From: Bacteroidales bacterium
GTDB taxonomy: Bacteria; Bacteroidota; Bacteroidia; Bacteroidales; FEN-979
Reading direction: 5' to 3'
Assembly (NCBI GenBank): GCA_038244085.1
Contig: JBBRTX010000001.1
Span: forward strand, 74,064-138,063
DNA length: 64,000 nt
Below, one piece after another: positions 1 through 64,000 of this stretch (within the stretch, counting starts at the first letter, position 1; each line of letters begins with the position of its first letter). The position numbers and the translations under genes were made by a program. The notes below the pieces were generated by a model. The model worked only from the letters and a program-made list of their open reading frames with translations, did no database searches and was not told the DNA's origin.

Positions 1-176
1 TAGGTTCGCTTGCCCATGGCATCTTCTTCCGCATTGAAACGACGGAAGAACTGGTTCACCTGTTTGGTCTGGGCATAAAAAACGGTCTCATCCCGGTTAA
101 AATCGCCGATGGTTGTATTCTGGCTGAAAAGGGCCACAGGAAACAGGATCAGGAAGATGAGCGGGTTTACTTTCAT
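1..176 (-). CDS. hypothetical secreted protein, N-terminal fragment (gene runs off window start)
   Basis: ATG at complement 176-174 with an open frame down to position 1. The translation MKVNPLIFLILFPVALFSQNTTIGDF... looks like a signal peptide. It is absent from the ORF track because it has no stop in the window. Confidence 0.4.
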   Translation of the reverse strand, partial: MKVNPLIFLILFPVALFSQNTTIGDFNRDETVFYAQTKQVNQFFRRFNAEEDAMGKRT

Positions 177-261
177 TATCAACCTTTTTATATGAAGAAT
201 CAGAAACCGGGGATCTGATATGAACCCCGATTCCTGATCATCCGGAATGAATAATTACGGG

Positions 262-846
262 TTATTTCGATGTTTCTTTTACACGGATATCACCGAGAAG
301 CACATCCCAGAAGCCGATCAAACGGCCACCGATCTGCGTCTCTTTCCGTTTTACATAAACGGTGATATCCTTCTTCGTAGTATCTTCATAGATCAAACCT
401 TTTTCTTTGTCAAATCCCTGGAAACGCTGGTAAACGGTAATCACGCCGACATAAGTACCATCGGGCTGGCGTTCAAGGTCACTGACATACTGGATCTTAT
501 ACCAGTCGATATTCACCTTGTCGTAATTCAGCTGCATCAATCGGTCGAAATATTCCCGGATTTTGTAGTAGTTCACATCCGGACGTGCAACAGAAGAAAC
601 ACCGATCTCGCTGTTCTCCATAAAAAGTTCCACAGCCCGCTCGATCACACGCTGAGCATCCGACCAGGGGGTGCTTTTATCCCCGATGATGCTGATATAC
701 TTACTCAGATCACGGACTTTTTCGAGGGCAAGACTATCGATCGCCTGTTTACGCTGTGGTGAAAGGTTATCATCGCCTTTTTGTGCGAAAGATCCTGTAG
801 CGATTGTCATCAGACAAATCACCAGTATTGAAATTCTTCTTGTCAT
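262..846 (-). CDS. hypothetical secreted protein
   Basis: 194-aa ORF with an ATG start and signal peptide MTRRISILVICLMTIATGSFAQ. The overlapping plus-strand ORF 247-762 has no recognisable features. I do not recognise a family. Confidence 0.55.
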   Translation of the reverse strand: MTRRISILVICLMTIATGSFAQKGDDNLSPQRKQAIDSLALEKVRDLSKYISIIGDKSTPWSDAQRVIERAVELFMENSEIGVSSVARPDVNYYKIREYFDRLMQLNYDKVNIDWYKIQYVSDLERQPDGTYVGVITVYQRFQGFDKEKGLIYEDTTKKDITVYVKRKETQIGGRLIGFWDVLLGDIRVKETSK

Positions 847-852
847 GTTCCG

Positions 853-1662
853 TTATTTTTTAATGAGATCGAGTTCTTTGATTTTTCCACTGTTGTCCAT
901 CTGGTAGGAGTCAATCGCGTTGCGATTTGCTTTCTGGTCGCGCAGAAAATCCAGATACCGTTTGATCGTAGTAGGTTTGTCATAATCTACCATGCTTCCG
1001 TCGCGGCTGATAATGATCAGCACGGGGGCATCAGGGCTTGAAAAGAGATTGAGCGTGCTGTTGGTAAGGGTGGTTGCCTGGGGTAGATTCCCGCTTTTTC
1101 CTGCATCAGCGATGCCCTGGAACGCGTTTTCCAGCTGGTTTTTGAGGGGGACATTTCCGGAGCCTTTCATTCCTGCTATCTTTTGTTCTACCTTGGCGAT
1201 CAGTTCATTGATACCGGGATCGTTCAGGTTCATGGCCTTGATCCTGGCCAGTTCCCGTTCCAGTTCTTCAACCGGTCTCCCGTCTTTATTGAGCAAAAGG
1301 TCGAGCAGATCCGCCCGGGCTTCATCAATTTTTTGCTGGCGGGCTTTATCACGTTCAGCGAAAGCCTTTTTCAGCACATCCTGGGCTTCAGCGATCATGC
1401 CGTCAAGCACCGGGTCTTTCAGGTTTTTCCTTACAATATCCTTCACGATACGGTCCTGCTGTTCCAGTGTCTTGGTGCTGGTACCATCGATAATCGGGGT
1501 CAGTTGTTTTTTTGAGGATTCAATCTGAGCCTTGCGCTCTTTCCTGGAGAGTTTTCCTGAAGATTTACATCCTACGGTTCCCGCAGCCATTGCTGTTATC
1601 AGCATGACGATCACCATGTGATGCCACCTGAGGGAACTTATTGTTGAAATGATTTTGGTCAT
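853..1662 (-). CDS. hypothetical lipoprotein with coiled-coil-like K/E/Q-rich body
   Basis: The ORF-track start at 1686 is TTG. The first ATG (1662) gives MTKIISTISSLRWHHMVIVMLITAMAAGTVGC, a signal peptide ending in Cys. It lies directly downstream of gcvT on the same strand. Confidence 0.5.
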   Translation of the reverse strand: MTKIISTISSLRWHHMVIVMLITAMAAGTVGCKSSGKLSRKERKAQIESSKKQLTPIIDGTSTKTLEQQDRIVKDIVRKNLKDPVLDGMIAEAQDVLKKAFAERDKARQQKIDEARADLLDLLLNKDGRPVEELERELARIKAMNLNDPGINELIAKVEQKIAGMKGSGNVPLKNQLENAFQGIADAGKSGNLPQATTLTNSTLNLFSSPDAPVLIIISRDGSMVDYDKPTTIKRYLDFLRDQKANRNAIDSYQMDNSGKIKELDLIKK

Positions 1663-1686
1663 AGTTTTCGATTTTAAATTTGACAA

Positions 1687-2775
1687 TTAACCTTTATAAA
1701 AAGGCATTTTTACCACACTGGCCTTTAAAGCCTTATCGCGTATTTTAATCAGTATTTCGTTTCCTACGGTACTTTTAGAAATCGGAACGTAACCCATCCC
1801 GATCGGCTTCTTCAACGTAGGCGCCATACTTCCGGAGGTAACCTCACCGGTTACCTTGCCCTGTTCATCAACAATTGAATAACCATGACGGGGAATTCCC
1901 ATCTCCACCATCTCGAAACCTACGAGCCGGCGGGTGGTTCCTTCTTTTTTCTGACGAAGCAATTCAGCTTTATTGATAAATTCCTTTTCAGGAGTGAATT
2001 TCGTGATCCATCCCAGTCCTGCCTCAATCGGTGAAGTGGTGTCGATGATATCGTTTCCGTAAAGACAGAATCCCATCTCCAGGCGAAGGGTATCGCGGGC
2101 AGCCAGTCCGATTGATTTCAACCCGAATTCCTTACCGGCTTCCCAAACGGCAGCCCAGATCTTCGGTGCATCTTCATTCGACATGTAAATCTCACATCCC
2201 CCTGACCCGGTATAACCCGTCGTGGAAAAGAGAATATCCTTTACACCGGCGAATGTGAGCTTTTTAAAAGTATAATATTCCATATCCGTTACGGAAGTAT
2301 CTGTCAGCTTCTGCATGGCTTTCAACGCTAGCGGGCCCTGTATGGCCAATTGGGCGGTATCATCCGATACATTGGTCAGCGTGGCACCCATCTTATTCTG
2401 TTTGTTGCACCATGCCCAGTCCTTGTCAATATTGGCTGCATTGACTACCAGCAGGTAAGTCTCCGCATCAAACCGGTAAACCAGCAAGTCATCAACGATA
2501 CCCCCCTGTTCATTGGGAAAACATGAATACTGAACCTTACCGTCGACCAGTTTGGAAGCATCATTGGAGGTCACCCATTGAACAAAATCGAGGGCTTTCG
2601 GTCCTTTAACCCAGAATTCTCCCATGTGCGAAACATCGAAAACGCCAACACCTTTTCTGACGGTTTCATGCTCGGCGATCACGCCTTCAAACTGAACGGG
2701 CATGTTGTAACCCGCAAAGGGAACCATCTTGGCGCCCATGGTTTCGTGAAATTTAGTAAAAGCAGTGTCTTTCAT
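1687..2775 (-). CDS. gcvT: glycine cleavage system T protein (aminomethyltransferase)
   Basis: [31 protein letters not shown]... and full-length similarity to GcvT as I recall it. I chose the ATG at 2775 rather than 2832 because homologues start at the MK..T..H..LGAKMV motif. Confidence 0.9.
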
Positions 2776-2871
2776 TGTTGTTTTGTTTAAAAGTCGGCTG
2801 AAATATTTATGATCATTTTTGGTATTCTGCAATCCTGGAGAATTCTATTCTTTATATTCGCCTTAACGTTA

Positions 2872-2879
2872 CAAATGTA
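2872..2879 (-). promoter_or_regulatory. candidate Bacteroidetes -7 box (TACATTTG on minus strand) upstream of gcvT
   Basis: Plus-strand CAAATGTA is TAnnTTTG on the minus strand, about 97 nt upstream of the preferred gcvT ATG. Confidence 0.3.
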
Positions 2880-2973
2880 GGAAAAATTGTGGGTCGGTCT
2901 TTTATACAGCTGATGAATTGCTAACTTAAAATGGTTCATAACTTGAATGAAATAAAGGTTTCCGCTTTTTTTG

Positions 2974-2981
2974 TACTTTTG
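2974..2981 (+). promoter_or_regulatory. candidate Bacteroidetes -7 box (TACTTTTG) upstream of the capD-like gene
   Basis: Exact TAnnTTTG match 22 nt upstream of the ATG at 3003. No clean -33 TTTG at the expected spacing. Confidence 0.3.
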
Positions 2982-3002
2982 AATTCAAATTAATGATCCC
3001 GG

Positions 3003-4892
3003 ATGAAAATCTCTTTCCTGCGCCATAATACCCCAAGGTGGCTGATCTTTTTGATCGACACCGGTATTGTGGTATTTTCTCTGTTGTTCGCCTATCTCCT
3101 CAGGTTTAACTTTGCTGTTCCCGTAGTGGAATACGAGCCTTTGCCACAAATCATGGCCTGGGTGGTGACAATAAGGATCATCAGTTTCATCGTCGGACGA
3201 ACTTCTGCAGGGATCATACGCTACACCAGCACGGCCGATGCAATGCGCGTCATCGCTACTCTTTTGGCCGGAAGTATCCTGTTCATCCTTACCAACCTGG
3301 TCACCTTCTACCTCATTAATGGGAAATTCTTTATCCCATTTTCCATCATCATCATCGACTTCCTTGTTACCACAATGGCTATGATCACCTTCCGGATGAT
3401 CGTTAAACTCGCTTACCTCGAATTCCATAACTCCGAACGGGTTCTGATGAATGTGATCATTTACGGAGCAGGAGAAGCAGGGATCACCACGAAACGGGTC
3501 CTCGACCATGATATCGGCACTAAATTCAAGATCATCGCCTTTATTGATGATAATCCCAACAAAGTGGGCAAAAAACTGGAAGGGGTTGATATTGTTGGTC
3601 CTGACAAGATCGATGCAATCCTTGAAGAAAACCAGGTTGCTAACCTGATCCTGTCGATTCCGGAATTTGATCCGCAACGGAAAGAAGCGTTGGTAGATCA
3701 ATGCCTGTCGCATGACGTGAAGGTGATGACCGTTCCCCCGATGATGAAATGGATCAATGGCGAGCTGAGTTTTAACCAGATCCGGAAGGTCAACATCGAA
3801 GAACTGCTGGAACGTCCCGAAATCCGCCTTGAGAAACGCTTGATCCGTGAGGAGTTGGCCGACAAGGTGATCCTGATCACCGGGGCAGCCGGATCAATCG
3901 GGAGTGAGATCGTTCGTCAGGCAGCTAAATTCTTACCCAAACAACTGGTGCTGGTCGACCAGGCTGAAACGGCTCTGCACAACCTCGAACTGGAACTGAA
4001 GGAAGAAAACATTGCCCTGCCACTTGAATTTATCATCGGGGATATCAGGGATCAGCAAAAGATGGAGAGGATCTTCGAAGCATACCACCCCGAAATCCTT
4101 TATCATGCCGCTGCCTACAAGCATGTTCCCATGATGGAAGGCAATCCCGGTGAAGCCATCCTCACCAACGTCAATGGAACCCGGATCCTGGCAGACCTTT
4201 CCATTCGGTTCAAAGTCGGGAAATTCGTGATGATATCCACGGATAAGGCCGTAAACCCGACCAATGTGATGGGTGCATCCAAAAGGATCGCAGAGATTTA
4301 CGCCCAATCGCTCAACAGCCCAAACGAAACGCTTTTCATCACCACCCGTTTTGGCAACGTGCTGGGCTCAAACGGCTCGGTGATCCCGCTTTTCAGGAGC
4401 CAGATCGAAAAAGGTGGTCCGATTACGGTTACCCATCCCGAAATCACCCGTTTCTTCATGACCATTCCCGAAGCTTGCCAGCTGGTACTGGAGGCAGGTA
4501 CCATCGGAAAAGGAGGTGAAATATTCATCTTCGACATGGGACAGTCGGTTCGTATCGTCGATCTGGCAAAAAAGATGATTCGCCTTTCGGGATTGACGCT
4601 GGGCAAGGACATCCAGATTAAGTTTACAGGGCTAAGGCCTGGTGAGAAGCTCTATGAAGAATTGCTGAACAAAGAAGAAGACACCCTCCCGACTCATCAT
4701 CCGCGCATCCTGGTCGCTAAAGTGAAGGAATATGACACCAAAGAAGTCGCCGGATTGATCACTCACCTGGTAAATACAGCAACGACCGGATCTTCGCTGG
4801 ATATCGTCCGGGAAATGAAATCGATCGTTCCCGAATTTATCAGTCAGAACTCGGTATTCGAGAAGCTGGATCCTAAACCGGCCATCCGATAA
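3003..4892 (+). CDS. membrane-anchored nucleotide-sugar 4,6-dehydratase/epimerase, CapD/PglF/WbpM family
   Basis: N-terminal TM helices, a second Rossmann segment VIIYGAGEAG, the NAD motif ILITGAAGSIGSEI, and the SDR catalytic YHAAAYKHV (YxxxK). The length of 629 aa is typical of the family. Confidence 0.85.
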   Translation: MKISFLRHNTPRWLIFLIDTGIVVFSLLFAYLLRFNFAVPVVEYEPLPQIMAWVVTIRIISFIVGRTSAGIIRYTSTADAMRVIATLLAGSILFILTNLVTFYLINGKFFIPFSIIIIDFLVTTMAMITFRMIVKLAYLEFHNSERVLMNVIIYGAGEAGITTKRVLDHDIGTKFKIIAFIDDNPNKVGKKLEGVDIVGPDKIDAILEENQVANLILSIPEFDPQRKEALVDQCLSHDVKVMTVPPMMKWINGELSFNQIRKVNIEELLERPEIRLEKRLIREELADKVILITGAAGSIGSEIVRQAAKFLPKQLVLVDQAETALHNLELELKEENIALPLEFIIGDIRDQQKMERIFEAYHPEILYHAAAYKHVPMMEGNPGEAILTNVNGTRILADLSIRFKVGKFVMISTDKAVNPTNVMGASKRIAEIYAQSLNSPNETLFITTRFGNVLGSNGSVIPLFRSQIEKGGPITVTHPEITRFFMTIPEACQLVLEAGTIGKGGEIFIFDMGQSVRIVDLAKKMIRLSGLTLGKDIQIKFTGLRPGEKLYEELLNKEEDTLPTHHPRILVAKVKEYDTKEVAGLITHLVNTATTGSSLDIVREMKSIVPEFISQNSVFEKLDPKPAIR

Positions 4893-5800
4893 TGTCTACC
4901 CTGGTCACCATCCTCGGACCAACGGCCTCGGGCAAGACAGCCCTGGCTGCCCGGCTCGCGTCGCGGATGGATGGAGAGATCATTTCTGCCGATTCGCGGC
5001 AAGTTTACCGCGGAATGAACATCGGTACCGGTAAAGATCTCCTGGAATATCAGGTTGAAGGAAAACAGGTACCGGTTCACCTGGTTGACATTGCCAATCC
5101 CGGAGAGGAATATAACGTCTTTCGCTTCCGGCAGGACTTTTCAAGAGCCATCAAGGATATCTCATCACGCGGGAAGGTTGCAATCCTGTGTGGTGGCTCG
5201 GGAATGTACCTTTCATCAGTACTTCAGGATTACAAGCTTCCTGAAGCCACGTGGGATAAGGCTGAGATAAAAATTCTTGAGAAGAAATCAGACCAGCAGC
5301 TGATCTCCATCCTGCAATCGTTGAAAACGCCTCATAATACTACCGATCTGCTCGACCGTACACGGCTCATCCGTGCGATCGTGATCGGGCAGGCGGATAA
5401 AAATCTGCCCGAGTTACCGAACATTGATAAAAAACTCACATTCGGGATTAGGTACGACCGGAGTATCTTACGATTGCGTATCACAGAAAGGCTGGATTTC
5501 AGGCTTCAAAACGGAATGGTTGAAGAAGTAAAAGGACTGCTTGATTCAGGTGTAACACCGGAACAACTAAAGTTTTACGGGCTTGAATACCGGTACATCA
5601 CTTCCTATCTGGAAAATGAAATTACCTACCATGAACTGTTCCGGTTGCTCAACATCGCCATTCACCAGTTTGCCAAACGCCAGATGACCTGGTTCCGCAG
5701 GATGGAACGTAACGGATGCGAGATCCATTGGATCGACGGAGAACTCACGATAGAAGAGAAACTTGGACAGGTTATGCGTTATGAGATCCCATCTAACTAA
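4892..5800 (+). CDS. miaA: tRNA dimethylallyltransferase
   Basis: P-loop ILGPTASGKTALA, then ISADSRQVYRGMNIGTGK. The start overlaps the upstream stop (TAATG). Confidence 0.9.
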   Translation: MSTLVTILGPTASGKTALAARLASRMDGEIISADSRQVYRGMNIGTGKDLLEYQVEGKQVPVHLVDIANPGEEYNVFRFRQDFSRAIKDISSRGKVAILCGGSGMYLSSVLQDYKLPEATWDKAEIKILEKKSDQQLISILQSLKTPHNTTDLLDRTRLIRAIVIGQADKNLPELPNIDKKLTFGIRYDRSILRLRITERLDFRLQNGMVEEVKGLLDSGVTPEQLKFYGLEYRYITSYLENEITYHELFRLLNIAIHQFAKRQMTWFRRMERNGCEIHWIDGELTIEEKLGQVMRYEIPSN

Positions 5801-6067
5801 CCTTAAAACCCAAACCGGATTTTCATTCCGGAATTATACTGATATTATTTCTGCTGTCCAATCCCTGGCATAGATTTGTAATCCCATTTATAGCGCGGGT
5901 TTGTGGCCCCTACAGCAACGATGAAATTCGGGAGAGTATCATTTGAAACTTTTTAAATTTAAAAACAAACCGAATTTCAGATAACAATACCAAATGCCAA
6001 GTAAATCCAAGAACCAAAAAATATTTTATATTTACATTCATTAAAAACCTTTTCAATTTTATGCATC

Positions 6068-8173
6068 ATGAAAAAACTCTCCCTCTTCCTAGCAGTTATG
6101 AGCCTCTTTGCCATGAATTCCTGTAAACATTCGATCAAATACCCGGTAGCCCAAAAGGTGGATACCGTTGACAATTATTTCGGAACAAAAATCGCCGATC
6201 CGTATCGCTGGATGGAGAACGACACTTCCAAAGCCACCGCCGAATGGGTTATTGCCGAAAACAAGATCACCGAAGATTATCTTTCAAAGATCCCTTTCCG
6301 CAACAAGATCCGCGAACGCCATACCAAGATCTGGAACTTTCCCAAATATGGCGTTCCCTTCCATGAAGGCCAATGGTATTTTTTCTTTAAAAACGATGGG
6401 CTACAGAACCAGTCAGTCCTATATGTCCGGAAAGGAATTGCCGGTGAAATAAGGGTTTTGCTAGATCCCAACAAATTATCGGAAGATGGAACCGTCGCCC
6501 TCTCCGAACAATCTGCTTCCAACGACGGGAAGTATCTTGCATACAGCATTTCCCGCAGCGGTTCCGACTGGAATGAGATTTATGTGCTGGATATCGAAAC
6601 CGGAAAAGTGCTGACTGATAAACTCGAATGGGTTAAATTCTCAGGTATGGCTTGGCAGAAGAATGGTTTTTATTACAGCCGTTTTGATGAACCCAAAGGA
6701 TCGGCGCTTTCAAATCAAAACGAGAATCACAAAGTTTACTATCATACGATCGGCACAACCCAGGCTGCTGATAAGCTGATTTACGAAAACAAGAGTCAGC
6801 CGAAAAGAAATTATGGTGCACAGGTTACCGAAGATGAGCGTTTCCTGCTGATTTATGAATCGGAAACCACCAGTGGTGTAGGACTATATTACAAAGATCT
6901 TCTGAAACCCGCAATGTCATTCATCCAGATTGCTGAAGGTTTCGAATTCGAATATGGTGTGGTGGACAATGTTGGTGACAAACTGCTCGTAGTGACCAAT
7001 AATAAAGCCCCCCGCAAAAAGCTGGTGATGATTGATCCGGCGAAGCCTCAGCCCGAAAACTGGCAAACCATCATTCCCGAGAAGGAAGAAGTGCTGGAAG
7101 GCATCAGCCTGGCCGGGGGAAAAGCAGTTGCCTACTATATGCACAACGCCACCAGCAAGGTGTATGTTTATGATCTTAACGGAAAAATGATCAGCGAACT
7201 GGGACTTCCGGGTATCGGTACACTGGCAGGCTTCAGCAGCAAGAAGAAAGACACCATCGCGTTTTATGGCTATACCTCTTTCACTTTTCCATCGACCATT
7301 TATAAATATGACCTGTTAACCGGAAAGTCAGAAATCTACAATAAACCGGAAATTGACTTTGATGCCACCGCCTTTGAAGTGAAACAGGTGTTTTACAAGA
7401 GCAAGGATGGCACCGAGATTCCCATGTTCATCATCCACAAAAAAGGCCTTGTCCTTGATGGCAACAACCCGACACTGGTTTATGGTTACGGCGGATTTAA
7501 CATCAGCCTCACACCGGCTTTCAGTATCAGTCGGCTGGTATTTCTCGAAAATGGCGGTGTATATGCCATGGTTAACCTCCGCGGTGGCGGTGAGTTTGGC
7601 GAAGAATGGCACAAGGCCGGGATCAAGGAGAAGAAACAAAATGTATTCGACGATTTTATTGCTGCCGCCGAATACCTGATCAAAGAAAAATATACCCGAT
7701 CGGAGAAACTCGCCATGATGGGTGGTTCAAATGGCGGACTCCTCATTGGTGCAGTCATGACCCAGCGCCCTGAGCTTTTCCATGTTGCGATTCCGCAGGT
7801 TGGTGTGATGGATATGCTTCGATATCATAAATTCACCATTGGTCATGCCTGGGCCGGCGATTACGGAACGAGCGACACAAAAGAAGGTTTTGATTACCTG
7901 ATCAAATATTCCCCCTTACAAACCCTGAAGAAAGGCGTCCAGTATCCTGCCACATTGGCCTTTACGGCTGATCACGACGACCGGGTGGTTCCGGCGCATA
8001 CCTTTAAATTCATGGCAACGCTCCAGGAAGACCAGGCCGGTGATAATCCGGTGTTGGTACGTATCGAAAGCAAAGCCGGGCACGGTGCAGGAAAGCCCAC
8101 CGCCAAGCTGATTGATGAGGTGACAGATCTTTGGTCTTTTGTTTTATATAATCTTGGAATGAACTTTAAGTAA
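6068..8173 (+). CDS. prolyl oligopeptidase (S9A family), lipoprotein-type signal
   Basis: Signal peptide ending in Cys (LFAMNSC). N-terminal DPYRWMEND motif. Catalytic triad contexts GGSNGGLL (Ser), ADHDDRVVP (Asp) and KAGHGAGKP (His). Confidence 0.9.
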   Translation: MKKLSLFLAVMSLFAMNSCKHSIKYPVAQKVDTVDNYFGTKIADPYRWMENDTSKATAEWVIAENKITEDYLSKIPFRNKIRERHTKIWNFPKYGVPFHEGQWYFFFKNDGLQNQSVLYVRKGIAGEIRVLLDPNKLSEDGTVALSEQSASNDGKYLAYSISRSGSDWNEIYVLDIETGKVLTDKLEWVKFSGMAWQKNGFYYSRFDEPKGSALSNQNENHKVYYHTIGTTQAADKLIYENKSQPKRNYGAQVTEDERFLLIYESETTSGVGLYYKDLLKPAMSFIQIAEGFEFEYGVVDNVGDKLLVVTNNKAPRKKLVMIDPAKPQPENWQTIIPEKEEVLEGISLAGGKAVAYYMHNATSKVYVYDLNGKMISELGLPGIGTLAGFSSKKKDTIAFYGYTSFTFPSTIYKYDLLTGKSEIYNKPEIDFDATAFEVKQVFYKSKDGTEIPMFIIHKKGLVLDGNNPTLVYGYGGFNISLTPAFSISRLVFLENGGVYAMVNLRGGGEFGEEWHKAGIKEKKQNVFDDFIAAAEYLIKEKYTRSEKLAMMGGSNGGLLIGAVMTQRPELFHVAIPQVGVMDMLRYHKFTIGHAWAGDYGTSDTKEGFDYLIKYSPLQTLKKGVQYPATLAFTADHDDRVVPAHTFKFMATLQEDQAGDNPVLVRIESKAGHGAGKPTAKLIDEVTDLWSFVLYNLGMNFK

Positions 8174-8252
8174 TTACGAACCGAAAAAAAAAGTTTAGAA
8201 AAACATATCACCTTTTTGAAAATTTCCGATTAAAGTCATGTAATCGCACAGC

Positions 8253-8834
8253 ATGATCTATTTTTCAGATGAGGTATTGCTTAAGGGGCTGAAGGAACGA
8301 AGAACCGACTGCATCAGGCAACTGTACAGGGAGTTTTTCCCCATCGCCAAATCGATCGTCGAAAGAAACTCCGGCAATTATGAAGATGCCGAAGATGTCT
8401 TTCAGGACAGTATCGTAGTGCTTTACCAGAAAATCTCCAACGGAACGATCGAGATCAAATGCAGTTTGAAGACTTACTTCTACTCGATCTGCAGGAATAT
8501 CTGGCGGCAACGTCTCGACCGGAAATGGCGGCTGGTCTATCACGATGATTTCGTGAATGAACCGCAAGAAGACTATGAACCCGAGATTTTTAAGGTGGAT
8601 GAGAAAAAACTTGAACGATCAAGGCTTTTCCAGATGTATTTCCTCACCCTGCCCAAAGACTGTCAAAAGGTTCTGACACTTTTCATGGAAAATGTATCCT
8701 TGAAAGAAATTGCCCGGACCATGGGCTTCAAGGATGAATCCTACGCCAAGACCCGAAAATACCTCTGCAAAAACATGCTGCGCAAACGAATCATGAAAGA
8801 TCCAAACTTTAAAAGATTTTTTCAACATGAGTGA
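8253..8834 (+). CDS. ECF-type RNA polymerase sigma-70 family factor
   Basis: Region 2-like EDAEDVFQDSIVVLY...W and region 4 HTH LKEIARTMGFKDESYAKTRKYLCKNMLRKR, in a 193-aa protein. Confidence 0.8.
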   Translation: MIYFSDEVLLKGLKERRTDCIRQLYREFFPIAKSIVERNSGNYEDAEDVFQDSIVVLYQKISNGTIEIKCSLKTYFYSICRNIWRQRLDRKWRLVYHDDFVNEPQEDYEPEIFKVDEKKLERSRLFQMYFLTLPKDCQKVLTLFMENVSLKEIARTMGFKDESYAKTRKYLCKNMLRKRIMKDPNFKRFFQHE

Positions 8835-9582
8835 GCGCGAAAAATACCCGGAACTTATTGTCCGCTTCAACGCCGGAGAACTTGAAGGCGAAGAACTGCG
8901 ACAGTTTATTGAGTTATTGAAAAAGACCCCCAAACTTCAGGAAGAAGTTGCCCTCGATAAGGAAATCAATGAATACTTATCCGAAGAAAATCTTCTCGAC
9001 CTTCGCAGAAAGATGCTTTCGGTCCAAAAGGAGAAGACCGGCGACAAAAACAGGAACTTTTTTTACCTGCTGGCCGCTTCCCTCCTGCTTCTTCTTTCCA
9101 TCGGAGTTTTCCTGTTTTCGCAGATGTCAAAAGACAAAACACGCGGAAAATCAAATATTACCCATACCGGTAATGACGGTGTAGTCAATTCGCAAAAATC
9201 TGTTCCCGTCATCACAGATTTGCTACCTCAACGAAAAGACAAAGAAAAGCCTGTTCAACTGGCTTCCAACTTCCAGCCCGATCCTGCCTATGAAAGCCTT
9301 GCCGGAAACATCATGCGATCTGATAAATTTGAACTGCTTCAACCCACGGCTGCCCAAATCTTCCGGAAAAACGGGAATATTCTTTTCAGGTGGGATATGC
9401 CTGATGGTAAAAAGCTGATGATCCGGATTGTGAATAACAAAGGGAAACAGATCCTGGAATACAGTGTTAACGATCTGCACCAATTGGAAATACCTGTGAA
9501 GCGTTTGCCTCCGGGACTTTTCTATTATAAAATCCTGGAAGATGATGAAATTCTCTTTGTGGGGAAATTTTCGATTGAATAA
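8827..9582 (+). CDS. putative anti-sigma factor (single-pass membrane protein)
   Basis: The start overlaps the sigma gene stop by 8 nt. Short cytoplasmic N-domain, one TM (FFYLLAASLLLLLSIGVFLF), and an extracytoplasmic beta-rich C-domain. The call rests on position and topology. Confidence 0.5.
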   Translation: MSEREKYPELIVRFNAGELEGEELRQFIELLKKTPKLQEEVALDKEINEYLSEENLLDLRRKMLSVQKEKTGDKNRNFFYLLAASLLLLLSIGVFLFSQMSKDKTRGKSNITHTGNDGVVNSQKSVPVITDLLPQRKDKEKPVQLASNFQPDPAYESLAGNIMRSDKFELLQPTAAQIFRKNGNILFRWDMPDGKKLMIRIVNNKGKQILEYSVNDLHQLEIPVKRLPPGLFYYKILEDDEILFVGKFSIE

Positions 9583-12187
9583 AATCTTTTTTGCCTTCCT
9601 GATTATTTTCATTCCGGGGTGGATTATAAATGCATCCGCGCAACTGCCAGTTTATTCCGTTCACCTGACATCAGACAGCGCATCCGGATTATGCAGGTAT
9701 TGTCTCGACAAATCAAAGTCATTCCTGGTTGCCGGCCAACCGGACAGTGCGCTTCTGTACCTTGATTTTGCTATTGAAAAAATCCTTCTTCCTGAAGTGA
9801 AATATCTTTCACTGGAATATCGGCTCCGATCCATGAAAGCATCCTGTTATGTTGTCAAAGAGGAGTGGGATAAGGCACTGCAGGCATTCAGGCAATCGAT
9901 GAAATACGTCATACCGAAATCGAAGTATGCCGGTGACACTTTTCTTAATATCGGAACACTGTTTCTTTTTAAAGAAGATTTTGAGAATGCAGTGGCAAAC
10001 TTCAAACAAGCATTGATCATTTTTACGGCATTACAGGATGATCCGGATCGGATCGTTCAGACGCTGATTTCTCTTAGCGGCTGCTATGCAGAAATGGAAG
10101 ATCCCGTATCCGGCAGATTCTTTTGTGAGGAGGCAGAGAAAGTATTAAGGGCTTCCTCCCAGATGGATTCAAACCTCTATTTCAGTCTTTATACAGATCT
10201 GGGCAGTATCATGCTAAAACAAAATCAGCCGGAAAAGGCTTTAAGGCTCTTTCAGACTGTCGGAAATTTTCATTCCATAAACCTTAATACAGGGTCCAAG
10301 GAAAAATTGATCCTTAACCGTGCCTACGCCGAATGCTACCAGCAACTTGGGAAACCAGATTCTGCCTTGCTTTATCTTAATGATTGCCTTACTGGCCTTA
10401 GCGTTGATCCCGGAATGAAAGCCTACTCCATTGCCAGCATTTACCGGTCGATCGGGGAAAACTATGAAGCAAAAAACCTTCCCGACAGCGCTCTTGCCTC
10501 ATATTCAAAAGGATTGCAGTTATTGAACGCTGATCATCCTTCCAGTTCCCGGGCTCCGGTGGAGGTTTTCCGGTTGATGTGCCAAATGGCAAAATGTGAA
10601 CTTACCACAGGTCGGGTCACAAAAAATCCGGAACTGATTAAAAGTTCCTGGGCTGATTTTAACGCTGCTATGGATCTAACAGATACGATCAATGATTTTC
10701 TGGGTCATAAGGGTTCACGACTGCTATTCAACGAAACGGCAAAAAACACGTTCAGCGGCGCGGCGGAAGCGGGTTTCCTGCTTTATGGGAAAAATGCAAT
10801 GGATACGCTTTTCCAGATCAGTGAAAGATCCCGGAATAAAATCCTTCAAACCATGATCCGGGAAAAGAGGATGGATCTTTCTACTTCAATTCCCGACTCA
10901 ATAAAGAACAGGAAGAACTTGCTTCTTCATCGCATTTCTTCGGAAATGAGAAAGAATACCCATCATGAATCCTTCGGCCGGGAAGAGGAGCTTATGAGTG
11001 ACCTTGATCATCTGTTTGCACTGAAAAGAGAGATAGACAGTCTCCAAAACCAGATGGAAAATATGTTGCCGGAAAGTTCAGCAGCCTTACTGACAGAAAA
11101 AATCACACCGGCGATGATTTGTTCAGCATTGGCAAGGGATGAAGCAATGTTGGAATACCTGATTTCCGGCGATTCTGTATTGTTCATCTTTGGAATGACC
11201 CGGGAAAATTCGATAATCGAACGGGTGATCCTGCCCAAAACATTTAATGCAGCACTTTCGAAACTGAAATCCGCCTTACGATCGGCTAAAACAGACCGTT
11301 TTGTATCCGACAGCTATGAACTTTATCAATACTTGGTAAAACCTGTGTTTCCGTTGATCAAAAACAAAAAACACCTGATCATCATTCCGGATGAGGCGAT
11401 CGCTTTACTTCCATTTGAATGCCTGGTAAAAAATAACGTAAAAGATGAAGCCCCATTTTCATGGTCGCAAGCCAGCTATCTAATAAAGGATTTTGAAATC
11501 AGCTATGCCTTATCAGCTGCAAGCTGGCTGCAAATTCCAAAACAAGGTTCATTCCACGGTACTTTTGGCGGATTCGCCCCGGTCTTTCGCCATCCGGAGG
11601 AAAAATTCCCGGAACTGGTTTTTTCCGGCAAGGAAATAAAAACCGTTGCCGGTATCTTGTCCGAAAAATCAATGTCTACGCTGACAGTGACAGACTCAAA
11701 TGCGACAGAAAGGGAATTTAAGGAAAAGGCCGGTTCGTTATCCATCATTCATATTGCCACCCACAGTGTGATTGATGATCAGCAGCCTGAAAACTCAGGG
11801 TTGATTTTTTATCCTTATTCGAATCAGCAGGACCCGCTCTTTTCCGAAGACGGAGTGCTTTATGATGATGAGATCCTGAATCTCGACCTTGCGGCAGACC
11901 TGGTTGTGCTGAGTGCCTGTGCCTCCGGTAAAGGAAAGATCACCCGGACAGAGGGTGTCCTGGCACTGACCCGGGCATTCATCGTAGCCGGTGCATCCAA
12001 TGTCCTCTATGCTGCCTGGAACATCTCCGACCAACAAACCCCTCCATTGATGGCTCAATTCTATACCCACCTGGCCTCCGGAGAATCCTATGCTGCTTCC
12101 TTGCAGGCTGCCAAGCTGAAGATGATCGCCCATCCCTCCACGGCGCTGCCCTACCTGTGGGCCGGTTTCATGCTGCTTGGAAAATAA
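9542..12187 (+). CDS. exported TPR-repeat / CHAT (caspase-like protease) domain protein
   Basis: Signal peptide MMKFSLWGNFRLNKIFFAFLIIFIPGWIINASAQ. About 350 aa of TPR-like helical repeats. C-terminal CHAT His/Cys dyad contexts IIHIATHS and VVLSACASGKG. Overlaps the anti-sigma gene by 41 nt. Confidence 0.8.
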   Translation: MMKFSLWGNFRLNKIFFAFLIIFIPGWIINASAQLPVYSVHLTSDSASGLCRYCLDKSKSFLVAGQPDSALLYLDFAIEKILLPEVKYLSLEYRLRSMKASCYVVKEEWDKALQAFRQSMKYVIPKSKYAGDTFLNIGTLFLFKEDFENAVANFKQALIIFTALQDDPDRIVQTLISLSGCYAEMEDPVSGRFFCEEAEKVLRASSQMDSNLYFSLYTDLGSIMLKQNQPEKALRLFQTVGNFHSINLNTGSKEKLILNRAYAECYQQLGKPDSALLYLNDCLTGLSVDPGMKAYSIASIYRSIGENYEAKNLPDSALASYSKGLQLLNADHPSSSRAPVEVFRLMCQMAKCELTTGRVTKNPELIKSSWADFNAAMDLTDTINDFLGHKGSRLLFNETAKNTFSGAAEAGFLLYGKNAMDTLFQISERSRNKILQTMIREKRMDLSTSIPDSIKNRKNLLLHRISSEMRKNTHHESFGREEELMSDLDHLFALKREIDSLQNQMENMLPESSAALLTEKITPAMICSALARDEAMLEYLISGDSVLFIFGMTRENSIIERVILPKTFNAALSKLKSALRSAKTDRFVSDSYELYQYLVKPVFPLIKNKKHLIIIPDEAIALLPFECLVKNNVKDEAPFSWSQASYLIKDFEISYALSAASWLQIPKQGSFHGTFGGFAPVFRHPEEKFPELVFSGKEIKTVAGILSEKSMSTLTVTDSNATEREFKEKAGSLSIIHIATHSVIDDQQPENSGLIFYPYSNQQDPLFSEDGVLYDDEILNLDLAADLVVLSACASGKGKITRTEGVLALTRAFIVAGASNVLYAAWNISDQQTPPLMAQFYTHLASGESYAASLQAAKLKMIAHPSTALPYLWAGFMLLGK

Positions 12188-12284
12188 CTAATGTTCATTT
12201 TCTTTCCCACTGAGCATAAATAAACCGACTTCGTCAAAGTCAATTCAGGAAATATTAATAATTTTGGACAAAGATTTTCCCTCT

Positions 12285-14123
12285 ATGAATGCTATGCCGC
12301 TTGTTCTTGCTGCGTTGGCTGTCTTTGCACTGGCTTACCGTTTTTACTTCGGGTTTATTGCAGCAAAAGTTCTCACGCTCAACGATTCGATTGTCACACC
12401 GGCTACACGTTTTTACGACAAGCAGAATTATGTTCCGATGAAGAAATGGATTCTGTTCGGGCATCATTTCGCTGCCATTGCCGGGGCCGGTCCGCTGGTT
12501 GGACCTGTACTGGCCTGTCAATTCGGGTATTTCCCCGGTTTTCTGTGGATGTTGCTGGGGGCCGTGTTTGCCGGGGCCGTGCATGATGTGGTAATTCTTA
12601 CCGCCTCTGTCCGTCACGACGGCAAATCGCTGGCAGAAATTGCCCGAAAGGAAATCGGAAAGGTCAGCACCAGCGTCACCGCCTCTTTTTCCACTTTCCT
12701 GATCGTCATCATTGCCATGGCCGGACTGGGACTGGTGGTAGTAAATTCGTTGGCGGAAAGCTCCTGGGGGACTTTTACCATCGCCTCTACGATCCCGATT
12801 GCCCTGTTGATGGGAGTTTGGATGTTTCGTTTCAGGAAAGGGAAAACTGTTGAAGCGACGATTATCGGTGTTATTCTGTTAACCCTCGCCGTGGTGTTGG
12901 GAAAGTATGTTCCTGAATCCCGGTTTGCTTCTATGTTTTCCTTGGATCATAAATCACTTACATTCTGGTTGGTTGGATATGGCTTTTTTGCTTCTGTGCT
13001 CCCTGTTTGGTTATTGCTTTCTCCAAGGGATTACCTGAGCTCCATCATGAAACTGGCCGTTATCGCATTGCTGGCTTTAGGGATCATCATTGTCGCGCCG
13101 GAACTCAAGATGCCTGCTTTTACTTCATTCATAAAGGGGGGTGGTCCGATCATCCCGGGAACCTTGTTTCCGTATCTCTTCATCACCATTGCCTGTGGAG
13201 CGATTTCAGGTTTTCATGCACTGATCGGTTCGGGAACCACACCCAAGATGATCATGAAAGAATCGCACATCAAACCGATTGCCGTAGGAGCAATGCTTTC
13301 GGAAGGCATGGTCAGCATCCTGGCGCTGATCGCTGCAGCCAGTCTTTTCCCGCTCGACTATTTCCAGATCAATGTACCGGTTGAGAAATTTGCTCAAATC
13401 CTGCCTCAATTGCATGCAATGGGCTTTACACAAACCGACCTTGTTCGGCTCAGTAAGGAAGTGGGTGAGAATGTGACCGGCCGTACCGGCGGGGCGGTTT
13501 CTCTTGCTGTAGGAATGGCGGAGATTTTCTCTAAGATACCTGGTATGAATTCCCTGATGTCGTACTGGTATCACTTTGCCATCATGTTCGAGGCACTCTT
13601 TATCCTCACCACCATTGATGCAGGTACCAGGGTCGCCCGTTTTCTGCTCCAGGAGATGCTGGGCAGGGTATATAAACCATTTGGCGGGGCGAACTGGCTG
13701 CCCGGGAACCTCATCGCCAGCGGGGCTGTGGTATTCTTCTGGGGCTATTTCATCTATACAGGAAGTGTAACTACCATTTGGCCCATGTTCGGAGCCGCAA
13801 ACCAGCTACTGGCCGGTATCGCCCTGGCTATCGGGACATCTTACCTCATCAATCACGGAAAGCTACGGTATGCCTGGATAACGATCGTTCCGATGGTTTT
13901 TGTTTTCGTCGTTACGCTGACGGCTGGTGTTATGAATATCACGAATATTTACCTTCCTCAGATCCATGAACCGAAACATTTGTTCACCGGCTGGATCAAC
14001 CTTACGCTTACCGTGGTAATCATGCTGTGCAGCCTGGTGATTCTGAAGGATGCCGTTCCGCAATGGATCAAAGCTTACAGGAACAGGAACAAGTTGATTG
14101 AGGTTCGTGTGGAATCAGAATAA
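12285..14123 (+). CDS. cstA: carbon starvation protein A family transporter (peptide/pyruvate uptake family)
   Basis: Polytopic protein with conserved CstA N-terminal motifs: AYRFY..., [39 protein letters not shown]. The ORF-track start at 12264 is TTG, so I use the first ATG. Confidence 0.85.
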
Positions 14124-14147
14124 ACCTACTTTTAAGCGTTTTAGAGG

Positions 14148-17132
14148 TCAGGCTGATAAAGGCTTGTAAACTACACCCAGGTTTTTCTTGCCGTCAATCT
14201 CGATTCGGATAGGATTATCGAAACGGACATGGCGGATGTACTCGTCTTCATAAAAGGCAGGCTGAGCAGAAAGAAATTCTATGTCGTAAAATCCGTCTTT
14301 GATAAAGGGATTGATGGTGAAATAGCCGACACGGAACGAGGTGAGATTCTGAAAGAAATGGGTCCCCTGGCTCGGATCGATCCGGTAATTTTCCAATCCC
14401 GATTCGATGATCACCCTGGCTGATGAGATCTGTGGCCAACGAACCGGAATACCCAGCCAGGGATCCGAAGAGCCCCATCTACCGGGCCCTACCAGCACGT
14501 AATTCTTCTTCTCCGCGGTAAACCGGTCGTTCACCATCTCAATATCACGGGCGATTTCACCGCTTTTTGCGGGATCCCATGCCTCAGGTTTGATATAAAC
14601 AAAGTCGCAGATATCTTTGATAATTCCATTGCCCAGCGCGGTGTTTGAGAGGATCAGGGTATCCTTCACCTGTATCTCTTCCAGTTTCAGGTTCACCGAT
14701 TCATTTTTACCAACAATGGGGCGAATCTGTAAAAGCGAGAAAAGTTTAGGTTCATCACCCGGCAAGTCCAGGTTCACGGCAAACTCGATCTCAACCGGTT
14801 TACCCATTTCCTTCTGACCAATACTGAGAACCGTCTGCAGAACAGCTGCGAGCGGGAACGTCTCATGATTCAATACCTGCGAAAAAGTCAATATCCTTTT
14901 GCCGGGATAGATCGTCCCCTCCACAAGCGAATGATTGTCGTAATCAAAAGTGGAAGCAACCAGTTTCAGGGCACTGTCGTTTTCTGCATCCTTGATCTTG
15001 ACATTCATCAGATTCACTGTCTCATCGACACTGGGCCTGAATTTATCCGGGTTAAGATCCAGCGCATAAAAGCTTTTTTGTGTCTCACTCAATGCCAGTT
15101 CAGGGGAGGAAAGCTGAAGAATCTTTTTTGGGTAATTCGGTGAGAAACGAATCCCGTTACCTCCATCAACGATATATTTCCCCAGGCCGAATGCAATATT
15201 GGCAATGCCATCTTCCGGTTTCTCGGGAGCGATGGGATAAAAATTGATGGAACGGGCTACACCTGAAATACAGGGATAAAAGCGGTCATTATACTGACGG
15301 CCTGTTACTTCCTGCAATACAATTCCCATCTTCTCCTCATCAATCACGTTCAGCGTAGCAGCCATATAGGATTTGCTGTCTTTGTAAAAAGCCGAGGCAT
15401 ATACACTTTTGATCGCCTCCGACAACTTTTCAATCATGACCCTTTCGTTGAATTTTATATTCGGGATCATATAGGTGGAATAGATCCCGGCAAAGGGCTG
15501 GTAATGCGAATCCTCCAGCAAACTGGACGAACGGATGGCGATGGGGTTGTTCACACAGGAAATAAACGTATAGAGATCTTCATGAATCCTGAATGGCAGT
15601 CGTGCCCTGACAAATAGCGACAGGATCTCCTTATCGGTACGGTCGGAAAGGGCAATATCGTAAAGATTATTCTCTTCCATGAACTCATCAAAAATGTCAG
15701 TTCCGATAACCACGGTGCGGGGAATGGAAATGATGACATCGTCAAACCGATCGGATAACCGGTTCCGCTTGACCATTGAATCGAGGAAGGCAAGGCCACG
15801 TGCTTTACCACCAATGGAACCCAGTCCGATCCTGGCAAAGGAAAGGTATTCGTCGTAGCGGTCACGCTCAAACTCGGCGATAACCCCGCGTGCCTTGTTG
15901 ATCCGGAAAGCTGTGATGGAATCGAAGATGTATCGCTTCGCTTCATCCATATCATTGAATTCGGTAACCGATACTTCCTTGAACATCTCAGCGATGGGAA
16001 AGAGAGCCCGGGCATTGAACCACTTTGAAAAATGATTCCGCTGCATATGATAACGCAGCGATTCGTCAGGGACTTCAAAAATCCTCTCCTGCAGGGATTT
16101 CAGATCGGTGGCACGGGTAATTTCTCGGTTGGTCAGAGGATCGGTAAAGACAAAATCGCCGAAGGAGAAATATTCATTAATGTAATTCCGCAACTCGATA
16201 GAAAGCGTCTTCGATTGTTTGTTCAGGAATCCTACTTTCAGCTCTTCCGCAAGCGCCTCATTGCAGGAATCGGATGACTGAAGAAGGATCGGCATAAATT
16301 CATCCTGGCTCTTTACCAATTTCACAAAATCAAGACCGGCTGCTTTGTCAATGGCGCCATTTCTTTTAAAGCTGACATCGGAGATGATCCCAAGCAGGTT
16401 ATGCTTATACTTTTCAAAGAATTTTGCTGCATCTTCATAGTTGGTGGCGAGCACAATCTTGGGCCGGCCCCGCATCCTTACCATCTTCTGGTGTTCGTTG
16501 AGACCTTCCGTGATAAATCCTTTCGACTGCCGGTAAATGATTTTATAAATGTTGGGAAGATAACTTGAATAGAACCGGATGCTGTCCTCCACGAGTAAGA
16601 TCACCTGAACACCCTGACGGATATCGTTCTCGATGTTCATCTTGTCCTCGATGAGCTTGATGATGGCCAGGAGAATGTCAGCATTGCCCAGCCAACTGAA
16701 AACATAATCAATGGCGCTGAGGTTCTTCTCACGCAATTTCAGGCTGACTTCTCTCGAAAACGGGGTTAGAACGACAAAAGGAATCCGGGGATATTTCTCC
16801 TTGATCCGGCCGGCAAGGTCGAAGGTGTCAGAATTCTCGATGTTCAGCATCGAGATGACGAGTTCGATGTTTTTGTCTTCCAGTACTTCAAATGCCTCTT
16901 CTTCTGAGGTGACCTTGATAAATTGAGGAGGATACCGCAAACTCAGGGAAACATATTCCATGAAGATCGTCTCATCAATGCGACCGTCTTCCTCCAGCAT
17001 AAAAGCATCATAGGTACTGGATATGAGCAAAACCTGGTATATCCTTCTTTTCATCAGAAGGTTAAAAGAAGTATCTACAAAATAATATTTCTTCGGATCC
17101 AGCGCGTTTTGCGTATTCAGCTTATTCGGCAT
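14148..17132 (-). CDS. tandem receiver-like domains fused to a PPDK_N-type (PEP/pyruvate-binding, ATP-grasp) domain, with no phosphohistidine swivel
   Basis: The second receiver has VILLVEDS...GIISDV...PILLQSS...FLNK. GSIGGKARGLAFL resembles the GGKGxxL motif of the PPDK/PEP-synthase N-domain. I found no GGxTSHAA swivel motif. It is a paralogue of 23741-27604. Confidence 0.7.
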   Translation of the reverse strand: MPNKLNTQNALDPKKYYFVDTSFNLLMKRRIYQVLLISSTYDAFMLEEDGRIDETIFMEYVSLSLRYPPQFIKVTSEEEAFEVLEDKNIELVISMLNIENSDTFDLAGRIKEKYPRIPFVVLTPFSREVSLKLREKNLSAIDYVFSWLGNADILLAIIKLIEDKMNIENDIRQGVQVILLVEDSIRFYSSYLPNIYKIIYRQSKGFITEGLNEHQKMVRMRGRPKIVLATNYEDAAKFFEKYKHNLLGIISDVSFKRNGAIDKAAGLDFVKLVKSQDEFMPILLQSSDSCNEALAEELKVGFLNKQSKTLSIELRNYINEYFSFGDFVFTDPLTNREITRATDLKSLQERIFEVPDESLRYHMQRNHFSKWFNARALFPIAEMFKEVSVTEFNDMDEAKRYIFDSITAFRINKARGVIAEFERDRYDEYLSFARIGLGSIGGKARGLAFLDSMVKRNRLSDRFDDVIISIPRTVVIGTDIFDEFMEENNLYDIALSDRTDKEILSLFVRARLPFRIHEDLYTFISCVNNPIAIRSSSLLEDSHYQPFAGIYSTYMIPNIKFNERVMIEKLSEAIKSVYASAFYKDSKSYMAATLNVIDEEKMGIVLQEVTGRQYNDRFYPCISGVARSINFYPIAPEKPEDGIANIAFGLGKYIVDGGNGIRFSPNYPKKILQLSSPELALSETQKSFYALDLNPDKFRPSVDETVNLMNVKIKDAENDSALKLVASTFDYDNHSLVEGTIYPGKRILTFSQVLNHETFPLAAVLQTVLSIGQKEMGKPVEIEFAVNLDLPGDEPKLFSLLQIRPIVGKNESVNLKLEEIQVKDTLILSNTALGNGIIKDICDFVYIKPEAWDPAKSGEIARDIEMVNDRFTAEKKNYVLVGPGRWGSSDPWLGIPVRWPQISSARVIIESGLENYRIDPSQGTHFFQNLTSFRVGYFTINPFIKDGFYDIEFLSAQPAFYEDEYIRHVRFDNPIRIEIDGKKNLGVVYKPLSA

Positions 17133-17133
17133 C

Positions 17134-17589
17134 TTAATTTTCTTTCAGGATATAATCGTCATATTCGAGCTCAAACCGCAGTTTATGTTTCGACTCTTCT
17201 TGGGCAAGTCCCAAAAAGATGTTTTTCATAATGGGATCGATCGTTTCTTCCGAAAGCATGAGATATAGACGGAATGCGTTCTTCTCCTTCTTCATGGCCA
17301 GGATGAGTGCATCCGCATACTGCATGTCGGCCGAAGGCGCTACATCGACCAGGTAATCGGCGATCTTCAGATCCCGGATACGTTCAGCGGGCAGGTCGAA
17401 TGATTTGGTTTCCCTGATGTTCAGCAGGCGAAGCTTGTGCTTCATCTCTTCTTCAGCAAAATCCCGAAACACTTCCTTCATCTGCGCATTTTTCGAACGT
17501 TCACTCAGACTGGTATAAAAATCTACCGCTTCCTGTTCTGCGGTGATGGCAAAGTCAAGTATATCATCTGTGGATTGAAAATTTTTCAT
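17134..17589 (-). CDS. ferritin-like / rubrerythrin-family diiron four-helix-bundle protein
   Basis: Two E...ExxH pairs: EQEAVDFY + EEEMKHK and EKNAFRLY + QEESKHK. 151 aa. Its stop is 1 nt from the downstream ATG. Confidence 0.7.
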   Translation of the reverse strand: MKNFQSTDDILDFAITAEQEAVDFYTSLSERSKNAQMKEVFRDFAEEEMKHKLRLLNIRETKSFDLPAERIRDLKIADYLVDVAPSADMQYADALILAMKKEKNAFRLYLMLSEETIDPIMKNIFLGLAQEESKHKLRFELEYDDYILKEN

Positions 17590-17613
17590 TTTGGAATATG
17601 GATTAATCTGTTT

Positions 17614-20600
17614 TTAATTATTGTTTACTGTGTTGAATGCGTCTTCAAAATCTTTATCAAATTTCTGAACAAGATGGTCACAACCGGCTTCAAACAATGG
17701 GTCGGAATCCTCACCATCTGTGATCTCCAGCTTCAGCAAAGAATGATCATTAACCTGTGGGAGCAAGGTAATCATCTCCGAGAGGACATTCTTAGGCGAA
17801 GATAATCCTTCCTGATTAAAAAGCATCAGCATACCGGATAGTTGTCCAATATTATCTTTTTCAATCCGGCATTTGAGCGTAGCTTCAAACTCCTGAATGA
17901 CCTTCTGGGTGTTGGTGAAGCTTCCGCCTGTCTCAACGGGAAAGGAAGCGGGCAGGACCAGGTCGGCTTGCAGTGCCGTTTCAGTCATGAAATAATCCTG
18001 AACCACCTTGAAGGCTGCACCGGAAATCCATGTTTCGGCTTCATCACTCGTGGCGCAACCCAAAGGATCTTCGCCAAAGATGAAGAGGTTTTTGATCCGT
18101 TTTTCCATCAGTAATTCCAGCAAGTCGTTGCTTTTTCCGGAAAGAGAAGACACCTTCCAAAGCTCCTGCAACCTCTGAAGATAAGCCGGATCATCGATTC
18201 GCTGCCCACCAATTCCATATTCCGGATCGATACCCATATCAAGAAGTCCCTGCGAATTGTTTTTCTCGCGTAAGGCGATCAGGCCATTGGAAGTCTTTCC
18301 CAGTTTACCGGTCACCATCGCAAGATTGAACAGTTCCAGTGAGGCTGTATCGGAGATCTCTTTTTCAGAAAAGAGGATGACCGCGTTCAGCTGGTTGTTG
18401 TATTCCTCCGCAAATGTCTTAACCAACAAGGCATCAACACCGGCCTTGAGCAATAGTGCTGGAAAATCTTCCTTCAGCAGACAGGATTTGTATTCTTCAA
18501 ATCCCTCCACGCGATCACGCAGGAAGAGTCCGTTTTCCAGGTTATTTGCCAGAAGGAAATGAGTAACCGCTTTGATGAAATGGTAATAGGATTGGATCCG
18601 GATCACTTCATCCACCTTATGTTCCATGCTGTTCTCTTCCTTCGTGGTGATCAGCGTCAGCGGAATATTTTTGGAGATGTGCGCATTCTGGGTCATGAAT
18701 CCGGCTACTGCATGATCCTGGTTGATCTCTGTGCCTAAATAATAAATATGGCTGGCTCCGTTTACTGCTCCCAATGGAACATTCAGCAGGTTATTTTTCC
18801 GGTAACCTTCTCCCCTTCCCAGATAATGAAAACTGCCTATATTATTGGTTTTTACCGCACACCTGGCCAGTTTCTGGATCAGGTACAGCTCTTCGTTCGA
18901 AAGTCGCGCCCCGGCAAAAAAAGCATTCTCATCGGGTGCGACCTCGCCTATTTTCTCTTTGATCAGGGTAAAGGCCTCTTTGAAACTGATTTCTTCAAAC
19001 TTCCCGTTGGTTTTCTTCAAAGGTTTGAGAATCCTGGTCCGGTCGTTGAGATATTGATAACCGAATTTGGGATATTTACAAAGGTTCCCGTCGGTATTCA
19101 CAATGCCGTTGCGCCCGGAAACGCCCATCACGAATCCATTTTTGTGCTGAAGGTTGATCGCACAGCCTATTGAACAATAGTTGCAGATGGTTTCTGCTTC
19201 ATCCGTTTTAACAGGTCCCGGTTTAAAAATAACATTTTCAGTAATGGCACCGGTTGGACAGGTCGAAATACACAATCCACAGGATTCGCAAGGCGTTTCC
19301 TCGAGAGATTCACCCATGCTGGGAGCTACCAAAGTATCAAAGCCGCGGTTGACAAAACCCAGCGCTTTTGCCCCGACTACTTCCCGGCAAATTCGGATAC
19401 AACGTCCGCAAAGGATACATTTATTGTTATCTATTTCAATATATGGATGACGGAAATCGACCTGGAATTCCCTGAATTCACCGGAGAAGGATTTCTGATT
19501 GGCTCCGTATTCGGTCGAATATTTTTGAAGATCACAATGAAAAAAAGCGGTACAGCCGCATTCCAAACAACGTTGTGTTTCATGCAGGGCGATTTCTTCC
19601 CCTGCATATCCCAATTCCACTTCAGAGAAGTTGGCCCGTTTTTCAGGATCAAGGGTTGGCATTTCTTCACGAGACTGGGATAAGAATTTCCCTGCAAAAT
19701 CTTCTTTTACCTGAACCTTAAAATGATCTTTCCGGCTCATGAAAGGCTTTTTCATCGGTACGAGGGGCAATCCTGAAAGGTATTGATCGGCACTTTCTGA
19801 AGCGATTCTGGCCTGGGCGATGGCTTCGATGATGGTAGCAGGTCCTGTCACACCATCACCTGCTGCAAAAACGGAAGGTATTCCCGTTTGCAGTGTTTCT
19901 TTTTTTGCATCGATATCGCCCCATTTGTTGACGACCAGTTGCCCGTCAGCAGCGAAAGTATTGATATTATCGATAAAATTCACATCCGTTTTTTGACCGA
20001 TGGCCGCCAATGCGTAATCTACCGCAATGATAAAATCGGAACCCTCTATCGGAACAGGTCTTCTCCGGCCTGAAGCGTCCGGTTCACCGAGTTCCATCCG
20101 GGTACAGGTGATGGATTTGAGCGCACCGTTTTCATCCTTATTGACTTTGATAGGTAAAGTCAGAAAGAGATACTCAACGCCTTCAAGTTTGGATTCATGA
20201 ATTTCAATAGGATTCGCGGGCATCTCTTTCTCAGTACGGCGATAAATCACGTAAACCTTATCAGCCTTGCACCGGATGGATGTCCGGCAGCAGTCCATCG
20301 CGGTATTTCCTCCGCCGATGACAGCAATGGTTTTTCCGCGGAAATCGTACCGCTGACCGGTCACTTCCATGTTCCGGAGAAAATCGATTCCTGAAAAGAC
20401 ATTCTCTGCATCATCTCCTTCACACCCGATGGATGTTCCTTTCTGCGATCCGATGGTGAGTATAGTGGCCTGGTATTGATCTTTTATTGCCTGGTAACTA
20501 AGGTTTTCACCCAGCTTTTTCTGATAATGGATGTTAACACCCATCCGGGTGATGGAATCCACTTCCTGATCGATAATGTCATTCGGAAGCCGGTATTCAG

Positions 20601-21321
20601 GAATTCCGTAGCGCAACCATCCACCAGATTGGGGTGCTGCTTCAAAAATATCCACCTGGTGACCCTTCTGCTGAAGGAAATAGGCAGCAGACAATCCTCC
20701 GGGTCCGGCACCAATGACCGCTACTTTTTTACCGGTGGAAGGAGCAATTGCAGGCATGTATTTATTGCCGGATGCAAGATCGATATCAGAAGCAAACCGT
20801 TTTAGATAATCGATTCCAACCGGGGCGCCTTCATCCAGAAGGTTTCTCCGGCAGTCCACCTCACAGGGACGCACGCAAACACGGCCGCAGATGGCGGGCA
20901 ACGGGTTGGTTTCCTTGATCAGCGCAACGGCATCCCGGTAAAGTCCCTTTTCGATAAGGGAGATATATCCCTGGACATCCACTCCGGCGGGACAGGTTTG
21001 TTTGCATGGACCCAGGCAATCCGCATAATGATTGCTGAGCATTAACTCCAGGGCCATCTTCCTTGATTTCCGAATCCCTTCGCTACTGGTGGTGATTTTC
21101 ATTCCTTCGGTCAGCTTTGTTGAGCAGGATGGTTGGTGACCACGCATCCCTTCTACCTCGACCACGCAAACATAACAGGAGGTGAAAGGCTCAAGTCGTT
21201 CATCATTACACAGCGTAGGAATTTTTATCCCATGACGTTCAGCCAGTTGCAGAATGGTTTCTCCGGGGATGCCTTTTACGATGTTTCCGTCTAAAATGAT
21301 GTTCAGAAAATTTTCAGTCAT
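17614..21321 (-). CDS. fusion protein: NuoG-type 2Fe-2S + GltD-like NAD(P)H flavoprotein + NuoG-type FeS clusters + degenerate molybdopterin-oxidoreductase (MopB) domain
   Basis: N-terminal CNDERLEPFTSCYVCVVEV. GltD-like CPAGVDVQGYI, CGRVCVRPCEVDC, VIGAGPGGLSAA and VIGGGNTAMDC. Then CILCGRCIRIC, CESCGLCISTCP and the MopB 4Fe-4S motif CNYCSIGCAINL. The ORF-track start at 21330 is TTG, so I use the ATG at 21321. Confidence 0.75.
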   Translation of the reverse strand: MTENFLNIILDGNIVKGIPGETILQLAERHGIKIPTLCNDERLEPFTSCYVCVVEVEGMRGHQPSCSTKLTEGMKITTSSEGIRKSRKMALELMLSNHYADCLGPCKQTCPAGVDVQGYISLIEKGLYRDAVALIKETNPLPAICGRVCVRPCEVDCRRNLLDEGAPVGIDYLKRFASDIDLASGNKYMPAIAPSTGKKVAVIGAGPGGLSAAYFLQQKGHQVDIFEAAPQSGGWLRYGIPEYRLPNDIIDQEVDSITRMGVNIHYQKKLGENLSYQAIKDQYQATILTIGSQKGTSIGCEGDDAENVFSGIDFLRNMEVTGQRYDFRGKTIAVIGGGNTAMDCCRTSIRCKADKVYVIYRRTEKEMPANPIEIHESKLEGVEYLFLTLPIKVNKDENGALKSITCTRMELGEPDASGRRRPVPIEGSDFIIAVDYALAAIGQKTDVNFIDNINTFAADGQLVVNKWGDIDAKKETLQTGIPSVFAAGDGVTGPATIIEAIAQARIASESADQYLSGLPLVPMKKPFMSRKDHFKVQVKEDFAGKFLSQSREEMPTLDPEKRANFSEVELGYAGEEIALHETQRCLECGCTAFFHCDLQKYSTEYGANQKSFSGEFREFQVDFRHPYIEIDNNKCILCGRCIRICREVVGAKALGFVNRGFDTLVAPSMGESLEETPCESCGLCISTCPTGAITENVIFKPGPVKTDEAETICNYCSIGCAINLQHKNGFVMGVSGRNGIVNTDGNLCKYPKFGYQYLNDRTRILKPLKKTNGKFEEISFKEAFTLIKEKIGEVAPDENAFFAGARLSNEELYLIQKLARCAVKTNNIGSFHYLGRGEGYRKNNLLNVPLGAVNGASHIYYLGTEINQDHAVAGFMTQNAHISKNIPLTLITTKEENSMEHKVDEVIRIQSYYHFIKAVTHFLLANNLENGLFLRDRVEGFEEYKSCLLKEDFPALLLKAGVDALLVKTFAEEYNNQLNAVILFSEKEISDTASLELFNLAMVTGKLGKTSNGLIALREKNNSQGLLDMGIDPEYGIGGQRIDDPAYLQRLQELWKVSSLSGKSNDLLELLMEKRIKNLFIFGEDPLGCATSDEAETWISGAAFKVVQDYFMTETALQADLVLPASFPVETGGSFTNTQKVIQEFEATLKCRIEKDNIGQLSGMLMLFNQEGLSSPKNVLSEMITLLPQVNDHSLLKLEITDGEDSDPLFEAGCDHLVQKFDKDFEDAFNTVNNN

Positions 21322-21341
21322 TTTCAGCAAAATTTTTATTT

Positions 21342-23120
21342 TCAGGATAAGATGATGGATGAGAATTTACATTTCGAGAAACAAACCCCGCATTTGGTGC
21401 AGATCTCCTGGTGAATGAGATGTACAGCCTTCCGTTCACCAGTGATCGCATTTGACGGGCAATTTTTCAAACAAACCATACAACCGGTGCACTTTTCCGC
21501 ATCAACCGAGTAGGTGAGCAATGGCCGGCAAACTTTTGCAGGACATTTCTTATGCAGGATATGTGCCTCATATTCATCTCTGAAATATTTAATCGTCGTG
21601 AGTACAGGATTGGGCGCTGTCTGGCCCAGTCCGCAAAGCGAATTATCCTTGATCTGGTGTGCGAGCTCTTCCAGTTTCTCAATATCTCCTTCCCTCCCTT
21701 CTGCGTTGGTGATCCGTTCAAGGATCTCGAGCATACGTTTCGTTCCCATTCGACAGAAAGTACATTTCCCGCAGGATTCTTTCCGGGTGAAATCGAGGAA
21801 AAATTTGGCAACGTCAACCATACAGGTTGTTTCGTCCATCACAACCATACCGCCTGAACCCATGATGGCGCCGGTAGCGTTGACAGAGTCATAATCGACG
21901 ATGGTGTCGGAAAGGTATTCAGGTATACATCCACCTGAAGGGCCGCCCATCTGCACTGCCTTAAATTTCTTGTCGTTCTTGATCCCGCCTCCCAACTTGA
22001 AGATCACCTCGCGGATGGTCATTCCCATAGGAACTTCAACCAGACCCGAATGTTTGATCTTACCTGCAAGTGCAAAAACCTTGGTCCCCTTGCTTTTCTC
22101 TGTTCCGTAGGCTGCATAAGCTTCCGGCCCGTTCAGGATAATCCAGGGGATGTTGGCAAAAGTCTCTACGTTGTTGATGTTGGTAGGTTTTTTCCAGAGG
22201 CCGGAAACGGCAGGAAATGGCGGCCTTTTTCTTGGCATGCCACGCTCTCCTTCAACGGAAGCAATGAGCGCCGTTTCTTCTCCGCATACAAAAGCCCCTG
22301 CTCCTTCTTTGATCGTAATGTCAAAGTTAAAGCCCTCCATCCCGAAGATATTTTTCCCAAGATAGCCTTTTAACCGGGCTTGGGTGATGGCAATGTTCAA
22401 TCTTTTGATGGCCAGAGGATATTCCGCCCGGCAATAGATAACACCCTGGGTGGCTTCAATGGCATAAGCGGCTATGATCATTCCTTCCAATACCGAATGC
22501 GGATCACCTTCGAGCACAGAACGATCCATGAACGCCCCGGGATCTCCTTCATCGGCATTACAGATTACATATTTTTCTGATGACTTGTTCGCATTGGCGA
22601 ATTTCCATTTCAGACCGGTAGGAAATCCTCCGCCGCCCCTTCCGCGGATCCCGGAATCCAGAATGGTCTGGATCACTTCCATCCCGGGTAACTGGCTCTT
22701 TATGATTCCTTGTATGGCCCGATATCCGTCACGTGCTTCATATTCATCGATCGATTCCGGATCCATGTATCCGCAGTTCCGCAGCACAATCTTCACCTGT
22801 GCATTCAGAAATTCGCTCTCGGCAGCATCAAAAACCGAACTGTGAACGAGATATTCCCCTACCGGATCACCCAGGTTGATATGCTTGTCCATCACCTCCG
22901 CCACCCGGGCTTCATTCATATCCCCGTAAAGCCACGTACCGGATCCGTCTCTTACTTCAACCAGGGGTTCGCGATAGCACATCCCGATACAACTGGTCTT
23001 TTTCAGATCGAAATCCAGTTTTCCGGCTTCCTGCAAAGATTTAATTTTGTCGTAAGTTTTACCCGCCCCTGCGGCAATCCCGCAGCTTCCGAGTCCCACT
23101 GTTACAGTTGTTCTTGACAT
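21342..23120 (-). CDS. NuoF/HydB-like NADH-binding FMN flavoprotein with N-terminal thioredoxin-like 2Fe-2S and C-terminal 2x[4Fe-4S]
   Basis: GRGGGGFPTGLKWKF (FMN), CGEETALIASVEG (NADH), ESCGKCTFCRMG (N3-type 4Fe-4S), and C-terminal CTGCMVCLKNCP and CTKCGVCFSKC. Confidence 0.85.
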   Translation of the reverse strand: MSRTTVTVGLGSCGIAAGAGKTYDKIKSLQEAGKLDFDLKKTSCIGMCYREPLVEVRDGSGTWLYGDMNEARVAEVMDKHINLGDPVGEYLVHSSVFDAAESEFLNAQVKIVLRNCGYMDPESIDEYEARDGYRAIQGIIKSQLPGMEVIQTILDSGIRGRGGGGFPTGLKWKFANANKSSEKYVICNADEGDPGAFMDRSVLEGDPHSVLEGMIIAAYAIEATQGVIYCRAEYPLAIKRLNIAITQARLKGYLGKNIFGMEGFNFDITIKEGAGAFVCGEETALIASVEGERGMPRKRPPFPAVSGLWKKPTNINNVETFANIPWIILNGPEAYAAYGTEKSKGTKVFALAGKIKHSGLVEVPMGMTIREVIFKLGGGIKNDKKFKAVQMGGPSGGCIPEYLSDTIVDYDSVNATGAIMGSGGMVVMDETTCMVDVAKFFLDFTRKESCGKCTFCRMGTKRMLEILERITNAEGREGDIEKLEELAHQIKDNSLCGLGQTAPNPVLTTIKYFRDEYEAHILHKKCPAKVCRPLLTYSVDAEKCTGCMVCLKNCPSNAITGERKAVHLIHQEICTKCGVCFSKCKFSSIILS

Positions 23121-23139
23121 ATCCTGGATAGATTATTTT

Positions 23140-23658
23140 TTAATTATTCTCAGCAGTCCTGATATTTTTGATGATTTTCACCGTTTCGCTCCCGGTCAGT
23201 TTACCATACGTCTGATCGGCAACCATCATGACCGGTGCGAGGGAACAGCAACCGAGACAGGCAACAGATTCAAGCGTAAAGAGCCGGTCTTCCGTGGTTT
23301 CACCGTCCTTGATTTTCATCGATTCTTCCAGCGCTTCGGTGATTTCTTTGGCATTCTGGACATGGCAGGCAGTACCATGACAAACCTTGATGATGTGTTT
23401 TCCCACCGGATGCATCCGGAATTGTGCATAAAAAGTGGCAACACCATACATCTCGCTTAATTCAAGACCGGTTTCGCGGGAGATTTTTTCAAAAACCGGC
23501 TTGGGTAGAAACCCATAAATCTCCTGAGCACCCTGTAAAAGCGGGATCATGTTGCCTTTCTTTCCTTTGTATTTTTTTATCAAACCATCAAGCAGCGTCA
23601 GATCCGGTTCTGACACATTGTTGAGTATTACTTTTTCTGAAATTCTTGATATTCGCAT
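23140..23658 (-). CDS. NuoE/HydC-like 2Fe-2S ferredoxin subunit
   Basis: Cys pattern CHGTACHV ... CLGCCSLAP. The ORF-track start at 23718 is GTG, and the ATG at 23658 gives a typical length of about 172 aa. Confidence 0.85.
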   Translation of the reverse strand: MRISRISEKVILNNVSEPDLTLLDGLIKKYKGKKGNMIPLLQGAQEIYGFLPKPVFEKISRETGLELSEMYGVATFYAQFRMHPVGKHIIKVCHGTACHVQNAKEITEALEESMKIKDGETTEDRLFTLESVACLGCCSLAPVMMVADQTYGKLTGSETVKIIKNIRTAENN

Positions 23659-23740
23659 AGTCCTGTTTTTATCAATTGAAAAAATTGATTCATCACTTTC
23701 CGGCCTTCGGCTTGTCACCGTCTTTCATTGTTGCCGGACA

Positions 23741-26700
23741 TCATTTATTTGTTGTAATTACAGATATCCGCTTCTTGCCGTCCATCTTCACCGTTAACGG
23801 TTTTTCAAAACGGGCAATCATGAAATAACCTGTTTTGGTTAGGTTTTTCTGACTTTTCAGGGTATCGTACCGGATAAAGCTTCCCGACATTTCCGGCTGG
23901 ATACAAAAGTAACCAACATTCATGGAAGTGACGTTATGAAAAAAGTGAGAACCCGAGGATGCATCCAGCGGAAATCCCTCGAGACTCGTCTCAACGATCA
24001 CCTTTGCATTAGAGATCTGGGGCCATTTTACAGGCACTCCAATCCATTTGTCGCGGGAGCCCCAGCGTCCGGGACCGATCAGGATATATTTCTTATTGTT
24101 CTTCACCATTTCTGCGTTGATCTTTTCGATCTCATCCGCCATAGCCTCTGTTTTCGATTTATCGAACGTGTCGGGATCTACAAAAACCACCTCGTCGATA
24201 TCATCCATCAAACCGTTCCCCATCTCCTTCTCCGAAAAGAGCAGGATATCCTCCTTCGGGATTTTATCCATGTCAACATTGTAATCGGTGGCATTGCCGA
24301 TGAGGGGTTTGATCTGGAGCAAGTAAAATGTGGCTTTGTTTTCCTGGTCCTTATTAAGATCTACGGCAAATTCCATTTCAACAGGAGAACCCAATGCTTC
24401 CTTTACCAGATCAAGTACCACTTCGATGGTTTTTGCCAGCGGGATGTAATTGTATTTCAGGATATCTGCAAAATTGACGACCCGCGGACCGGCCTGGTTG
24501 AGCCCCGGGCTGATCCGGTTGTTTTCCAGCGAATAAACCGAGGCAAGATGCTTCAGCGTTCCGTGGAGCTCCGCTTCATCGATATCCATTTTCCTCAATC
24601 CCGCATCCTCACCTTCCAGGAGATTAACATCACTCTTTTTCATATCCACCGCGTAAAAATAAACCTGCGATCCTTTATACTGGTCTTTCGGCGTATTGAT
24701 TTCAAGATTGGGATACAGCGGGGAGAAACGATAGGCTTTCTCACCCTCCACAACATACCGCCCAAGGCCTAACGCGCAAACGGCAAATCCTTCTTCCGGT
24801 TTCATGTGCCCGAAAGGATAATAGTTGTACGACTGGGCCACTCCGCTGATATGCGGATAATAAACATCCGCATACTGGCTGCCTACCACTTCCTGGATAA
24901 CGATGGCCATTTTCTCCTGCTCAATCTTATAATTGATCGCCTCGATATAGCTTTTGGCGGTTTTTGAATAAACCGATGCATAAACCAGTTTTATTGCATC
25001 CATGAGCTGTTCCAGCCTGACTTTCGGGTCAGGATGAACATTCGGGATGAGATAGGTTTCGAAAATGCCGGCAAAAGGCTGGTTCAGGGAATCCTCGAAC
25101 AATCCGGATGACCGGATGGCAAGGGGTTTTGTGATGTATTTTACGATGAGTTTCAGCTTCCGGATCAGACTTTCGGTAAGCTTACCTTCCAGGAATGCTT
25201 TTTTAAGTTCTTGATAATCTTCCTCATATACCGCCCTTTCGCGGAGCTTATTCCGGTCGAGAAAATATTCAAATTCATCCGTGCCGATGATGGATGTCTT
25301 TGGAGTCCGGATATTGATATTCGGAATGTGTTGTGAGAAATCGTAATTATAAATGAGCGTATTGATAAAGGCAAGGCCGCGTCCCTTACCGCCTAATGCA
25401 CCTTCGGTGAGGGTGATGATATTTTTGTCATCGGTAATGGCCAATTCTTCAAAAGGTATCACTTTCCCGATATTTTGTTCATTCCTGAAATGCTGAATCA
25501 CGCTGATCAGGTATTCCCGCAGGCTTTTCGGATCCTTGAAATCGGTAACTTTTGCCGGGTTCAGGATCTTGGCCACCTGGATCTCACCACGGGCCATCAG
25601 CCACATCGAAAAATGGTCTTTTCGGGCATGGTACAAGAGGGATTCTTCGGGAATCGTAATCAGAAAATCTTCAAATTCTTTCAGAGACCTGGCCACGGCA
25701 ATCTGTCTGCCTTCCTTATCGCGGTAAATAAAATTCCCAAACCCCAGGTAATGTGTGATAAAACTCTTGAAATCAAGCAGCAGGGTTTCCGAATTTTTAT
25801 TGATAAAAGTCGTTTTCAGATCAAATGCCTCATTAATATTGTCTTCGTTCGAAGACTGCAGAACGATCGGCAACTCCTTGATCTCCTTCCGGGTTTGTTT
25901 CACCAGCTGAAAACCTGCCTGGGAGTTGAGTTTTCCGTCCTTTTTAAATTTTACATCAGATATCAGGCACAACACATAATCCTTGTACTTGTTAAAGATA
26001 TACATGGCCTCTTCATAGGTGGAAGCCAGCATTATCTTAGGTCTTGCCTTAAGCCGGAGGATCCGGTATAGCTCATCCGTCGTAACATCCTCGATGATAT
26101 GCTTGGTTTGTTCCAGCACAATGTTGTAAAGCATCGGAAGATAGAGCGAATAATATTTCGGGGAATCTTCCACCAGTAAGATCACCCGGGTCATCCCAAT
26201 ATGGGTATCGTTTTCCACATTGATCTTATCTTCCAGGTAATTGATCATGGCAAAAAAGATCTTGGAATCGCCGTTCCACACGAATATCCGGTCAATCCAG
26301 GTCAGTTTTTCGGGTTCCTGGTCAAAATGGGCGATATCGGTATTGCTGTTCAGTAACAAAAACACCGGGATATACTGGAACTGGCTTTTGATCTTCTGGC
26401 TCAGTTCTACCGGAAACTGTTTATCGACGCCCATCATGATGATGACCAGGTCGTAATGTTTGGAATTGATCTGCTCAAACACTTCTTCCTCTGCAGAAAC
26501 ACCGGTTATACGGGGCATGGTACTAAGGCTCAGCTGGTAAAACTCCCCAAGAACATGTTCCGAGAATCTTCCTTCTTTTTCAATGCTGTAGGCATCATAT
26601 AAATTGGCTACCAACAGGATCTCTTTGACCTTAAAAGGCATCAGGTCGTGATAGAGGTCGCGGTTATAGTTATTACGGTTGAGGAAAGTCTGGAGAAGCT

Positions 26701-27604
26701 GACGACTGTATTTGACTCCTTCTTTGCTTTCTTCCCTGGGTGCAACCTCCTTAACCGTTTTTCGCAAGATGGCTTTCCCTTTTATACTATTAAGGTACCC
26801 GGTAATCAGGTTGGCAAGGTTGATGATCAGATGCCGTTCCTCTTCCAGAAATGGCCCTTCAAAGGAAGGCTGAAAGGCTTTCAGGTAAAAAATCTCGATA
26901 CAACCGCTCAGGTTATCAATGGTTTCGAAAGATTGCTTCTGGCACCATTGGGTTTCACGAAACCCGGGACTCGTACACTCGATATTTACGTATCGGATCC
27001 GACATACCGCGAACTCAGGATATTGCCATGCTTTAGGGATGACCAGGCAGATCTGATGTAGCGCTTCTTCTATCGGTTTTCCCGTACGTAAAATTGCGGT
27101 GGTCTGATTGATGGCAGAAAGCTCCTTGAGTCTTTCACGGGTCACGTAATGCCCCTCTTTCCCTTTCACTCCATTCAGATATCCTTCGATGAGGTTGGCC
27201 AGGTTCATGATCAGGTTCCGTTCCTCTTTCATGAACGGACCTTCATCCATCTCCGGAAATTCCTTCAGGTAAAAAATCTGGATGATCCCGGAGATACTGT
27301 CAATGGTTTCAAAAGGTTGTTCCTGCTTCCATGAGGTCTCCCTAAAATCGTGACTCACAAACTCCATGTCATCGTAGAGAATCCGTGCAACAGTTTCTTC
27401 AGGATACTGCCAGGCACGGGGAAGGATATAGCAGATTTCCTGGAGGGTTTCAGGAATGGAGCGATCCATCCTGGTAATGACGGTGGTGTCATTGATGGCA
27501 TTTAATTCTTTCAATCGTTCCCTGGTATCAAAGAGTAATTTCTCTACATCCAGTTTTTTAGGATCAACTGAAACATTCCCTGATGAATCGTCATTAGGCT
27601 GCAT
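23741..27604 (-). CDS. two GAF-like sensor repeats + receiver-like domains + PPDK_N-type ATP-grasp domain (paralogue of 14148-17132)
   Basis: Collinear with the 994-aa paralogue over about 950 aa, for example ILLVEDSPKYYS, CLISDV and GALGGKGRGLAFI. It has an extra N-terminal tandem 129-aa repeat. The ORF-track start at 27619 is TTG, and the first ATG is 27604. Confidence 0.7.
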   Translation of the reverse strand: MQPNDDSSGNVSVDPKKLDVEKLLFDTRERLKELNAINDTTVITRMDRSIPETLQEICYILPRAWQYPEETVARILYDDMEFVSHDFRETSWKQEQPFETIDSISGIIQIFYLKEFPEMDEGPFMKEERNLIMNLANLIEGYLNGVKGKEGHYVTRERLKELSAINQTTAILRTGKPIEEALHQICLVIPKAWQYPEFAVCRIRYVNIECTSPGFRETQWCQKQSFETIDNLSGCIEIFYLKAFQPSFEGPFLEEERHLIINLANLITGYLNSIKGKAILRKTVKEVAPREESKEGVKYSRQLLQTFLNRNNYNRDLYHDLMPFKVKEILLVANLYDAYSIEKEGRFSEHVLGEFYQLSLSTMPRITGVSAEEEVFEQINSKHYDLVIIMMGVDKQFPVELSQKIKSQFQYIPVFLLLNSNTDIAHFDQEPEKLTWIDRIFVWNGDSKIFFAMINYLEDKINVENDTHIGMTRVILLVEDSPKYYSLYLPMLYNIVLEQTKHIIEDVTTDELYRILRLKARPKIMLASTYEEAMYIFNKYKDYVLCLISDVKFKKDGKLNSQAGFQLVKQTRKEIKELPIVLQSSNEDNINEAFDLKTTFINKNSETLLLDFKSFITHYLGFGNFIYRDKEGRQIAVARSLKEFEDFLITIPEESLLYHARKDHFSMWLMARGEIQVAKILNPAKVTDFKDPKSLREYLISVIQHFRNEQNIGKVIPFEELAITDDKNIITLTEGALGGKGRGLAFINTLIYNYDFSQHIPNINIRTPKTSIIGTDEFEYFLDRNKLRERAVYEEDYQELKKAFLEGKLTESLIRKLKLIVKYITKPLAIRSSGLFEDSLNQPFAGIFETYLIPNVHPDPKVRLEQLMDAIKLVYASVYSKTAKSYIEAINYKIEQEKMAIVIQEVVGSQYADVYYPHISGVAQSYNYYPFGHMKPEEGFAVCALGLGRYVVEGEKAYRFSPLYPNLEINTPKDQYKGSQVYFYAVDMKKSDVNLLEGEDAGLRKMDIDEAELHGTLKHLASVYSLENNRISPGLNQAGPRVVNFADILKYNYIPLAKTIEVVLDLVKEALGSPVEMEFAVDLNKDQENKATFYLLQIKPLIGNATDYNVDMDKIPKEDILLFSEKEMGNGLMDDIDEVVFVDPDTFDKSKTEAMADEIEKINAEMVKNNKKYILIGPGRWGSRDKWIGVPVKWPQISNAKVIVETSLEGFPLDASSGSHFFHNVTSMNVGYFCIQPEMSGSFIRYDTLKSQKNLTKTGYFMIARFEKPLTVKMDGKKRISVITTNK
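26774..27526 (-). repeat. tandem in-frame duplication encoding two ~125-aa GAF-like modules
   Basis: RERLKEL(N/S)AIN.TT.I...(I/L)CxxxP(R/K)AWQYPE...R(I)xY....(C/F).S..FRET.W...Q.FETID..SG.I(Q/E)IFYLK.F....EGPF..EER.LI.NLANLI.GYLN occurs twice (ORF residues 32-154 and 160-282). Confidence 0.7.
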
Positions 27605-27869
27605 GGTAGCTACTTTCAAGGTATGGAATGAACTTTGAGGAAAGGTCGTAAAATTACATATTCTTTTCTTTCCTCCAAATTAATCGTCTAATAATTAGAG
27701 TAATACGTGTTTTACTTATTGTCTTATACGTATTATTCTAACTTTAATTAAGTATTTTTCTTATATTATTGTAAATTAAATACTTATAAAAAAATTTTAG
27801 AATAAATTATGTATTTCGAGAAAATATTTTCTTTAATATTGCTTCACATTTTCACATCCTATTTACTAA

Positions 27870-29246
<1,377 letters not shown>

Positions 29247-29270
29247 CCACGTTTGTTTTTTTTGATTTGA

Positions 29271-29308
29271 AGAGAAGGCTGTTCCGAAAGGATGGCCTTC
29301 TCTTTTTC
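29271..29308 (+). terminator. rho-independent terminator of gdhA
   Basis: AGAGAAGGC (29271-29279) pairs with GCCTTCTCT (29295-29303), followed by a T-run. Confidence 0.6.
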
Positions 29309-29399
29309 GTTATTACATTCGGGATGTTTTTGCGCTCAGACTGGTGATTGGTTGCGTGACGCGTGACACGGACATCATGTCCTTCTCCGTCACAAATCC

Positions 29400-30386
29400 T
29401 TAACCATTAACCATTAGGTTTGTTACCTGCTGGTAGACTTCCACTAACCGTTTGGCAACCAAATCTTCTGTAAGTTGATCCGCAATCAGCTTTTCACGGC
29501 CAGTGGAAGGTTGACCTGCCTGAATGATTCCCATTATTGCATTCGCCAGTGATAAAGGATCTTTGCCGGTAACAATTGAATGGTTCACTTCCCTTAACCG
29601 TTCTGCAACATCACCCACATCCACCCCGACAATCGGCACATTGCAGGCCATGGCCTCCTTTACCATCGTCGGACTTCCTTCATTGTCGCTGCAAATCAGC
29701 AGGCAATCCACCGCATTCAGGAGTATAGGTATGATCCCGCTATCCCCAATGATTCCGGTCAGGATTTCTAGCCGGGCTTCTGGTATTGTCTTTTGAACGA
29801 TCTTTATGGCTTCCAGAGCAAGATCCAATCTTTTAACAACAGGATTATTTCCATTAAACAGAACAATCTTTTCTTCCTCCTTAAAATTTAACTTCTTACG
29901 GGCTTCCGCTTTAATCATTGGATAGAATTCCGAGATATTAATCCCTGCAGGAATAATGATGGCCTTTTTCTTCTCCCACCAGAAATTCTGTTTGAGGTTG
30001 TTACTTACACAGATTGCCTTTCCAGCCCGTAAAATGGCCAGATTGGATAAGGTTTTCTTTACCATCGTTCTCTTCAGGCTATCTTTAGGAAGTGTATTCA
30101 GATCGCTTCCCTGAAATGTAATAACCAAAGGTTTGGTATTGGAATAGGCTGAGAAAAAAGCATATGCCGTTCCGTAATGAACGTGAAGAAGATCGGGCTG
30201 GTAGGTGGCAATTACTTCCCATAACTCCCGTATGAGCTTTAGGATCTTTATGAAAGTTGTTCCTTTTGGCGGGATATAGAAAAATTTGTTTTCAACACCC
30301 AGTTCCTCAAGGGATCTGATCTGCCGGTGAGCAAAAATCATCCCTGAGGGTGTTGAGGATTCCGGAAGAATGGAAAGTACTTTCAT
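29400..30386 (-). CDS. glycosyltransferase family 4
   Basis: C-terminal GT4 signature SDNEGSPTMVKEAMACNVPIVGVDVGDVAE (E-x7-E region). 328 aa. Confidence 0.75.
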   Translation of the reverse strand: MKVLSILPESSTPSGMIFAHRQIRSLEELGVENKFFYIPPKGTTFIKILKLIRELWEVIATYQPDLLHVHYGTAYAFFSAYSNTKPLVITFQGSDLNTLPKDSLKRTMVKKTLSNLAILRAGKAICVSNNLKQNFWWEKKKAIIIPAGINISEFYPMIKAEARKKLNFKEEEKIVLFNGNNPVVKRLDLALEAIKIVQKTIPEARLEILTGIIGDSGIIPILLNAVDCLLICSDNEGSPTMVKEAMACNVPIVGVDVGDVAERLREVNHSIVTGKDPLSLANAIMGIIQAGQPSTGREKLIADQLTEDLVAKRLVEVYQQVTNLMVNG

Positions 30387-31642
30387 CTGTCATCGATCTT
30401 AACCTGATCTTTGATCAGGGTTCTGAATAATAGGGTATTGAAAAACGCAAAAAAGATTACGCCTGCCTGGACCTCAAACATCGATTCCACCAGGATATTA
30501 AATGCGAAAATGGCCAGGAATAAAAAGTAGATATAATCCCCCCTCCATAGGCTGATCCATCCAGGAATAAGTATCATGGCAAGTAAAAATAAAATCCCCG
30601 GAATTCCGATGGCAATAAAAGTCTGTAAAAACTGGGAATGTGCATTCAGCTTTCTTTTCAATACATCCGGATCTTTGTTAGATTTATACTGATTGATCAG
30701 TTCATCTTTTACATCTCCGGTACCTACCCCGAACCATACATGCTGTTGAATGATCTCACCCGCTGCTTTCCAAATTGTAAGTCTTAAGGCCGTGCTCTCC
30801 TTATTATCAACCGGTCCTTCATGAGATGCAACCTGGCTGGCCGTTTTCAGGCGGTCAAAACCTACCGGGAAAATCACGGCAGTTCCCCACACAAGTAGCA
30901 ACGAAGCTCCAAACAAAATGATTCCCCGGAAGTAATTTCGTGAATTCAATGTCCTCGCGATAATTAAAAATGCAAAAACGAAGAGCATGGAAAGTATTCC
31001 CGCCTTTGAACTCAATAAAAAAACAACTATTTCAAAGAAAATAATCATCAGGACAATGAAAAATTTTCGGAAATAATTTATCCTGTTTAAATTTTTTAAG
31101 AAAAAATTAATGAGTATCGCGAGGGCAAAAACATAATACATGGAAAGGTATCCGGGATGAAAGTACCAACTGAGCCTTTCATAATAAAAAACAGAAACAC
31201 TGTGTTCCTGAATATAGTTGACCGTCGCATTCGTCAGAAAAAGCATCATGCTGAGGAGGCATCCTCCAACATAAAATGTTAATATTTCCTCAATATTCAA
31301 TTGCTCAAGTAAATCGGATCCGGAGGTGGCTATGATGAGGGGGAATATCAGCAGAGAAAACTTTACTTCAAGGTCAAAAAACGCATACTCAAAATTGGAA
31401 GTATACAGCAATCCGACCACATAAAGCAAGTAAAACACAGAAAGTGAAAGTGTTATCCATCGTGACTTGTCACTGAACACTCGCCGGAAAGAGGTAAGAT
31501 AATTCCCTTCCACTAACCAGTTCAACACCAGGATTGCGATAACCGGAGGCAGCACCATTCCATAAACAGGAAGGAAAACAGCAATGAGCAGGCATCCATA
31601 TCGAAAAATCTGTTGATGAATTGTTCTTCGGTTAATTTCCAT
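30383..31642 (-). CDS. O-antigen polymerase/ligase-like (Wzy_C family) membrane protein
   Basis: About 10-12 TM segments with a large loop containing HVWFGVGTGD. AT-rich gene. 4-nt overlap with the downstream GT4 gene. Confidence 0.6.
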   Translation of the reverse strand: MEINRRTIHQQIFRYGCLLIAVFLPVYGMVLPPVIAILVLNWLVEGNYLTSFRRVFSDKSRWITLSLSVFYLLYVVGLLYTSNFEYAFFDLEVKFSLLIFPLIIATSGSDLLEQLNIEEILTFYVGGCLLSMMLFLTNATVNYIQEHSVSVFYYERLSWYFHPGYLSMYYVFALAILINFFLKNLNRINYFRKFFIVLMIIFFEIVVFLLSSKAGILSMLFVFAFLIIARTLNSRNYFRGIILFGASLLLVWGTAVIFPVGFDRLKTASQVASHEGPVDNKESTALRLTIWKAAGEIIQQHVWFGVGTGDVKDELINQYKSNKDPDVLKRKLNAHSQFLQTFIAIGIPGILFLLAMILIPGWISLWRGDYIYFLFLAIFAFNILVESMFEVQAGVIFFAFFNTLLFRTLIKDQVKIDDR

Positions 31643-31651
31643 GATTAATAT

Positions 31652-32683
31652 TTATCTTGATGAAGAAATTCTCTTTTTCACCGGAGCACGTCGAAAAATC
31701 ATGAACCAGAAAATGCCTTCGAGATAACCCAATCCATATGACAAATGAAGGATTAAAAAAACATACATCAGGACAGGGATTTCGTGTAATTTTGAAACGC
31801 GTGCCGCAAACCATAAAGAAGAAAAACAATAAGCCAGAAGCCCTGCCAGCCATGGCCACAAAAGCGAAGGTTGAAAAATCGAAGGAATTCCCCCCACCAG
31901 AACCCAAAGTACAAAGATCAAAGGAACCAATTGCCGCCAGGAGGTGATCATATTGTATTTGCGGTTAACAAACACTTTCCAGTACCCATATTGAAAATAT
32001 TGGCGATACAGGTTTTTGAAACTTGCGCGAACCCAATAACTGGAATGTATTTCGTTGGAAAACCAAATTTTATATCCGGAACGATTCACACGGTAATTAA
32101 ATTCATCATCCTGATTCCGTAAAAGTTCTTCATCAAAGAGTCCGCATTTTTCAAAAACTTCTTTTCGATAAGCACCAAATGCCACAGTATCCACATATCC
32201 GTCTATTCCTCCTGTTCTGAAACGTGCATTACCCACGCCGAATGAAGACACCATAGCCTTACCAATCCATTCTGCTTTCCTGTTTTGTGGTGTGCTTATG
32301 ATCTGGCCTCCGACACACCCAACTTCAGGCTTCTCATTGAGGATTTGTATGCATTGCTTGATATAGCCGGGCATCATCACCGAATGGGCTCCCAGAATGA
32401 TTATAACATCGCCGGAAGACTTTTTGATCCCCGTATTTAAAGCTGAAGGTGTATACAGTTCAGGATTATCGATCAGGACAACAGACGGATGATCCATAGA
32501 AAAATGCCGTATAATCTGTCTTGTCCTATCACTACTTATCCCGTCGCTGACGAAAATTTCCAGCAGCTCTTCCGGATAACCATTGAACACCACGGATTTG
32601 AGACAGTCTGCAATATTGTCTTCCTCATTCCTGCATGGAATCACAACTGAGACTTTACTCACTTTCTTACCTTCCTGTGTCAA
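31652..32683 (-). CDS. glycosyltransferase family 2 with C-terminal TM helices
   Basis: VSVVIPCRNEEDNI and DGISSDRT, then a QDDEF-type acidic motif. The ORF-track start is TTG. An in-frame GTG at 32662 would give MSKVSVVIPC, a typical GT2 N-terminus. Confidence 0.8.
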   Translation of the reverse strand: MTQEGKKVSKVSVVIPCRNEEDNIADCLKSVVFNGYPEELLEIFVSDGISSDRTRQIIRHFSMDHPSVVLIDNPELYTPSALNTGIKKSSGDVIIILGAHSVMMPGYIKQCIQILNEKPEVGCVGGQIISTPQNRKAEWIGKAMVSSFGVGNARFRTGGIDGYVDTVAFGAYRKEVFEKCGLFDEELLRNQDDEFNYRVNRSGYKIWFSNEIHSSYWVRASFKNLYRQYFQYGYWKVFVNRKYNMITSWRQLVPLIFVLWVLVGGIPSIFQPSLLWPWLAGLLAYCFSSLWFAARVSKLHEIPVLMYVFLILHLSYGLGYLEGIFWFMIFRRAPVKKRISSSR

Positions 32684-32727
32684 CTTTATACAAATTTATA
32701 TATCGAACAATCAAACATTCGTAATTT

Positions 32728-34062
32728 TTATGCGATCAAATCGTTGCTGATTATCCCGGTTCTCCTTCCCGGATGATAATCCCCGGCAATCTTCCAAATC
32801 CATACAACAACTCCCAGTGAATACAGGCACATGCTGAAGGACAGGATTAAAAAAACAATCCTCACATCCGTAAAGAAAAATTGTCCGGCGATGAATGAAA
32901 GGGCCAGGATACTATTGCCTAAAACCGAAAGACGCATCATGATCCTCGTTTTTCCAATGAGGATGGGCATTTGAGCTATACAATACCTGATGAAATCAAA
33001 GAACATCCAGGGGGAAAGAATTCTTGCATAAACCCCCGCTTCATGCCAGTTTTTTCCGAATACCACTGAAAACAGCCATGGTCCGGCTGTAAGTAAAATG
33101 ACCAGGATGGGTAAGGCCGTCAGCGCAGCCAATTTGATCGTTTTTGAAAGTGAATTTTTCAATGCTTCCGGATTGCTCACTTTTTCTGCAGCCTCCTTCA
33201 TGAAAACCTGAGAAATTGAGGAACCGATCAGCCAGAGTGGGGCCTGTAAAACCCGCATGGAAATTGCATATAAGCCGACTGTTGCCGATGTAAAGAAAAT
33301 ACGACAGAGATAAATAATTCCGTAGATCTGCAAAAGGTCCAGGAGTGCCTGTACGGTATTTGAGGTCGGGAGATCCCTGTATCTGCGAGCCAGCGTTTTC
33401 AAGGAAGACCGGTCGTAAAGAACCGTCTTTGGTCTATCCATCACAAATACTCTCAGTACAAGATAGGAAACAAACAAAATCAGCCCGATGACATTCCCGA
33501 AAACGAGCCCCCAGGCTCCGGCACCGGCCAGACCGAGGAATAATATTAATCCATTATTCGCGAAAGAATTGATAATCTTACTGATAGATATCGTCCTGAA
33601 TCGTTTTTGTCGGACAAGCCAGTTCTGGATTATATTGCTGGTTCCGAGTAATAATACCATCAATGGCAACAGGAAAAAACTGTGTAGCAAAAATGGTTCA
33701 ATATTCCGGTAAGGAGGATAAAAAAACCAAAGCAAAAGAACTACTCCGAATAAGAACAGTGAAAATGAAAGGGCGATTATTCCCGAGAGCACAGAAAGAT
33801 TCACTGCGTCTTTCTCTTTCGGTGGGAAAACGATGGCCAGTTCATATCGCAGCGTTGCGATAAGAACAAATGCCCCGACCAGCGATAGAAAAAAGGAAAA
33901 CGAACCAAAATCCTCCGGACTGTAAAGGCGGGTTATCACAGGAGAGATCAGGATGGTGATCAATTGGGCAATGCCTGTTCCCAATACCAGCTGGAAAGTA
34001 TTCCTGAGAAACTCGGAATCCTTTATTCTTTTAGTTACGTAATGATTTAATCTCATCGACAT
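32728..34062 (-). CDS. Wzx-like oligosaccharide/polysaccharide flippase (MOP superfamily)
   Basis: 444 aa with about 12-14 TM helices. The N-terminal LRNTFQLVLGTGIAQLITILISPVITRLYSPEDFG is typical of polysaccharide biosynthesis flippases. Confidence 0.7.
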   Translation of the reverse strand: MSMRLNHYVTKRIKDSEFLRNTFQLVLGTGIAQLITILISPVITRLYSPEDFGSFSFFLSLVGAFVLIATLRYELAIVFPPKEKDAVNLSVLSGIIALSFSLFLFGVVLLLWFFYPPYRNIEPFLLHSFFLLPLMVLLLGTSNIIQNWLVRQKRFRTISISKIINSFANNGLILFLGLAGAGAWGLVFGNVIGLILFVSYLVLRVFVMDRPKTVLYDRSSLKTLARRYRDLPTSNTVQALLDLLQIYGIIYLCRIFFTSATVGLYAISMRVLQAPLWLIGSSISQVFMKEAAEKVSNPEALKNSLSKTIKLAALTALPILVILLTAGPWLFSVVFGKNWHEAGVYARILSPWMFFDFIRYCIAQMPILIGKTRIMMRLSVLGNSILALSFIAGQFFFTDVRIVFLILSFSMCLYSLGVVVWIWKIAGDYHPGRRTGIISNDLIA

Positions 34063-34113
34063 AAACTAAGGTGGTTGGAATTTCCGGTACAGGGATTCAA
34101 GAAATTTTCGGAT

Positions 34114-35172
34114 TTATTTAGGTTCGGTTTTGAGAAAAAAGGATTTGGGGCGTAAAACTTTATCGAGGACGAAATATTGCGCCAGGGTAAAATCTTTACC
34201 ATCATTTAACAACACATAAAGCCGGTCAAGATCGTATGGTACCGGGTTCCCCATATCATCGGTCTCTTGCAGGGCAGCCGCCTTTCTGAAAGATCTTATC
34301 ATGGTCACTTTGTTGTTGGTGTCAATGAGCGAGATTATACAGTAAGGAACAGATGAGATTATCGAATCTTTCCGTTTCTTATCCATATCATTCAGCAACG
34401 CTTCATAATTCAGATTACGGAATGAAGCAAGAAAATTCATCAATTTCAGGGTATCGTACCGGACGTGCATCCCATCATTCAATGAGATCATCTCGATATT
34501 TTTCATCCGGTTATTGATGACCTGGAAAGAACTCGCCGGATCCCTTGGAAATTCCATCTTAATGGAAACAATTTCGGGAATACTTTTATGGAACAGGGTA
34601 TAGTCGCGCCAGTATTTTTCAATGGGAGTGAATCTGGTGGATACGAAACCCCGCAATCCGGGAAGGAAGACGATATAAGGCACAGAAGAATTATCCATCA
34701 CCATGAAGGTCCCCTGATTATCCTGTGTTGCCGAACCCACAAAGTAAACTTTCGTCAGCTTCTCATGAGGAAAAAGCCTGAACTTATTAAAGAGATCAAT
34801 CCTGTATTTCAGCTGGTATATTTCAACTTTTACTGAATTGGTCGCCATATCCCTGATAATATTATTTCTGGCGGCTTTGGCAACAGGTGATTTCACTTCC
34901 AGCTGCATCACTGTGGAAAGAATCATCTGGATATTGAACTTCTGCGCAGGATACTGATGATCGACGATCCAGTTGCTGGCATCTTTTCTTTCAAGCGTCA
35001 GGGTATTATTATTTTTATCCGACATAAAAATCTTCGTAACTGTCGAAGTATCCTCAACAGCAAAATCACTGACAGCCCGCTTAAAAGTCGTTTTGGAGTT
35101 GGTAAGAATAAGCACAATAGCTATGGTTGCCAGGACAATTACGGCAAGAATATAATACCTGTTTTTTTTCAT
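34114..35172 (-). CDS. DUF4340-like protein (commonly follows gldG)
   Basis: N-terminal anchor MKKNRYYILAVIVLATIAIVLIL. Its ATG overlaps the gldG TGA (ATGA). The call rests mainly on position and topology. Confidence 0.45.
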   Translation of the reverse strand: MKKNRYYILAVIVLATIAIVLILTNSKTTFKRAVSDFAVEDTSTVTKIFMSDKNNNTLTLERKDASNWIVDHQYPAQKFNIQMILSTVMQLEVKSPVAKAARNNIIRDMATNSVKVEIYQLKYRIDLFNKFRLFPHEKLTKVYFVGSATQDNQGTFMVMDNSSVPYIVFLPGLRGFVSTRFTPIEKYWRDYTLFHKSIPEIVSIKMEFPRDPASSFQVINNRMKNIEMISLNDGMHVRYDTLKLMNFLASFRNLNYEALLNDMDKKRKDSIISSVPYCIISLIDTNNKVTMIRSFRKAAALQETDDMGNPVPYDLDRLYVLLNDGKDFTLAQYFVLDKVLRPKSFFLKTEPK

Positions 35173-36947
35173 AGATTTTTAGGTTGAATCCGAGGCTTTG
35201 CAGTTGTAGTGCTGAACTTTCTTTTTCTCATCTGATACTTGACCAATCCGAATATCAGGATCAGCAATAATGGAACGATAAGGTTAACCACTTGCCAGAT
35301 CACCCGTTGATTGTTTATTTTCATGGGATCAAGCTGACGGAGTTTCAGTTCGCGGGATCTTACCATGATCAGTCCTGATTCATCGCAGAGATAATTCATG
35401 GCATTGAGCAGGAAATCTTTGTTTCCGAAAGTCTGCCGGGTCCATTGATCGTAACCAAGCGGTAATACCTGTCCGTCCTTGACCCGGAATTGATTTTTAA
35501 TCACATCTCCATCACTGATGACGATCATTTTCCCGGGTTTGGCGCTCTTCCGCTGAAACTCTATCTCTTTGTTGTCAGCTATTTCAGGAGGAAGCCTGAA
35601 CTGGTAAGCAGAGACAAAATTTCCTTCAAGCAGGACAGCCACATTTTGCGGGCCCTTGTTGTATAATCTTTGATCCGGCTCTTTTTTGAGAATATCCAGG
35701 TCGATATAACAGGGTGCATTTACAGTCCGGGAATAAGGTGAGGTGGTAAGAAGAATGGTTTTCTTTACACCGGTAACTTCTGCCGTATCCAGACTGCTGA
35801 TAAATTCTGTTCTGATTGCATTAAGTCCGTTTACGATTGGATGGTTATTGGACGGAGTAATCACCGGGAAATAATACCAGGGAAAGAATTCGATCTGTGG
35901 CTGATTGCCCACCTGTCCCGTACGTAATGGAATCATCATTGATTTCAAGTCCATGATGAGATTTGCATTCAACCGGACTCCATAGTTGAACAGTATGTCA
36001 TCAAGATTCGTGTTATTGAGGATTCCCATTGTGGCATTTAAACCCTGCAAACTGTCCATACTGGCAAAAACAGGGTCGAGCAGCCAAAGCACCTTGCCTC
36101 CGCGCATAATGAACTGATCGATCAGGAATTTATCCTTTTCATTAAAAGGTTTTACGGGTTTTGCGATAATGATAGCCTTGTACTGATTGACGATTTTTTC
36201 TGCACCTCCTGTTCCTTTCAGCCGGATAGCCAGACTGTTGATCTTATTATCGATGGTCACTCTTTCGACGGTGTAAAATTCAGCAAGCGCCTCTTCAAAA
36301 TCAATTGTCTCAATCCTGGAAAGTTCACCTTGTCCGTCGATGAAGGCGATACGGGGTTTCGTCGAGGTATTCAGCTTTTGAATGGTACTGGCAAGGTTAT
36401 ATTCCAGTGCCTGGATCGATGTATTCAGCACTTTATCAGGATCCTCTCCCAGTTGGGTCATAAGCAGTTGAACCGGAGCCTCCTTACCGCGATAACTGAC
36501 CATGGCACCCGGAAAGATGATGAGTTGCGATGACTGTCCTTTCTTGTTTACGCGTAAATCAGTAGGTTGAAGCCCCCGTTCAATCAACAATTTATAGGCG
36601 TCGTTCCGCTCTTTTGCATTGACATTCTCAGATGGATTGACAAATTCGTACTGGATTTTTTCATTGTAGGCTCTGAATTCATCGAGCATCTCACGTGTTT
36701 CATTGGCCAACCGGGTAAAAGCCGGAGGCAAATCCTCACCTTCCAGGTATACCTTGAAAAAAACCTCATCCTTCAGGTTCTCGACGAGTTTCTTGGTGGC
36801 AGGGGAGAGTGAATAACGCTTTTCTGCCGTGAGATCAAACCTGGTAAAGATAAAAGAGGAGATAATGTTGATAAGAATAAGGATGATAATCCCCAGGGTT
36901 AACTGCAGGATATTGGATCTTTTAATATTTTTTCTCTTATCAGGCAT
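35169..36947 (-). CDS. gldG: gliding-motility-associated ABC transporter accessory protein GldG
   Basis: N-terminal TM followed by FTRFDLTAEKRYSLSPATKKL, the GldG hallmark as I recall it. C-terminal TM. Located downstream of gldF. Confidence 0.75.
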   Translation of the reverse strand: MPDKRKNIKRSNILQLTLGIIILILINIISSFIFTRFDLTAEKRYSLSPATKKLVENLKDEVFFKVYLEGEDLPPAFTRLANETREMLDEFRAYNEKIQYEFVNPSENVNAKERNDAYKLLIERGLQPTDLRVNKKGQSSQLIIFPGAMVSYRGKEAPVQLLMTQLGEDPDKVLNTSIQALEYNLASTIQKLNTSTKPRIAFIDGQGELSRIETIDFEEALAEFYTVERVTIDNKINSLAIRLKGTGGAEKIVNQYKAIIIAKPVKPFNEKDKFLIDQFIMRGGKVLWLLDPVFASMDSLQGLNATMGILNNTNLDDILFNYGVRLNANLIMDLKSMMIPLRTGQVGNQPQIEFFPWYYFPVITPSNNHPIVNGLNAIRTEFISSLDTAEVTGVKKTILLTTSPYSRTVNAPCYIDLDILKKEPDQRLYNKGPQNVAVLLEGNFVSAYQFRLPPEIADNKEIEFQRKSAKPGKMIVISDGDVIKNQFRVKDGQVLPLGYDQWTRQTFGNKDFLLNAMNYLCDESGLIMVRSRELKLRQLDPMKINNQRVIWQVVNLIVPLLLILIFGLVKYQMRKRKFSTTTAKPRIQPKNL

Positions 36948-37004
36948 TGAGTGATCAGGAATTAGCGATTAGGGATTGTTTGGTTAAATTCACTTTACAA
37001 GGTT

Positions 37005-37736
37005 CTACCATTTTCTGCTTTCCAGAGAGATCTTGGTGAGGAGGATAAACAAGCCTGTCAGGCTCAGGAAATAAATCAGGTCCCTTGTATCAATAACACC
37101 ACGGCTCATCGATGAATAATGGGCACTAATTCCCAGCGACTGCACCAATAATCCGGTTTTCCCGGAAAAAATGAATGTGTAAATAAACTCAAAACCCAGA
37201 TAAAAGAACCCGCATAAAAAAACCGCAATAATAAAAGAGATGATCTGGTTATCGGTGATAGAGGAGGAAAATATCCCGATGGCGACAAATGCCGCCGCCA
37301 GGAAAAACAAACCGGCGTAGGAGCCCCACATGCTCCCCATGTCAAGGTTGCCGGGAGGAAAGCCCAACCGGTAAACAGAAAAGAAATAAACCAGGGTGGG
37401 GAGGAGCGAAAACAGGACCAGTACCACGCCGGCAAAATATTTAGCCATGATGACATGCAGATCCGAAAGTGGCTGGGTCATCAGCAATTCAAGCGTTCCA
37501 CTCTTTTTTTCATCGGCAAAGGAACGCATCGTGATGGCCGGAATCAGAAAAAGAAAAACAAACGGTGCAAGAAGGAAAAGTCCATCCATACTGGCATACC
37601 CGAATTCAAGTATATTGAACTGCAATGGCAGCACCCAGAGAAACAGACCGATCACAAGTAGAAAAACGGTTATCACGATGTACCCGATCAGGGAATTCAG
37701 GAACCCGTTGATTTCTTTAATAAAAAGGGTGAACAT
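37005..37736 (-). CDS. gldF: gliding-motility-associated ABC transporter permease GldF
   Basis: MFTLFIKEINGFLNSLIGYIVITVFLLVIGLFLW matches the conserved GldF N-terminus. ABC-2 type permease with 6 TM helices, 243 aa. Confidence 0.75.
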   Translation of the reverse strand: MFTLFIKEINGFLNSLIGYIVITVFLLVIGLFLWVLPLQFNILEFGYASMDGLFLLAPFVFLFLIPAITMRSFADEKKSGTLELLMTQPLSDLHVIMAKYFAGVVLVLFSLLPTLVYFFSVYRLGFPPGNLDMGSMWGSYAGLFFLAAAFVAIGIFSSSITDNQIISFIIAVFLCGFFYLGFEFIYTFIFSGKTGLLVQSLGISAHYSSMSRGVIDTRDLIYFLSLTGLFILLTKISLESRKW

Positions 37737-37779
37737 GGGGGTTTTTTGAATAAGCCTGCAAAATTACAGATTTATTGCT

Positions 37780-39231
37780 TTAATCTTCAACAAAAAATTT
37801 GTTCTCAAAGTTCACCAGAAAAACCTTCTTTGTTGCCCTGGTAACAGCAGTATATAACCAGCGGAGGTATTCAAGGTTCATCATTTTTTCACTCAGGTAA
37901 CCCTGGTCAACAAATACCGTTTCCCATTGTCCACCCTGGGTTTTGTGACAAGTAAGTGCATAGGAGAATTTCACCTGAAGGGCGTTGAAAAACGGGTTAA
38001 CCTTCACCTTCTCAATACGACTTCTTCTTGAAGATAAATCCTCATAATCTTTCATCACCTCATTGAAAAGGCGGTTATTGTCGATCTGTGTCAGTGCAGG
38101 CGATTCAGCCATAATGGTATCCAGGAGGATCTTTACGTCAAGTTCTTTTTCCTCCGGATAATCGATAAACCGGATCGTGATATCCGCGAAACGGAAGCCA
38201 TACATCTCTTCAATCTTACGGATACGAAGAATTTCAACGATATCACCATTGGCGATGAAGCCCGCCGTTGAAAGCTCAGGTAACCAGAAATAATTATTCT
38301 TGACCACCATCATATAATCGCCTGTATTGATCTCCTCTTCCAGGAAAAGGATTCTTTTTCGGATTTCACAGTTAAAGATATTGGCTCTTTTATTTGAACG
38401 GCAGACGACGACGTTGTTTTCGCGGTTATTCCCCGAATAAGCCGTATTCAGTGCATCCTCAAGATCCGTTCCCGATAGCCGGATGATGTCCTTGAATTTC
38501 GACACGGAAAAAAGCGGTAAACGCCATTCCTCGCGGTTGACCTGGTTTCTGACAAGGGTTGCATTGACCAGAATTCCCGACTGCCGGGCCTGTCTTACTA
38601 CTTCTGTAAGCTCGTGGGTATCCAGTTCCAGGTGATAAGCGCTTTTTAAATATTCCAGGTCAAGCCCGGGGCTGTGGTCCAGCCCTACCGGGGGTAACTG
38701 CGCGGTGTCGCCGATAAAAAGCACTTTATTTCCCTCCCCACTGAAAATATACTGAAACAGGTCATCCAGAAGGTTTCTTTTGGAAAAGAGGCTCGTATCC
38801 GACAAAGTCGAATTCTGGATCATAGATGCCTCGTCAACAATAAAAAGGGTCTGTTTATGAAGATTTTTCTGAAGACGCAAGGAAATTACGCCTTCCCGTG
38901 TGGTTATCGCAAAATAGATTTTCCGGTGAATGGTATGGGCAGGCTTCTTTGCATAACCCGCCAGCACTTTTGCCGCACGACCTGTAGGAGCAAGCAATAC
39001 TGCTTTCTTGTGAATTCTTGGCAAAACGTTGGAAAGGGAAGTCACAATGGTGGTCTTCCCGGTACCGGCATATCCTTTCAGAACAAAAAGCGACGGTTTG
39101 TCATCCCAGGTTTCAGACAGAAAAGTTGCAAGCTTTTTGATCACCTGGTGCTGACCGGGTGTCGGATCGTAGGGAAATTCCTCCAGGAGCAGGGAGGTTA
39201 TGGCAACGGGATCTCTGGCGGTATCACTCAT
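37780..39231 (-). CDS. RecD/TraA-like superfamily 1 ATP-dependent DNA helicase
   Basis: Walker A GYAGTGKTT and Walker B LFIVDEASM. C-terminal UvrD_C-like YALTCHKTQGGQW. The ORF-track start at 39255 is TTG, so I use the ATG at 39231, which removes the overlap with the upstream gene. Confidence 0.75.
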   Translation of the reverse strand: MSDTARDPVAITSLLLEEFPYDPTPGQHQVIKKLATFLSETWDDKPSLFVLKGYAGTGKTTIVTSLSNVLPRIHKKAVLLAPTGRAAKVLAGYAKKPAHTIHRKIYFAITTREGVISLRLQKNLHKQTLFIVDEASMIQNSTLSDTSLFSKRNLLDDLFQYIFSGEGNKVLFIGDTAQLPPVGLDHSPGLDLEYLKSAYHLELDTHELTEVVRQARQSGILVNATLVRNQVNREEWRLPLFSVSKFKDIIRLSGTDLEDALNTAYSGNNRENNVVVCRSNKRANIFNCEIRKRILFLEEEINTGDYMMVVKNNYFWLPELSTAGFIANGDIVEILRIRKIEEMYGFRFADITIRFIDYPEEKELDVKILLDTIMAESPALTQIDNNRLFNEVMKDYEDLSSRRSRIEKVKVNPFFNALQVKFSYALTCHKTQGGQWETVFVDQGYLSEKMMNLEYLRWLYTAVTRATKKVFLVNFENKFFVED

Positions 39232-40471
39232 ACCGCAATGACTCGATCGGATCAAGATTGGCCGCTTTTCTTGCCGGTATGATCCCCGATAGAAGCGCTA
39301 CAAAAAAACAGAGAACCACCCCGGTGAAAATCCATACCCAGGGAATGATAAAGATGCTTCCGATCATTAGTGAAATCGAATTTCCGATGAGAATGCCCAA
39401 TACAATTCCTAAAGCGCCGCCCAATTGCCCGATGACCACAGCTTCGGCCAGAAACTGATTCCTGATAATGTTCCTGGTCGCTCCGGTGGCTTTCCGGATC
39501 CCGATTTCACGGGTTCTTTCCGTAACCGAAACCAGCATGATATTCATCAGTCCGATCGCAGCCCCCAATAGAGTAATAAACCCGATAATGGTGGCTGCAT
39601 AAGTCACATATTTAATATTTTCGATCAGCATTTTGGCGATGTTGTCGCTCTTTGTGATCTCAAAAGTATTATCCGTTCCGACGGGATCCTGGCGGATGGT
39701 CCGCAGTAAACCGGTCGCTTCCCCAATTGCCGGATCCATCATCGACTGGTCGTTGGCCATAACATTGAGGTTGAAGGACATATTCGGCCTTGAAAAATAA
39801 GCCCTTACATTGGTGAGCGGTACAAGACAGGAACGGTCGCCACTAAAGCCCATGCTGGACCCCTTTTCCTTCAACACGCCTACAATCCTGTATTTTCCGG
39901 AACCGATGGAAATGAGTTGCCCGATCGGATCCTCTTTATGCTTGAAAAGATCTTTGACAATATCAGAACCAACGATGCAAACACTATTGCCGTACATCAC
40001 TTCTTCTTTGGTGAAAACCCGGCCTTTTTCAATCTCATCACCGGATGTGATGTTATAATTTTCATCTGTTCCTATCACACGGACGTTAGGATTGGTCTTG
40101 TAAGTCGAAAATTTCAGGGTAGCTGTTCCAGAGCCAAATACAAATACGGATGTCGTTCCCGGGAAAGAGAATTTTTCCTTGAATTTAGTGGCCTGCTGAA
40201 AGGTAATCGGTTCGTATAACCTTGGTTTATTCCTTTCTCCACCACCAATATGAACCTGCATGCTACGGTTCCTGACCGTGAAGGTATTGGACCCCATCAT
40301 CGAGAAATTCTGTGTCAGATAATATTTGATGGAATCGGTGGCCGTAAGAATTCCTACCAAGGCCATGATGCCAAAAGCAATGATCAGGATCGTAAGTATG
40401 GTCCGAAGCAGATGAGTCCGGATGGAGTTCAGGGAAATTCGGAGATTCTCAGTAACTATGGTTTTTGCCAT
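39224..40471 (-). CDS. ABC transporter permease, MacB/FtsX family
   Basis: N-terminal TM, a large periplasmic domain, and a C-terminal FtsX 3-TM bundle with TREIGIRKATGAT. The start is set at MAKTIVTENLRISL (ATG 40471). Confidence 0.8.
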   Translation of the reverse strand: MAKTIVTENLRISLNSIRTHLLRTILTILIIAFGIMALVGILTATDSIKYYLTQNFSMMGSNTFTVRNRSMQVHIGGGERNKPRLYEPITFQQATKFKEKFSFPGTTSVFVFGSGTATLKFSTYKTNPNVRVIGTDENYNITSGDEIEKGRVFTKEEVMYGNSVCIVGSDIVKDLFKHKEDPIGQLISIGSGKYRIVGVLKEKGSSMGFSGDRSCLVPLTNVRAYFSRPNMSFNLNVMANDQSMMDPAIGEATGLLRTIRQDPVGTDNTFEITKSDNIAKMLIENIKYVTYAATIIGFITLLGAAIGLMNIMLVSVTERTREIGIRKATGATRNIIRNQFLAEAVVIGQLGGALGIVLGILIGNSISLMIGSIFIIPWVWIFTGVVLCFFVALLSGIIPARKAANLDPIESLRYE

Positions 40472-40484
40472 TCGTTTAGTATTT

Positions 40485-41135
40485 TCAGTTTTTCTTGCCG
40501 AAGGCAAGATCTCCGGCATCACCCAGACCCGGAACAATATAAGCTTGTGCAGTAAGTTCATCATCCACAGCGCCCACCCATACAGTCAGATTTTTTTGTG
40601 GGAGATTTTTCTTGAGATAAGAAAGTCCTTCCTGGCTGGCAAGGATACAGGCAATATGGGTATGACCCGGCTTTCCATGTGTCAACAGTTCCTTGAAAGT
40701 CAGCACGCAAGAAGCGCCGGTGGCAATCATCGGATCACAGAGGATCAGCGTCTTGCCATCAATATCGGGAATAGATGCATATTCAATTTGGATCGTGAAT
40801 GAATGATCCTTGTGATATTTCCGATAAGCAGAAATAAAAGCATTGTCTGACCGGTCGAAAACATTCAGTAAGCCCTGGTGGAAAGGCAACCCTGCCCGAA
40901 GAATGGTCGCAAGAACAGGATACTCGGTCAGAACCGGTACGCTCGCGATTCCGAGTGAAGTCACTACTTCCCGGGGTTCATATGCCAGTGCTTTACTGAT
41001 CTCATGGGCAAAAATGACCCCGATCCTCTCAAGATTATGCCGAAACCGGAGGGAATCTTTTTGCAATTCCACGTCTCTTATCTCTGCAATATACTGATTC
41101 AGGATAGAGTTTTCACTACTCAATACATTCACCAT
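40485..41135 (-). CDS. upp: uracil phosphoribosyltransferase
   Basis: PRPP loop LILCDPMIATGAS and C-terminal YIVPGLGDAGD. The ORF-track start is GTG, and the ATG at 41135 gives MVNVLSSENSIL. Confidence 0.9.
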   Translation of the reverse strand: MVNVLSSENSILNQYIAEIRDVELQKDSLRFRHNLERIGVIFAHEISKALAYEPREVVTSLGIASVPVLTEYPVLATILRAGLPFHQGLLNVFDRSDNAFISAYRKYHKDHSFTIQIEYASIPDIDGKTLILCDPMIATGASCVLTFKELLTHGKPGHTHIACILASQEGLSYLKKNLPQKNLTVWVGAVDDELTAQAYIVPGLGDAGDLAFGKKN

Positions 41136-41173
41136 ACCGGTTAAATTTATCGTTTTCACAAATGTATTACAAA

Positions 41174-42112
41174 TTATCCTGATTTGAGCTTCTTCGCTAA
41201 AATTACCAGTTTATCCGAAACCCATGACAAACGATTGATCCTCACCTGAAAATAAGGAAAATCCGCTGCACCGAATCCCCGGTAAAATCTTGCAACATTT
41301 TCGTCTTCGGATCCTTCAAAATCTAAAATTCCTGCCGTCCCGGCTCTTTCTTCGATGATATTTCCCATGAGCAAGAACATGGCTCCTTTATGCTTCCCCT
41401 CTTTTGAAGATGCGGCAAAATGAAATACCGTTCTTTCCTTGTCCGTGAGAAGTGAAACACCCGCAAGCAGGCTCCCTTCAGCAGAACGAATCCCTGTTAA
41501 TGCAGCCGTTTTTCTTTCCAATGCTGCATTCATCAGCTTTTCCAAAACCCCGTAATCCGTTTTCGACAACTTTCCCTCCTGTTCGCCGAAATTTCTTCTG
41601 AATAGGTCAATCAGTTCTTCAGGAGTAACATCATGACTTAGGAACATTTCATTCTCTGCCGCTTTTTTCAGATTCCTTCGGGTATTCTGATTAAAGCTTT
41701 TCTGAAGATCAGCATAGGGAAGTGATAGATTGAGAACCAGGTTTGCCCTTTTCTTGACTGTGAATCGTTCGTCATCCAATGGATTTTTTTCATTCAGATG
41801 AATCTCGATATAGCTAAATTCCTCAGGAACAGATAAAAGAAATTCACTCACTTTCGGGGAGTCAATTTCAACAGTGGAAAAAAGACCCAGTTGTTGGGTG
41901 AAAAAGGGCTGGAACAAGTACTTTATCCCGAATTTCCGACCGTAAGTGAGAGGAAAAACAGACAGGTAATCATCTTCCACCAATGCATCCCATCCCGGAC
42001 TCACGATATCAAGATACCATGAATAAGCATAGATCCTGCCATTGAGGGAATGATCTATACAGGTATCCCATTTCCTTTTGTCTATCTGATGATTGGAAAA
42101 ATAATGAATCAT
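41174..42112 (-). CDS. hypothetical protein, possibly FemAB-like/GNAT-fold acyltransferase
   Basis: 312 aa with no signal peptide. The overall pattern (N-terminal W..C...S, C-terminal FY.GFG) reminds me of FemAB-like GNAT proteins. This is a weak call. Confidence 0.35.
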   Translation of the reverse strand: MIHYFSNHQIDKRKWDTCIDHSLNGRIYAYSWYLDIVSPGWDALVEDDYLSVFPLTYGRKFGIKYLFQPFFTQQLGLFSTVEIDSPKVSEFLLSVPEEFSYIEIHLNEKNPLDDERFTVKKRANLVLNLSLPYADLQKSFNQNTRRNLKKAAENEMFLSHDVTPEELIDLFRRNFGEQEGKLSKTDYGVLEKLMNAALERKTAALTGIRSAEGSLLAGVSLLTDKERTVFHFAASSKEGKHKGAMFLLMGNIIEERAGTAGILDFEGSEDENVARFYRGFGAADFPYFQVRINRLSWVSDKLVILAKKLKSG

Positions 42113-42124
42113 GAATGTTCCCGT

Positions 42125-43447
42125 TTATTGTTCCTCTTGGGAGGATGCATACCGGAGAAGCTCTTCATAAATACTCCTCCAGCCTTTCCATCGTCCGCTG
42201 TCAGAAAAACTTTCATTGTGCCAAAGACTAACCATTTCCCCGTCAACTTTTCTAACCTCATCGACAATACTTTTTGACAATTTTAAGGCTTTCGTTGCAT
42301 TCAGACGAAAATAATCCCTTAAGGTTACATCCATTAACGAAACGGGATGAATCTTGAGATGTGTGACTTCATTGGTGGTGAGATCAAAAAACAGAAACGG
42401 ATCGGCAATCCCTGCCCTGAATCCTGGTTCCGAGGCATAACCCATCGAAAAATCTTCGGTTATTCCTATGCTGATAAGGGTCCTGAAGGTTTTCGGGATG
42501 GAAAATTTAAGAAAATGTTGCCGGCTGATGGTAATATCCCTGTGTAAAATCAGTGCAAGTCCTTCCAACTCATTTTCAAGTCGCGCAAACTTGTTGTTAG
42601 ACGCCAGTGAAGGATGAATTCCAACTCTTCCCTGCCTGTCCAACTTATGGATCAGTGATCTAATTCGATCACGATTGAGCGAAACATTGTTGTCATTCCC
42701 TCCGTATTCCGCGAAGAGAATAAAAAACAGAGAGGTAACATGATATTTTTCATGAAGCCGATGTATCAGCTGGTAATTATCATACGGATCTTTATGAAGT
42801 TTTAGTAAAACACCGGTTCTTTCGAAGATTTCCAGGATTCTTCCTTTCATCAGCGCACGCCCATAACCGCCCATTGTGCGGTAGAAACTTCTGGACAGAT
42901 AGGCATAAAAATGATCGATGTCGATGGTCGGCACAAAACGAAACGTTTTTTTTCGGTAAGATGTCTCCGGAAAACGGGTCAGGATTAATTCCCTGATTTT
43001 CAGGGCCCATCGGTTTACAACCGGGATGTGAAGAAAATCGCCTCTGAAAGCGAGGCTGTCATTAACACGAAAACGGCCGTATTTATCAGGTTGAAAAGGA
43101 AGATGTTCCTCATATCGTGTGACAAGGAAAAAGGCGGCCGCAAATGGATCAAATGGCAGGGCTGATTGTTTGTTATTCACCTGAAAAAAAACAGGACTCT
43201 CTTCAAAAGAAAACAAATCTGTATTCTGAGGTTCAATGTTTTGCTGAAAAAGCAAAGGAAAAGACTCGAAAAACAACTCATCCCCCAAAGGAGCAACAGA
43301 ATAGCTGAATTTTGGACCGGAACAGGCCAGAAATTCATCCCTGTTTTCAGTAAAACTGATTTTCATTCCGGAAAGATCCTCCAGCAAAAGCGAAAAAATA
43401 TAATTCGATCGATTGGACAATCCGTGAAGAAAGATGAGCAGATCCAT
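42125..43447 (-). CDS. hypothetical protein, possibly polysaccharide deacetylase-like
   Basis: 440-aa cytoplasmic protein co-oriented with the previous gene. TIDIDHFYAY and IHPS segments vaguely resemble the divergent deacetylase family. This is a weak call. Confidence 0.3.
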   Translation of the reverse strand: MDLLIFLHGLSNRSNYIFSLLLEDLSGMKISFTENRDEFLACSGPKFSYSVAPLGDELFFESFPLLFQQNIEPQNTDLFSFEESPVFFQVNNKQSALPFDPFAAAFFLVTRYEEHLPFQPDKYGRFRVNDSLAFRGDFLHIPVVNRWALKIRELILTRFPETSYRKKTFRFVPTIDIDHFYAYLSRSFYRTMGGYGRALMKGRILEIFERTGVLLKLHKDPYDNYQLIHRLHEKYHVTSLFFILFAEYGGNDNNVSLNRDRIRSLIHKLDRQGRVGIHPSLASNNKFARLENELEGLALILHRDITISRQHFLKFSIPKTFRTLISIGITEDFSMGYASEPGFRAGIADPFLFFDLTTNEVTHLKIHPVSLMDVTLRDYFRLNATKALKLSKSIVDEVRKVDGEMVSLWHNESFSDSGRWKGWRSIYEELLRYASSQEEQ

Positions 43448-43567
43448 CAGCTATGGTATAAATGATTAACGGGCCAATTTACAAAAAAGGCATAACATGT
43501 GGCTTTCGGATGTTGTGAAATTTTTTGTAATTTTGATTCCTCTTTAGTATATTTGGAATGTTTGAAT

Positions 43568-45265
43568 ATGGAAAATTTCATTGTTTCTGCCAGGAAGTAT
43601 CGACCGCAAACCTTTGATACGGTAGTAGGTCAGCATTCCATTACCAACACGTTGAAAAACGCCATCCGCAACAACCAGCTTGCCCAGGCTTTTCTTTTCT
43701 GCGGACCGAGAGGTGTGGGCAAAACAACCTGCGCCAGGATCCTGGCCAAGACCATTAACTGCGAAAACCTATCGGCCGAAATGGAGGCCTGTGACCAGTG
43801 TTCTTCCTGTGTTTCCTTCAACGAGAATGCCTCATTCAACATTTATGAGCTCGACGGTGCATCCAACAATTCGGTGGATGAGATCAGGAACCTCGTTGAC
43901 AAGGTGAGGATACCGCCGCAAATGGGGAAATACAAGGTTTACATCATCGATGAGGTTCACATGCTTTCGGCATCGGCCTTCAATGCCTTCCTGAAAACAT
44001 TGGAAGAACCTCCTGCCTATGCAAAGTTTATTCTTGCAACAACAGAAAAACACAAGATCATTCCGACCATCCTTTCGCGTTGTCAGATTTTTGACTTCAA
44101 AAGAATAACGGTTGAAGACATTGTAAAGCACCTTCAGTTTGTTGCTGAAGCGGAGCACATCACGGTTGAGGAAAACGCCCTGCACATCATCTCACAGAAA
44201 GCCGATGGCGCAATGCGGGATGCATTATCCATTTTCGACCAGCTGGTCAGCTTTGCCGGAAACAGCCTGACCTATGAGGCGGTACTGGAAAACCTAAACG
44301 TGCTGGACTATGAATATTTTTTCAGGATCACCGACCAGATCATCCGGGGTGATATCTCTTCAACCCTGCTTACCATTAATGAAATCCTGGACCAGGGATT
44401 CGATGGTCAGCATTTTATGATCGGGTTTGGGAGCCACTTGCGCAACCTGCTGGTTTGTAAGGATCCCGCAACGGTAAAGCTGATGGAAACCACTCCGTCT
44501 ATCCGTACCCGGTATGTAGAACAATCTGCCGTATGTACAATTGATTTTTTGTTGAAAGCACTGGATACAAACAACCGCTGTGATTTATCGTACAAAACCA
44601 GCAACAATAAACATCTTCACCTCGAACTCGCGCTGATGCAGATGTGTACGATCCTCCAGGAACCTGCCAGAATGAGCACCAGCCCCTCTTCGCCGACGAT
44701 TCCCTTGCCCAAACCAGCCCCTCCGCCTCAGCCTCCCATTGAAAAAAAAACGCCGTATAATCCGGTAAATCCTGAAAAAACAGTTGCTAAGGAGCCCAAA
44801 ACGGTATTTTCCACCGTTTCCATAAAAAATCAACCGGTAAAAGAAAATCCGAAGAATGAAGCCGAAGTTAATGAGGATGCCCCTCTTGAACATCGGCCAG
44901 CTGACGTCTTTACAAATGAGCAGCTTTCTCGTTTTTGGGATGAATATGTGGAAACCCTGAAAACCCTGGTCCCTCATCTTTATACCGCATTAAAAAAATA
45001 CAAGCCGGTATTGCGGGAAAATTTCCTGATCGAGTACACACTCGACAATCGTCTCCTGGAAGAAAATCTGAGAGAAAACAAGGCCGGGCTGATGGATTAC
45101 CTGATGAAGAACCTGAATAATTACCAGATCACGCTTCAAACCATCGTTCCTGATCATCCGCTCGATGTGAAGCCCTATACCGATCGTGAAAAATTTGCCC
45201 GTATGTCTGAAAAAAACCCTTCATTACTTGACCTTAGGGAGAAGTTTGACCTCGACCTGGATTAA
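43568..45265 (+). CDS. dnaX: DNA polymerase III subunit tau (and possibly gamma)
   Basis: MENFIVSARKYRPQTFDTVVGQ, Walker A GPRGVGKTT, a Zn module CENLSAEMEACDQCSSC, Walker B YIIDEVHML, and sensor LATTEKHKIIPTILSRC. The ORF-track GTG at 43499 is rejected in favour of the ATG at 43568. Confidence 0.9.
   Translation: MENFIVSARKYRPQTFDTVVGQHSITNTLKNAIRNNQLAQAFLFCGPRGVGKTTCARILAKTINCENLSAEMEACDQCSSCVSFNENASFNIYELDGASNNSVDEIRNLVDKVRIPPQMGKYKVYIIDEVHMLSASAFNAFLKTLEEPPAYAKFILATTEKHKIIPTILSRCQIFDFKRITVEDIVKHLQFVAEAEHITVEENALHIISQKADGAMRDALSIFDQLVSFAGNSLTYEAVLENLNVLDYEYFFRITDQIIRGDISSTLLTINEILDQGFDGQHFMIGFGSHLRNLLVCKDPATVKLMETTPSIRTRYVEQSAVCTIDFLLKALDTNNRCDLSYKTSNNKHLHLELALMQMCTILQEPARMSTSPSSPTIPLPKPAPPPQPPIEKKTPYNPVNPEKTVAKEPKTVFSTVSIKNQPVKENPKNEAEVNEDAPLEHRPADVFTNEQLSRFWDEYVETLKTLVPHLYTALKKYKPVLRENFLIEYTLDNRLLEENLRENKAGLMDYLMKNLNNYQITLQTIVPDHPLDVKPYTDREKFARMSEKNPSLLDLREKFDLDLD
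44742..44750 (+). other. A9 homopolymer (A_AAA_AAA slippery tract) inside dnaX
   Basis: GAAAAAAAAAC at codons E392-K-K in the Pro-rich linker after the clamp-loader core. The -1 frame stops after 3 codons (AAC GCC GTA TAA). The +1 frame stops after 5 codons. Confidence 0.4.
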
Positions 45266-45276
45266 ATCAAACATCG

Positions 45277-45843
45277 ATGCTCGCAAAAGTCTCATTGTTT
45301 TTTCTTCGTTTATTTGGATGGAATACCAGCGGATCATTACCGCCAGGCGTCGAAAAAGCCATCCTGATCGTTGCACCTCATACCAGTAACTGGGATTTTG
45401 TGATTGGCCGGCTCACCTTCTGGTCATCGCGCGTAAAAATCAGGGTACTGATCAAAAAGGAGGTTTTTGTATTTCCGTTTGGCATATTGTTAAGGAAAAT
45501 GGGAGCAGTTCCCGTAGCAAGGGGAAAAAAGAACAATATGGTGGACCAGGTTGTTGACCTCCTGAACCAGAACGAAAAAATGGTTGTCGTTATCACTCCC
45601 GAAGGAACCCGGCAGCTTACCAGAAAGTGGAAGAAAGGGTTTTATCTGATTGCGATGCAGGCACAAGTCCCCATCGTGCTGGCATTCATTGATTACAGGA
45701 AGAAGACAGGAGGCGTCGGGCCAATCCTCCACCCTACCGGGGATTTTGAAAAAGACATGGAGTTCATTCAAAACTTCTATAAAGAGAAATCTGCCCGTCA
45801 TCCGGAAAGATTTAGTCTCAGTCCTCAAAACCTGCGGTCATGA
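45277..45843 (+). CDS. PlsC-family lysophospholipid (1-acyl-sn-glycerol-3-phosphate) acyltransferase
   Basis: HX4D motif APHTSNWDF and the ITPEGTR motif. 188 aa. Confidence 0.75.
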   Translation: MLAKVSLFFLRLFGWNTSGSLPPGVEKAILIVAPHTSNWDFVIGRLTFWSSRVKIRVLIKKEVFVFPFGILLRKMGAVPVARGKKNNMVDQVVDLLNQNEKMVVVITPEGTRQLTRKWKKGFYLIAMQAQVPIVLAFIDYRKKTGGVGPILHPTGDFEKDMEFIQNFYKEKSARHPERFSLSPQNLRS

Positions 45844-46211
45844 CAAGAGGGATTTATACCATTCTTCTCCTGGTTCTCTCCAATGTTTTCATGACCTTCG
45901 CCTGGTATGGCCATCTGAAATTCAAGGAAATGAGTTTTATGCAGAACCTCAGCCTCTTTGGGTTCATCCTGCTGAGTTGGGGAATTGCCTTCTTCGAATA
46001 TTGTGCCCAGGTTCCGGCAAACCGGATCGGGTATCGGGAATTCGGCGGACCATTTTCCCTGGTTCAGTTAAAAGTGATCCAGGAGGTAAGCACGCTGATT
46101 ATATTTGTTATTTTTACCTTGGTTTTTTTTAAGACTGAAACCTTCAGATTGAACCATGTGATCGGTTTCATTTTCCTGATTCTTGCCGTTTATTTTATGT
46201 TCAAAAAATAA
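45840..46211 (+). CDS. small DMT-superfamily membrane protein (DUF486-like)
   Basis: 123 aa with 4 TM helices. N-terminal ILLLVLSNVFMTFAWYGHLKF. ATGA overlap with the upstream gene. Confidence 0.6.
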   Translation: MTRGIYTILLLVLSNVFMTFAWYGHLKFKEMSFMQNLSLFGFILLSWGIAFFEYCAQVPANRIGYREFGGPFSLVQLKVIQEVSTLIIFVIFTLVFFKTETFRLNHVIGFIFLILAVYFMFKK

Positions 46212-46273
46212 TATTCACTGCCCTTAAAGCCAAAGAGGAGTCAATCTTCGGCTTAAGGTCCAAAATCATTGAT

Positions 46274-46729
46274 ATGCGCGTAACAAAAAAGGAAATCGAT
46301 TCTTTTCTGGAAACCAGGAAATTAGCCATTGCCGGGGTCTCCCGCAAAGAGAAGAAGTTCGGTTATACTGTTTACATGGATTTGAAAGAAAAGGGATTTG
46401 ATGTTTATCCGATCAATCCCAACACCGACACCTTGAACGGGCAAACCTGTTTCCGTTCTGTTTCAGCACTTCCTGCCGATGTGACCAAACTCGTTGTTTT
46501 AACAAAAAAACCGGAAACCCTTGGAATTTTGAGAGAAGCTTTTGACAAAGGAATCAAAGAAGTGTGGATTCAGCAGATGTCTGACACGCCGGAAGCACTG
46601 AACTTTTCAGTCGCCCATTTTAAAACTTTTATTTACAAACAATGTATCCTTATGCACACCGATCCGGTAAAGAGCATTCACAAGTTTCACCGCAGCATTA
46701 AGGGCTTTTTCGGAACGTTGCCAAAATAA
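46274..46729 (+). CDS. CoA-binding domain protein (YccU-like)
   Basis: KLAIAGVSRKEKKFGYTVYMDLKEKGFDVYPINPN fits the CoA_binding_2 Rossmann-like N-terminus. Confidence 0.65.
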   Translation: MRVTKKEIDSFLETRKLAIAGVSRKEKKFGYTVYMDLKEKGFDVYPINPNTDTLNGQTCFRSVSALPADVTKLVVLTKKPETLGILREAFDKGIKEVWIQQMSDTPEALNFSVAHFKTFIYKQCILMHTDPVKSIHKFHRSIKGFFGTLPK

Positions 46730-46816
46730 ATTGGTGAAGATGAGTGGGGAGAGAGGAAATTTTGTCAGAGCCTGATGCCCTGAAACCCTTGCTATTAAGG
46801 CATTCTTACTTTGTAC

Positions 46817-46894
46817 TGGTGGGAGTTACTGGATTCGAACCAGTGACCCTCTGCTTGTAAGGCAGATGCTCTGAACCAACTGAGCTAAACTCCC
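46817..46894 (-). tRNA. tRNA-Val (anticodon TAC), CCA encoded
   Basis: The reverse complement GGGAGTTTAGCTCAGTTGGTTCAGAGCATCTGCCTTACAAGCAGAGGGTCACTGGTTCGAATCCAGTAACTCCCACCA folds as a cloverleaf. Acceptor GGGAGTT/AACTCCC, D stem GCTC/GAGC, anticodon stem TCTGC/GCAGA with loop CTTACAA, and T stem ACTGG/CCAGT with a TTCGAAT loop. Confidence 0.92.
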
Positions 46895-46970
46895 TCGGTT
46901 AAATGAGGGTGCAAAGATATAATTTTTTTCTACTTAAAAAATCAACGGGAACTTTATTTTAAGGAAAAAG

Positions 46971-47090
46971 AAAAAAATGGCCGGACGGTTACTATAAGGG
47001 GATAAATCGGTAAGATCCCGTGACAGATTTGGATGTGTATTTTATGCTGCGCTTAAAATTCTGTCAGAGCGCCGTCCGGGCCATTTTTTT
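46971..47090. other. ~120-nt multi-stem inverted-repeat element flanked by A7 and T7 (bidirectional terminator or small structured RNA)
   Basis: AAAAAAATGGCCGGACGG (46971-46988) pairs with CCGTCCGGGCCATTTTTTT (47072-47090), with one bulge. Nested stems are GGGAT/ATCCC and TGACAGA/TCTGTCA. Confidence 0.3.
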
Positions 47091-47258
47091 CTTTTTGTTC
47101 TTAACTCTTTTAAAAACTGTAATTATTTATACAGGTTGCAGTTAGAAAGGGATTCCCGGTCTCATTTCCCTGGGAAAGGAAATTTATTGATGCTGCGTGT
47201 AATTATCTGCCCCTTGGGATTGGGCAGTGAGACCGAAAATCCCTTTTCAACTGCCAGT

Positions 47259-47507
47259 TTATTCTTCCTGGACTTCCTTCTGGTCCTCTTTCTTCCTCAT
47301 TTCATAAATTTTTCGCAGACCATAAGCAGCACCCAAAGTGATAAGCACATAAACTCCGCTATCGATGGGAGCGCCCACGGGAGTCCCGCCACTTCCGGAT
47401 GGAGAACCTCCTCCGGGTGCAGGAGGGCCGGGCGGATCTGCAATTACATTCAGGGAATTCACAGCAAAAAAGGCTGTAACAATAAAGGCTAAGAAGATTT
47501 TTTTCAT
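47259..47507 (-). CDS. 82-aa mini-protein: signal peptide + Pro/Gly linker + PEP-CTERM-style tripartite sorting tail (P-I-D-S-G / TM / basic cluster)
   Basis: MKKIFLAFIVTAFFAVNSLNVIA | DPPGPPAPGGGSPSGSGGTPVGA | PIDSG | VYVLITLGAAYGL | RKIYEMRKK... The ATG at 47507 is internal to the 106-aa track ORF. The competing plus-strand ORFs have no features. Confidence 0.55.
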   Translation of the reverse strand: MKKIFLAFIVTAFFAVNSLNVIADPPGPPAPGGGSPSGSGGTPVGAPIDSGVYVLITLGAAYGLRKIYEMRKKEDQKEVQEE

Positions 47508-47686
47508 CTCTAAATTATTTTTGAATAATTGTTCAGAATTTGTCCCGAACGCATTCGGGATGGAACATCCCTCCGCCATGACGGCAGATCAATCGTGGCT
47601 TGCACCATTTGTGATTGTGAGGATATTTCATTTTTCTGTATCATTTTTTGAACGTCAACCGATTCGAACACGTCGTTCTTTGTGTT

Positions 47687-49918
47687 TCAATGTTTAATAT
47701 AGATTTTGGCACTAACAGTCCCCTTTTCTGTATAAACTTTCGCTACATAAATCCCTTCACCGGCTCCCGGATAAAATTTATTCAGTGGCGTTTTCTCAAT
47801 CCGGTTTTCATAGATTTTCCTTCCCGTCATATCAAAAATCATGATGGTGCCGGTTTGTTCGTATTCCGGTGTTGCTCTTACATAAACATCACCGTTGAAA
47901 GAATAGATACTTATGCCTTTAACTGTTTTCTGATCATCCACCCCAAAGGAAGGATTGGAGAAGTGCAATACAAAACGGTTAGGGTTTTCTTCTTTCTGGT
48001 ATGCAAAACGATAAACGGGATTTAATAACAGATCCTGAAAAGTATTCATTTTCAGATCTTCGAGGAATATTCCCATGCCTGGTTTAAAAGTGTCAAGATT
48101 TTCGGCTGTGATGTTGAAGTTCCCTGCGAAACCAACCGTAAAACCGACTGGAACCAGTGTCGTTTCTCCCGCGAATGGCCTAATATCAATTGCCAGTCGT
48201 TCCATTTCCGGTGTAGTCGAGAAAATCGAAGGAATAGAATCGCTGTTCGTCAGTTTATAGGCATCATAATGTTGATCAATGCCATTTGAAAAGCCATCCA
48301 TCAGAGAAATCGCAATATCATCGGTGAACGGTCCCCCTGAAGTTCTTAACCTGAGATAGTTTGACCATTCCGCATCTTTGTAAAAGACTGCATTATTATG
48401 GACCCGCGTCGGATTGTCACATCCAATCGTTCCTGAAGAAGTGTTTACTTTTATAAAATAGCCCTGCATTGCCGGAATATACCTGGTTGCAGTTCCTGTT
48501 GAAAGACCTGTCCCCCAGGAATAGGTGTCGTATTGGTAAGTGATCCCGTTAGCAGAAGTAAGATAATACAGCACCCGATCAACATTGGATCCCCATGTCG
48601 ACCAACCTCCCGCAGGAGATGAGAAACTACCAAAATCCTGTGCTGACGGATAAGGGTTACCGGCAAGATTCCATCCTCCTCCGCCTGAAGGCGTATAGGG
48701 GAATGATATTGACTGAGCGCCACTATTCAGACTGCCGGTAAATGACCTGCTACCCGACGAACTGCCCAGCCATACTTCATACCCTCTGAAAACTTCAAGC
48801 GGTTCGGTTGTCGTACTTATCCAAGGTCCCCAAACGTTTCCGGGTTCATTCCAGTTTCTCAGATAATCGCCTGTGAATACTGATGAAAGGGCATTTGAAA
48901 TCGGGGAAGTGATATAATGATAGGAATCCTGCGTAATATATCTTTCAACCCTCACGGATCCTCCATTCTTGTATGTGATGGTTCCTGTGTTTCTGAAAGA
49001 GCCGGTGCCGGAAGACCTTGAAGTTATCCATAGTCCGAGCGGGTTGCATATCAAAGTGTTCCCATTCACGGTTAATGGATGGTCTTTGTCAATCAGTAAC
49101 CTGGCTCCCGGATGAATACACAGGTTATAGGCTTTGCATTCTGACCCGGCAGTAGTGCCGGAAATCTGCGCAGAGGCACCGACCGTATCAAACACAGAGG
49201 TACTCACTGCCTGGGCCCAGTCAACAACGCCTCCTGCCTGCATCCAACCTTGTGAGCCGGTATAAATCCTTCCCAGCGCAAGATCGGTCAGATCCTTTCC
49301 TTCAAATAACGAAGGATCTTCATAATAGCTTGCGTAGTATGGGACAACTCCGGTGGCATATTTCTGATAGCCGTTGATTGCACTTATCTGGAAATTGACC
49401 CCTGCTGCCCCGGTAAGGGAATTTATTTTAAGATAAACTGTCCCTAATACCTGCCAGGAGGTCGTGACTTCGGCATACGCCCCGCTTGATGGGGCATTCC
49501 CATTGAAGGACATATTTCCGTAAACCGCAATGTTCAGGTTATTTGAATTCCAGTTAACCGTTGTCACATACTTATCTGCTGGCGGATCAGGAAAAGCGGA
49601 GTACTGTCCGGCAACGAAACCTTTGATGAATGACGGATTAGTGGTTGTATTGAAATTAGCGACATTCACGTTGCAGATGATCTGCGAGGAATAAAGGTAA
49701 GTTCCATTAGCGGATGCTTTCATCAGGATGTCAAAAACAAGGTAATTCACACCCGTGTTATACACGATTTTGGGATTGCTGAAGCTGAATGAAACGGTTT
49801 CCGCTGAATAAACAGAAAAGACCGAGCATAGGATAATCCCCGAACAGATGATGATCTTTTTCATTTTTTTTAGTTTAATGTTTGACATTTCCATGATCCA
49901 TGTTTTTATAAAAGTCAT
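47687..49918 (-). CDS. T9SS-sorted secreted protein of unknown function
   Basis: Signal peptide (MKKIIICSGIILCSVFSVYSAE, from the alternative ATG at 49864). C-terminal type-A Por tail ...ISIYSFNGDVYVRA...GTIMIFDMTGRKIY...GIYVAKVYTEKGTVSAKIYIKH. ATGA overlap with the upstream gene. Confidence 0.75.
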   Translation of the reverse strand: MTFIKTWIMEMSNIKLKKMKKIIICSGIILCSVFSVYSAETVSFSFSNPKIVYNTGVNYLVFDILMKASANGTYLYSSQIICNVNVANFNTTTNPSFIKGFVAGQYSAFPDPPADKYVTTVNWNSNNLNIAVYGNMSFNGNAPSSGAYAEVTTSWQVLGTVYLKINSLTGAAGVNFQISAINGYQKYATGVVPYYASYYEDPSLFEGKDLTDLALGRIYTGSQGWMQAGGVVDWAQAVSTSVFDTVGASAQISGTTAGSECKAYNLCIHPGARLLIDKDHPLTVNGNTLICNPLGLWITSRSSGTGSFRNTGTITYKNGGSVRVERYITQDSYHYITSPISNALSSVFTGDYLRNWNEPGNVWGPWISTTTEPLEVFRGYEVWLGSSSGSRSFTGSLNSGAQSISFPYTPSGGGGWNLAGNPYPSAQDFGSFSSPAGGWSTWGSNVDRVLYYLTSANGITYQYDTYSWGTGLSTGTATRYIPAMQGYFIKVNTSSGTIGCDNPTRVHNNAVFYKDAEWSNYLRLRTSGGPFTDDIAISLMDGFSNGIDQHYDAYKLTNSDSIPSIFSTTPEMERLAIDIRPFAGETTLVPVGFTVGFAGNFNITAENLDTFKPGMGIFLEDLKMNTFQDLLLNPVYRFAYQKEENPNRFVLHFSNPSFGVDDQKTVKGISIYSFNGDVYVRATPEYEQTGTIMIFDMTGRKIYENRIEKTPLNKFYPGAGEGIYVAKVYTEKGTVSAKIYIKH

Positions 49919-51411
49919 AAAACAACCAGTTTCTGAATGACACTTTTGTTCTCACAATGAATGGCCAGGAAGTAAAGACCGGGCGTCAGGTCCCGTATAT
50001 CGATGAGATAAACACTGGACTCACTTCCCTGAGAAGCATCATATTTCTTAACTAAAATGCCATCGTTTGTAAAAAAGGCCACTTTAATAGTTTTTATTGG
50101 CGCAACGGAAGATTTAAGGAGGAAATAATCCTTGGCCGGGTTGGGTATGATTTGAAATAAGGAGGACATCGGTTCGGTTGTATTAGTGGAAATAACCACA
50201 TGGAGATAATTTGAGATATCTGAACTGCATTGGTTAAGCGTCACGATATCAGAATAATTACCGGTTACACCGGGAGTGTATGATTGACCCGTAGCACCGG
50301 GTATCGGAATTTGCTCAAGTAGCCATTGATTGCCGGAGGGTGAACTTGAGGTTAGGCTGATTCCTTCCAGAGTGATAACCGGAGCAGGCGGGACCGGGTT
50401 GACGATCACTTCCGCATAACCAGATGATAGGCCGCTGCAATTGGCATCAGAAACAGAAGTAACCGTATAGAGACCGGGATCGGAAGTATAAATGAAATAA
50501 GGTGTACTATATTGGTTGCTGACTAGGGTGGTATCAAATCCATTTGAAATTTTAAAATTCCAGGGAGGGGTTCCCGTAAAGTCAGTTATGATGATAGCCG
50601 TTGAACCATCATCACACAAGCTTTCACCACCCGAAACATAGGCCGTAGGAAGTGATGAGGAGGTGACATGTAATACCGAAACTGGACCTGGTCCGCATTC
50701 GTTGACTCCGCTTACCGTAATATCTCCGGATGCGGAGTTGGATGAATAATCCACCGAGATGACATTCGTATCTGACACACCAGTTATTATTGCACCTGCA
50801 GGAACGGTCCAACTGTAACCTGTTGCGCCGGATATTGTTGCGACTTCATAAACAACATTTTCCTGTCCGGCACAAACGGCGGTTTCTCCCCAAATCTGTC
50901 CGGGAGCGTCCAAGGCTCCGCATAGCATTCCGTTAACATAATACTGAACAGTTGGGGTATCAATAAGTATGTTATTGTTTCCGTCTGAATACATGCAGGT
51001 ACCCCCAATATCAAACCAAACCAGGGAGTCATTTCCGTTAAAATAGGTGAAAATATAATTGAACAACCAGCTTCCATCGGGCAGGGTGAGGCTGTTTCCA
51101 TACCAGCCTATGACAATCCGGTGATAACCGGTTCCCAGGTCAAGATCCCCGACAGAAAAGTTGCCGCTAAGCAACGGGTTTTTGTTACACTGAACATAAT
51201 GGATTTTTGAATAATCATAATCCAGATAAAGCGTGATCGAAGCAATATTATTAAAACCGGTAATGGTAACGGGAACAGTAACCTGCTGCCCCGGAAGTAA
51301 ATTCCCGATGGTTGCGGCAGTAGTCACAGGTGCAGTCTGGGCTTTCCCTGTTGGGGAAAATCCCGGTAATAAATTCGCTGTGATCACTACAAAAAATAAA
51401 AATCGCTTCAT
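49915..51411 (-). CDS. secreted protein: cohesin-like module + Ig/PKD-like domains + T9SS C-terminal domain
   Basis: Signal peptide. Cohesin-like LLPGQQVTVPVTITGFNNIASITLYLDYDYSKIHYV...YYVNG. Ig-like GATGYSWTVPAGA...NECGPGP. Tail IPNPAKDYFLL...LTPGLYFLAIHCENKSVIQKLVVL. Confidence 0.75.
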   Translation of the reverse strand: MKRFLFFVVITANLLPGFSPTGKAQTAPVTTAATIGNLLPGQQVTVPVTITGFNNIASITLYLDYDYSKIHYVQCNKNPLLSGNFSVGDLDLGTGYHRIVIGWYGNSLTLPDGSWLFNYIFTYFNGNDSLVWFDIGGTCMYSDGNNNILIDTPTVQYYVNGMLCGALDAPGQIWGETAVCAGQENVVYEVATISGATGYSWTVPAGAIITGVSDTNVISVDYSSNSASGDITVSGVNECGPGPVSVLHVTSSSLPTAYVSGGESLCDDGSTAIIITDFTGTPPWNFKISNGFDTTLVSNQYSTPYFIYTSDPGLYTVTSVSDANCSGLSSGYAEVIVNPVPPAPVITLEGISLTSSSPSGNQWLLEQIPIPGATGQSYTPGVTGNYSDIVTLNQCSSDISNYLHVVISTNTTEPMSSLFQIIPNPAKDYFLLKSSVAPIKTIKVAFFTNDGILVKKYDASQGSESSVYLIDIRDLTPGLYFLAIHCENKSVIQKLVVL

Positions 51412-51438
51412 AATCCGGTATTGTGATGTTACTGAACC

Positions 51439-53877
51439 CTATGGTAGTGAACTGCTTCTTCCGAAGTTGACCAACCAGAAATCCGTATAATCATCCAGGT
51501 ATACTTTCCCGTTAAGATTGAAATCACTGGGGAGATATTGAATAAGACCAAAATCCCGCATCCAGAAATCCGTGTAGTCATCGATGTAAATACTTTTCGA
51601 TTGATTAGCATCTCCTGCCACCATCCCCCATTTGGATAAGGTTCCGTCAATCAGCTTATAACCGGTTGTTCCACCATATGCCTTTGCGGACCCTGTGGTA
51701 AAATCGTACAAAGCACTCCCTCCGTTCAATGTTACTGTAGCTGCACTCATGATGGCGAGATGATTACGGTGCTTGATTACCACATAATAATTTCCATAAG
51801 CAACCCCCGGGAAACGCAGGCCGGTTGTTCCATCTATATCCGTAACTGAACCATCATTTTTTAAAAATCCTGCTCTTGCGGCTACTTTGGATGAAGCCCA
51901 TGGATTGGTCCTGAGCTCTACCAGGATCCAGTCGGTGCTATTGGCAGGAATGGATGTAACTGATTCTGTTCCCGCATAATTCCATGGTGAGCCTGAATAG
52001 GGTTGTGTTAATGGCATGATGGATCCAAGCGATATCCCCATTGATCCGGACTGATAGGGCCCCTCAAGAAAAACTTTTAACTGCGCATTGAGATCAATTG
52101 AAGAATTATTCACGGTTCCATTCAGATAAAACTGGCTTTTGGGAAGGTCATAGAGTGATGGCGAAGATCCTCCTTCTGAATAACTGCATCCGCCACCATC
52201 GCACAACCACTGGATTCCACTTGTTCCTCCGTTGAAATAAAAACCAAGATTCAGAAGCGTGGCTCCATCCGTTAACCCTGCGGGTCCGCCCGACCAGACA
52301 ATGGAAAGCAATCCCGGTTCAGGATTGGATGCGGTAAATGTTCCGCCTAACGGAGCGGCAAGCGCAGTAGTCAGGTAATTCAGAACTGCAGGATCGTAAG
52401 CAAGGGTAAATGAAAAAGCACCAATGTTGCTAAAATTCCTGACCTTCACCGGAACGATGACATTCTGACCGGGATTAGCATTCACAGCCACTGCCTGTGT
52501 TACCGGAGCCAGATGTGTGCCGACAAGACCATCCTGGTAAAAATTACTGACGGGTTCTTTCCACAATGGTTTCAACCCTGTCCATTTATACATGCATGAA
52601 TCACCCCCGGTATTCCATTTCAACGCGGAAGATCCACCTCCCGTCACATTAAAGTTGAAACTGATAATTTCACTGTTGTCAGGGAGCGTCTTGGGCGACC
52701 CGGACCACGACATGGTAATCCGGCTTTTTCCGTCGGGACCCGGCGGAAGGTTATTCACTGCCATTGCACCTGCGAAGATGGAATTCACCGTATAAGCTCC
52801 GGCGGGAAGGGTCATCACCGATGCATCATAACTAAAACTCAGGGCAAGAGAAGCGATATTTGAAAAACCACTCACTTTAACAGGGACTGAAGTAGAAAGT
52901 GGGGATACCGGAGCATTGGAGATTACCGGTAACAAGGTTTTTGGTGAAACACTGCAGGCGACCAATCCGTCTTTAAAAAATGCAGACTGAGGCGTATCAT
53001 ACAACTGGTTCCATTGGACATCATTGAAGCTACATGATCCTCCATTATCATACCATGAAAGGGTTGTATACGTTTTATCCTGATTGCTAAAATTAAAATT
53101 CAGCGTACACAGTATGCTGCCATATGGGAGTGTGACGCCAAGACCTGAAAAATCCATCCAGTTGATTACCATTAATTTCCTGCTGCCTCCAATCCCCTGG
53201 GGAGAACCCACCATAAAATAGCCCGCCACAGATGGGTGAGCGACAAAAGACTGATAGGTAAGAACCGCAGTATCGTATGAAAAATACAAGGTTCCGGCCG
53301 CAATACTGGTATAATTTGTAACGGTAATGGGCACGGAGACCGTTCCGTTCTGGGCATTGTCAATATATGGCGCCTGTACGACCGGTGAGGCATAAGTGAC
53401 GACACCATTCTTATAATGATCTGTTTTGGGAAGATCATTCAATACGGTAAAAGCACCACCGGAATATTTTTTAAACAAGCAGGAACTCCCTGATGTTGCC
53501 CAGGTCAGATCTGCCACACCCGATACATAAGTAAAAGTAAGAACCACGAGATTTGAACCGTCCGGAAGGGTTACCCCATAGGTGCCGGTCCAGGTAATGG
53601 TGATTGTGCCCGGCGTACTGCCGTTAATGGTAAGACTACCAAACACGGCATTTCCTGTTCCACCCTGATAGGTGACCTTTGAAACCGGGTAATTCATTGT
53701 GAGCTGAAAATAACCGATATCGGTAAAGGATTTTACACTGACAGGGATCGTGACCGCGGAAAAGGTTTTGGCAGCATAAAGGGCGGATCCGGAGGAAACG
53801 ACCGGTGCATCTTGTGAAAAAGACGCTGCTGCAAATAACCAGAAAAGACCAAGTAATAAGGCGGTTTTTGTTTTCAT
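51439..53877 (-). CDS. scaffoldin-like secreted protein: 4 tandem cohesin-like modules + LEGPY/HRNH beta domain + C-terminal dockerin-like pair, no T9SS tail
   Basis: The start is set at MKTKTALLLGLFWLFAAASFSQ (ATG 53877), because the track ATG at 53943 lies in the loop of the upstream terminator. Module 4 reads NPGQNVIVPVKVRNFSNIGAFSFTLAYDPAVLNY...FYLNG. The C-terminus reads GDANQSKSIYIDDYTDFW...SDFNLNGKVYLDDYTDFW. Confidence 0.75.
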   Translation of the reverse strand: MKTKTALLLGLFWLFAAASFSQDAPVVSSGSALYAAKTFSAVTIPVSVKSFTDIGYFQLTMNYPVSKVTYQGGTGNAVFGSLTINGSTPGTITITWTGTYGVTLPDGSNLVVLTFTYVSGVADLTWATSGSSCLFKKYSGGAFTVLNDLPKTDHYKNGVVTYASPVVQAPYIDNAQNGTVSVPITVTNYTSIAAGTLYFSYDTAVLTYQSFVAHPSVAGYFMVGSPQGIGGSRKLMVINWMDFSGLGVTLPYGSILCTLNFNFSNQDKTYTTLSWYDNGGSCSFNDVQWNQLYDTPQSAFFKDGLVACSVSPKTLLPVISNAPVSPLSTSVPVKVSGFSNIASLALSFSYDASVMTLPAGAYTVNSIFAGAMAVNNLPPGPDGKSRITMSWSGSPKTLPDNSEIISFNFNVTGGGSSALKWNTGGDSCMYKWTGLKPLWKEPVSNFYQDGLVGTHLAPVTQAVAVNANPGQNVIVPVKVRNFSNIGAFSFTLAYDPAVLNYLTTALAAPLGGTFTASNPEPGLLSIVWSGGPAGLTDGATLLNLGFYFNGGTSGIQWLCDGGGCSYSEGGSSPSLYDLPKSQFYLNGTVNNSSIDLNAQLKVFLEGPYQSGSMGISLGSIMPLTQPYSGSPWNYAGTESVTSIPANSTDWILVELRTNPWASSKVAARAGFLKNDGSVTDIDGTTGLRFPGVAYGNYYVVIKHRNHLAIMSAATVTLNGGSALYDFTTGSAKAYGGTTGYKLIDGTLSKWGMVAGDANQSKSIYIDDYTDFWMRDFGLIQYLPSDFNLNGKVYLDDYTDFWLVNFGRSSSLP
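52105..53805 (-). repeat. four tandem ~140-aa cohesin-like coding repeats
   Basis: Each unit has (V/I)xVP(V/I)xVxxF(T/S)xI(G/A)xxxLxxxY(D/P)xxV(L/M)x(Y/L) near its start and (F/H)Y(K/Q/L)(N/D)G near its end. ORF residues 47-185, 186-330, 331-477 and 478-613. Confidence 0.7.
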
Positions 53878-53927
53878 GATAATGACGGGTAGAGGTATGA
53901 CATCAGGAAATTTTAAAACAAAAAATT

Positions 53928-53961
53928 GAAAAGAGGGGAGCATGACACTCCCCTCTTTTTC
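53928..53961 (-). terminator. rho-independent terminator after the 1895-aa gene
   Basis: A perfect 12-bp stem, AAAAGAGGGGAG (53929-53940) / CTCCCCTCTTTT (53948-53959), with a 7-nt loop. On the minus strand it is followed by CAATTTTTTGTTTT and begins 6 nt after the TAA. Confidence 0.65.
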
Positions 53962-53966
53962 AGGTT

Positions 53967-56900
53967 TTATTTATTCACCACAATTTTAATGGTTCTAAGC
54001 AATTCGTCAGTTCCGTTTTTGAACTTCAGAACAGCCATGTAGATTCCGGAAGGCATCTGTGTGGATGCCAGTTTCACGTTATGCTTGCCACTTGCCTGTG
54101 GTTCATTCACATAGGTAGCGATAACCTGGCCAACCATGTTCATAATCTCAAGTGTGACTTCTCCGCTTTCGGGGAGCGTATAACTGATGGTAGAGTAATC
54201 CTTGAAAGGATTTGGATGACAATTCAGCGAGAAATCCTTACCGTTCGGATCAATGATACCGACAGGTGAATTTGCTATGACCTCAACGCCGAGTTGAGCA
54301 TGCGGAATGACCATTGCATCGGCATCAGCCAGTTCGTTCAAAGGATCACCAGCCAGCGTTAACCGGAAAGTGCTTCCTTCAACGAATGCGGAAGTAGTCT
54401 TCAGTTTCAGGATCACCACTGCATCGGTTTCTGCAACCTGCATTGATGTTTCCGAATACCAGCTGATCTTCAGCACATTGTCATTTACACTATAACTTAC
54501 CGGGGAATTACTGCCTGTTACGGTTACATCTTTAACTTCCACCAGGTCTGACGGAACATTAAGGACGAGAGAAACAGCGCTCAGACCCATGGCGGTTGTG
54601 GCATAAACCGGGAGTTCAAATTCCTGACCGGCTCCCACGTTCCTTGTGGATCCATAGGTAATTTCGAGGTTCTCAGTTTCGGCCTTTGCAGATCCGGGAA
54701 TGTAGCTCTCGTTAAAGTCTCCGGTAACACCTGCCAGAAGATCAATGTTAACGAGGTCGGCTGATGCAAGAAGCTTCACAAACCAGGTCAGTGGAGGAGC
54801 GGGTATCTGGGTGTTTAACATATCACCTTTCTTCCAATATGACCATGGAGCGCGGGTAAACGGCGTTCCTGAAACAAAGAACTGCTGAATGCGCAAAGCA
54901 TCAAAACCGGTAAGGAGATTATCGTTAGTAACGTCACCCTGCAGGAAACGGCTGTGCTGAATTGGGAACAGGATGGTCGGCCAAATGAGCACCTGTGCGG
55001 CATCTGTAGAGTTTATACCACCAACGGGTTTATTGTTTTGTGTGACGATAACGGTATAATCTCCTGCACAAAGGTTTGTGAAAGAATACTGCCCTGATGC
55101 ATTGGTCGTCGCAGTCTGAATAGGAACGGTTCCGGGAACTGGTACCAAACCAACTCCGACATTACTCATCGTCGTGGTATAGCAGTTCGGATACGTGATG
55201 GTACCGGAGAGATTCCTGAAGACTACCGTAACCGTCTTGCAACAGTTAGAGAAGCAACCGGTTTGCGGATCTGTCGTTTTAAGACACAGCGTAAAGGTTC
55301 CTGCGCCCAGCGCTGTAACATTCACAGTTTGCTGGATAGCAGATCCTATGATCGTTCCATTGCCGGAAATGGTCCAGAGGTAGTTCAGACCTGACGGACC
55401 GGTATACACGTTGTTCAGCGCTCCCGGGCAAACATAACTTTCACCAGTGATCAGACACGATGGATTCCTGTTGAAGGTTATATGAATCGGGATATCCAGT
55501 GAAGTACAATTGTAGATATCCTTGATGGAACCTGTAAAGGTATAGTTGTCCGGAGGATAATCGCCGGGAACCGTTAACATGGGTTCTCCTGTATTACCTG
55601 CAACCCAGTATTGCAAACCATCAACCAGTTTATAATCGGTTCCTACCTTCTTAACATAGAAGAATGGAGCATTACCATTGATGATCAGCCACATCTGTCC
55701 CTGCCATCCTGTAGCGCCTGCAACAACACCTCTGGCTGCCCAGTAAGCAAAGTAAGCAGCAGCATTCGGCACGTTGGTCAGCTTGAAAGGATTGAGGAAA
55801 TTATCCATTAAAGGCTGGGTAGCGGTGAGCGTATTAATATCAAGGTAATAGCTCGGTACAGCAGGATCAAGACACATGTTGTAGTTCATACAGAGTCCAT
55901 TCATCTCAATCCAGGGGCCTGTACCAACCATAAATTGCAAGGTGGCGCACTCAAGAATAGGAAGTGGGTGAACGATCACTGTCTTACTGCAAATTCCGTA
56001 GCAGTTATTGCGATAGATCTCGTCAGTTACTGTGTAGGAATCTTCACTTCCGGCAAGAATCGTTACGGTAGCAAGCGTATGCGAACCAATAATGATTCCA
56101 TGACCTGTTACATTCCAGTGATGGGTTACAGTTCCGCCTGCTGGCAGCACTGTGCTGGTATGCGTGTTGGTGGATCCCTGGCAAACAGATATCGGACCAT
56201 CAATTGAACAGGTTGGAATTGCGCTTACCTGTACCGTTTTGGTGCAGGAACTGGCACAACCATTCCGGGTGATATTGTCGGTAAGTGTGAATGGGCCATC
56301 AACCAGACCGGCAATAATGTCGACAGTAGCTGTGTTGTTTGCGCCATTAATGGTTCCGTTTCCGGTGATAGACCATAAATGGGTTACGGTTCCGCCTGCG
56401 GGTAATACCGTAGAGGTATAACTCCCGGCAGATCCTCCGCAAACATTGGCATCACCTGCGATGGAGCATGTCGGAATTGGATTTACCGTTACTGTTTTGC
56501 TGCATGACCCCGGGCATCCGTTACGTGTAATCGCGTCTGTCACGGTGTATGTCCCGGCAGCTGTTGCAGTAACAGTTACTGATGAACCTGTAAGTCCTGA
56601 AGTGATCGTTCCGTTGCCGGTGATTGACCATGAATGGGTTACGATTCCGCCGGCAGGAAGGACAACATTTGCATATACATTTCCTGTTGAAAGTGCACAA
56701 ACGGCATCTGGTCCATCGATGGTGCAGGTCGGATTAGGATTAACAACTACTGTAATACAGCATGAACTGGCACAACCATTGCGTACAATATTGTCGCAAA
56801 GGGTGAAGGTTCCTTCTGCATTCGTTGTTGTATGAATCATTACACTGGCATCCGTTGTTGATCCAACAATGGTTGCAGCACCTGTGATTGTCCAGGCATG

Positions 56901-59654
56901 TGTAACAGTTCCCAATGCCGGGAGAACCGTGCTTGTATAGGTATAATTTCCCTGGAGGCTGTAGCAAACAGGATTTGGTCCGGCTATGCTGCAGGTCGGA
57001 ATTGGATTAACAGTAACCGTCTTGCAGCATGTCTGAACTGCAGTACATCCATCGCGTGTTACCAACAAGCAAAGGGTGTAACTTCCGGATACTCCTGCAA
57101 CTACATTTACCGTGGATGCATTTGTGGCTCCGCTGATGGAACCATTTCCTGTAATCGACCAGGAATAGGTACCAGTGGTATAACCCACAGGCAGGATAGC
57201 ACCTGAATAAACATTGGTAGTTCCTCCGCATACCGGATCAGGACCGGTGATTTGGCAGGTCGGTATGGGTTTTACAATTACCGTCTTGTTGCATGTTCCC
57301 GGGCAATTATTCCTGGTAATGGCATCGGTAACGATATATTGACCCGTAGCACCTGCGAGTACTGTAACAGAGGCAGTATTGGTTGCTCCTTGTATCGTAC
57401 CATTGCCTGTGATGCTCCATGAGTGGGTAACAATTCCACCTGCCGGAAGCACAACATTTGCGTGCGTGTTGGTTGAATTACCGCAAACGGCATCAGGACC
57501 ATCAATTGTACAGGTTGGATTGGGATTTACTGTTACAATAACACTGCATGAACTCGGGCAGTCATTACGAACGATATCATCCTGAACAGTATAAGTTCCG
57601 GATGCACCGGCAATAACGATGAGGGTAGCACTTGTATGACCTCCGCTGATCGTTCCGTTACCGGTTAAAGTCCAATGATGTGTGACCACTCCTCCAGACG
57701 GAAGTACCGTGCTGGTGTAAGTATTGGTTGTTGCACCGCAAACCGCAAGTGGTCCCGCAATGGAACAAGTCGGCATCGGGTTGACGATGACTGTTTTACT
57801 TTTTACACCCGGACATCCCTCGCGGGTAAAGTTATCGGTGATGGTAAAGGTACCTGATGCACCTGCACGAACCCTCACAATGGGTTCTGTCCAGAACCAA
57901 ACAATCTCGTTACCGTTTCCGAGCATAACTCCGTCACCGGTGATCGTCCAGTAATGTGTCTCTGTTCCGAGAAGCGGGAGGACAAAGATATCATATTCAT
58001 TAATCGTTCCGCCGCATACAGGATCAGGACCGCTGATGGTAGCCGTCGGTGTTTCTTTAACAAGAACTGTTCTTATACAAAATCCCGGACAGCCATTACG
58101 GACAATATTATCCGTGAGGATATAAAGGCCATCATCACCGGCAATTACGTTAACTGTAGCAAGGTTGGTTGGTCCGCTGATGGTTCCATTGCCTGTGATT
58201 GACCAGGAATGGGTTACCGTTCCGTCGAGCGGATTCACTACAGATGTATAGAGGTTAGTTGTTCTTTCACATACATCACCAGGACCTTCTATTGCACAAA
58301 TTGGGTTGGGATTAACAATTACCGTCTTGCTGCAGGTTCCGGCACAACCGTTCCTTGTCAGATTGTCAGTAACTGTATAGGAACCGGAGAGGCCAGCATG
58401 AACGTTAACAGTAGCCAGGTTGGTGGCACCGTTAATCGTCCCGTTTCCTGTGATGGTCCATGAATGTACTACGGTTCCGCCTGCAGGAAGCACGGTGCTT
58501 GTATGGTTATTATACGAAAGTCCGCATACTGCCGAAGGTCCGTCAATTGTACAGGTCGGGTTTTTATTTACCACAACTGTCTTGGAGCACCATCCGGCGC
58601 ATCCATCCCGGTTGACCGCATCGGTGATCGTAAAAGATCCGTCACCGACACCGGCAAGAACTGTTACCGTTGAGCCGTCACTAGCACCGACAATTGTGCC
58701 ATCACCAGTAATGGTCCATGAATGAGTAACCGTACCTCCATCCGGAAGAACACCGGAAGAGTAAGTATTGGTTGTAAGACCGCAAACCGGAGCAGGCCCG
58801 GTGATTGTACAGGTTGGATTTGGTTTAACTACAATCGTGACTGGTACAGAGTCAACACAGCCAAAACCATCCTTTACCTTGAAGTATAAAAGGTATTCAC
58901 CGGCATTCGGGGAAGTAAAATAAGGATTTGAAATGGTTGTACTGTTAAGATAAACAGCACCGGGTCCCGACCATTTATAGGTGTATGGGAACGCAGTTGT
59001 ATTGTGCTGTCCAATCAGTTGCAGGGGTGCATACTGACAAGTCGTATAAGGGGGATTTACCCATGCATTCAGTAAGCTTGCGCGGCCATTTACGTAGTTG
59101 GCTGCTGCCTGGCATAGAATATCACTGCCGAAAGCAAGAACCTGGGCTGCATTGGAATAAGCGGATTGATAAACATCCCAGTTCAAAGCGGTCACACCAC
59201 CACCCGGTGGCAGAAAGTTGAAGGTGAGATTGAAGATAACTTGTCCGTCATTCAGGAACCACCCGCTGCCAAGCGTGAAAGCAGGATATGTCCATGAAAT
59301 TGTAACGGAGCCGGGGCCATTGGGCTGACCAACCATTGGGGCTGGAAACCCGGAAGGAAGATTGGGTGCCGTTATCACTCCTGCGAATTGCAGTACAGTC
59401 GGATCGAAATCAAACTTGAGAGAAATAGCGGCAATATCCGCAAAATTGACCCCGCTGTTCGTTATCGGAACAACAATTGTCCCGGCCTGCTGAACGCAAA
59501 TAAACGGGAGCTGGGTGATCGGTGCACAACCCGTGCATGGACAACACCCTATAAATTGGCCCGGGACACCACAGGGTCCTTGGGCTGAAACCATGTTAAT
59601 GCCGGTTATCAGCATCAGCAAGGTTACAAGGATAGGTAATAATTTCGTTTTCAT
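53967..59654 (-). CDS. 1895-aa T9SS-sorted surface protein: Cys cluster, cohesin-like module, 12 Cys-framed Ig-like repeats, CarboxypepD_reg-like + dockerin-like segment, second cohesin-like module, Por tail
   Basis: Signal peptide MKTKLLPILVTLLMLITGINMVSAQ. Cohesin-like GTIVVPITNSGVNFADIAAISLKFDFDPTVLQF. Second cohesin-like GQEFELPVYATTAMGLSAVSLVLNVPSDLVEV. Tail HPNPFKDYSTISYTL...SGIYMAVLKFKNGTDELLRTIKIVVNK. Confidence 0.85.
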   Translation of the reverse strand: MKTKLLPILVTLLMLITGINMVSAQGPCGVPGQFIGCCPCTGCAPITQLPFICVQQAGTIVVPITNSGVNFADIAAISLKFDFDPTVLQFAGVITAPNLPSGFPAPMVGQPNGPGSVTISWTYPAFTLGSGWFLNDGQVIFNLTFNFLPPGGGVTALNWDVYQSAYSNAAQVLAFGSDILCQAAANYVNGRASLLNAWVNPPYTTCQYAPLQLIGQHNTTAFPYTYKWSGPGAVYLNSTTISNPYFTSPNAGEYLLYFKVKDGFGCVDSVPVTIVVKPNPTCTITGPAPVCGLTTNTYSSGVLPDGGTVTHSWTITGDGTIVGASDGSTVTVLAGVGDGSFTITDAVNRDGCAGWCSKTVVVNKNPTCTIDGPSAVCGLSYNNHTSTVLPAGGTVVHSWTITGNGTINGATNLATVNVHAGLSGSYTVTDNLTRNGCAGTCSKTVIVNPNPICAIEGPGDVCERTTNLYTSVVNPLDGTVTHSWSITGNGTISGPTNLATVNVIAGDDGLYILTDNIVRNGCPGFCIRTVLVKETPTATISGPDPVCGGTINEYDIFVLPLLGTETHYWTITGDGVMLGNGNEIVWFWTEPIVRVRAGASGTFTITDNFTREGCPGVKSKTVIVNPMPTCSIAGPLAVCGATTNTYTSTVLPSGGVVTHHWTLTGNGTISGGHTSATLIVIAGASGTYTVQDDIVRNDCPSSCSVIVTVNPNPTCTIDGPDAVCGNSTNTHANVVLPAGGIVTHSWSITGNGTIQGATNTASVTVLAGATGQYIVTDAITRNNCPGTCNKTVIVKPIPTCQITGPDPVCGGTTNVYSGAILPVGYTTGTYSWSITGNGSISGATNASTVNVVAGVSGSYTLCLLVTRDGCTAVQTCCKTVTVNPIPTCSIAGPNPVCYSLQGNYTYTSTVLPALGTVTHAWTITGAATIVGSTTDASVMIHTTTNAEGTFTLCDNIVRNGCASSCCITVVVNPNPTCTIDGPDAVCALSTGNVYANVVLPAGGIVTHSWSITGNGTITSGLTGSSVTVTATAAGTYTVTDAITRNGCPGSCSKTVTVNPIPTCSIAGDANVCGGSAGSYTSTVLPAGGTVTHLWSITGNGTINGANNTATVDIIAGLVDGPFTLTDNITRNGCASSCTKTVQVSAIPTCSIDGPISVCQGSTNTHTSTVLPAGGTVTHHWNVTGHGIIIGSHTLATVTILAGSEDSYTVTDEIYRNNCYGICSKTVIVHPLPILECATLQFMVGTGPWIEMNGLCMNYNMCLDPAVPSYYLDINTLTATQPLMDNFLNPFKLTNVPNAAAYFAYWAARGVVAGATGWQGQMWLIINGNAPFFYVKKVGTDYKLVDGLQYWVAGNTGEPMLTVPGDYPPDNYTFTGSIKDIYNCTSLDIPIHITFNRNPSCLITGESYVCPGALNNVYTGPSGLNYLWTISGNGTIIGSAIQQTVNVTALGAGTFTLCLKTTDPQTGCFSNCCKTVTVVFRNLSGTITYPNCYTTTMSNVGVGLVPVPGTVPIQTATTNASGQYSFTNLCAGDYTVIVTQNNKPVGGINSTDAAQVLIWPTILFPIQHSRFLQGDVTNDNLLTGFDALRIQQFFVSGTPFTRAPWSYWKKGDMLNTQIPAPPLTWFVKLLASADLVNIDLLAGVTGDFNESYIPGSAKAETENLEITYGSTRNVGAGQEFELPVYATTAMGLSAVSLVLNVPSDLVEVKDVTVTGSNSPVSYSVNDNVLKISWYSETSMQVAETDAVVILKLKTTSAFVEGSTFRLTLAGDPLNELADADAMVIPHAQLGVEVIANSPVGIIDPNGKDFSLNCHPNPFKDYSTISYTLPESGEVTLEIMNMVGQVIATYVNEPQASGKHNVKLASTQMPSGIYMAVLKFKNGTDELLRTIKIVVNK
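55956..58811 (-). repeat. 11 tandem coding repeats of 85-92 aa (255-276 bp), with a 12th diverged copy at 55218-55457
   Basis: Consensus C(T/S)I.GP..VCG..TN.Y.S.VLPAGG.VTHSW.ITGNGTI.GA.N..TV.V.AG..G.YTVTD.I.RNGC.G.CSKTV.VNPNPT. Boundaries come from residue counting (residues 282-1233). Copies differ at many synonymous sites. Confidence 0.85.
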
Positions 59655-59866
59655 AATTTTCGATTTTTGATTGTGTCAATCGTACATTTGCAGCGCAGCA
59701 AACCGATTTCGCAGGGTTAAACGGGGGAATCTCTTGTCCGTTTACGCGCCTTTCCGCATGTCCAAACACAGGTCTTCCTGCATTTGACGGAATGGCAAAC
59801 TGGGGTAAATAATGAATCCATTTTCCTGAAGATTAAGGAACCCATGCGACGCAGACGACGCGGATC

Positions 59867-59908
59867 CGTGTTTGGGCAATCCCTTTTACAAACATTAATC
59901 CAAACACG
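59867..59908. promoter_or_regulatory. 9-bp perfect inverted repeat CGTGTTTGG-N24-CCAAACACG in the leader of the 1895-aa gene (candidate activator site)
   Basis: Arms at 59867-59875 and 59900-59908. A third CCAAACAC copy lies at 59762-59769. GCAAACTG also occurs twice (59795-59802 and 59908-59915). The sites lie 108-254 nt upstream of the ATG. Confidence 0.3.
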
Positions 59909-60147
59909 CAAACTGCTGATATTCAGAACGTATGATAATCGTAGGTGAAATACAGGGTGATCATTTCCGGGCAATTGGAAGCAACAAAATTCCGCAAATA
60001 AAGCAACAAAGCCTGTTAGCAGCGATTTGCCCGAATATGGGCAGATGTCCGGTTTAAAAGTTAGTCCCTTGACCTGGATACGAAATACATAAAAGGGGCA
60101 AAAGCCGGCTGGCCCTCACCCGAAAAGAAAAAAACGTGAAATTGAAT

Positions 60148-61524
60148 CTAGAAAACAATCTGAAGCTTCATGATCCGGCGATCCAAAGCTTGTCTTGAAA
60201 TAGATAGAAGCCTGGCAGCTTCCGATTTGTTGTTTTTTGTCTGTGTAAGTGCCTGAATGATGGTTTTCTTCTCCACATCAAACAAATTCAACGATAACTG
60301 GGCCTGAATGCTTCCATTCCGGTCAGCCGTCCGTTGACCATCAAACCGGAAATTTTTCAGTGTCAGTTTGTTTTCATCAGACATGATCACGGCACCTTCA
60401 ACAAGATTTCTCAGTTCCCGCACATTCCCCGGGAATGAATAGGCCATGAGCCTTTCCATGGCGCGGTCATCAATGGGTTTTGCCGCCTTGTTCATTCTTG
60501 CGGAAATAACAGAAACATAATGATTTAACAGAACAGGGATATCCACTTTTCTTTCCCTCAGTGGCGGAATATGTATATGAAAAGCGTGTAACCGGTGGTA
60601 GAGATCTTCCCTGAACATCTTTTTCTCGATCAGTTTGTGAAGATCCTGGTTGGTGGCAGAGATAATCCGCAGATTCAGATTGACTTCCTGATGTGAACCG
60701 ATCTTATGAATGGTCTTGTCATCCAGTACCCTCAAGAATTTAGATTGCATGCACAACGGCAATTCCGTGATCTCATCAAGAAACAATGTACCCTTGTTGG
60801 CCATCTCGAACCATCCGATGGATTTCTCAATCGCCCCGGTAAAGGCACCTTTTATATGACCAAAGAACTCGCTTTCAAAAAGGCTATCGGGTATGGCCGA
60901 GCAGTTTACAGCATGAAAGGCATGAGACTGACGGTTACTCAGGGCATGAATGCCTCTGGCCACCAGTTCTTTGCCGGTACCGCTTTCTCCTGTGATCATG
61001 ACAGAAGTGTCTTCGGCCTGGGAAACAAGAAGGATAAGACTGGCGATGGTTTTAATGGAAGTGCTCGCCCCGATGATTTGCGGACCGGACTTCAGCCTGG
61101 ACTCATTTATAAAATGCTGAAAGTTCAGATCCAGTTGATTTGAATGATTCCGGAATTTTAAAAATGACCTGGTCTGCTCAAGTGCAGCCTTCAATTCAGG
61201 AAAATGCAATGTTCCGCATAGGGAATCAGAAAGTCCGTATTTAAAAGGTTTCAAGGATTTCTCACCGCTGCTCTCCGGATCGACCACCAGCATCTCCAGA
61301 TCCGGGAATCCTGATTTCAGGCTTCTGATAAAGTTTGTCGCTGAGCCATTAATATGCGTCAAATCAAGAAGTATGATATCAATATTGGTTTCACGAAGTA
61401 TCTGAACGGCAGTGACAGGATCAGCGGTATGATGCAACACAACTTCTTCAGGGAGGTTATATCCCCGAATCTGTTCGGTTAAAGAGCCATGCCCCTCTAA
61501 AACTAACAACTTTATCCTGTTCAT
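60148..61524 (-). CDS. sigma54-dependent transcriptional activator (NtrC family: receiver + AAA+ + Fis-type HTH)
   Basis: Walker A GESGTGKELVARGIH, an intact sigma54-contact loop GAFTGA, Walker B LFLDEITEL, and C-terminal NKSEAARLLSISRQALDRRI. The receiver has LVLEGHG in place of the usual acidic pair. The start is set at the ATG at 61524. Confidence 0.85.
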   Translation of the reverse strand: MNRIKLLVLEGHGSLTEQIRGYNLPEEVVLHHTADPVTAVQILRETNIDIILLDLTHINGSATNFIRSLKSGFPDLEMLVVDPESSGEKSLKPFKYGLSDSLCGTLHFPELKAALEQTRSFLKFRNHSNQLDLNFQHFINESRLKSGPQIIGASTSIKTIASLILLVSQAEDTSVMITGESGTGKELVARGIHALSNRQSHAFHAVNCSAIPDSLFESEFFGHIKGAFTGAIEKSIGWFEMANKGTLFLDEITELPLCMQSKFLRVLDDKTIHKIGSHQEVNLNLRIISATNQDLHKLIEKKMFREDLYHRLHAFHIHIPPLRERKVDIPVLLNHYVSVISARMNKAAKPIDDRAMERLMAYSFPGNVRELRNLVEGAVIMSDENKLTLKNFRFDGQRTADRNGSIQAQLSLNLFDVEKKTIIQALTQTKNNKSEAARLLSISRQALDRRIMKLQIVF

Positions 61525-61664
61525 TGCTCTAAATAAAATCTGATTGACCCCAAGCACTATTCCAGAAAAGTGCTTTTATGAAAATTTCAGCGTACCAAAG
61601 CTAACCCGAAGTATTGCGTAAGGCAAGAGTAAAAAGGCTGAAATTTATTAGGCTAAAAACCCAT

Positions 61665-61709
61665 AGGTATAAATACCTTATCCCCAGTATTTATACTTAG
61701 CGTATATAC
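61665..61709. promoter_or_regulatory. cluster of three GTAT-Nx-ATAC palindromes between the LuxR-type gene and the sigma54 activator gene
   Basis: AGGTATAAATACCT (61665-61678), AGTATTTATACT (61686-61697) and GTATATAC (61702-61709). Confidence 0.25.
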
Positions 61710-61731
61710 ACATATATAACGGGGTTTATTG

Positions 61732-62415
61732 CTATACCTGAAGGCTGGATTTCAACATTTCATCAGGTAGGAGGAGGTTGTGAACAATGGCGAAACGCAT
61801 CAGATGGGCTGAATTCCTGGCCCCGAACTTAATCAGCAGGTTATTGCGATAACCATCAACTGTTCGTTTGCTCAGATGGAGCAGCTCCCCTATTTCCTTA
61901 TCGGAAAATCCAAGGCTTATAAGACTCAGTACTTCCTTTTCTCTTCGGGAGAGGATTACATCCGATTCAACGAAGTTGTTGCTGCTTAATAAGGAAGTAT
62001 TATCTTCCTGGCTGATTTTTGTCGAGATATAAAATCTTCCTTCCGTCACATTATGAAGACCATGGAGAAATTCATGCCGGTCGGCCGTCTGGTTCATGAT
62101 CCCGCAGATATTTGAATCAAAAACATTACCGGGGTTAATCCCCAGGCCTTCATCACACAAACAGATCACCCTGATACACTTGATTTTCATGACCTCATTA
62201 AAAATCGGTCTGAGACATCGAACCGTACTGATAAGGATTCCCTTTTGGTGTTCCTGGATGACCAAATTCATTTCCTCCCAGGATCCGGTTGAATGAATAA
62301 TTTTATAATCGGGTTCCGACAAAATCCATTGCCGTATACCCTCAAGAATCACAGGCCGGTCCTCAAGAATAAATAATTTTATCGCCTTTGGATTAATCTT
62401 TTCCTCTCGTTTCAC
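61732..62415 (-). CDS. LuxR/FixJ-type response regulator with atypical receiver
   Basis: C-terminal HTH LSRREKEVLSLISLGFSDKEIGELLHLSKRTVDGYRNNLLIKFG. The N-terminal receiver-like fold starts KLFILEDRPVILEG, but I see no clear phospho-acceptor Asp context. GTG start. Confidence 0.7.
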   Translation of the reverse strand: MKREEKINPKAIKLFILEDRPVILEGIRQWILSEPDYKIIHSTGSWEEMNLVIQEHQKGILISTVRCLRPIFNEVMKIKCIRVICLCDEGLGINPGNVFDSNICGIMNQTADRHEFLHGLHNVTEGRFYISTKISQEDNTSLLSSNNFVESDVILSRREKEVLSLISLGFSDKEIGELLHLSKRTVDGYRNNLLIKFGARNSAHLMRFAIVHNLLLPDEMLKSSLQV

Positions 62416-62570
62416 GCAAAAATCTATCTATACAGATTGAAATAAATTCACAGGCACATCACGACAAATATAATATATATTTGATCAAATGTCAATAATT
62501 AAAAAAGAATAATTGATAATTTTGTCTTCTCCTGCCACAAAAGCCTCATTTTTGCAAATCCATTTATCCT

Positions 62571-62578
62571 TACCTTTG
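62571..62578 (+). promoter_or_regulatory. candidate Bacteroidetes -7 box (TACCTTTG) upstream of the Omp85-family gene
   Basis: Exact TAnnTTTG match 30 nt upstream of the ATG at 62608, with a TTTG at 62551-62554 as a possible -33 element. Confidence 0.35.
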
Positions 62579-62607
62579 TGATAAACCGAGCCAACATTCC
62601 ATTGAAC

Positions 62608-64000
62608 ATGAAACAAAGAGCCAGCTTATTCTTCCTGCTTATTCTGGCCCTGGTTTTTGATTCCTGTAATGTTACCCGTAACTACCCCCCAAAGGATTAC
62701 CTGCTCATCAATAACAAATTCGTTATCGATAATAAAAAAATTGACAAGGATGAGTTAAGCGGCTATCTTCAGCAATTTCCCAACGACAAGTTGTTTGGGG
62801 TCTTTCGTGCCAACATTGCCTTTTATAACCTCGGAAGCAAGGGTAGGGATACGAAGTCTAAAAAATGGATCCGTACCAAACTCGGTGCAACGCCCATATT
62901 GCTGGATACAAGTCTCAGTTTGCTGGCTAAAAAACAGATGATCATCTATCTGGGTAATAAAGGATTTTTCCAGAGCAGGGTGGAAGATTCGATCGTGTAT
63001 AAAAAACAGCGGGCAACGGTCTTTTATGTCGTGAAAACAAAACAGCCCTATACCGTTCATAATATAATCTATTCTGTTCAGGATAGTTCACTTGCGTCTT
63101 TTGTGATGAAGGATACCAGCAAATGTCTGATCCGTCCCGGAAAAAATTATGATGCCTATCTTCTGTCCGATGAAAGAGCTCGGATCACCAACAATCTAAC
63201 CAACTATGGTTTTTACAAATTCTCGAGTTCTTACATTATCTTTCATATTGACAGTTCGTTATCGGCCCGGCAGATGGATATCCGGGTGGAAATCCGGAAT
63301 CCCAATTATGGAAAACATCACCGGTATTTTATCAATAACATCTATATATATCCGGAATTCGACCTCCTGGATCCCGACACGCTCACCCTTGATACGCTGG
63401 TAAGGACTTACAGGGCGGCCGGGCCAGATACCATTTTCAACACCTATTATTATTTATACAGGAATGACTTTTCTATCAAACCCAGAACCATTGCCCAGGC
63501 GATTATCATTAAATCCGGAACACCCTTTAACATTCCGGAGGTGAATTACACTTATACCCAACTGACGGCGCTCCAGGTCTTCAAATTTGTAAACATTCAG
63601 TTTCGTGAAGTCCCGCAAAAAGATTCCACATCCCCTCATTTACTGGATTGTAAAATTCAGCTCTCCCGATCCACCAATCAGACTTTTTCTGTTTCTGCGG
63701 ATGGAACGAACTCCAGCGGAGCATTCGGAATGCAGGGCAACTTCTCAGCACAGCACCGGAACCTCTTTGGCGGTGCTCAGCAATTCAGGCTCAACCTTTC
63801 TGCTTCGGCACAAATGCAGGGTAACCTTGGTTCAAGCATCAAGAATAACCTCCTGAATTCCATTGAACTGGGTGCCAACGCCAATCTCACCTTCCCGCAA
63901 TTCCTGATTCCGATCCGGCCGGAAAGACTGGCCAAATCCTTTCATCCGAGAACAACTATTACGGTAGGTTATAATTATCAGCGTCAGCCTGATTATAGCC
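62608..64000 (+). CDS. lipidated TamA/BamA-family (Omp85) outer-membrane protein, TamL-like, partial (runs off window end)
   Basis: My own translation from the ATG at 62608 is open to the end of the window. MKQRASLFFLLILALVFDSC is a lipoprotein-type signal. POTRA-like segments are followed by barrel-start strands GAFGMQGNFSAQHRNLFGGAQQFRLNLSAS. Confidence 0.6.
   Translation, partial: MKQRASLFFLLILALVFDSCNVTRNYPPKDYLLINNKFVIDNKKIDKDELSGYLQQFPNDKLFGVFRANIAFYNLGSKGRDTKSKKWIRTKLGATPILLDTSLSLLAKKQMIIYLGNKGFFQSRVEDSIVYKKQRATVFYVVKTKQPYTVHNIIYSVQDSSLASFVMKDTSKCLIRPGKNYDAYLLSDERARITNNLTNYGFYKFSSSYIIFHIDSSLSARQMDIRVEIRNPNYGKHHRYFINNIYIYPEFDLLDPDTLTLDTLVRTYRAAGPDTIFNTYYYLYRNDFSIKPRTIAQAIIIKSGTPFNIPEVNYTYTQLTALQVFKFVNIQFREVPQKDSTSPHLLDCKIQLSRSTNQTFSVSADGTNSSGAFGMQGNFSAQHRNLFGGAQQFRLNLSASAQMQGNLGSSIKNNLLNSIELGANANLTFPQFLIPIRPERLAKSFHPRTTITVGYNYQRQPDYS

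Follow-up and report, generated by a model that had tools for sequence, protein, structure and literature searches.

A putative signal-controlled phosphotransfer pair beside gdhA encloses a predicted StnABC-type transhydrogenase cassette in a Bacteroidales genome

In a 64,000-nucleotide stretch of DNA from a Bacteroidales bacterium (the window), a redox cassette lies between two paralogous genes of a receiver/ATP-grasp family, here called PPK_A and PPK_B. Our best reading, which on balance we favour, is that the outer genes encode a phosphotransfer pair that is under signal control and linked to the 2-oxoglutarate/NADPH/glutamate node, and that a transhydrogenase cassette was recruited into it. 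As part of this whole, which we put somewhat above even chances, the cluster would be a composite of two units, the stn redox cassette and the PPK_A/PPK_B pair. The enzyme type of the redox trio is already known, and it is the putative regulator and its coupling to the transhydrogenase and gdhA that would be new. The position of PPK next to gdhA suggests a so far undescribed system controlling nitrogen assimilation.

Gene cluster and redox cassette

An ORF listing confirmed six long minus-strand ORFs in the window (Table 1), and their length, strong family matches and conserved synteny establish them as real genes rather than chance. With the longest-ORF starts the intergenic gaps are 22, 19, 11, 24 and 1 nt in transcription order; the original prediction of six genes spaced 1-24 nt apart is thus confirmed by the ORF listing together with Pfam and NCBIfam. 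Judged by these gaps alone, stnABC and the PPK genes are probably co-transcribed. The PPK_A ORF starts with a TTG at 27619, where an ATG at 27604 had been chosen before, and the PPK_A-to-StnA gap would grow to ~82 nt if StnA begins at an internal Met, like its 172-aa homologues. Pfam and NCBIfam place a CstA gene convergent to the cluster and a GdhA gene divergent from it.

Table 1. Positions of the cluster genes and their main features in the window
Feature	Position	Strand	Description
PPK_A	23741..27619	-	ORF, 1292 aa; PPDK_N residues 741-1111, E 2.7e-40; two PAS/GAF-like sensor modules, pseudo-receiver, receiver, linker, PPDK_N ATP-grasp, C-terminal domain with conserved G-S-H-F-F
Tandem ~135-aa sensor modules of PPK_A	26750..27547	-	residues ~25-290; putative PAS/GAF-like fold
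StnA/BfuC-like [2Fe-2S] subunit (NuoE type)	23140..23718	-	PF01257 E 2.6e-51; NF005722 NuoE
StnB/BfuB-like FMN/NADH subunit (NuoF type)	21342..23120	-	C-terminal 2x[4Fe-4S] ferredoxin domain; Pfam, PDB
StnC/NfnA(Bfu)-like subunit	17614..21330	-	1238-aa fusion; Pfam, PDB
Rubrerythrin/ferritin-like diiron protein	17134..17589	-	151 aa; PF02915 E 5e-16
PPK_B	14148..17132	-	994 aa; PPDK_N residues 439-819, E 1.1e-40; Response_reg (Pfam); pseudo-receiver, receiver, DUF5752-like linker, PPDK_N ATP-grasp, C-terminal His domain
Second receiver of PPK_B	16215..16610	-	residues ~175-306; E182, D183, D252, S286, K305
C-terminal domain of PPK_B	14151..14621	-	residues ~838-994; invariant G-x-G-R-W-G, E910, S-x-G-x-H925-F-F
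Divergent intergenic region PPK_A/gdhA	27620..27887	.	268 bp, AT-rich
gdhA, NADP-specific glutamate dehydrogenase	27888..29246	+	divergent from PPK_A; ELFV_dehydrog; NF006929

The trio had been read as the NuoE/NuoF/NuoG-type core of a Bfu enzyme, and Pfam, NCBIfam and PDB matches bear this out. StnA matched NCBIfam NF005722 NuoE at 152.9 bits (cut-off 141) and Pfam 2Fe-2S_thioredx, and StnB contains Complex1_51K, NADH_4Fe-4S and two Fer4 domains and matched 8oh5_B (E 5e-263), 9bov_B (2e-253) and 9n5u_B (2e-253) over its full length. StnC, which matched 9bov_A (E 4e-232), 8oh5_C (5e-221) and 9n5u_A (8e-186), comprises Fer2_4 (9-83), Fer4_20 (107-186), Pyr_redox_2 (201-507), Fer4_Nqo3 (629-697), Molybdop_Fe4S4 (713-762) and Molybdopterin (766-1157); the Pfam search gave no Molydop_binding match, and the MopB domain is of the inactive type. 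The equivalents of StnC K170 and R239, counted by eye, are identical in the alignment to 8oh5_C ('...ylKrf...', '...peyRlp...'), and K170 is described in the Stn/Nfn-Bfu structure literature as a strictly conserved ligand of cluster C7. The likeness to Stn, proposed from the GltD-like module, proved stronger than claimed, the architecture being equal to that of solved StnABC/NfnABC. Homology thus identifies stnA-stnB-stnC as encoding a predicted StnABC/NfnABC (Bfu-family) flavin-based electron-bifurcating NADH-dependent reduced-ferredoxin:NADP+ oxidoreductase. The predicted reaction, physiologically NADH + reduced ferredoxin -> 2 NADPH, would be reversible. Nfn-Bfu has previously been recorded in Bacteroidetes.

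The diiron protein has two ExxH motifs and lacks a rubredoxin domain. Its gene directly follows that of StnC in the window and in L001, L003, L095 and L097, and is missing there in L010.

Domain architecture of the outer proteins

PPK_A and PPK_B align collinearly along 966 residues, with 38% identity, and therefore share one core of pseudo-receiver, receiver, linker, PPDK_N and C-terminal domain, to which PPK_A merely adds sensors. The architectures first assigned to them hold for PPDK_N (E 1e-40 and 3e-40) and receivers in both proteins; the single receiver given to PPK_A is really a pseudo-receiver plus a receiver. A similar correction applies to the 'GAFx2' label of the PPK_A N-terminus, which consists of a ~135-aa module duplicated in tandem. 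In Foldseek its AlphaFold model (pLDDT 83.5) resembled tandem GAF/PAS sensors, with DosP (1e-4), PDE5A GAF (4e-4), PDE2A and phytochromes retrieved at probability 1.0 but at E of only 1e-4 to 1e-3 and a TM of ~0.3. GAF sequence models do not support the label, no Pfam GAF model matching even at E<=5, and it would stand only in the sense of a PAS/GAF-like fold. The module has 152 homologues, of which the named ones are almost all from Bacteroidales and some are fused to a LuxR/GerE HTH.

The second receiver has the features of a two-component receiver (acidic pair, acceptor Asp, Ser/Thr and Lys), as judged from Pfam Response_reg and conservation. Among 106 family representatives E182, S286 and K305 are at least 90% conserved and D183 and D252 70-90%; D252 of PPK_B (codon 16377-16379) is the putative phospho-acceptor. 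On inspection of the sequence, the first receiver lacks an acceptor Asp. Pfam found no histidine kinase gene adjoining the cluster in the window, and a hybrid kinase is adjacent to PPK in one distant locus only (L092).

Motifs invariant in PPK are GGK, RSS..ED, E-x-E-F, LQxRP, GxGRWG and G-x-H-F-F. The PPDK-type ATP-grasp domain is present with PF01326 at E 1e-40 and the catalytic Lys, Arg, Glu and Gln/Arg motifs, and we infer that it would be catalytically intact. A-type copies systematically carry Lys (LQxKP) where their B-type paralogues have Arg. In Foldseek the AlphaFold model of PPK_B residues 300-994 (pLDDT 88, pTM 0.85) best matched rifampin phosphotransferase (5e-13), HpeI and PPDK (5e-7), the structures matched being 1kbl, 5lu4, 5hv1 and 9goj. 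NCBIfam PigC/RedH gave partial matches to PPK. A conserved DUF5752-like domain precedes the ATP-grasp.

The PEP/pyruvate TIM barrel (PF02896) of PEP synthase and PPDK is absent from both PPKs in Pfam; the chain ends ~160 residues past the ATP-grasp. Nor is there room for the ~430-aa rifampin-binding insert that rifampin phosphotransferase carries between ATP-grasp and His domain; NCBIfam RIF_Ptrans_rph scored only 22 bits (cut-off 999), its match covering ~100 residues of the ATP-grasp alone. The PEP-utilizers swivel domain PF00391 had no match in the outer proteins at E<=5, and a profile of the C-terminal domain found no PDB sequence match, dikinases included. Conservation and the AlphaFold model place the invariant His of G-x-H-F-F (H925 in PPK_B, codon 14358-14360) at the start of a helix, within a beta/alpha domain that immediately follows the ATP-grasp. 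From this position, the invariant His and the secondary structure, our guess is that the C-terminal domain may be a phospho-carrier His domain.

Gene neighbourhoods of the PPK family

PPK_B has more than 8000 homologues (78-85% identity among Bacteroidales). For the family, a threshold of E<=1e-3 gives 3882 cluster representatives and one of E<=1e-30 gives 998; most are ~990 aa long, and identity reaches 87-98% among gut Bacteroides clusters that each have thousands of members. We found no literature on the PPK (receiver/ATP-grasp) family.

We surveyed the neighbourhoods of 83 non-duplicate PPK loci, 41 of them with at least 5 kb of flank on both sides. Of the 83, 24 had a gdh gene directly adjacent to PPK, and 32 had one somewhere in the flank that was retrieved. 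Within 5 kb it was found in 19 of the 41 full-flank loci; about half of these, including several Bacteroides genomes (L051, L054, L056, L062), had no gdh at that distance. Genes for a korAB-type 2-oxoacid:ferredoxin oxidoreductase lay near PPK in 15 of the 83 loci, and no other gene family occurred in more than 15. Five of seven distant PPK relatives (34-44% identity) also adjoin gdh, including a different GDH subfamily, and in L089 a LuxR regulator with the same PAS/GAF-like sensor module as PPK_A is encoded upstream of gdh. GdhA of the window scored 768 bits against NF006929 (cut-off 536), and the PPK_A/gdhA intergenic region is partly alignable with its L005 and L044 counterparts. Comparative genomics thus shows gdhA (NADPH + 2-oxoglutarate + NH4+ -> glutamate), and korAB in other lineages, as the conserved genomic partners of the PPK unit. 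The two neighbours that had been called suggestive fared differently: gdhA dominates among the conserved neighbours of the PPDK_N (PPK) family, whereas cstA stands beside this family in no other locus.

PPK_A and PPK_B are directly tandem, with nothing between them, in 17 of the loci, and stn-type genes accompany PPK in about 5-6 of the 83. The stn-PPK arrangement is limited to a narrow clade (the window, L001, L003, L097 and L010). Four independent contigs preserve the order PPK_A-stnABC-ferritin, with 70-86% identity. Conservation of the six-gene arrangement across genomes is therefore partial, with the PPK flanks of stn recurring in L001, L003 and L097 but stn found with PPK in only about 5 of 83 loci; given this count and the tandem pairs, the proposed co-conservation of PPDK_N specifically with the redox genes did not stand. 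L003 has an unrelated AbiEii module (AbiEii/DUF6922) inserted in the PPK-stn region, and in L097 the ferritin gene is followed downstream by at least 5 kb of genes on the opposite strand. In the closest relative, L005 (gdhA< PPK_A> nfnA> nfnB> PPK_B>), canonical nfnAB occupies the slot of stnABC; NfnA matched 5jca_S at 2e-95 and NfnB 4ylf_B at 4e-163. This replacement was seen in one locus only.

Some relatives fuse a PPK core, a PAS/GAF-like module and a second PPK core in one polypeptide, and all of these adjoin gdh. Fused double-core proteins wholly without receiver domains keep the gdh association, and one fused relative has a C-terminal nucleotidyltransferase domain. PPK_A and PPK_B probably act as a hetero-oligomer, because they are fused in one polypeptide elsewhere and the A-type carries Lys at the conserved catalytic Arg. 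Comparative genomics shows the PPK_A/PPK_B pair as the older unit, into which the stn cassette would have come.

Proposed mechanism, alternatives and known systems

Under the phosphotransfer reading, PPK_A and PPK_B would be signal-transducing enzymes and not PEP synthases. A phosphorylatable receiver in both, and ligand-sensing PAS/GAF-like modules in PPK_A, would control the ATP-grasp, which would phosphorylate the invariant C-terminal His in the way known from PPS, PPDK and rifampin phosphotransferase. The phosphoryl group would then be handed to a target at the glutamate-synthesis node, the likeliest candidate being glutamate dehydrogenase itself. Placed inside the PPK pair, stnABC may couple NADPH supply to the signal governing GdhA-dependent ammonium assimilation. 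Yamamoto et al. are said to have described, in 1987, a reversible in vivo inactivation of Bacteroides GDH; their paper is among the references of PMC4539542. A bolder version, which taken with all its parts we consider rather unlikely, would make PPK_A/PPK_B a new class of receiver- and PAS/GAF-gated protein dikinase that autophosphorylates on His and covalently switches GDH, perhaps also the transhydrogenase, on and off; it would supply Bacteroidota with their missing regulator of nitrogen status and would be the mechanism of that inactivation.

The stn genes could instead be passengers, stnABC and the ferritin-like gene having landed by chance, and with no functional tie, in a permissive gap between PPK_A and PPK_B. 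The rarity of stn among PPK loci, the 17 directly tandem pairs and the unrelated genes inserted in this gap in L003 and, in L097, downstream of the ferritin gene would suit this. We nevertheless hold it improbable, since in the closest relative this slot holds NfnAB, a non-homologous enzyme with an identical reaction, gdhA and korAB as the other recurrent neighbours work with NADPH and ferredoxin at this very metabolic node, the narrow one-strand gaps suggest co-transcription, and gene order is kept across the four contigs. We also doubt that the pair is a self-contained phosphorelay, in which the ATP-grasp/His module would serve as an unconventional histidine kinase for its own or its paralogue's receiver Asp, with protein-protein interaction, for example binding or inhibiting GDH, as output. 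Such a relay would fit the lack of a histidine kinase gene near the cluster in the window, or consistently in relatives, the combination of invariant His and conserved acceptor Asp in one polypeptide, and the frequency of paired interacting paralogues or fusions. However, receiver-less double-core fusions are still gdh-linked, and the receiver is therefore not an obligatory acceptor; its Asp, at 70-90%, is less conserved than the invariant His.

That PPK is a regulated dikinase for a small molecule, phosphorylating a metabolite (for example a cofactor or some intermediate from the 2-oxoglutarate/glutamate/NAD(P) node) while the receiver only tunes activity, we judge quite improbable. The characterised structural relatives without a PEP barrel all act on small molecules (5hv1, 9goj; PigC/RedH by partial match), models for such a function being rifampin phosphotransferase, HpeHI, PigC and phenylphosphate synthase, and the conserved DUF5752-like domain before the ATP-grasp would be in keeping with it. 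Yet none of the genes nearby would use up a phosphorylated metabolite, GDH, KorAB, Stn and Nfn are complete, self-sufficient enzymes, and sensors, two receivers and paralogue pairing are typical of signalling. By far the least probable account is the original one, in which the PPDK_N proteins sense or bind pyruvate/PEP as dedicated Stn regulators or subunits and link pyruvate uptake by CstA to redox balance. The tight flanking of stnABC and the database name 'PEP/pyruvate-binding domain-containing protein' speak for it. The pyruvate/PEP link derives from that name, however; PPDK_N is a nucleotide-binding ATP-grasp domain, and neither a PEP-utilizers_C (TIM barrel) nor a PEP-utilizers domain is present. 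Moreover, cstA is adjacent nowhere else, stn genes are missing beside most PPK genes, and in the solved Stn/Nfn-Bfu complexes three subunits suffice as the complete enzyme. Comparative data largely refute this model; its Bfu/Stn trio, recurring flanks and gdhA survive, while redox-specific co-conservation, cstA and pyruvate/PEP fall away.

Among known systems, the cassette most resembles StnABC of Sporomusa ovata and NfnABC (PMC7483475, PMC10482914, PMC11829005, PMC12018979; PDB 8oh5, 9bov, 9n5u), with three subunits in identical gene order, full-length matches at E 1e-186 to 1e-263 and the K170/R239 equivalents kept. Like S. ovata StnC, the StnC of the window combines a [2Fe-2S] domain, a GltD-like NADPH/FAD module, NuoG-type clusters and an FdhF-like MopB domain. 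The cassette differs in its Bacteroidota host, the extra rubrerythrin-like gene downstream and its place between two receiver/ATP-grasp genes with gdhA adjoining. NfnAB/NfnSL (T. maritima 4ylf, P. furiosus 5jca), absent from the window, catalyses the same overall reaction as Stn with another subunit composition and bifurcation site. The predicted Rub-Bfu (Schut et al. 2022, PMC9304861) likewise has a rubrerythrin-family gene directly downstream of Bfu genes, but there rubrerythrin takes the place of a missing BfuA, whereas the window has a complete StnC/BfuA-type subunit and a short diiron protein (151 aa) that is dispensable in L010.

PPK shares with PEP synthase, PPDK, rifampin phosphotransferase and the HpeHI dikinases the ATP-grasp fold and the motifs GGK, RSS, E..E and LQxR, and its invariant-His domain sits after the ATP-grasp, where enzymes of the PPDK_N superfamily have their phospho-His domain. 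It differs from them in having no TIM barrel or rifampin-binding domain, a C-terminal domain not recognised as PF00391, and an N-terminal half of two receivers, with or without PAS/GAF-like sensors. An N-terminal receiver before a catalytic domain recalls response regulators with enzymatic output (CheB, REC-GGDEF, REC-PP2C), but in PPK the receiver is duplicated, the first copy is degenerate and no cognate kinase is encoded nearby; in the literature searched we found no description of a receiver with an ATP-grasp dikinase-type output. GlnE and GlnD control nitrogen assimilation enzymes by covalent modification. Their fold and chemistry are different, and modification of GDH by PPK is hypothetical. 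The likeness to GlnE/GlnD acting on glutamine synthetase and PII would be functional analogy rather than homology: in each case a large signal-integrating modifying enzyme would be tied to an ammonium-assimilation enzyme.

Organization of the gene cluster and its redox enzyme

The six minus-strand ORFs of the cluster are separated by 22, 19, 11, 24 and 1 nt when the longest ORF starts are taken, in agreement with the original prediction of tightly spaced genes with gaps of 1–24 nt. Pfam and NCBIfam searches also upheld its domain calls, namely PPDK_N in both PPK_A (a 1,292-residue sensor/receiver protein) and its 994-residue paralogue PPK_B, the NuoE-like, NuoF-like, fusion and diiron proteins, and cstA and gdhA, which are respectively convergent and divergent relative to the cluster. 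The gdhA product scored above the NCBIfam cut-off for 'NADP-specific' glutamate dehydrogenase (GDH). An assignment of the organism to Bacteroidota follows from T9SS sorting domains found elsewhere in the window and from the names of the closest homologues (Lentimicrobium, Bacteroidales). The longest StnA ORF has a GTG start and encodes 192 residues, 20 more than its 172-residue homologues (window 23658–23718); the true start is probably an internal methionine, which would bring the PPK_A–stnA gap to ~82 nt.

ORFs of the six-gene cluster, in transcription order
Feature	Window position	Strand	Identified by
PPK_A	23741–27619	minus	long ORF, PPDK_N
NuoE-like (StnA)	23140–23718	minus	Pfam/NCBIfam
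NuoF-like (StnB)	21342–23120	minus	Pfam/NCBIfam
[2Fe-2S]-GltD-NuoG/MopB fusion (StnC)	17614–21330	minus	Pfam/NCBIfam
Rubrerythrin-family protein, 151 aa	17134–17589	minus	Pfam/NCBIfam
PPK_B	14148–17132	minus	long ORF, PPDK_N

The stnABC genes very probably encode an StnABC-type transhydrogenase, an already-known kind of enzyme, as judged by sequence comparison. StnC matched the solved chains 9bov_A (E = 4e-232), 8oh5_C (5e-221) and 9n5u_A (named 'NfnA'; 8e-186), and the NuoF-like subunit matched 8oh5_B (5e-263). 8oh5_C is 1,172 residues long, as StnC of S. ovata is stated to be; judging by the names and lengths of their molecules, we infer that 9bov and 9n5u are the published NfnABC structures. 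The domain order of S. ovata StnC is identical to that of the window's large subunit. Equivalents of K170 and R239, the StnC residues highlighted in the StnABC paper, are kept in window StnC when it is aligned to 8oh5_C, and the lack of a Pfam Molydop_binding match in its FdhF-like part agrees with the catalytic inactivity of that domain described in the same paper. The enzyme should catalyse NADH + reduced ferredoxin + 2 NADP+ <-> NAD+ + oxidised ferredoxin + 2 NADPH. Nfn-type Bfu enzymes in Bacteroidetes have already been listed by Schut et al. (PMC9304861). The ferritin-like gene is found 3' of StnC in the window and in the related loci L001, L003, L095 and L097, is absent there in L010, and looks like an optional accessory.

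A strong terminator-like hairpin (29269–29305; 16-bp stem with 6 G-C pairs) lies directly 3' of gdhA, so that gdhA looks monocistronic. A promoter and terminator scan counted 24 where 26 were expected and 21 where 20 were expected, and hence no enrichment; the sigma-70 consensus is, besides, unsuited to Bacteroidota. Alignment of the divergent gdhA/PPK_A intergenic region with those of relatives yielded short conserved blocks only, from which an operator was not callable. Elsewhere in the window, an 881-residue TPR and CHAT-domain (caspase-like) protein is encoded upstream of cstA (9542–12187), and a sigma-54-dependent activator (Sigma54_activat and HTH_8, no obvious receiver match; 60148–61557) is encoded at a distance of 32 kb from the cluster. 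Two PKD-domain proteins (49915–51411 and 53967–59654), both bearing T9SS C-terminal sorting domains, flank a cohesin-domain protein (PF00963, E = 1.5e-25; 51439–53943); this group includes a 1,895-residue T9SS cargo.

Architecture of the PPK proteins

PPK_A and PPK_B are collinear paralogues that share 38% identity across 966 residues, so that each has a pair of receiver-like domains ahead of its ATP-grasp domain, in place of the differing layouts, with one receiver in PPK_A, that had been proposed. In PPK_B, whose residue numbers are used here, the first receiver is degenerate and lacks the acceptor aspartate, the second contains E182, D183, D252, S286 and K305, and the linker has weak similarity to DUF5752. 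The N terminus of PPK_A is a tandem duplication of a ~135-residue module; the 'GAF' label given to it found no Pfam match even at permissive thresholds, and the predicted structure of the modules, only moderately similar to tandem GAF/PAS sensors, suggests no more than a PAS/GAF-like fold.

Every signature motif of the PPDK_N ATP-grasp domain is invariant in the PPK family. It is followed by a C-terminal domain of ~160 residues with invariant GxGRWG, E910 and G-x-H925-F-F. The top structural matches of an AlphaFold model of PPK_B residues 300–994 (pLDDT 88, pTM 0.85) were rifampin phosphotransferase (5e-13), HpeI and pyruvate phosphate dikinase. In dikinases a phospho-histidine domain occupies the position of the PPK C-terminal domain, whose invariant histidine opens a helix, and we infer a phospho-histidine role for this domain. 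In Pfam it gave no match to PF00391 (PEP-utilizers swivel), and a 26-sequence profile searched against PDB sequences returned insignificant longin-domain matches only.

A conserved catalytic motif distinguishes the two paralogues. Among 105 members of related loci it reads LQ[IV]KP in 15 of 16 A-type and LQ[IV]RP in 85 of 89 B-type proteins, and the window pair follows the same Arg-to-Lys split. The arginine presumably occupies the position of PPDK R337. This systematic difference suggests that PPK_A and PPK_B constitute a sub-functionalised heteromer.

Pfam detected no PEP/pyruvate-binding barrel in either protein. The ~110-kDa PPK protein has no annotation beyond 'phosphoenolpyruvate synthase' or 'PEP/pyruvate-binding protein' ('PEP/pyruvate-binding domain-containing protein'); the proteins of this family cannot be PEP synthases, and recognizing these names as misleading puts right a widespread misannotation. 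The missing barrel also leaves the pyruvate/PEP idea of the original prediction without a structural basis, and its model of a pyruvate/PEP-sensing Stn regulator is largely refuted.

At E ≤ 1e-30, a library clustered at 50% identity contains 998 representatives of the family, most of them ~990 residues long. Identity among Bacteroidales is 78–85%, and clusters from gut Bacteroides with thousands of members show 87–98%. Literature searches found nothing relevant on the REC-PPDK_N family; within the literature searched, neither the receiver-dikinases nor their coupling to transhydrogenases, korAB-type genes and gdhA seems to have been described. We rate an ATP-grasp output as unprecedented for a response regulator, and the PPK proteins as dikinase-superfamily members with a signalling architecture; every functional statement made on them here is computational.

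Genomic neighbours and the slot between the PPK genes

The ORFs of 83 PPK loci (80 from a scan of species-representative genomes plus four look-up loci and the window, less two duplicates) were clustered without prior labels. Glutamate dehydrogenase was by far the commonest neighbour, present in 32 of the 83 and immediately adjacent in 24. Where at least 5 kb was available on both sides, gdh lay within 5 kb in 19 of 41 loci, against a chance expectation that we estimate at <1% for 1–3 gdh copies in a 3–6 Mb genome. Among the arrangements are divergent pairs (gdhA<PPK>; Paludibacter, Parabacteroides, Phocaeicola, the window) and genes that all read in one direction (gdh>PPK>gdh>; Lutibacter, Polaribacter). 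Among seven distant PPK relatives (34–44% identity), each inspected on its own, gdh was the immediate neighbour in five, including a different GDH subfamily. Second came a korAB-type two-subunit 2-oxoacid:ferredoxin oxidoreductase (15/83 loci, directly upstream in ~11), the alpha subunit of which exceeds the TIGR03710 cut-off.

Stn-type genes occurred in 6 of the 83 loci, convincingly in only 5, and in 17 the two PPK paralogues stand in direct tandem without any gene separating them; the stn-PPK organization is lineage-specific. From the Stn side, a scan of metagenome contigs gave three loci, too few for a rate at which PPK genes flank Bacteroidota stnABC. The cstA gene, advanced earlier as a suggestive neighbour, was rejected as a conserved partner, with no CstA match in any of 84 related loci.

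In L005, from the closest genome relative, the PPKs and GdhA are 75% identical to those of the window and gdhA is likewise divergent. Between its PPK genes (L005:6291–8981) are canonical nfnA and nfnB instead of stnABC and the ferritin gene. NfnA best matched P. furiosus NfnI (2e-95), and NfnB, which at its N terminus is ~140 residues longer than the solved enzymes, best matched T. maritima NfnAB (4e-163). The two enzymes that occupy this place thus share a net reaction but differ in mechanism. Other material has also entered the region: in L003 (7883–9949) the ferritin-like gene is separated from PPK_B by two small ORFs and an AbiEii toxin/DUF6922 pair, and in L097 the ferritin gene is followed over at least 5 kb by genes on the opposite strand, with no PPK_B seen.

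Fusion proteins of 1,520–1,650 residues are encoded at L089:8001–12920, L090:1304–5875 and L092:6001–10965. Each joins two PPK cores, of which the second is the more divergent, through a PAS/GAF-like module of the PPK_A type. They are without receiver domains, and all adjoin a gdh that belongs to a different subfamily. A nucleotidyltransferase (NTP_transf_2) domain forms the C terminus of the L092 protein, and the gene just upstream of gdh in L089 encodes a LuxR-type regulator bearing the same sensor module.

An S9 prolyl oligopeptidase gene recurs near PPK/gdh (window 6068–8173, 6 kb from PPK_B; L094:5856–7946; L061:6633–8744) and stands between gdh and PPK in Bacteroides genomes, which may reflect a peptide-nitrogen link or mere synteny. 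Putative glutamate racemase (murI) and OmpH-like genes recur 5' of korAB-PPK in L017, L021, L025, L027, L030, L032, L034 and L049, and a putative FabD/FolE/QueD block comes after it; both are probably lineage synteny. For B. thetaiotaomicron, Baggio and Morrison reportedly described in 1996 trans-acting gene(s) located downstream of gdhA. Identifying PPK with these is unsupported, as in a B. ovatus-group genome an M24 peptidase gene is downstream of gdh and PPK is divergent, 4.4 kb upstream.

A candidate control system for glutamate synthesis

A stnABC-type cassette lies inside the PPK_A/PPK_B gene pair, and the conserved partners of the pair are NADPH-consuming GdhA and ferredoxin/2-oxoacid-handling enzymes. 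We propose that PPK_A and PPK_B would form a signal-gated phosphotransfer enzyme acting on the glutamate-synthesis node. Phosphoryl groups would pass from the ATP-grasp domain via His925 to a target, under the control of the receiver aspartate and, in PPK_A, of the PAS/GAF-like modules, and if stnABC is co-transcribed, the supply of NADPH would be matched to what GDH requires. We hold this statement as a whole to be slightly favoured, and a functional link between PPK and GDH or nitrogen assimilation to be likely. The most economical target would be GDH itself, although its role as direct phosphoryl acceptor is a tentative and rather unlikely element; a literature search for reversible GDH inactivation in Bacteroides was without result.

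A neutral insertion of the stn cassette at a permissive site finds support in the unrelated insertions of L003 and L097, but the NfnAB replacement in the same slot and the coherent metabolic theme of the neighbours speak against it, and we hold it to be improbable. We give similarly little credence to the PPK proteins being a self-contained His-to-Asp relay, a reading weakened by the receiver-less fusions. Slightly less probable still is that PPK is a regulated dikinase for small molecules: those relatives without the barrel that have been characterised all have small-molecule substrates, yet none of the neighbouring genes would consume a product of this kind.

To our knowledge, Bacteroidota lack the classical NtrBC/GlnD/GlnE circuitry. 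Since PPK adjoins gdhA across the phylum and is highly conserved in gut Bacteroides, it is a concrete candidate regulator of nitrogen and redox status, including ammonium assimilation by GDH, and one open to direct genetic tests. That one gene pair has recruited StnABC in the window and NfnAB in a sister lineage, two ferredoxin-dependent NADPH generators that differ in mechanism, argues that these anaerobes manage NADPH supply and ammonium assimilation as a single module.

Follow-up and report, generated by a model that had tools for sequence, protein, structure and literature searches.

A conserved Bacteroidales gene cassette combining cohesins, dockerins and T9SS tails as a candidate surface docking platform

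Introduction

Cellulosome producers carry scaffoldin gene clusters, such as cipA-olpB-orf2p-olpA of Clostridium thermocellum and scaC-scaA-scaB-cttA-scaE of Ruminococcus flavefaciens. To our knowledge, these clostridial and ruminococcal clusters encode no enzymes. Type-II cohesin/X-dockerin complexes have been solved as PDB entries 2b59, 4u3s, 4wi0, 3kcp and 4fl4. The nearest prior work to the locus described here is the genome-inferred T9SS-anchored scaffoldin of Cloacimonadota (PMC8542988): in Ca. Stygibacter, a scaffoldin with a T9SS C-terminal domain (CTD) and dockerin-tagged GH18, GH57, S8 and C25 enzymes were inferred from the genome (Williams et al. 2021, PMC8542988). Outside cellulosomes, modules resembling cohesins and dockerins are reported to occur without demonstrated pairing (Peer et al. 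2009, as cited in PMC8542988 and PMC6487960). RemA and RemZ of Flavobacterium johnsoniae are gliding adhesins (PMC10994853).

Results

We analysed 64,000 nucleotides from an uncultured Bacteroidales bacterium, a stretch referred to as a whole as the window. It contains a conserved five-gene cassette in the order g1–terminator–g2–g3–g4–miniprotein:

53967..59654, minus strand: g1, 1895-aa T9SS cargo with signal peptide and long stalk
53929..53959, minus strand: intrinsic terminator hairpin between g1 and g2, 14-bp stem and T-run
51439..53877, minus strand: g2, 812 aa, adaptor-scaffoldin-like, with signal peptide, four cohesins and C-terminal X-dockerin
49915..51411, minus strand: g3, 498 aa, anchoring-scaffoldin-like, with signal peptide, cohesin, PKD_6, Ig-like domains and CTD
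47687..49918, minus strand: g4, 743-aa T9SS cargo (735 aa in the gene call of the other assembly)
47259..47579, minus strand: PID-CTERM miniprotein, probably 82 aa with its start at 47507

The four consecutive minus-strand ORFs g1–g4, already delimited in the original prediction, were called identically in a second, independent assembly covering this locus. A check of neighbourhood conservation found the cassette in many Bacteroidales MAGs. In at least 13 loci, the C-terminal 430 aa of g1-like proteins were encoded directly 5' of a g2-like gene, and downstream of g2-like genes in related loci lay g3-like genes (L003, L005, L006 and a JGI contig), g4-like genes (which occur in 12 related loci) and PID genes, the last 3' of the g4-like gene in L003, L006, L011, L013, L026 and L044. 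The position of the g1/g2 terminator was kept but its sequence was not, with GC-rich hairpins of 13-19 bp and T-runs located after the stop codon of the g1-like gene in L001, L003, L005, L006 and L007. Variant cassettes lacked g3, g4 and the PID gene (L001) or had a g2-like protein without the X-module–dockerin (X-Doc) dyad (L003), and the g1-g2 core occurred without g4 in L001, L002 and L005. Among the sources searched, cohesin HMM matches were confined to 17 (16 fetched loci and the window), nearly all of them cassette loci.

The presence of seven cohesins (two in g1, four in g2, one in g3), two dockerins and three T9SS type-A tails was confirmed by HMMs, by family profiles and by two confident AlphaFold models, in agreement with the counts of the original prediction. 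The HMM check proposed there was positive for Cohesin in g2 and g1 and for TIGR04183, whereas the g3 cohesin fell just under its cut-off and the window's dockerins fell under the Dockerin_1 threshold. As predicted, a Pfam scan found no enzyme domain in g1–g4; the argument that the locus is for this reason not a cellulosome is weak, because known scaffoldin clusters are also enzyme-free and dockerin-tagged partners, peptidases among them, are encoded elsewhere.

Like the scaffoldin clusters of cellulosome producers, the cassette encodes cohesin carriers and no enzymes; g2 has tandem cohesins ending in a rigid X-module–dockerin dyad; one- and two-cohesin proteins bear a covalent surface-anchoring signal, the design of g3 resembling ScaE; an adhesin gene is included, with g4 in the place of cttA; and dockerin-tagged partners are encoded outside. 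In contrast to cellulosome producers, the host is a Gram-negative Bacteroidales bacterium with an outer membrane to cross, the cassette anchors by a T9SS type-A CTD in place of SLH or LPXTG and contains no CBM, scaffoldin and cargo share one X-Doc family instead of separate type I and type II dockerins, and peptidases and adhesin- or lectin-like proteins, not cellulases, make up most of the X-Doc partners found so far. On balance, and with moderate confidence, we favour the reading that the cassette corresponds, in Bacteroidales, to a scaffoldin gene cluster and would build an outer-surface platform for cohesin-dockerin docking.

The modules of g2 are as follows:

53395-53811, 52954-53391, 52522-52944 and 52105-52512, minus strand: four cohesins, subfamily alpha (module alignment)
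~51628-52095, minus strand: X-module, transthyretin/Ig-like beta-sandwich (AF2, Foldseek; dyad 51442..52095)
51442-51627, minus strand: dockerin with Ca loops DANQSKSIYIDD (aa 756-767) and DFNLNGKVYLDD (aa 785-796)

Four stretches of g2 matched Pfam PF00963 (90.4 bits, E 1.5e-25), a direct PDB search gave weak matches to the cohesins 5nrm and 3l8q, and an NCBIfam scan detected no T9SS tail. The last 218 aa, the X-module–dockerin dyad, were modelled by AF2 with pLDDT 97.6 and pTM 0.93. The top seven Foldseek matches of this model were all X-Doc dyads (4u3s_B at E 1.3e-5, then 4wi0_B, 4fl4, 3kcp and 2b59_B), and the top matches are chains of type-II Coh-XDoc complexes of cellulosomal scaffoldins. 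Since these residues best match such dyads, the architecture of g2, as modelled, is that of a primary/adaptor scaffoldin. The window's copy of the g2 dockerin had no match to Pfam Dockerin_1, which was matched by 13 of 71 members of the g2 X-Doc family; all 17 PDB matches of the family profile were dockerins, and Ca-loop positions 1/3/5/12 were 87-100% conserved. The X module is only 12-20% identical to clostridial X modules.

In g1, an N-terminal cohesin is followed by 12 PKD_6-like repeats, a 165-aa insert and the conserved 430-aa C-terminal module:

59085..59537, minus strand: N-terminal cohesin, subfamily alpha (aa ~40-190; Pfam Cohesin 27.9 bits, cut-off 24.1)
55977..58841, minus strand: 11 tandem Cys-rich PKD_6-like repeats of ~86 aa (aa 272-1226; PF19408, E 4.5e-23; jackhmmer)
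55482-55976, minus strand: 165-aa insert with no assigned domain
55230-55481, minus strand: twelfth PKD_6-like repeat (jackhmmer repeat map)
54864..55220, minus strand: SdrD_B/transthyretin-like beta-sandwich (aa 1479-1541), then dockerin (aa 1545-1597)
54267..54674, minus strand: C-terminal cohesin, subfamily beta (aa ~1661-1796), directly before the CTD
53970..54230, minus strand: T9SS type-A C-terminal sorting domain (TIGR04183 30.3 bits)

The N-terminal cohesin is 31% identical to g2 module 4, and the insert had zero Pfam matches at E<=10. The second cohesin was recognised by profile and fold: its family profile matched the Archaeoglobus fulgidus cohesin 2xdh_A (E 1.5e-6), its AF2 model matched solved cohesins in Foldseek at TM 0.62-0.68 (2vn5_A and 1g1k_A at 0.68, 2xdh at 0.64), and hhalign related subfamily beta to subfamily alpha (probability 94%, E 1.3e-7). 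The profile of the g1-module family matched SdrD (3.6e-11), the dockerins 1daq (3.5e-6) and 4uyq (8.7e-6), and X-Doc 4wi0/4u3s (E 0.004) in the PDB; its dockerin stretch matches cellulosomal dockerins, and other parts match SdrD B-type domains, a cohesin and CTDs. Dockerin_1 was matched by 6 of 13 family members, and the window copy alone stayed below the Pfam threshold (15.3 bits, E 0.023). Of the two Ca loops in the g1 dockerin, the first is degenerate (GGINSTD) and the second canonical (DVTNDNLLTGFD); the AF2 model of the C-terminal module has helices at 84-96, 102-108 and 118-130. PF18962 scored 38 bits on the isolated module and was present in 13/13 homologues. Because the modelled module reached pTM 0.72 despite its flexible CTD linker, the model suggests that dockerin and cohesin are held in a fixed arrangement, forming a rigid base.

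The remaining assigned domains lie in g3 and g4:

50917-51339, minus strand: g3 cohesin, subfamily alpha (Pfam PF00963 22.5 bits, just under the cut-off of 24.1)
50665-50910, minus strand: g3 PKD_6
49918-50151, minus strand: g3 T9SS type-A CTD (TIGR04183 31.0 bits)
47690-47893, minus strand: g4 type-A CTD (TIGR04183 24.3 bits)

All three tails exceed the TIGR04183 cut-off of 23 bits, and the g3 cohesin matches all four g2 cohesins (phmmer E 5.9e-55). The start of g4 overlaps the g3 stop codon (ATGA). g4 consists of a ~200-aa N-terminal domain without assignment, which is not cohesin-like (hhalign probability <1%), a ~450-aa region with homology to the C-terminal portion of RemA/RemZ, and the CTD. 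The g4 profile matched RemA (8gl6_D, 1.7e-47), RemZ (8gl8_D, 1e-42), Mfa5 (6to1_A, 5.9e-14) and gingipain CTDs in the PDB. Homology to the T9SS type-A proteins RemA and RemZ covers the last ~500 aa of g4, CTD included; g4 differs from them in being half their size, in its N-terminal domain and in sitting in a cohesin cassette. The miniprotein, which carries a PID-CTERM sorting domain, has a signal peptide, a ~30-aa Pro/Gly-rich stretch, a VGAPIDSG motif, a TM helix and a basic tail; it scored 32.5 bits against NF046080 (cut-off 26) and carries PF28310 in precomputed calls.

The homology of g4 to gliding adhesins (PMC10994853), together with the repeat-rich length of the T9SS protein g1 and the GldF and GldG genes within the window, could indicate a gliding-motility or surface-adhesin module, a RemA/SprB-like mobile complex in which cohesin-dockerin contacts join adhesin subunits and not enzymes. 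We consider this improbable, given that a domain search detected no lectin domain in g4, its N-terminal domain is unassigned, the g1-g2 core occurs without g4, peptidases also bear the X-Doc tag, and GldF and GldG are ~10 kb off with unrelated genes between.

The same X-Doc dyad stands at the C-terminus of thousands of Sec-exported FCB-group proteins. As a C-terminal tag it was found on 17,291 protein clusters in Bacteroidota, Ignavibacteria, Chlorobiota and Calditrichia, and a genomic search gave 227 matches; neither Pfam nor NCBIfam has a model covering it. The tag was terminal in proteins ~230 to 3,170 residues long by open-frame length, with several per locus, and their N-terminal domains varied, the proteins including peptidases of types M14, C25, S8 and M4 and others of lectin, beta-helix and FG-GAP type. 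SPI signal peptides were present in 60/61 X-Doc proteins, and NCBIfam and signal-peptide scans of g2 and other X-Doc proteins detected neither CTD nor lipobox. For proteins lacking both, we know of no path across the outer membrane in a T9SS organism.

The breadth of this family bears on a further explanation, in which the products are independent T9SS adhesins with no intermolecular assembly, grouped by a shared adhesion role, and the modules are beta-sandwich/EF-hand spacers or carbohydrate- or Ca-binding units. The window's dockerin segments lie under the Pfam threshold, PKD-like stalk repeats dominate g1 as in many adhesins, the g1 dockerin may already have its partner in cis (pTM 0.72), and cohesins and dockerins without assigned function are reported to be widespread outside cellulosomes. 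This explanation leaves unaccounted for a CTD-less protein with four cohesins and X-Doc as the invariant partner of a g1-type gene, the strictly C-terminal, tag-like position of X-Doc on ~17,000 unrelated clusters, and the 87-100% conservation at Ca-loop residues; we regard it as unlikely.

Two regulator genes neighbour the cassette:

61732-62415, minus strand: LuxR/GerE regulator
60148-61557, minus strand: sigma54 enhancer-binding protein (EBP), GAFTGA at aa 237-242, degenerate receiver domain

The original prediction correctly named both genes, and, as it stated, the window ORFs scanned included no histidine kinase. It also described the locus as headed by them, that is, as an operon under an NtrC-type sigma54 activator and a LuxR regulator. 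Their position immediately 5' on the same strand and the intact GAFTGA loop of the EBP are consistent with this, yet we judge it very unlikely. No -24/-12 element was found in any intergenic region, including upstream of g1 and g2 (best match 6/11 consensus bases), and matches with <=2 mismatches across the window were at chance level (25 observed vs 27.9 expected). A terminator-like hairpin lies 3' of the EBP gene (60096-60121), the EBP gene has a TAnnTTTG -7 box of its own, as does the LuxR gene, and 30 nt 5' of g1 there is a near-consensus Bacteroidetes sigma-A -7 box. The EBP was present in 0/84 related loci, and the single LuxR match, a distant one, was in L070, a locus without the cassette. 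Sigma54/LuxR control was rejected on the missing -24/-12 promoter, the hairpin after the EBP gene and the absence of the regulators from cassette loci; the two regulators are positional neighbours only, outside the system.

Discussion

The proposal of a non-cellulosomal cohesin-dockerin surface assembly of T9SS cargo is strengthened because g2 carries four cohesins and an X-dockerin and the cassette recurs in Bacteroidales MAGs. AF2 models match solved cohesins and X-Doc dyads. Because cohesin and dockerin modules are combined with T9SS anchoring, the cassette is probably a surface docking platform for X-Doc-tagged proteins; judged from sequence, it probably docks a very large unannotated family of dockerin-tagged secreted proteins. 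On such a platform, the T9SS CTD would replace SLH or sortase anchors, and g1 and g3 would leave the cell via the T9SS and be fixed to its surface by the CTD pathway. The X-Doc of g2 may plug, Ca2+-dependently, into a cohesin on g1, g3 or another g2, and the remaining g2 cohesins would capture X-Doc-tagged proteins encoded elsewhere, multiplying the docking sites. Candidate cargo would be the peptidases (M14, C25, S8, M4) and the proteins of lectin, beta-helix and FG-GAP type. Within g1, the internal dockerin may pack against the adjoining subfamily-beta cohesin in cis to give a rigid stalk base, and the terminator 3' of g1 could uncouple its expression from that of g2-g3-g4.

The original prediction overstated the case in recognising no described system, given the T9SS-CTD scaffoldin inferred in Cloacimonadota (PMC8542988). 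Ca. Stygibacter likewise belongs to the FCB superphylum, has a non-catalytic tandem-cohesin protein with a T9SS CTD and signal-peptide enzymes with C-terminal dockerins, S8/C25 peptidases among them, and is likewise known from genomes only. It differs in its single 3,755-aa scaffoldin with CBM2/CBM3 and CTD on one chain; an X-module, a CTD-less adaptor scaffoldin, a conserved multi-gene cassette and a RemA-like or PID-CTERM partner are not described for it (PMC8542988). The non-cellulosomal modules of Peer et al. 2009, such as 2xdh, the best match of the g1 C-terminal cohesin profile, also lie outside cellulolytic organisms; they are reported as mostly isolated modules, whereas here seven cohesins and two dockerins share one conserved cassette accompanied by a genome-wide family of tagged proteins. 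New here are the X-Doc dyad of g2, X-Doc as a tag on ~17,000 clusters, and a conserved cassette with a RemA/RemZ homologue and a PID-CTERM protein.

Several observations count against a platform: the window's dockerins score below the Pfam threshold and one of the g1 dockerin's Ca loops, the first, is degenerate; X-Doc proteins are without CTD and lipobox, and the L001 and L003 cassettes are variant. The X-module, the homology of g4 to RemA/RemZ, the PID-CTERM miniprotein (which lies within its coordinates) and the conserved g1/g2 terminator are additions to the original prediction.

Seven cohesin modules are encoded by the locus

The genes considered here lie on the minus strand, where g1 to g4 denote four consecutive genes for proteins with Sec signals:

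61732-62415, minus strand: LuxR/GerE regulator ORF
60148-61557, minus strand: sigma54 enhancer-binding protein (EBP) ORF, with GAFTGA at aa 237-242
53967-59654, minus strand: g1, 1895 aa
51439-53877, minus strand: g2, 812 aa from an MKTKT start (ORF readable as 834 aa)
49915-51411, minus strand: g3, 498 aa
47687-49918, minus strand: g4, 743 aa
47259-47579, minus strand: small ORF encoding a PID-CTERM protein

A second public assembly of the locus carries an identical gene set, with a g4 of 735 aa, a small ORF of 82 aa and a different LuxR start. DnaX similarity places the host among uncultured Bacteroidales, the best match (72% identity) being to a permafrost, peat or lake MAG. The genes g2, g3 and g4 are closely packed, with a gap of 27 nt between g2 and g3 followed by an ATGA overlap of g3 and g4. 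Megablast returned no plasmid match to the 15-kb locus.

Against the Pfam Cohesin model PF00963 (gathering threshold 24.1 bits), g2 scored 90.4 bits (E 1.5e-25) over four stretches and g1 27.9 bits at aa 57-145, while g3 was marginally below the threshold at 22.5 bits. In phmmer, the g3 cohesin resembled each of the four g2 modules (E 5.9e-55). Six of the modules group together as a subfamily (31-36% identical) in which the motifs TLPDGS and GGxCxY recur. The seventh, directly N-terminal to the T9SS C-terminal sorting domain (CTD) of g1, is divergent (16% identity); hhalign related it to the six-module subfamily with 94% probability (E 1.3e-7), and its family profile picked out cohesin 2xdh of A. 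fulgidus (E 1.5e-6). An AF2 model of this module, with pLDDT of about 90-97 throughout, aligned with 2vn5_A, 1g1k_A, 2xdh and 5nrm_A at Foldseek TM 0.62-0.68, and the module is accordingly modelled as the nine-stranded beta jelly roll of cohesins. These Pfam, phmmer and hhalign matches, together with the 2xdh match and the g1 model, bear out the seven cohesin modules counted by eye in the original prediction. The N-terminal domain of g4 was ruled out as an eighth (hhalign probability <1%). Cohesin HMM matches came from 17 sources (16 fetched loci and the window), nearly all of them loci with the cassette g1-terminator-g2-g3-g4-PID-CTERM gene.

The g2 C-terminus resembles a type-II X-module-dockerin dyad

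Dockerin-like segments had also been predicted in two of the proteins; the segments considered here lie in g1 and g2. Neither reached the gathering threshold of Dockerin_1 PF00404 (22.9 bits): the g1 segment scored 15.3 bits (E 0.023) and the g2 segment gave no match. Dockerin identity was therefore assessed through their families. PF00404 matched 13 of 71 members of the family of the last 218 aa of g2 (best 2.3e-9), a unit hereafter called X-Doc, and 6 of 13 members of the g1-dockerin family (best 5.1e-8). In the consensus of the 71 aligned X-Doc sequences, both loops have the canonical form (GDxNxDGxIxxxD and DFNLDGxVxxxD), and all 17 PDB matches of its profile were cellulosomal dockerins. 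Members of both families thus reach the PF00404 threshold, and the window copies scored individually stay below it.

A duplicated F-hand consists of two 12-residue Ca2+ loops (D1, N/D3, D/N/S5, D12) with a helix after each. Both Ca2+ loops are intact in the g2 dockerin, loop positions 1, 3, 5 and 12 are conserved at 87-100% in its family, and AF2 placed helices at 171-181 and 200-210 of the X-Doc model, in agreement with a duplicated F-hand; the g1 dockerin has a canonical second loop only. The 218-aa X-Doc was modelled as one rigid body, a beta-sandwich followed by the two helices (pLDDT 97.6, pTM 0.93). Its top seven Foldseek matches in the PDB were all type-II cohesin/X-module-dockerin chains (4u3s_B, 4wi0_B, 4fl4, 3kcp, 2b59_B), the best being 4u3s_B (E 1.3e-5, TMt 0.62). 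The model therefore predicts a type-II-style X-module-dockerin dyad at the g2 C-terminus, whose likeness to the clostridial X-module is structural only and carries no claim of common descent, since identity is 12-20%. With four cohesins followed by X-Doc, g2 is built like a primary or adaptor scaffoldin.

The dockerin of g1 lies in a C-terminal module of 430 aa composed of an SdrD_B/transthyretin-like sandwich, the dockerin, a beta linker, the cohesin and a type-A CTD. This module is kept in at least 13 related loci, and Por_Secre_tail was found in all 13 members of its family. Direct phmmer of g1 against the PDB returned no matches and the family profile was needed; it matched SdrD (3.6e-11), dockerins (3.5e-6 and weaker), the X-Doc chains 4wi0/4u3s (0.004) and cohesin. 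Used as a single query for related loci, the module returned one match, which was CTD-only. The g1 dockerin was missed by the X-Doc, dockerin-only and X-only HMMs, and hhalign of the SdrD-dockerin unit of g1 against X-Doc reached a probability of only 40%, indicating that the g1 and g2 dockerins are different subtypes. The AF2 model of the g1 module (pLDDT 88.7, pTM 0.72) has its sole weak linker before the CTD; these scores suggest that the dockerin and the adjacent cohesin may be held in a fixed relative arrangement.

X-Doc is a C-terminal unit of many secreted proteins

Across GTDB genomes, 227 matches to the last 218 aa of g2 were found; the unit closes the C-terminal end of a great many proteins, with hosts in Bacteroidales, Lentimicrobiaceae, Chitinophagales, Ignavibacteria, Chlorobiota and Calditrichia. 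An exhaustive search with an X-Doc HMM retrieved 17,291 cluster representatives (50%-identity clusters from FCB-group bacteria) at E ≤ 1e-3 and, with the cut-off tightened to E ≤ 1e-30, 8,582; the match was C-terminal in almost all of them. Within the fetched loci, X-Doc occurred in 122 ORFs, in open frames of about 230 to 3,170 residues, with at most five per locus. The X part is covered by neither Pfam nor NCBIfam, and the precomputed Pfam column is blank for most members. X-Doc merits a family model of its own even if binding is never confirmed, as this would annotate thousands of "hypothetical" C-termini. The unit itself was located as follows:

51442-52095, minus strand: X-Doc unit in the window, with counterparts in loci L006-L084

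The N-terminal parts of 80 X-Doc proteins were compared with Pfam, and the counts here come from the 25 most frequent of 76 families. Cohesin (8), GEVED (6) and FG-GAP (5) led, followed by PKD, Laminin_G_3 and Beta_helix (4 each), and BNR and BACON were also present. The recognised enzyme domains were mainly peptidases (Peptidase_M14 3, Peptidase_C25 2, Peptidase_S8 1, Peptidase_M4 1), and carbohydrate-related domains were accessory only (GH43_C2, BACON, Laminin_G_3). Among the 61 X-Doc proteins having a recognisable signal peptide, 60 carried an SPI-type signal without a lipobox, by which a lipoprotein route was ruled out. None of the X-Doc proteins examined had a Por tail C-terminal of the dockerin.

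T9SS tails, a RemA-like protein and a PID-CTERM miniprotein

Type-A CTDs had been proposed for three of the four proteins, and g1 (30.3 bits), g3 (31.0 bits) and g4 (24.3 bits) all scored above the cut-off of TIGR04183 (23 bits; TIGR04183/PF18962), with no T9SS sorting domain detected in g2. The g4 family profile matched the C-terminal ~500 residues of F. johnsoniae RemA (8gl6_D, E 1.7e-47) and RemZ (8gl8_D, E 1e-42), which are T9SS adhesins (PMC10994853), and also matched Mfa5 and gingipain CTDs. By its C-terminal homology and type-A CTD, g4 is a RemA/RemZ-like protein. Two rival explanations, both judged less likely than a cohesin-dockerin scaffold, are that the products are independent adhesins, which leaves a CTD-less g2 of four cohesins plus X-Doc unexplained, or that they form a gliding-adhesin complex, for which the RemA/RemZ homology speaks.

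The first ~200 residues of g4 had no relative in Pfam (E ≤ 10) or in a PDB profile search and were not cohesin-like by hhalign; this part may be the end at which the protein binds a ligand. A second region, in g1, likewise had no Pfam match at E ≤ 10.

49229-49807, minus strand: conserved N-terminal domain of g4, aa ~38-230
55482-55976, minus strand: 165-aa Cys-containing insert of g1, aa 1227-1391, interrupting a PKD_6-like repeat array

The small ORF scored 32.5 bits against the PID-CTERM model NF046080/PF28310 (cut-off 26 bits). Its product comprises a signal peptide, a Pro/Gly-rich stretch of ~30 aa, VGAPIDSG, a TM helix and a basic tail (RKIYEMRKK). A PID gene lies 3' of a g4-like gene in six other loci (L003, L006, L011, L013, L026 and L044). 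No sorting enzyme for PID-CTERM was found among the window ORFs scanned, and PID-CTERM was unmentioned in the literature searched.

The cassette is conserved without its regulatory neighbours

The proposed check of neighbourhood conservation came out in favour of the cassette, whose gene order recurs in related loci as g1-like, g2-like, optional extra X-Doc genes, g3-like, g4-like and the PID gene. The g1-like genes are variable at the N-terminus and conserved in the C-terminal module, and the minimal core is g1 plus g2 (L001). A strong intrinsic terminator at 53929-53959 directly follows the g1 stop. A terminator is found at the same position, with varying sequence, in L001 (~9920-9960), L003, L005, L006 and L007, that is, in six loci including the window. 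This position suggests separate expression of g1 and g2-g4, or expression at different levels.

The original prediction placed the locus under the EBP and LuxR genes, and a sigma54-controlled operon is the rival that follows from an EBP with GAFTGA lying upstream of g1. Searched as TGGCAC-N5-TTGCW, the -24/-12 promoter was found with at most two mismatches in none of the intergenic regions, where the best GG-N10-GC core matched 6 of 11 bases, and strings with up to two mismatches occurred window-wide at chance level. The sole one-mismatch string in the window (56768-56783, plus strand) is antisense within the g1 repeats, and a sigma54 promoter was ruled out. The sequence TACGATTG stands 30 nt 5' of the g1 ATG. 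The EBP gene is followed by a terminator-like hairpin, and the EBP and LuxR genes each have their own TAnnTTTG boxes. Across the 84 related loci, no EBP homologue and one distant LuxR match were found. Taken together, the lack of a sigma54 promoter and of regulator conservation, the hairpin and the separate boxes indicate that the regulators are neighbours and not heads of the locus.

Several minor features of this region were recorded. Near-consensus strings of the form TGGCACAACC[A/G]TT[G/C]C, which are a by-product of the coding repeat and not promoters, occur antisense in the PKD-like repeats of g1:

56252-56267, plus strand: sigma54-like string
56768-56783, plus strand: sigma54-like string
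58340-58355, plus strand: sigma54-like string

Read by eye, the EBP receiver is degenerate, with LVLEGHG replacing the acidic pair (Response_reg 14.3 bits only), and the LuxR protein apparently has no phospho-acceptor Asp. Such receivers would fit regulators that act without phosphorylation and would also fit the lack of a nearby kinase.

The locus as a putative scaffoldin-gene-cluster analogue

Cohesin-dockerin assembly is textbook knowledge for the cellulosomes of Gram-positive bacteria; for Bacteroidota, and for the FCB group more widely, genome annotation has, to our knowledge, given only hints of it. The best-supported reading is that the locus is an analogue of a scaffoldin gene cluster, so that the predicted surface assembly survives without its regulatory head. 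Here g1 and g3 would be cohesin carriers anchored at the surface through their CTDs, as in established T9SS biology; g2 would be an adaptor that docks via X-Doc and presents four further cohesins; and the clients would be X-Doc-tagged proteins encoded elsewhere in the genome. As g2 and the clients share one X-Doc family, docking of g2 on g2 may also occur and build a branched network. In g1, the dockerin could instead form an intramolecular clasp with the divergent (subfamily-beta) cohesin next to it.

In structure and organisation, the locus comes closest to the scaffoldin cluster of clostridia or ruminococci, in which anchoring is by a type-II X-Doc. In contrast to that cluster, the present one has T9SS CTD anchors, an outer membrane, no CBM and no cellulases, and a single X-Doc family is common to scaffoldin and clients. 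It does not qualify as a cellulosome, which comprises a scaffoldin with a CBM and dockerin-bearing GHs: g1-g4 contain neither CBM nor GH, and the enzyme domains recognised among the 25 most frequent families of the 80 X-Doc proteins were mainly peptidases. The nearest published proposal, inferred from genomes of Cloacimonadota (PMC8542988), is of a scaffoldin that carries a CTD together with enzymes tagged by dockerins, and rumen surveys found Bacteroidetes dockerins only scattered (PMC6487960). The literature searched described neither the cassette nor an X-Doc tag across the FCB group, nor a connection of that tag with RemA-like and PID-CTERM proteins. The putative platform is a good lead that can be tested and has a large family without annotation behind it; part of the concept has published precedent.

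The locus supplies a concrete, conserved parts list of T9SS-anchored cohesin carriers, a CTD-less X-dockerin adaptor, a RemA-like adhesin and a PID-CTERM miniprotein, tied to ~17,000 clusters of secreted proteins that have the same tag, for which Pfam and NCBIfam offer no model. Should the pairing prove real, it would explain the display of many CTD-less secreted proteins in abundant sediment, peat and freshwater anaerobes, pose a testable question on outer-membrane crossing and give protein engineering new orthogonal cohesin-dockerin pairs. The main gap concerns topology: we know of no route by which CTD-less, non-lipoprotein X-Doc proteins cross the outer membrane. Co-export of X-Doc proteins bound to CTD-bearing cohesin carriers is possible and purely speculative. 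We consider it rather improbable that X-Doc is an FCB-wide "hitch-hiker" or surface-retention signal, hitherto unrecognised, by which thousands of Sec proteins lacking CTD and lipobox would arrive at the surface and be retained there through docking, possibly as early as in the periplasm, on the cohesins of CTD-bearing carriers of the g1/g3 type, with the cassette as dedicated receptor and amplifier. If true, T9SS-dependent secretion would have a second tier, mediated by cohesins, which would be a Gram-negative counterpart to the cellulosome scaffold for general exoproteome display.

Other genes in the window

Further features were noted elsewhere in the window. The arrangement of PPDK_N and redox genes is unusual, and the 251-aa protein 3' of the ECF-type sigma factor had no Pfam match.

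8253-12187, plus strand: ECF-type sigma factor (Sigma70_r2), then the 251-aa protein, then an 881-aa TPR-CHAT protein
14148-27619, minus strand: two very large PPDK_N-domain proteins (994 aa, with a weak receiver domain, and 1292 aa) flanking redox genes, namely NuoE-like, NuoF-like, rubrerythrin and a 1238-aa fusion of 2Fe-2S, pyridine-nucleotide-disulphide oxidoreductase and molybdopterin oxidoreductase
~62608-64000, plus strand: Omp85-family outer-membrane protein gene, running past the window edge (L166 1-1336; divergent from LuxR, second assembly)
35169-37736, minus strand: gliding-associated ABC transporter genes for GldG (E 1.3e-192) and GldF (E 2.1e-95), adjoining a glycosyltransferase and flippase cluster at 29400-34062

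Follow-up and report, generated by a model that had tools for sequence, protein, structure and literature searches.

The 812-aa protein encoded on the minus strand at 51439..53877 of the window (the whole 64-kb stretch of DNA that was analysed, from an uncultured Bacteroidales bacterium of sediment) carries four cohesins and no recognised type IX secretion system (T9SS) tail; it is modelled to end in an X-module packed on a dockerin (X-Doc) and looks like a Gram-negative counterpart of the clostridial adaptor scaffoldins. Both the architecture and the lack of a tail are conserved in homologues, gene order around the scaffoldin is kept in other contigs, and in other genomes X-Doc genes are associated with genes for small cohesin-like proteins with a T9SS C-terminal domain (CTD). 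We think it probable that the scaffoldin is a Sec-exported, non-catalytic adaptor whose X-Doc plugs into a T9SS-tailed partner from its own operon, which would provide export and anchoring, while its cohesins would display other X-Doc proteins.

RESULTS

Gene boundaries and the four cohesins

The scaffoldin ORF spans 51439..53943 on the minus strand (834 aa) when counted from the first ATG, and 51439..53877 in a shorter form of 812 aa that starts with MKTKTALL. Between the stop of the upstream 1895-aa gene and the likely scaffoldin start lies a strong terminator-like hairpin, which covers the first ATG (53943) and overlaps the 22 initial codons of the 834-aa form. The start at 53877 is therefore likely, and the sequence-only reading, which had placed the start there, probably chose the correct one. 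The residue numbers 777-834 that it used for the C-terminal segment belong to the numbering of the 834-aa form.

The features of this part of the gene are as follows:

53929..53959, minus strand: terminator-like hairpin, a 14-bp stem followed by a T-run, from sequence
53815..53877, minus strand: Sec signal peptide MKTKTALLLGLFWLFAAASFS, read from the sequence by eye
53383..53811, minus strand: cohesin 1 (PF00963), 48% identical to cohesin 1 of the orthologue P0004
52942..53382, minus strand: cohesin 2 (Pfam), 47% identical to P0004 cohesin 2
52513..52941, minus strand: cohesin 3 (Pfam), 55% identical to P0004 cohesin 3 and 69% to P0002
52084..52512, minus strand: cohesin 4, the best Pfam stretch of the four, with a weak match to the cohesin 5nrm_A

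The inferred cleavage site of the signal peptide leaves Gln at +1, which is the pattern of the Bacteroidetes 'Q-rule', and an ...AQNAPV motif in this region is common to homologues. On inspection, the signal peptide and the QD after it contain no Cys and hence no lipobox, the criterion for a surface lipoprotein. The sequence of 51200-54000 is identical across contigs of three runs from two studies. A search for sigma-54 promoters upstream of the cluster gave no match in 59655-60147, and matches throughout the window were below the chance level.

Pfam recognises four Cohesin stretches in the protein (E 1.3e-25, 90.6 bits against a cut-off of 24.1), so its earlier description as tetra-cohesin stands. 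Cohesins of the scaffoldin and of P0004 at the same position share 47-55% identity, and cohesin 1 shares 28-33% with the other three inside the scaffoldin; by sequence comparison the four are positional orthologues of the P0004 cohesins. The closest relatives are MAG proteins; two relatives are labelled Syntrophothermus and Gammaproteobacteria, which are probably binning errors.

A C-terminus modelled as an X-module–dockerin dyad

The part of the scaffoldin that follows the cohesins was delimited with AlphaFold, Foldseek and an alignment of related C-termini (A1):

51616..52092, minus strand: X-module, a beta-sandwich (LKVFLEGPY ... DWILVELR ... HRNHLAIMS ... YDFTT)
51442..51615, minus strand: dockerin-like module consisting of loop 1, helix 1, linker, loop 2, helix 2 and a C-terminal strand ending in ...SSLP
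51577-51612, minus strand: Ca loop 1, DANQSKSIYIDD, leading into helix 1
51490-51525, minus strand: Ca loop 2, DFNLNGKVYLDD, leading into helix 2

In the AlphaFold model of the last 217 residues (pLDDT 97.2, pTM 0.93) a beta-sandwich is followed by a two-helix module with a duplicated Ca loop, the X-module packs against the dockerin, and even the extreme C-terminal residues lie within the fold (pLDDT 93). The segment is thus predicted to be ordered and EF-hand-like, the opposite of the disordered or non-EF-hand C-terminus that would have spoken against a dockerin. Without exception, the seven best Foldseek matches of the model in the PDB are dyads of X-module and dockerin from clostridial scaffoldins, CipA and ScaA (probability 1.00, target-normalised TM 0.32-0.61), among them 4u3s_B, 4wi0_B, 4fl4, 3kcp_A and 2b59_B. 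These comparisons, made with a predicted structure, indicate that the C-terminus is a type II X-Doc dyad.

Profile comparison also points to a dockerin. Dockerins account for 22 of the 25 PDB matches of the family profile (best 2vn5_B, E 1.8e-4), and the orthologues P0004 and P0011 have canonical dockerin repeats at the equivalent position, where P0011 also has a precomputed match to PF00404. The Pfam dockerin model itself (PF00404, Dockerin_1) does not match the scaffoldin C-terminus even at E<=10, and the isolated C-terminus matched neither a dockerin nor any other family in Pfam and NCBIfam. The 'dockerin-like pair' of the sequence-only reading is nonetheless supported by profile, orthologues and model; its quotation of the C-terminal sequence was exact, but the separation of 6 residues was not, since 9 residues (FGLIQYLPS) lie between the end of helix 1 and loop 2.

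Both 12-residue loops are conserved among 54 family members, with Asp at position 1 in 54/54 for either loop and at position 12 in 53/54 and 54/54. Positions 3, 5 and 8 are occupied by N/D, D/S/N and I/V/L, respectively, and the signature D-x-N/D-x-D/S/N-G-x-I/V-x-x-x-D is present in both repeats. A dockerin repeats a segment of about 22 residues in which a 12-residue EF-hand-like Ca loop leads into a helix, and the two helices of the model fall where this pattern would have them. Loop 2 begins 29 residues after the start of loop 1, and the linker contains an invariant Tyr. Helix subtypes among X-Doc modules include DYTDFW, DKNDxW, TDFNxFN and AADVTxII. Given the Pfam cohesins together with the profile, orthologue and structural evidence for the dockerin, the proposed resemblance to an adaptor scaffoldin is well founded.

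A very large family of X-Doc proteins

Alignment A1 defines a C-terminal module of ∼220 residues that carries LEGPY, DWxLVELR, HRNHL and YDFT as motifs, contains two Ca loops and ends in ...QVP/LP. The A1 HMM recognises the scaffoldin as a member of this family (306 bits, E 2e-93), and the X-Doc of the scaffoldin is 37-62% identical to other members of the alignment. The family comprises 7,845 clusters (50% identity) at E<=1e-30 and 16,824 at E<=1e-3 and has no match in Pfam or NCBIfam: it is a very large, undescribed family. All 80 of the genome loci examined come from the FCB group. Hosts of the family belong to Bacteroidota, Ignavibacteriota, Calditrichota, Chlorobiota and Rhodothermales. 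In related genomes there are several X-Doc genes apiece; the HMM search found no second X-Doc ORF within the 64-kb window.

The module almost always occupies the extreme C-terminus, and its terminal (S/T)QVP is conserved and restored after insertions of 14-30 residues. Its passengers include C25 (gingipain-like), C10, M6 and M14 peptidases, beta-helix and GEVED proteins, adhesin-type repeats and cohesin arrays. Of these, C25, C10, M6, M14, beta-helix and GEVED cargo usually bears a CTD in characterised Bacteroidota. On cargo typical of the cell surface, X-Doc thus stands where a T9SS tail would be expected.

Absence of the T9SS tail

At E<=0.1 the scaffoldin matches neither the Pfam Por_Secre_tail (PF18962) nor the NCBIfam T9SS sorting domains of type A (TIGR04183), type B (TIGR04131/CHU_C) or type C (NF033708). 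Its three operon neighbours do have such tails, and the contrast noticed in the sequence-only reading is thereby borne out. A frameshift, mutation or assembly error could in principle have removed the tail from an ordinary T9SS substrate. This has a negligible probability, as the orthologues P0002, P0003, P0004 and P0011 (35-68% identity) terminate at the same position with no truncated tail, thousands of X-Doc family members have the same ending, only 27 nt separate the scaffoldin stop codon from the next gene, and the contigs of three runs are identical. On the strength of the shared homologue ends and the identical independent contigs we rejected an artefact.

Candidate operon partners and their counterparts in other genomes

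Three neighbours are candidates for the partner of the scaffoldin X-Doc:

53967..59654, minus strand: 1895-aa protein, upstream, with a T9SS type A tail (Pfam/NCBIfam)
49915..51411, minus strand: 498-aa protein, downstream, with a cohesin, PKD_6, Ig and a T9SS tail
47687..49918, minus strand: 743-aa protein, downstream, with an N-terminal ND (∼49349-49804) and a T9SS tail at the end

The giant 1895-aa protein is composed of an N-terminal cohesin, ∼12 PKD-like repeats, an SdrD_B/CarboxypepD_reg-like domain, a C-terminal cohesin-like module and the tail. A stretch in it that looked dockerin-like by eye (GGINSTDAAQ...GDVTNDNLLTGFDA) found no support in profile comparison (probability 1.6%). Pfam and NCBIfam both detect the tails of the 498-aa protein and the 1895-aa protein, whereas that of the 743-aa protein is detected by NCBIfam TIGR04183 only (24.3 bits, cut-off 23). 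The pairing of the giant gene with the scaffoldin gene is kept in another locus (L001), and a giant Por-tailed gene lies upstream of the P0004 orthologue. The 498-aa gene begins 27 nt past the scaffoldin stop, and the P0003 contig shows the same order, with a gene for cohesin, PKD_6 and Por tail downstream of the scaffoldin orthologue.

X-Doc genes of other genomes, mostly those of Ignavibacteria, Calditrichia and unclassified Bacteroidota, are often followed directly by a gene for a small protein whose cohesin-like domain is divergent; we call this domain ND. An ND-CTD gene directly follows the X-Doc gene in 19/88 cases, about one fifth of X-Doc genes; these loci contain 29 ND ORFs, of which 20 lie directly downstream of an X-Doc gene. 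Por_Secre_tail was present in all ten ND proteins tested. Two loci (L017 and L081) encode fusions of passenger, X-Doc, ND and CTD in this order, and in a third (L025) two ND-CTD genes come after a gene for an ND-XDoc protein.

Several comparisons suggest that ND is cohesin-like. Its hhalign probabilities against cohesin are 84% and 67%, Pfam cohesins occupy its position in the homologous protein P0030, and the 16 best Foldseek matches of its model are all cohesins; the model is of low confidence (pLDDT 53), and the fold matches are therefore to be taken as suggestive. Against PDB sequences the ND profile gave a single, irrelevant match to an alginate lyase. It does match the 743-aa protein of the window (E 4.4e-8), whose ND has one homologue in a large protein database. 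The gene immediately downstream of the scaffoldin in the window encodes a canonical cohesin-CTD protein, not an ND protein.

DISCUSSION

The arrangement described above can be accommodated by a simple scheme. A Ca-dependent dockerin, stiffened by the X-module, would plug into a cohesin or cohesin-like module of a T9SS-tailed protein from the same operon, which may be the 498-aa Coh-PKD-CTD protein, the 743-aa ND-CTD protein or the 1895-aa giant. Because this partner would be a T9SS substrate, it could supply the outer-membrane passage and the surface anchor that the scaffoldin lacks, and the four cohesins would then display other proteins of the X-Doc family. Coupling might occur in the periplasm before translocation, as hitch-hiking, or after some further export step. 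Of the three export options named in the sequence-only reading (piggy-backing on a tailed partner, retention in the periplasm, or an unrecognised signal), piggy-backing gains indirect support from the gene adjacency and fusions in related genomes. We know of no demonstration that the T9SS co-translocates a non-covalently bound partner.

A more general proposal, which we offer tentatively and hold to be possible rather than probable, is that cohesin–dockerin pairing serves across the FCB superphylum as a trans-acting tag for type IX secretion and anchoring. Thousands of Sec-exported proteins with an X-Doc in place of a CTD would then be exported and displayed by binding, while still periplasmic, to a small cohesin-like CTD protein, often the product of the next gene, and the scaffoldin of the window would be the multivalent adaptor version.

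Other readings of the same data deserve attention. X-Doc could itself be an unrecognised cis-acting C-terminal secretion or sorting signal, for the T9SS or another route, with cohesin binding coming only later, on the surface. We regard this as unlikely, even though the module sits nearly always at the extreme C-terminus, replaces the CTD on kinds of cargo that commonly bear one, keeps a terminal (S/T)QVP that is re-formed beyond insertions, and was confined to the FCB group in 80/80 loci: the last residues are modelled within the fold, which fits a structural clasp better than a free tag, the fusions bear X-Doc together with a downstream CTD that would be redundant if X-Doc sufficed, and the helical dockerin on a beta-sandwich found no Foldseek match annotated as a T9SS CTD. 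The passengers of the family (C25, C10, M6 and M14 peptidases, adhesin-type repeats, beta-helices) fit an extracellular role and the three operon partners are all surface-bound T9SS substrates, which makes it improbable that the scaffoldin never reaches the surface and remains in the periplasm as an assembly platform or chaperone for T9SS cargo or X-Doc proteins, as a Sec signal peptide with no lipobox Cys and no recognised signal for outer-membrane translocation would permit.

The cohesin-type modules might also not bind dockerins here, being Ig-like spacers or carbohydrate or adhesion modules of a surface adhesin cluster, and the dockerin-like tail only a Ca-stabilised structural cap. According to PMC6487960, non-cellulosomal cohesins and dockerins are widespread and their function is unassigned (Peer et al. 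2009, cited there), and by Pfam the cluster encodes no glycoside hydrolase or other enzyme. We nevertheless give this reading little credence: cohesins and X-Doc occur together in a single protein and a single operon, X-Doc and cohesin-like ND genes adjoin or fuse elsewhere, and Ca-loop and helix positions are conserved in either repeat, like those of functional dockerins. The adaptor that plugs into a tailed partner is the reading that we favour.

Cohesin–dockerin scaffolding is a textbook trait of Gram-positive cellulosomes. Here, a complete adaptor-scaffoldin architecture, including the predicted X-Doc dyad, is found in a diderm lineage and tied to type IX secretion tails, and the adjacency and fusion of X-Doc and ND-CTD genes reduce the question of how CTD-less proteins are exported to a two-gene experiment. 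If the coupling is true, genome-based prediction of T9SS secretomes would change, because CTD-less proteins are now scored as non-substrates, and a modular display system for use in Bacteroidota would become available. If pairing acts as a secretion tag in trans, it would be the first hitch-hiker route through the T9SS and a Gram-negative 'cellulosome logic' employed mainly for peptidases and adhesins.

Comparison with known systems

Tat 'piggy-back' substrates are exported bound to a signal-bearing partner, and the AB5 toxin is assembled in the periplasm before export by the T2SS. The likeness of the scaffoldin to these is an analogy only; to our knowledge hitch-hiking of such a kind has never been shown for the T9SS. 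With T9SS type A cargo (TIGR04183/PF18962, for example gingipains) the scaffoldin shares the phyla and the character of a Sec-exported, surface-type protein, and the passengers of the X-Doc family (C25, C10, M6, M14) overlap with CTD cargo. X-Doc itself, a beta-sandwich with a helical dockerin, is unlike the Ig-like fold of the T9SS CTD.

The closest architectural parallel is clostridial. ScaB of Acetivibrio cellulolyticus consists of four cohesins and an X-Doc. Like ScaB and the primary scaffoldins CipA of C. thermocellum and ScaA, the protein described here is non-catalytic and secreted, with tandem cohesins followed by a C-terminal X-module–dockerin; its X-Doc model best matches the crystal structures of the CipA and ScaA X-Doc, and its gene likewise adjoins genes for cell-surface cohesin proteins. 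Similarity to clostridial X-Doc is detectable at the level of profiles and structures only. The X-module is larger (∼159 residues), the dockerin has two helices only and a short linker of 9 residues, and, in contrast to clostridial systems, there is no CBM in the scaffoldin and there are no glycoside hydrolases nearby. The host is a diderm bacterium of the FCB group, not a Firmicute, so that an outer membrane must be crossed, and the putative anchoring partners bear a T9SS C-terminal domain where SLH or sortase signals are used in clostridial systems.

A cellulosome-like system was inferred for a MAG from the FCB group, Ca. Stygibacter (Cloacimonadota), in which, according to the available sections of Williams et al. 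2021 (PMC8542988), enzymes with signal peptides have C-terminal dockerins, S8 and gingipain-like C25 peptidases among them, and a cohesin scaffoldin bears a T9SS CTD for surface attachment. Those sections make no mention of an X-module, a downstream cohesin-like CTD partner or an outer-membrane route of the dockerin proteins. Whereas the Stygibacter scaffoldin, as described there, has a CTD of its own, the multi-cohesin protein of the window has an X-Doc and is accompanied by separate proteins with cohesin and CTD, which points to an extra adaptor tier.

The scaffoldin gene and its end

The open reading frame of the four-cohesin protein (scaffoldin) spans 51439-53943 on the minus strand and encodes 834 aa when counted from the first ATG. 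A strong terminator-like hairpin at 53929-53959, 3' of the stop codon of the 1895-aa gene, overlaps the first 22 codons of this longer form, so translation most likely begins at the MKTKTALL codon, position 53877, where the sequence-only reading had placed the start. The resulting 812-aa form begins with a typical Sec signal peptide (MKTKTALLLGLFWLFAAASFS, then QDAPVV) with Gln at +1 and no lipobox Cys. The gene lies among three same-strand neighbours:

53967-59654, minus strand, 1895-aa protein, T9SS type A sorting domain
51439-53877, minus strand, scaffoldin
49915-51411, minus strand, 498-aa protein, T9SS type A sorting domain
47687-49918, minus strand, 743-aa protein, T9SS type A sorting domain

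With 53877 as the scaffoldin start, the spacing among the four genes is 89, 27 and -4 nt. The sorting domain is recognized by both Pfam and NCBIfam in the 1895-aa and 498-aa neighbours and by NCBIfam alone in the 743-aa one, while in scaffoldin four cohesin stretches (E 1.3e-25) are the sole Pfam matches and the NCBIfam scan gives none, which bears out its earlier description as a tetra-cohesin protein that lacks a T9SS tail. A truncated tail or an assembly artefact is ruled out as the cause: just 27 nt separate the stop from the next start codon, the end residue is common to the orthologues, and over 51200-54000 not one substitution or indel distinguishes the contigs of three runs, which belong to two studies (sediment and other metagenomes). 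Homologues with a frameshifted or truncated Por tail had been considered; instead, orthologues stop at the same residue and the tail-less end is conserved.

A predicted X-module–dockerin dyad

Pfam scans of the final 64 and the final 213 residues of scaffoldin show no dockerin, even at E<=10. The orthologues P0002 (68% identity) and P0003 (43%) share its C-terminal arrangement, ...DDYTD[FY]W...DDYTD[FY]W...LP. P0004 (43%) and P0011 (35%) share the four-cohesin layout and close, at the position of the scaffoldin tail, with canonical dockerin repeats (GDSNQDQIVDGSDLSDI...EDLNGDGLVDGADLSIA); a precomputed PF00404 match exists for P0011. A search with the last 217 residues of scaffoldin gave 139 relatives, 53 of which were aligned with the window sequence (alignment A1). 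Dockerins make up 22 of 25 matches of the A1 profile to PDB sequences, the best being 2vn5_B, the Cel5A dockerin of C. cellulolyticum (E 1.8e-4), and all matches fall on the final 60 profile positions. Loop position 1 is Asp in 54/54 sequences in both repeats and position 12 in 53/54 and 54/54; position 3 is N/D, position 5 D/S/N, position 6 mostly Gly and position 8 I/V/L. The window protein reads D-N-S-D and D-N-N-D at positions 1, 3, 5 and 12. By sequence, this pattern is the EF-hand/dockerin calcium signature.

AlphaFold2 with A1 models the tail as a single compact unit (pLDDT 97.2, pTM 0.93), in which a beta-sandwich (residues 1-159) is followed by two helices (170-180 and 199-209) and confident placement extends to the last residues. 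The best seven Foldseek matches of the model in the PDB, with probability 1.00 each, are type II X-module–dockerin dyads (X-Doc) of scaffoldins, namely ScaA of A. cellulolyticus (4u3s_B, E 7e-6; 4wi0_B) and CipA of C. thermocellum (4fl4, 3kcp_A, 2b59_B); the tail is therefore, as modelled, an X-Doc dyad. The earlier term 'dockerin-like pair' agrees with the loops, the profile and the homologues and is too narrow, as the model shows the whole dyad. Disorder or a non-EF-hand end, also contemplated by the sequence-only reading, is contradicted by the ordered model and the conserved calcium-loop residues. In clostridial scaffoldins the same type of dyad is the module that plugs into anchoring cohesins.

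The X-Doc family at large

Searched against 1.84 billion cluster representatives, the A1 profile matched 16,824 at E<=1e-3 and 7,845 at E<=1e-30, with X-Doc almost always at the C-terminal end. GTDB species representatives hold at least 593 X-Doc loci. All 80 loci inspected, among the matches listed, are from FCB-group MAGs (Bacteroidales and other Bacteroidota, Ignavibacteria, Calditrichia, Chlorobiota, Rhodothermales), several of which carry multiple copies. The module has no Pfam or NCBIfam match, and no description of it was found in the literature searched. In ~85% of 104 ORFs it ends <=2 residues before the stop with ...(S/T)QVP, and members with 14-30 residues inserted after helix 2 still close in Y/F-x-S-Q-V-P; the conserved end may act as a clasp within the structure or as a motif recognised at the C-terminus. 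The (S/T)QVP[x] terminus is seen across P0048-P0167 and L004-L083, and the window has SSLP (51442-51465). The passengers of 78 X-Doc proteins matched 82 Pfam families, including beta-helix, cohesin (4 proteins), GEVED, PKD, FG-GAP and Peptidase_M14, C10, M6 and C25. Such cargo types usually bear a T9SS C-terminal sorting domain (CTD) in characterised Bacteroidota.

Candidate partner genes and conservation of the operon

When neighbours of X-Doc genes were clustered across the 80 loci of other genomes, the largest family comprised small proteins (250-410 aa) whose genes often lie directly 3' of the X-Doc gene. They combine a signal peptide and a ~160-residue N-terminal domain (ND) with a T9SS tail, and some also have an Ig-like domain. 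ND has no Pfam match; Por_Secre_tail was found in 10/10 ND proteins tested, and the small ones carry no NCBI name more specific than 'T9SS type A sorting domain-containing protein'. Among 88 X-Doc genes with sufficient downstream sequence in these loci, the next gene encodes ND in 19 and another X-Doc in 9; conversely, 20/29 ND ORFs in X-Doc loci sit directly 3' of an X-Doc gene. Two fusions from one Bacteroidales MAG (L017:4330-8364 and L081:3406-8370) read passenger-XDoc-ND-...-Por_Secre_tail (E 1.9e-12 and 8e-13). L025:5422-6846 encodes an ND-XDoc protein and has two ND-CTD genes after it, a miniature of the layout in the window. These fusions serve as 'Rosetta stone' evidence linking X-Doc and ND. 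In the window, scaffoldin (51439-53943) and the 498-aa gene share a reading frame, with one stop codon plus nine codons between them (51412-51438); one read-through of the stop would join X-Doc to the candidate partner's signal peptide and cohesin.

ND looks like a divergent cohesin, judging from a weak model and moderate profile scores. Profile-profile comparison with the cluster cohesins gave probabilities of 84% (E 7.5e-6) and 67% (E 5e-5) over 94-98 columns, and the best 16 PDB matches of the low-confidence AlphaFold model of the window's ND (pLDDT 53, pTM 0.59) are all cohesins. The sole match of the ND profile in the window is the 743-aa protein (E 4.4e-8), whose residues 258-742 are homologous to residues 344-816 of P0030 (E 1e-51), a protein with Pfam cohesin modules in its N-terminal part, where the 743-aa protein has ND.

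The P0004 locus (L001) has directly upstream a 2140-aa orthologue of the 1895-aa protein with, as in the window, a Cys-rich N-terminus with cohesin and a C-terminal cassette with Por tail; the P0003 contig reads (cut giant) - scaffoldin - 674-aa Cohesin+PKD_6+Por tail - (cut gene). Scaffoldin cohesins 1-4 are 47-55% identical to the P0004 cohesins at the same positions, whereas identity between cohesin 1 and cohesins 2-4 within scaffoldin is just 28-33%. By this sequence comparison the array is therefore old, with each of the four positions conserved individually, which suggests distinct specificities.

In the 1895-aa protein, a cohesin-like module (~54170-55020, residues ~1545-1810; hhalign 81% vs cluster cohesins) lies between an SdrD_B/CarboxypepD_reg-like domain and the T9SS tail, and the L001 orthologue retains this C-terminal cassette. 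The preceding stretch GGINSTDAAQ...GDVTNDNLLTGFDA, dockerin-like by eye, was unsupported in profile comparison.

Surroundings of the cluster

Directly upstream lie genes for a sigma-54-dependent activator (60148-61557, minus strand) and a LuxR/GerE-type regulator (61732-62415, minus strand); despite the adjacent activator gene, a search of the 490-nt intergenic region upstream of the cluster revealed no -24/-12 promoter. T9SS, gliding-type and Omp85 genes are also near; together with the relatives of its proteins, they suggest that the uncultured host probably belongs to Bacteroidota. Just downstream, an 82-aa protein (47259-47507, minus strand) with a signal peptide, Gly/Pro-rich stretch, PIDSG motif, TM helix and basic tail looks by sequence to bear a PID-CTERM-type sorting signal; it has a weak precomputed PF28310 match and none in the Pfam scan at E<=0.001. 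Farther away (14148-27619, minus strand), genes for NuoF-like, Fe-S, pyridine-nucleotide oxidoreductase and molybdopterin proteins are flanked by those of two large proteins with a PPDK_N domain (994 and 1292 aa; the N-terminus of one is receiver-like), and 9542-12187 (plus strand) encodes an 881-aa TPR-CHAT (caspase-like) protein.

A proposed adaptor scaffoldin and its possible export

Four Pfam cohesins and a C-terminal X-Doc dyad seen in model and profile support the proposed reading of the protein as an adaptor scaffoldin. Its X-Doc would bind a partner that is encoded in the operon and bears a CTD, through that partner's cohesin or ND module, and the partner would supply T9SS passage and anchoring. 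Coupling could occur in the periplasm, the scaffoldin hitch-hiking through T9SS, or after a separate export step; we weakly favour hitch-hiking because of gene adjacency, the fusions and the absence of another signal. To our knowledge, such a mechanism is not established for T9SS. No other X-Doc (client) protein was found within the 64-kb window.

Among characterised architectures, the nearest is ScaB of A. cellulolyticus, which combines an X-Doc with four cohesins. For a related lineage, the nearest proposal is a cellulosome-like system inferred in Ca. Stygibacter (Cloacimonadota), where S8, C25, GH18 and GH57 enzymes with dockerin tails are proposed to dock on a cohesin scaffoldin that bears a T9SS CTD (PMC8542988). 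Compared with that system, as outlined in the part of its description drawn on here, the window would add an adaptor tier in the form of a multi-cohesin protein that has an X-Doc in place of a CTD; an X-module is present, and X-Doc genes are, in other genomes, genetically coupled to small cohesin-like-CTD proteins.
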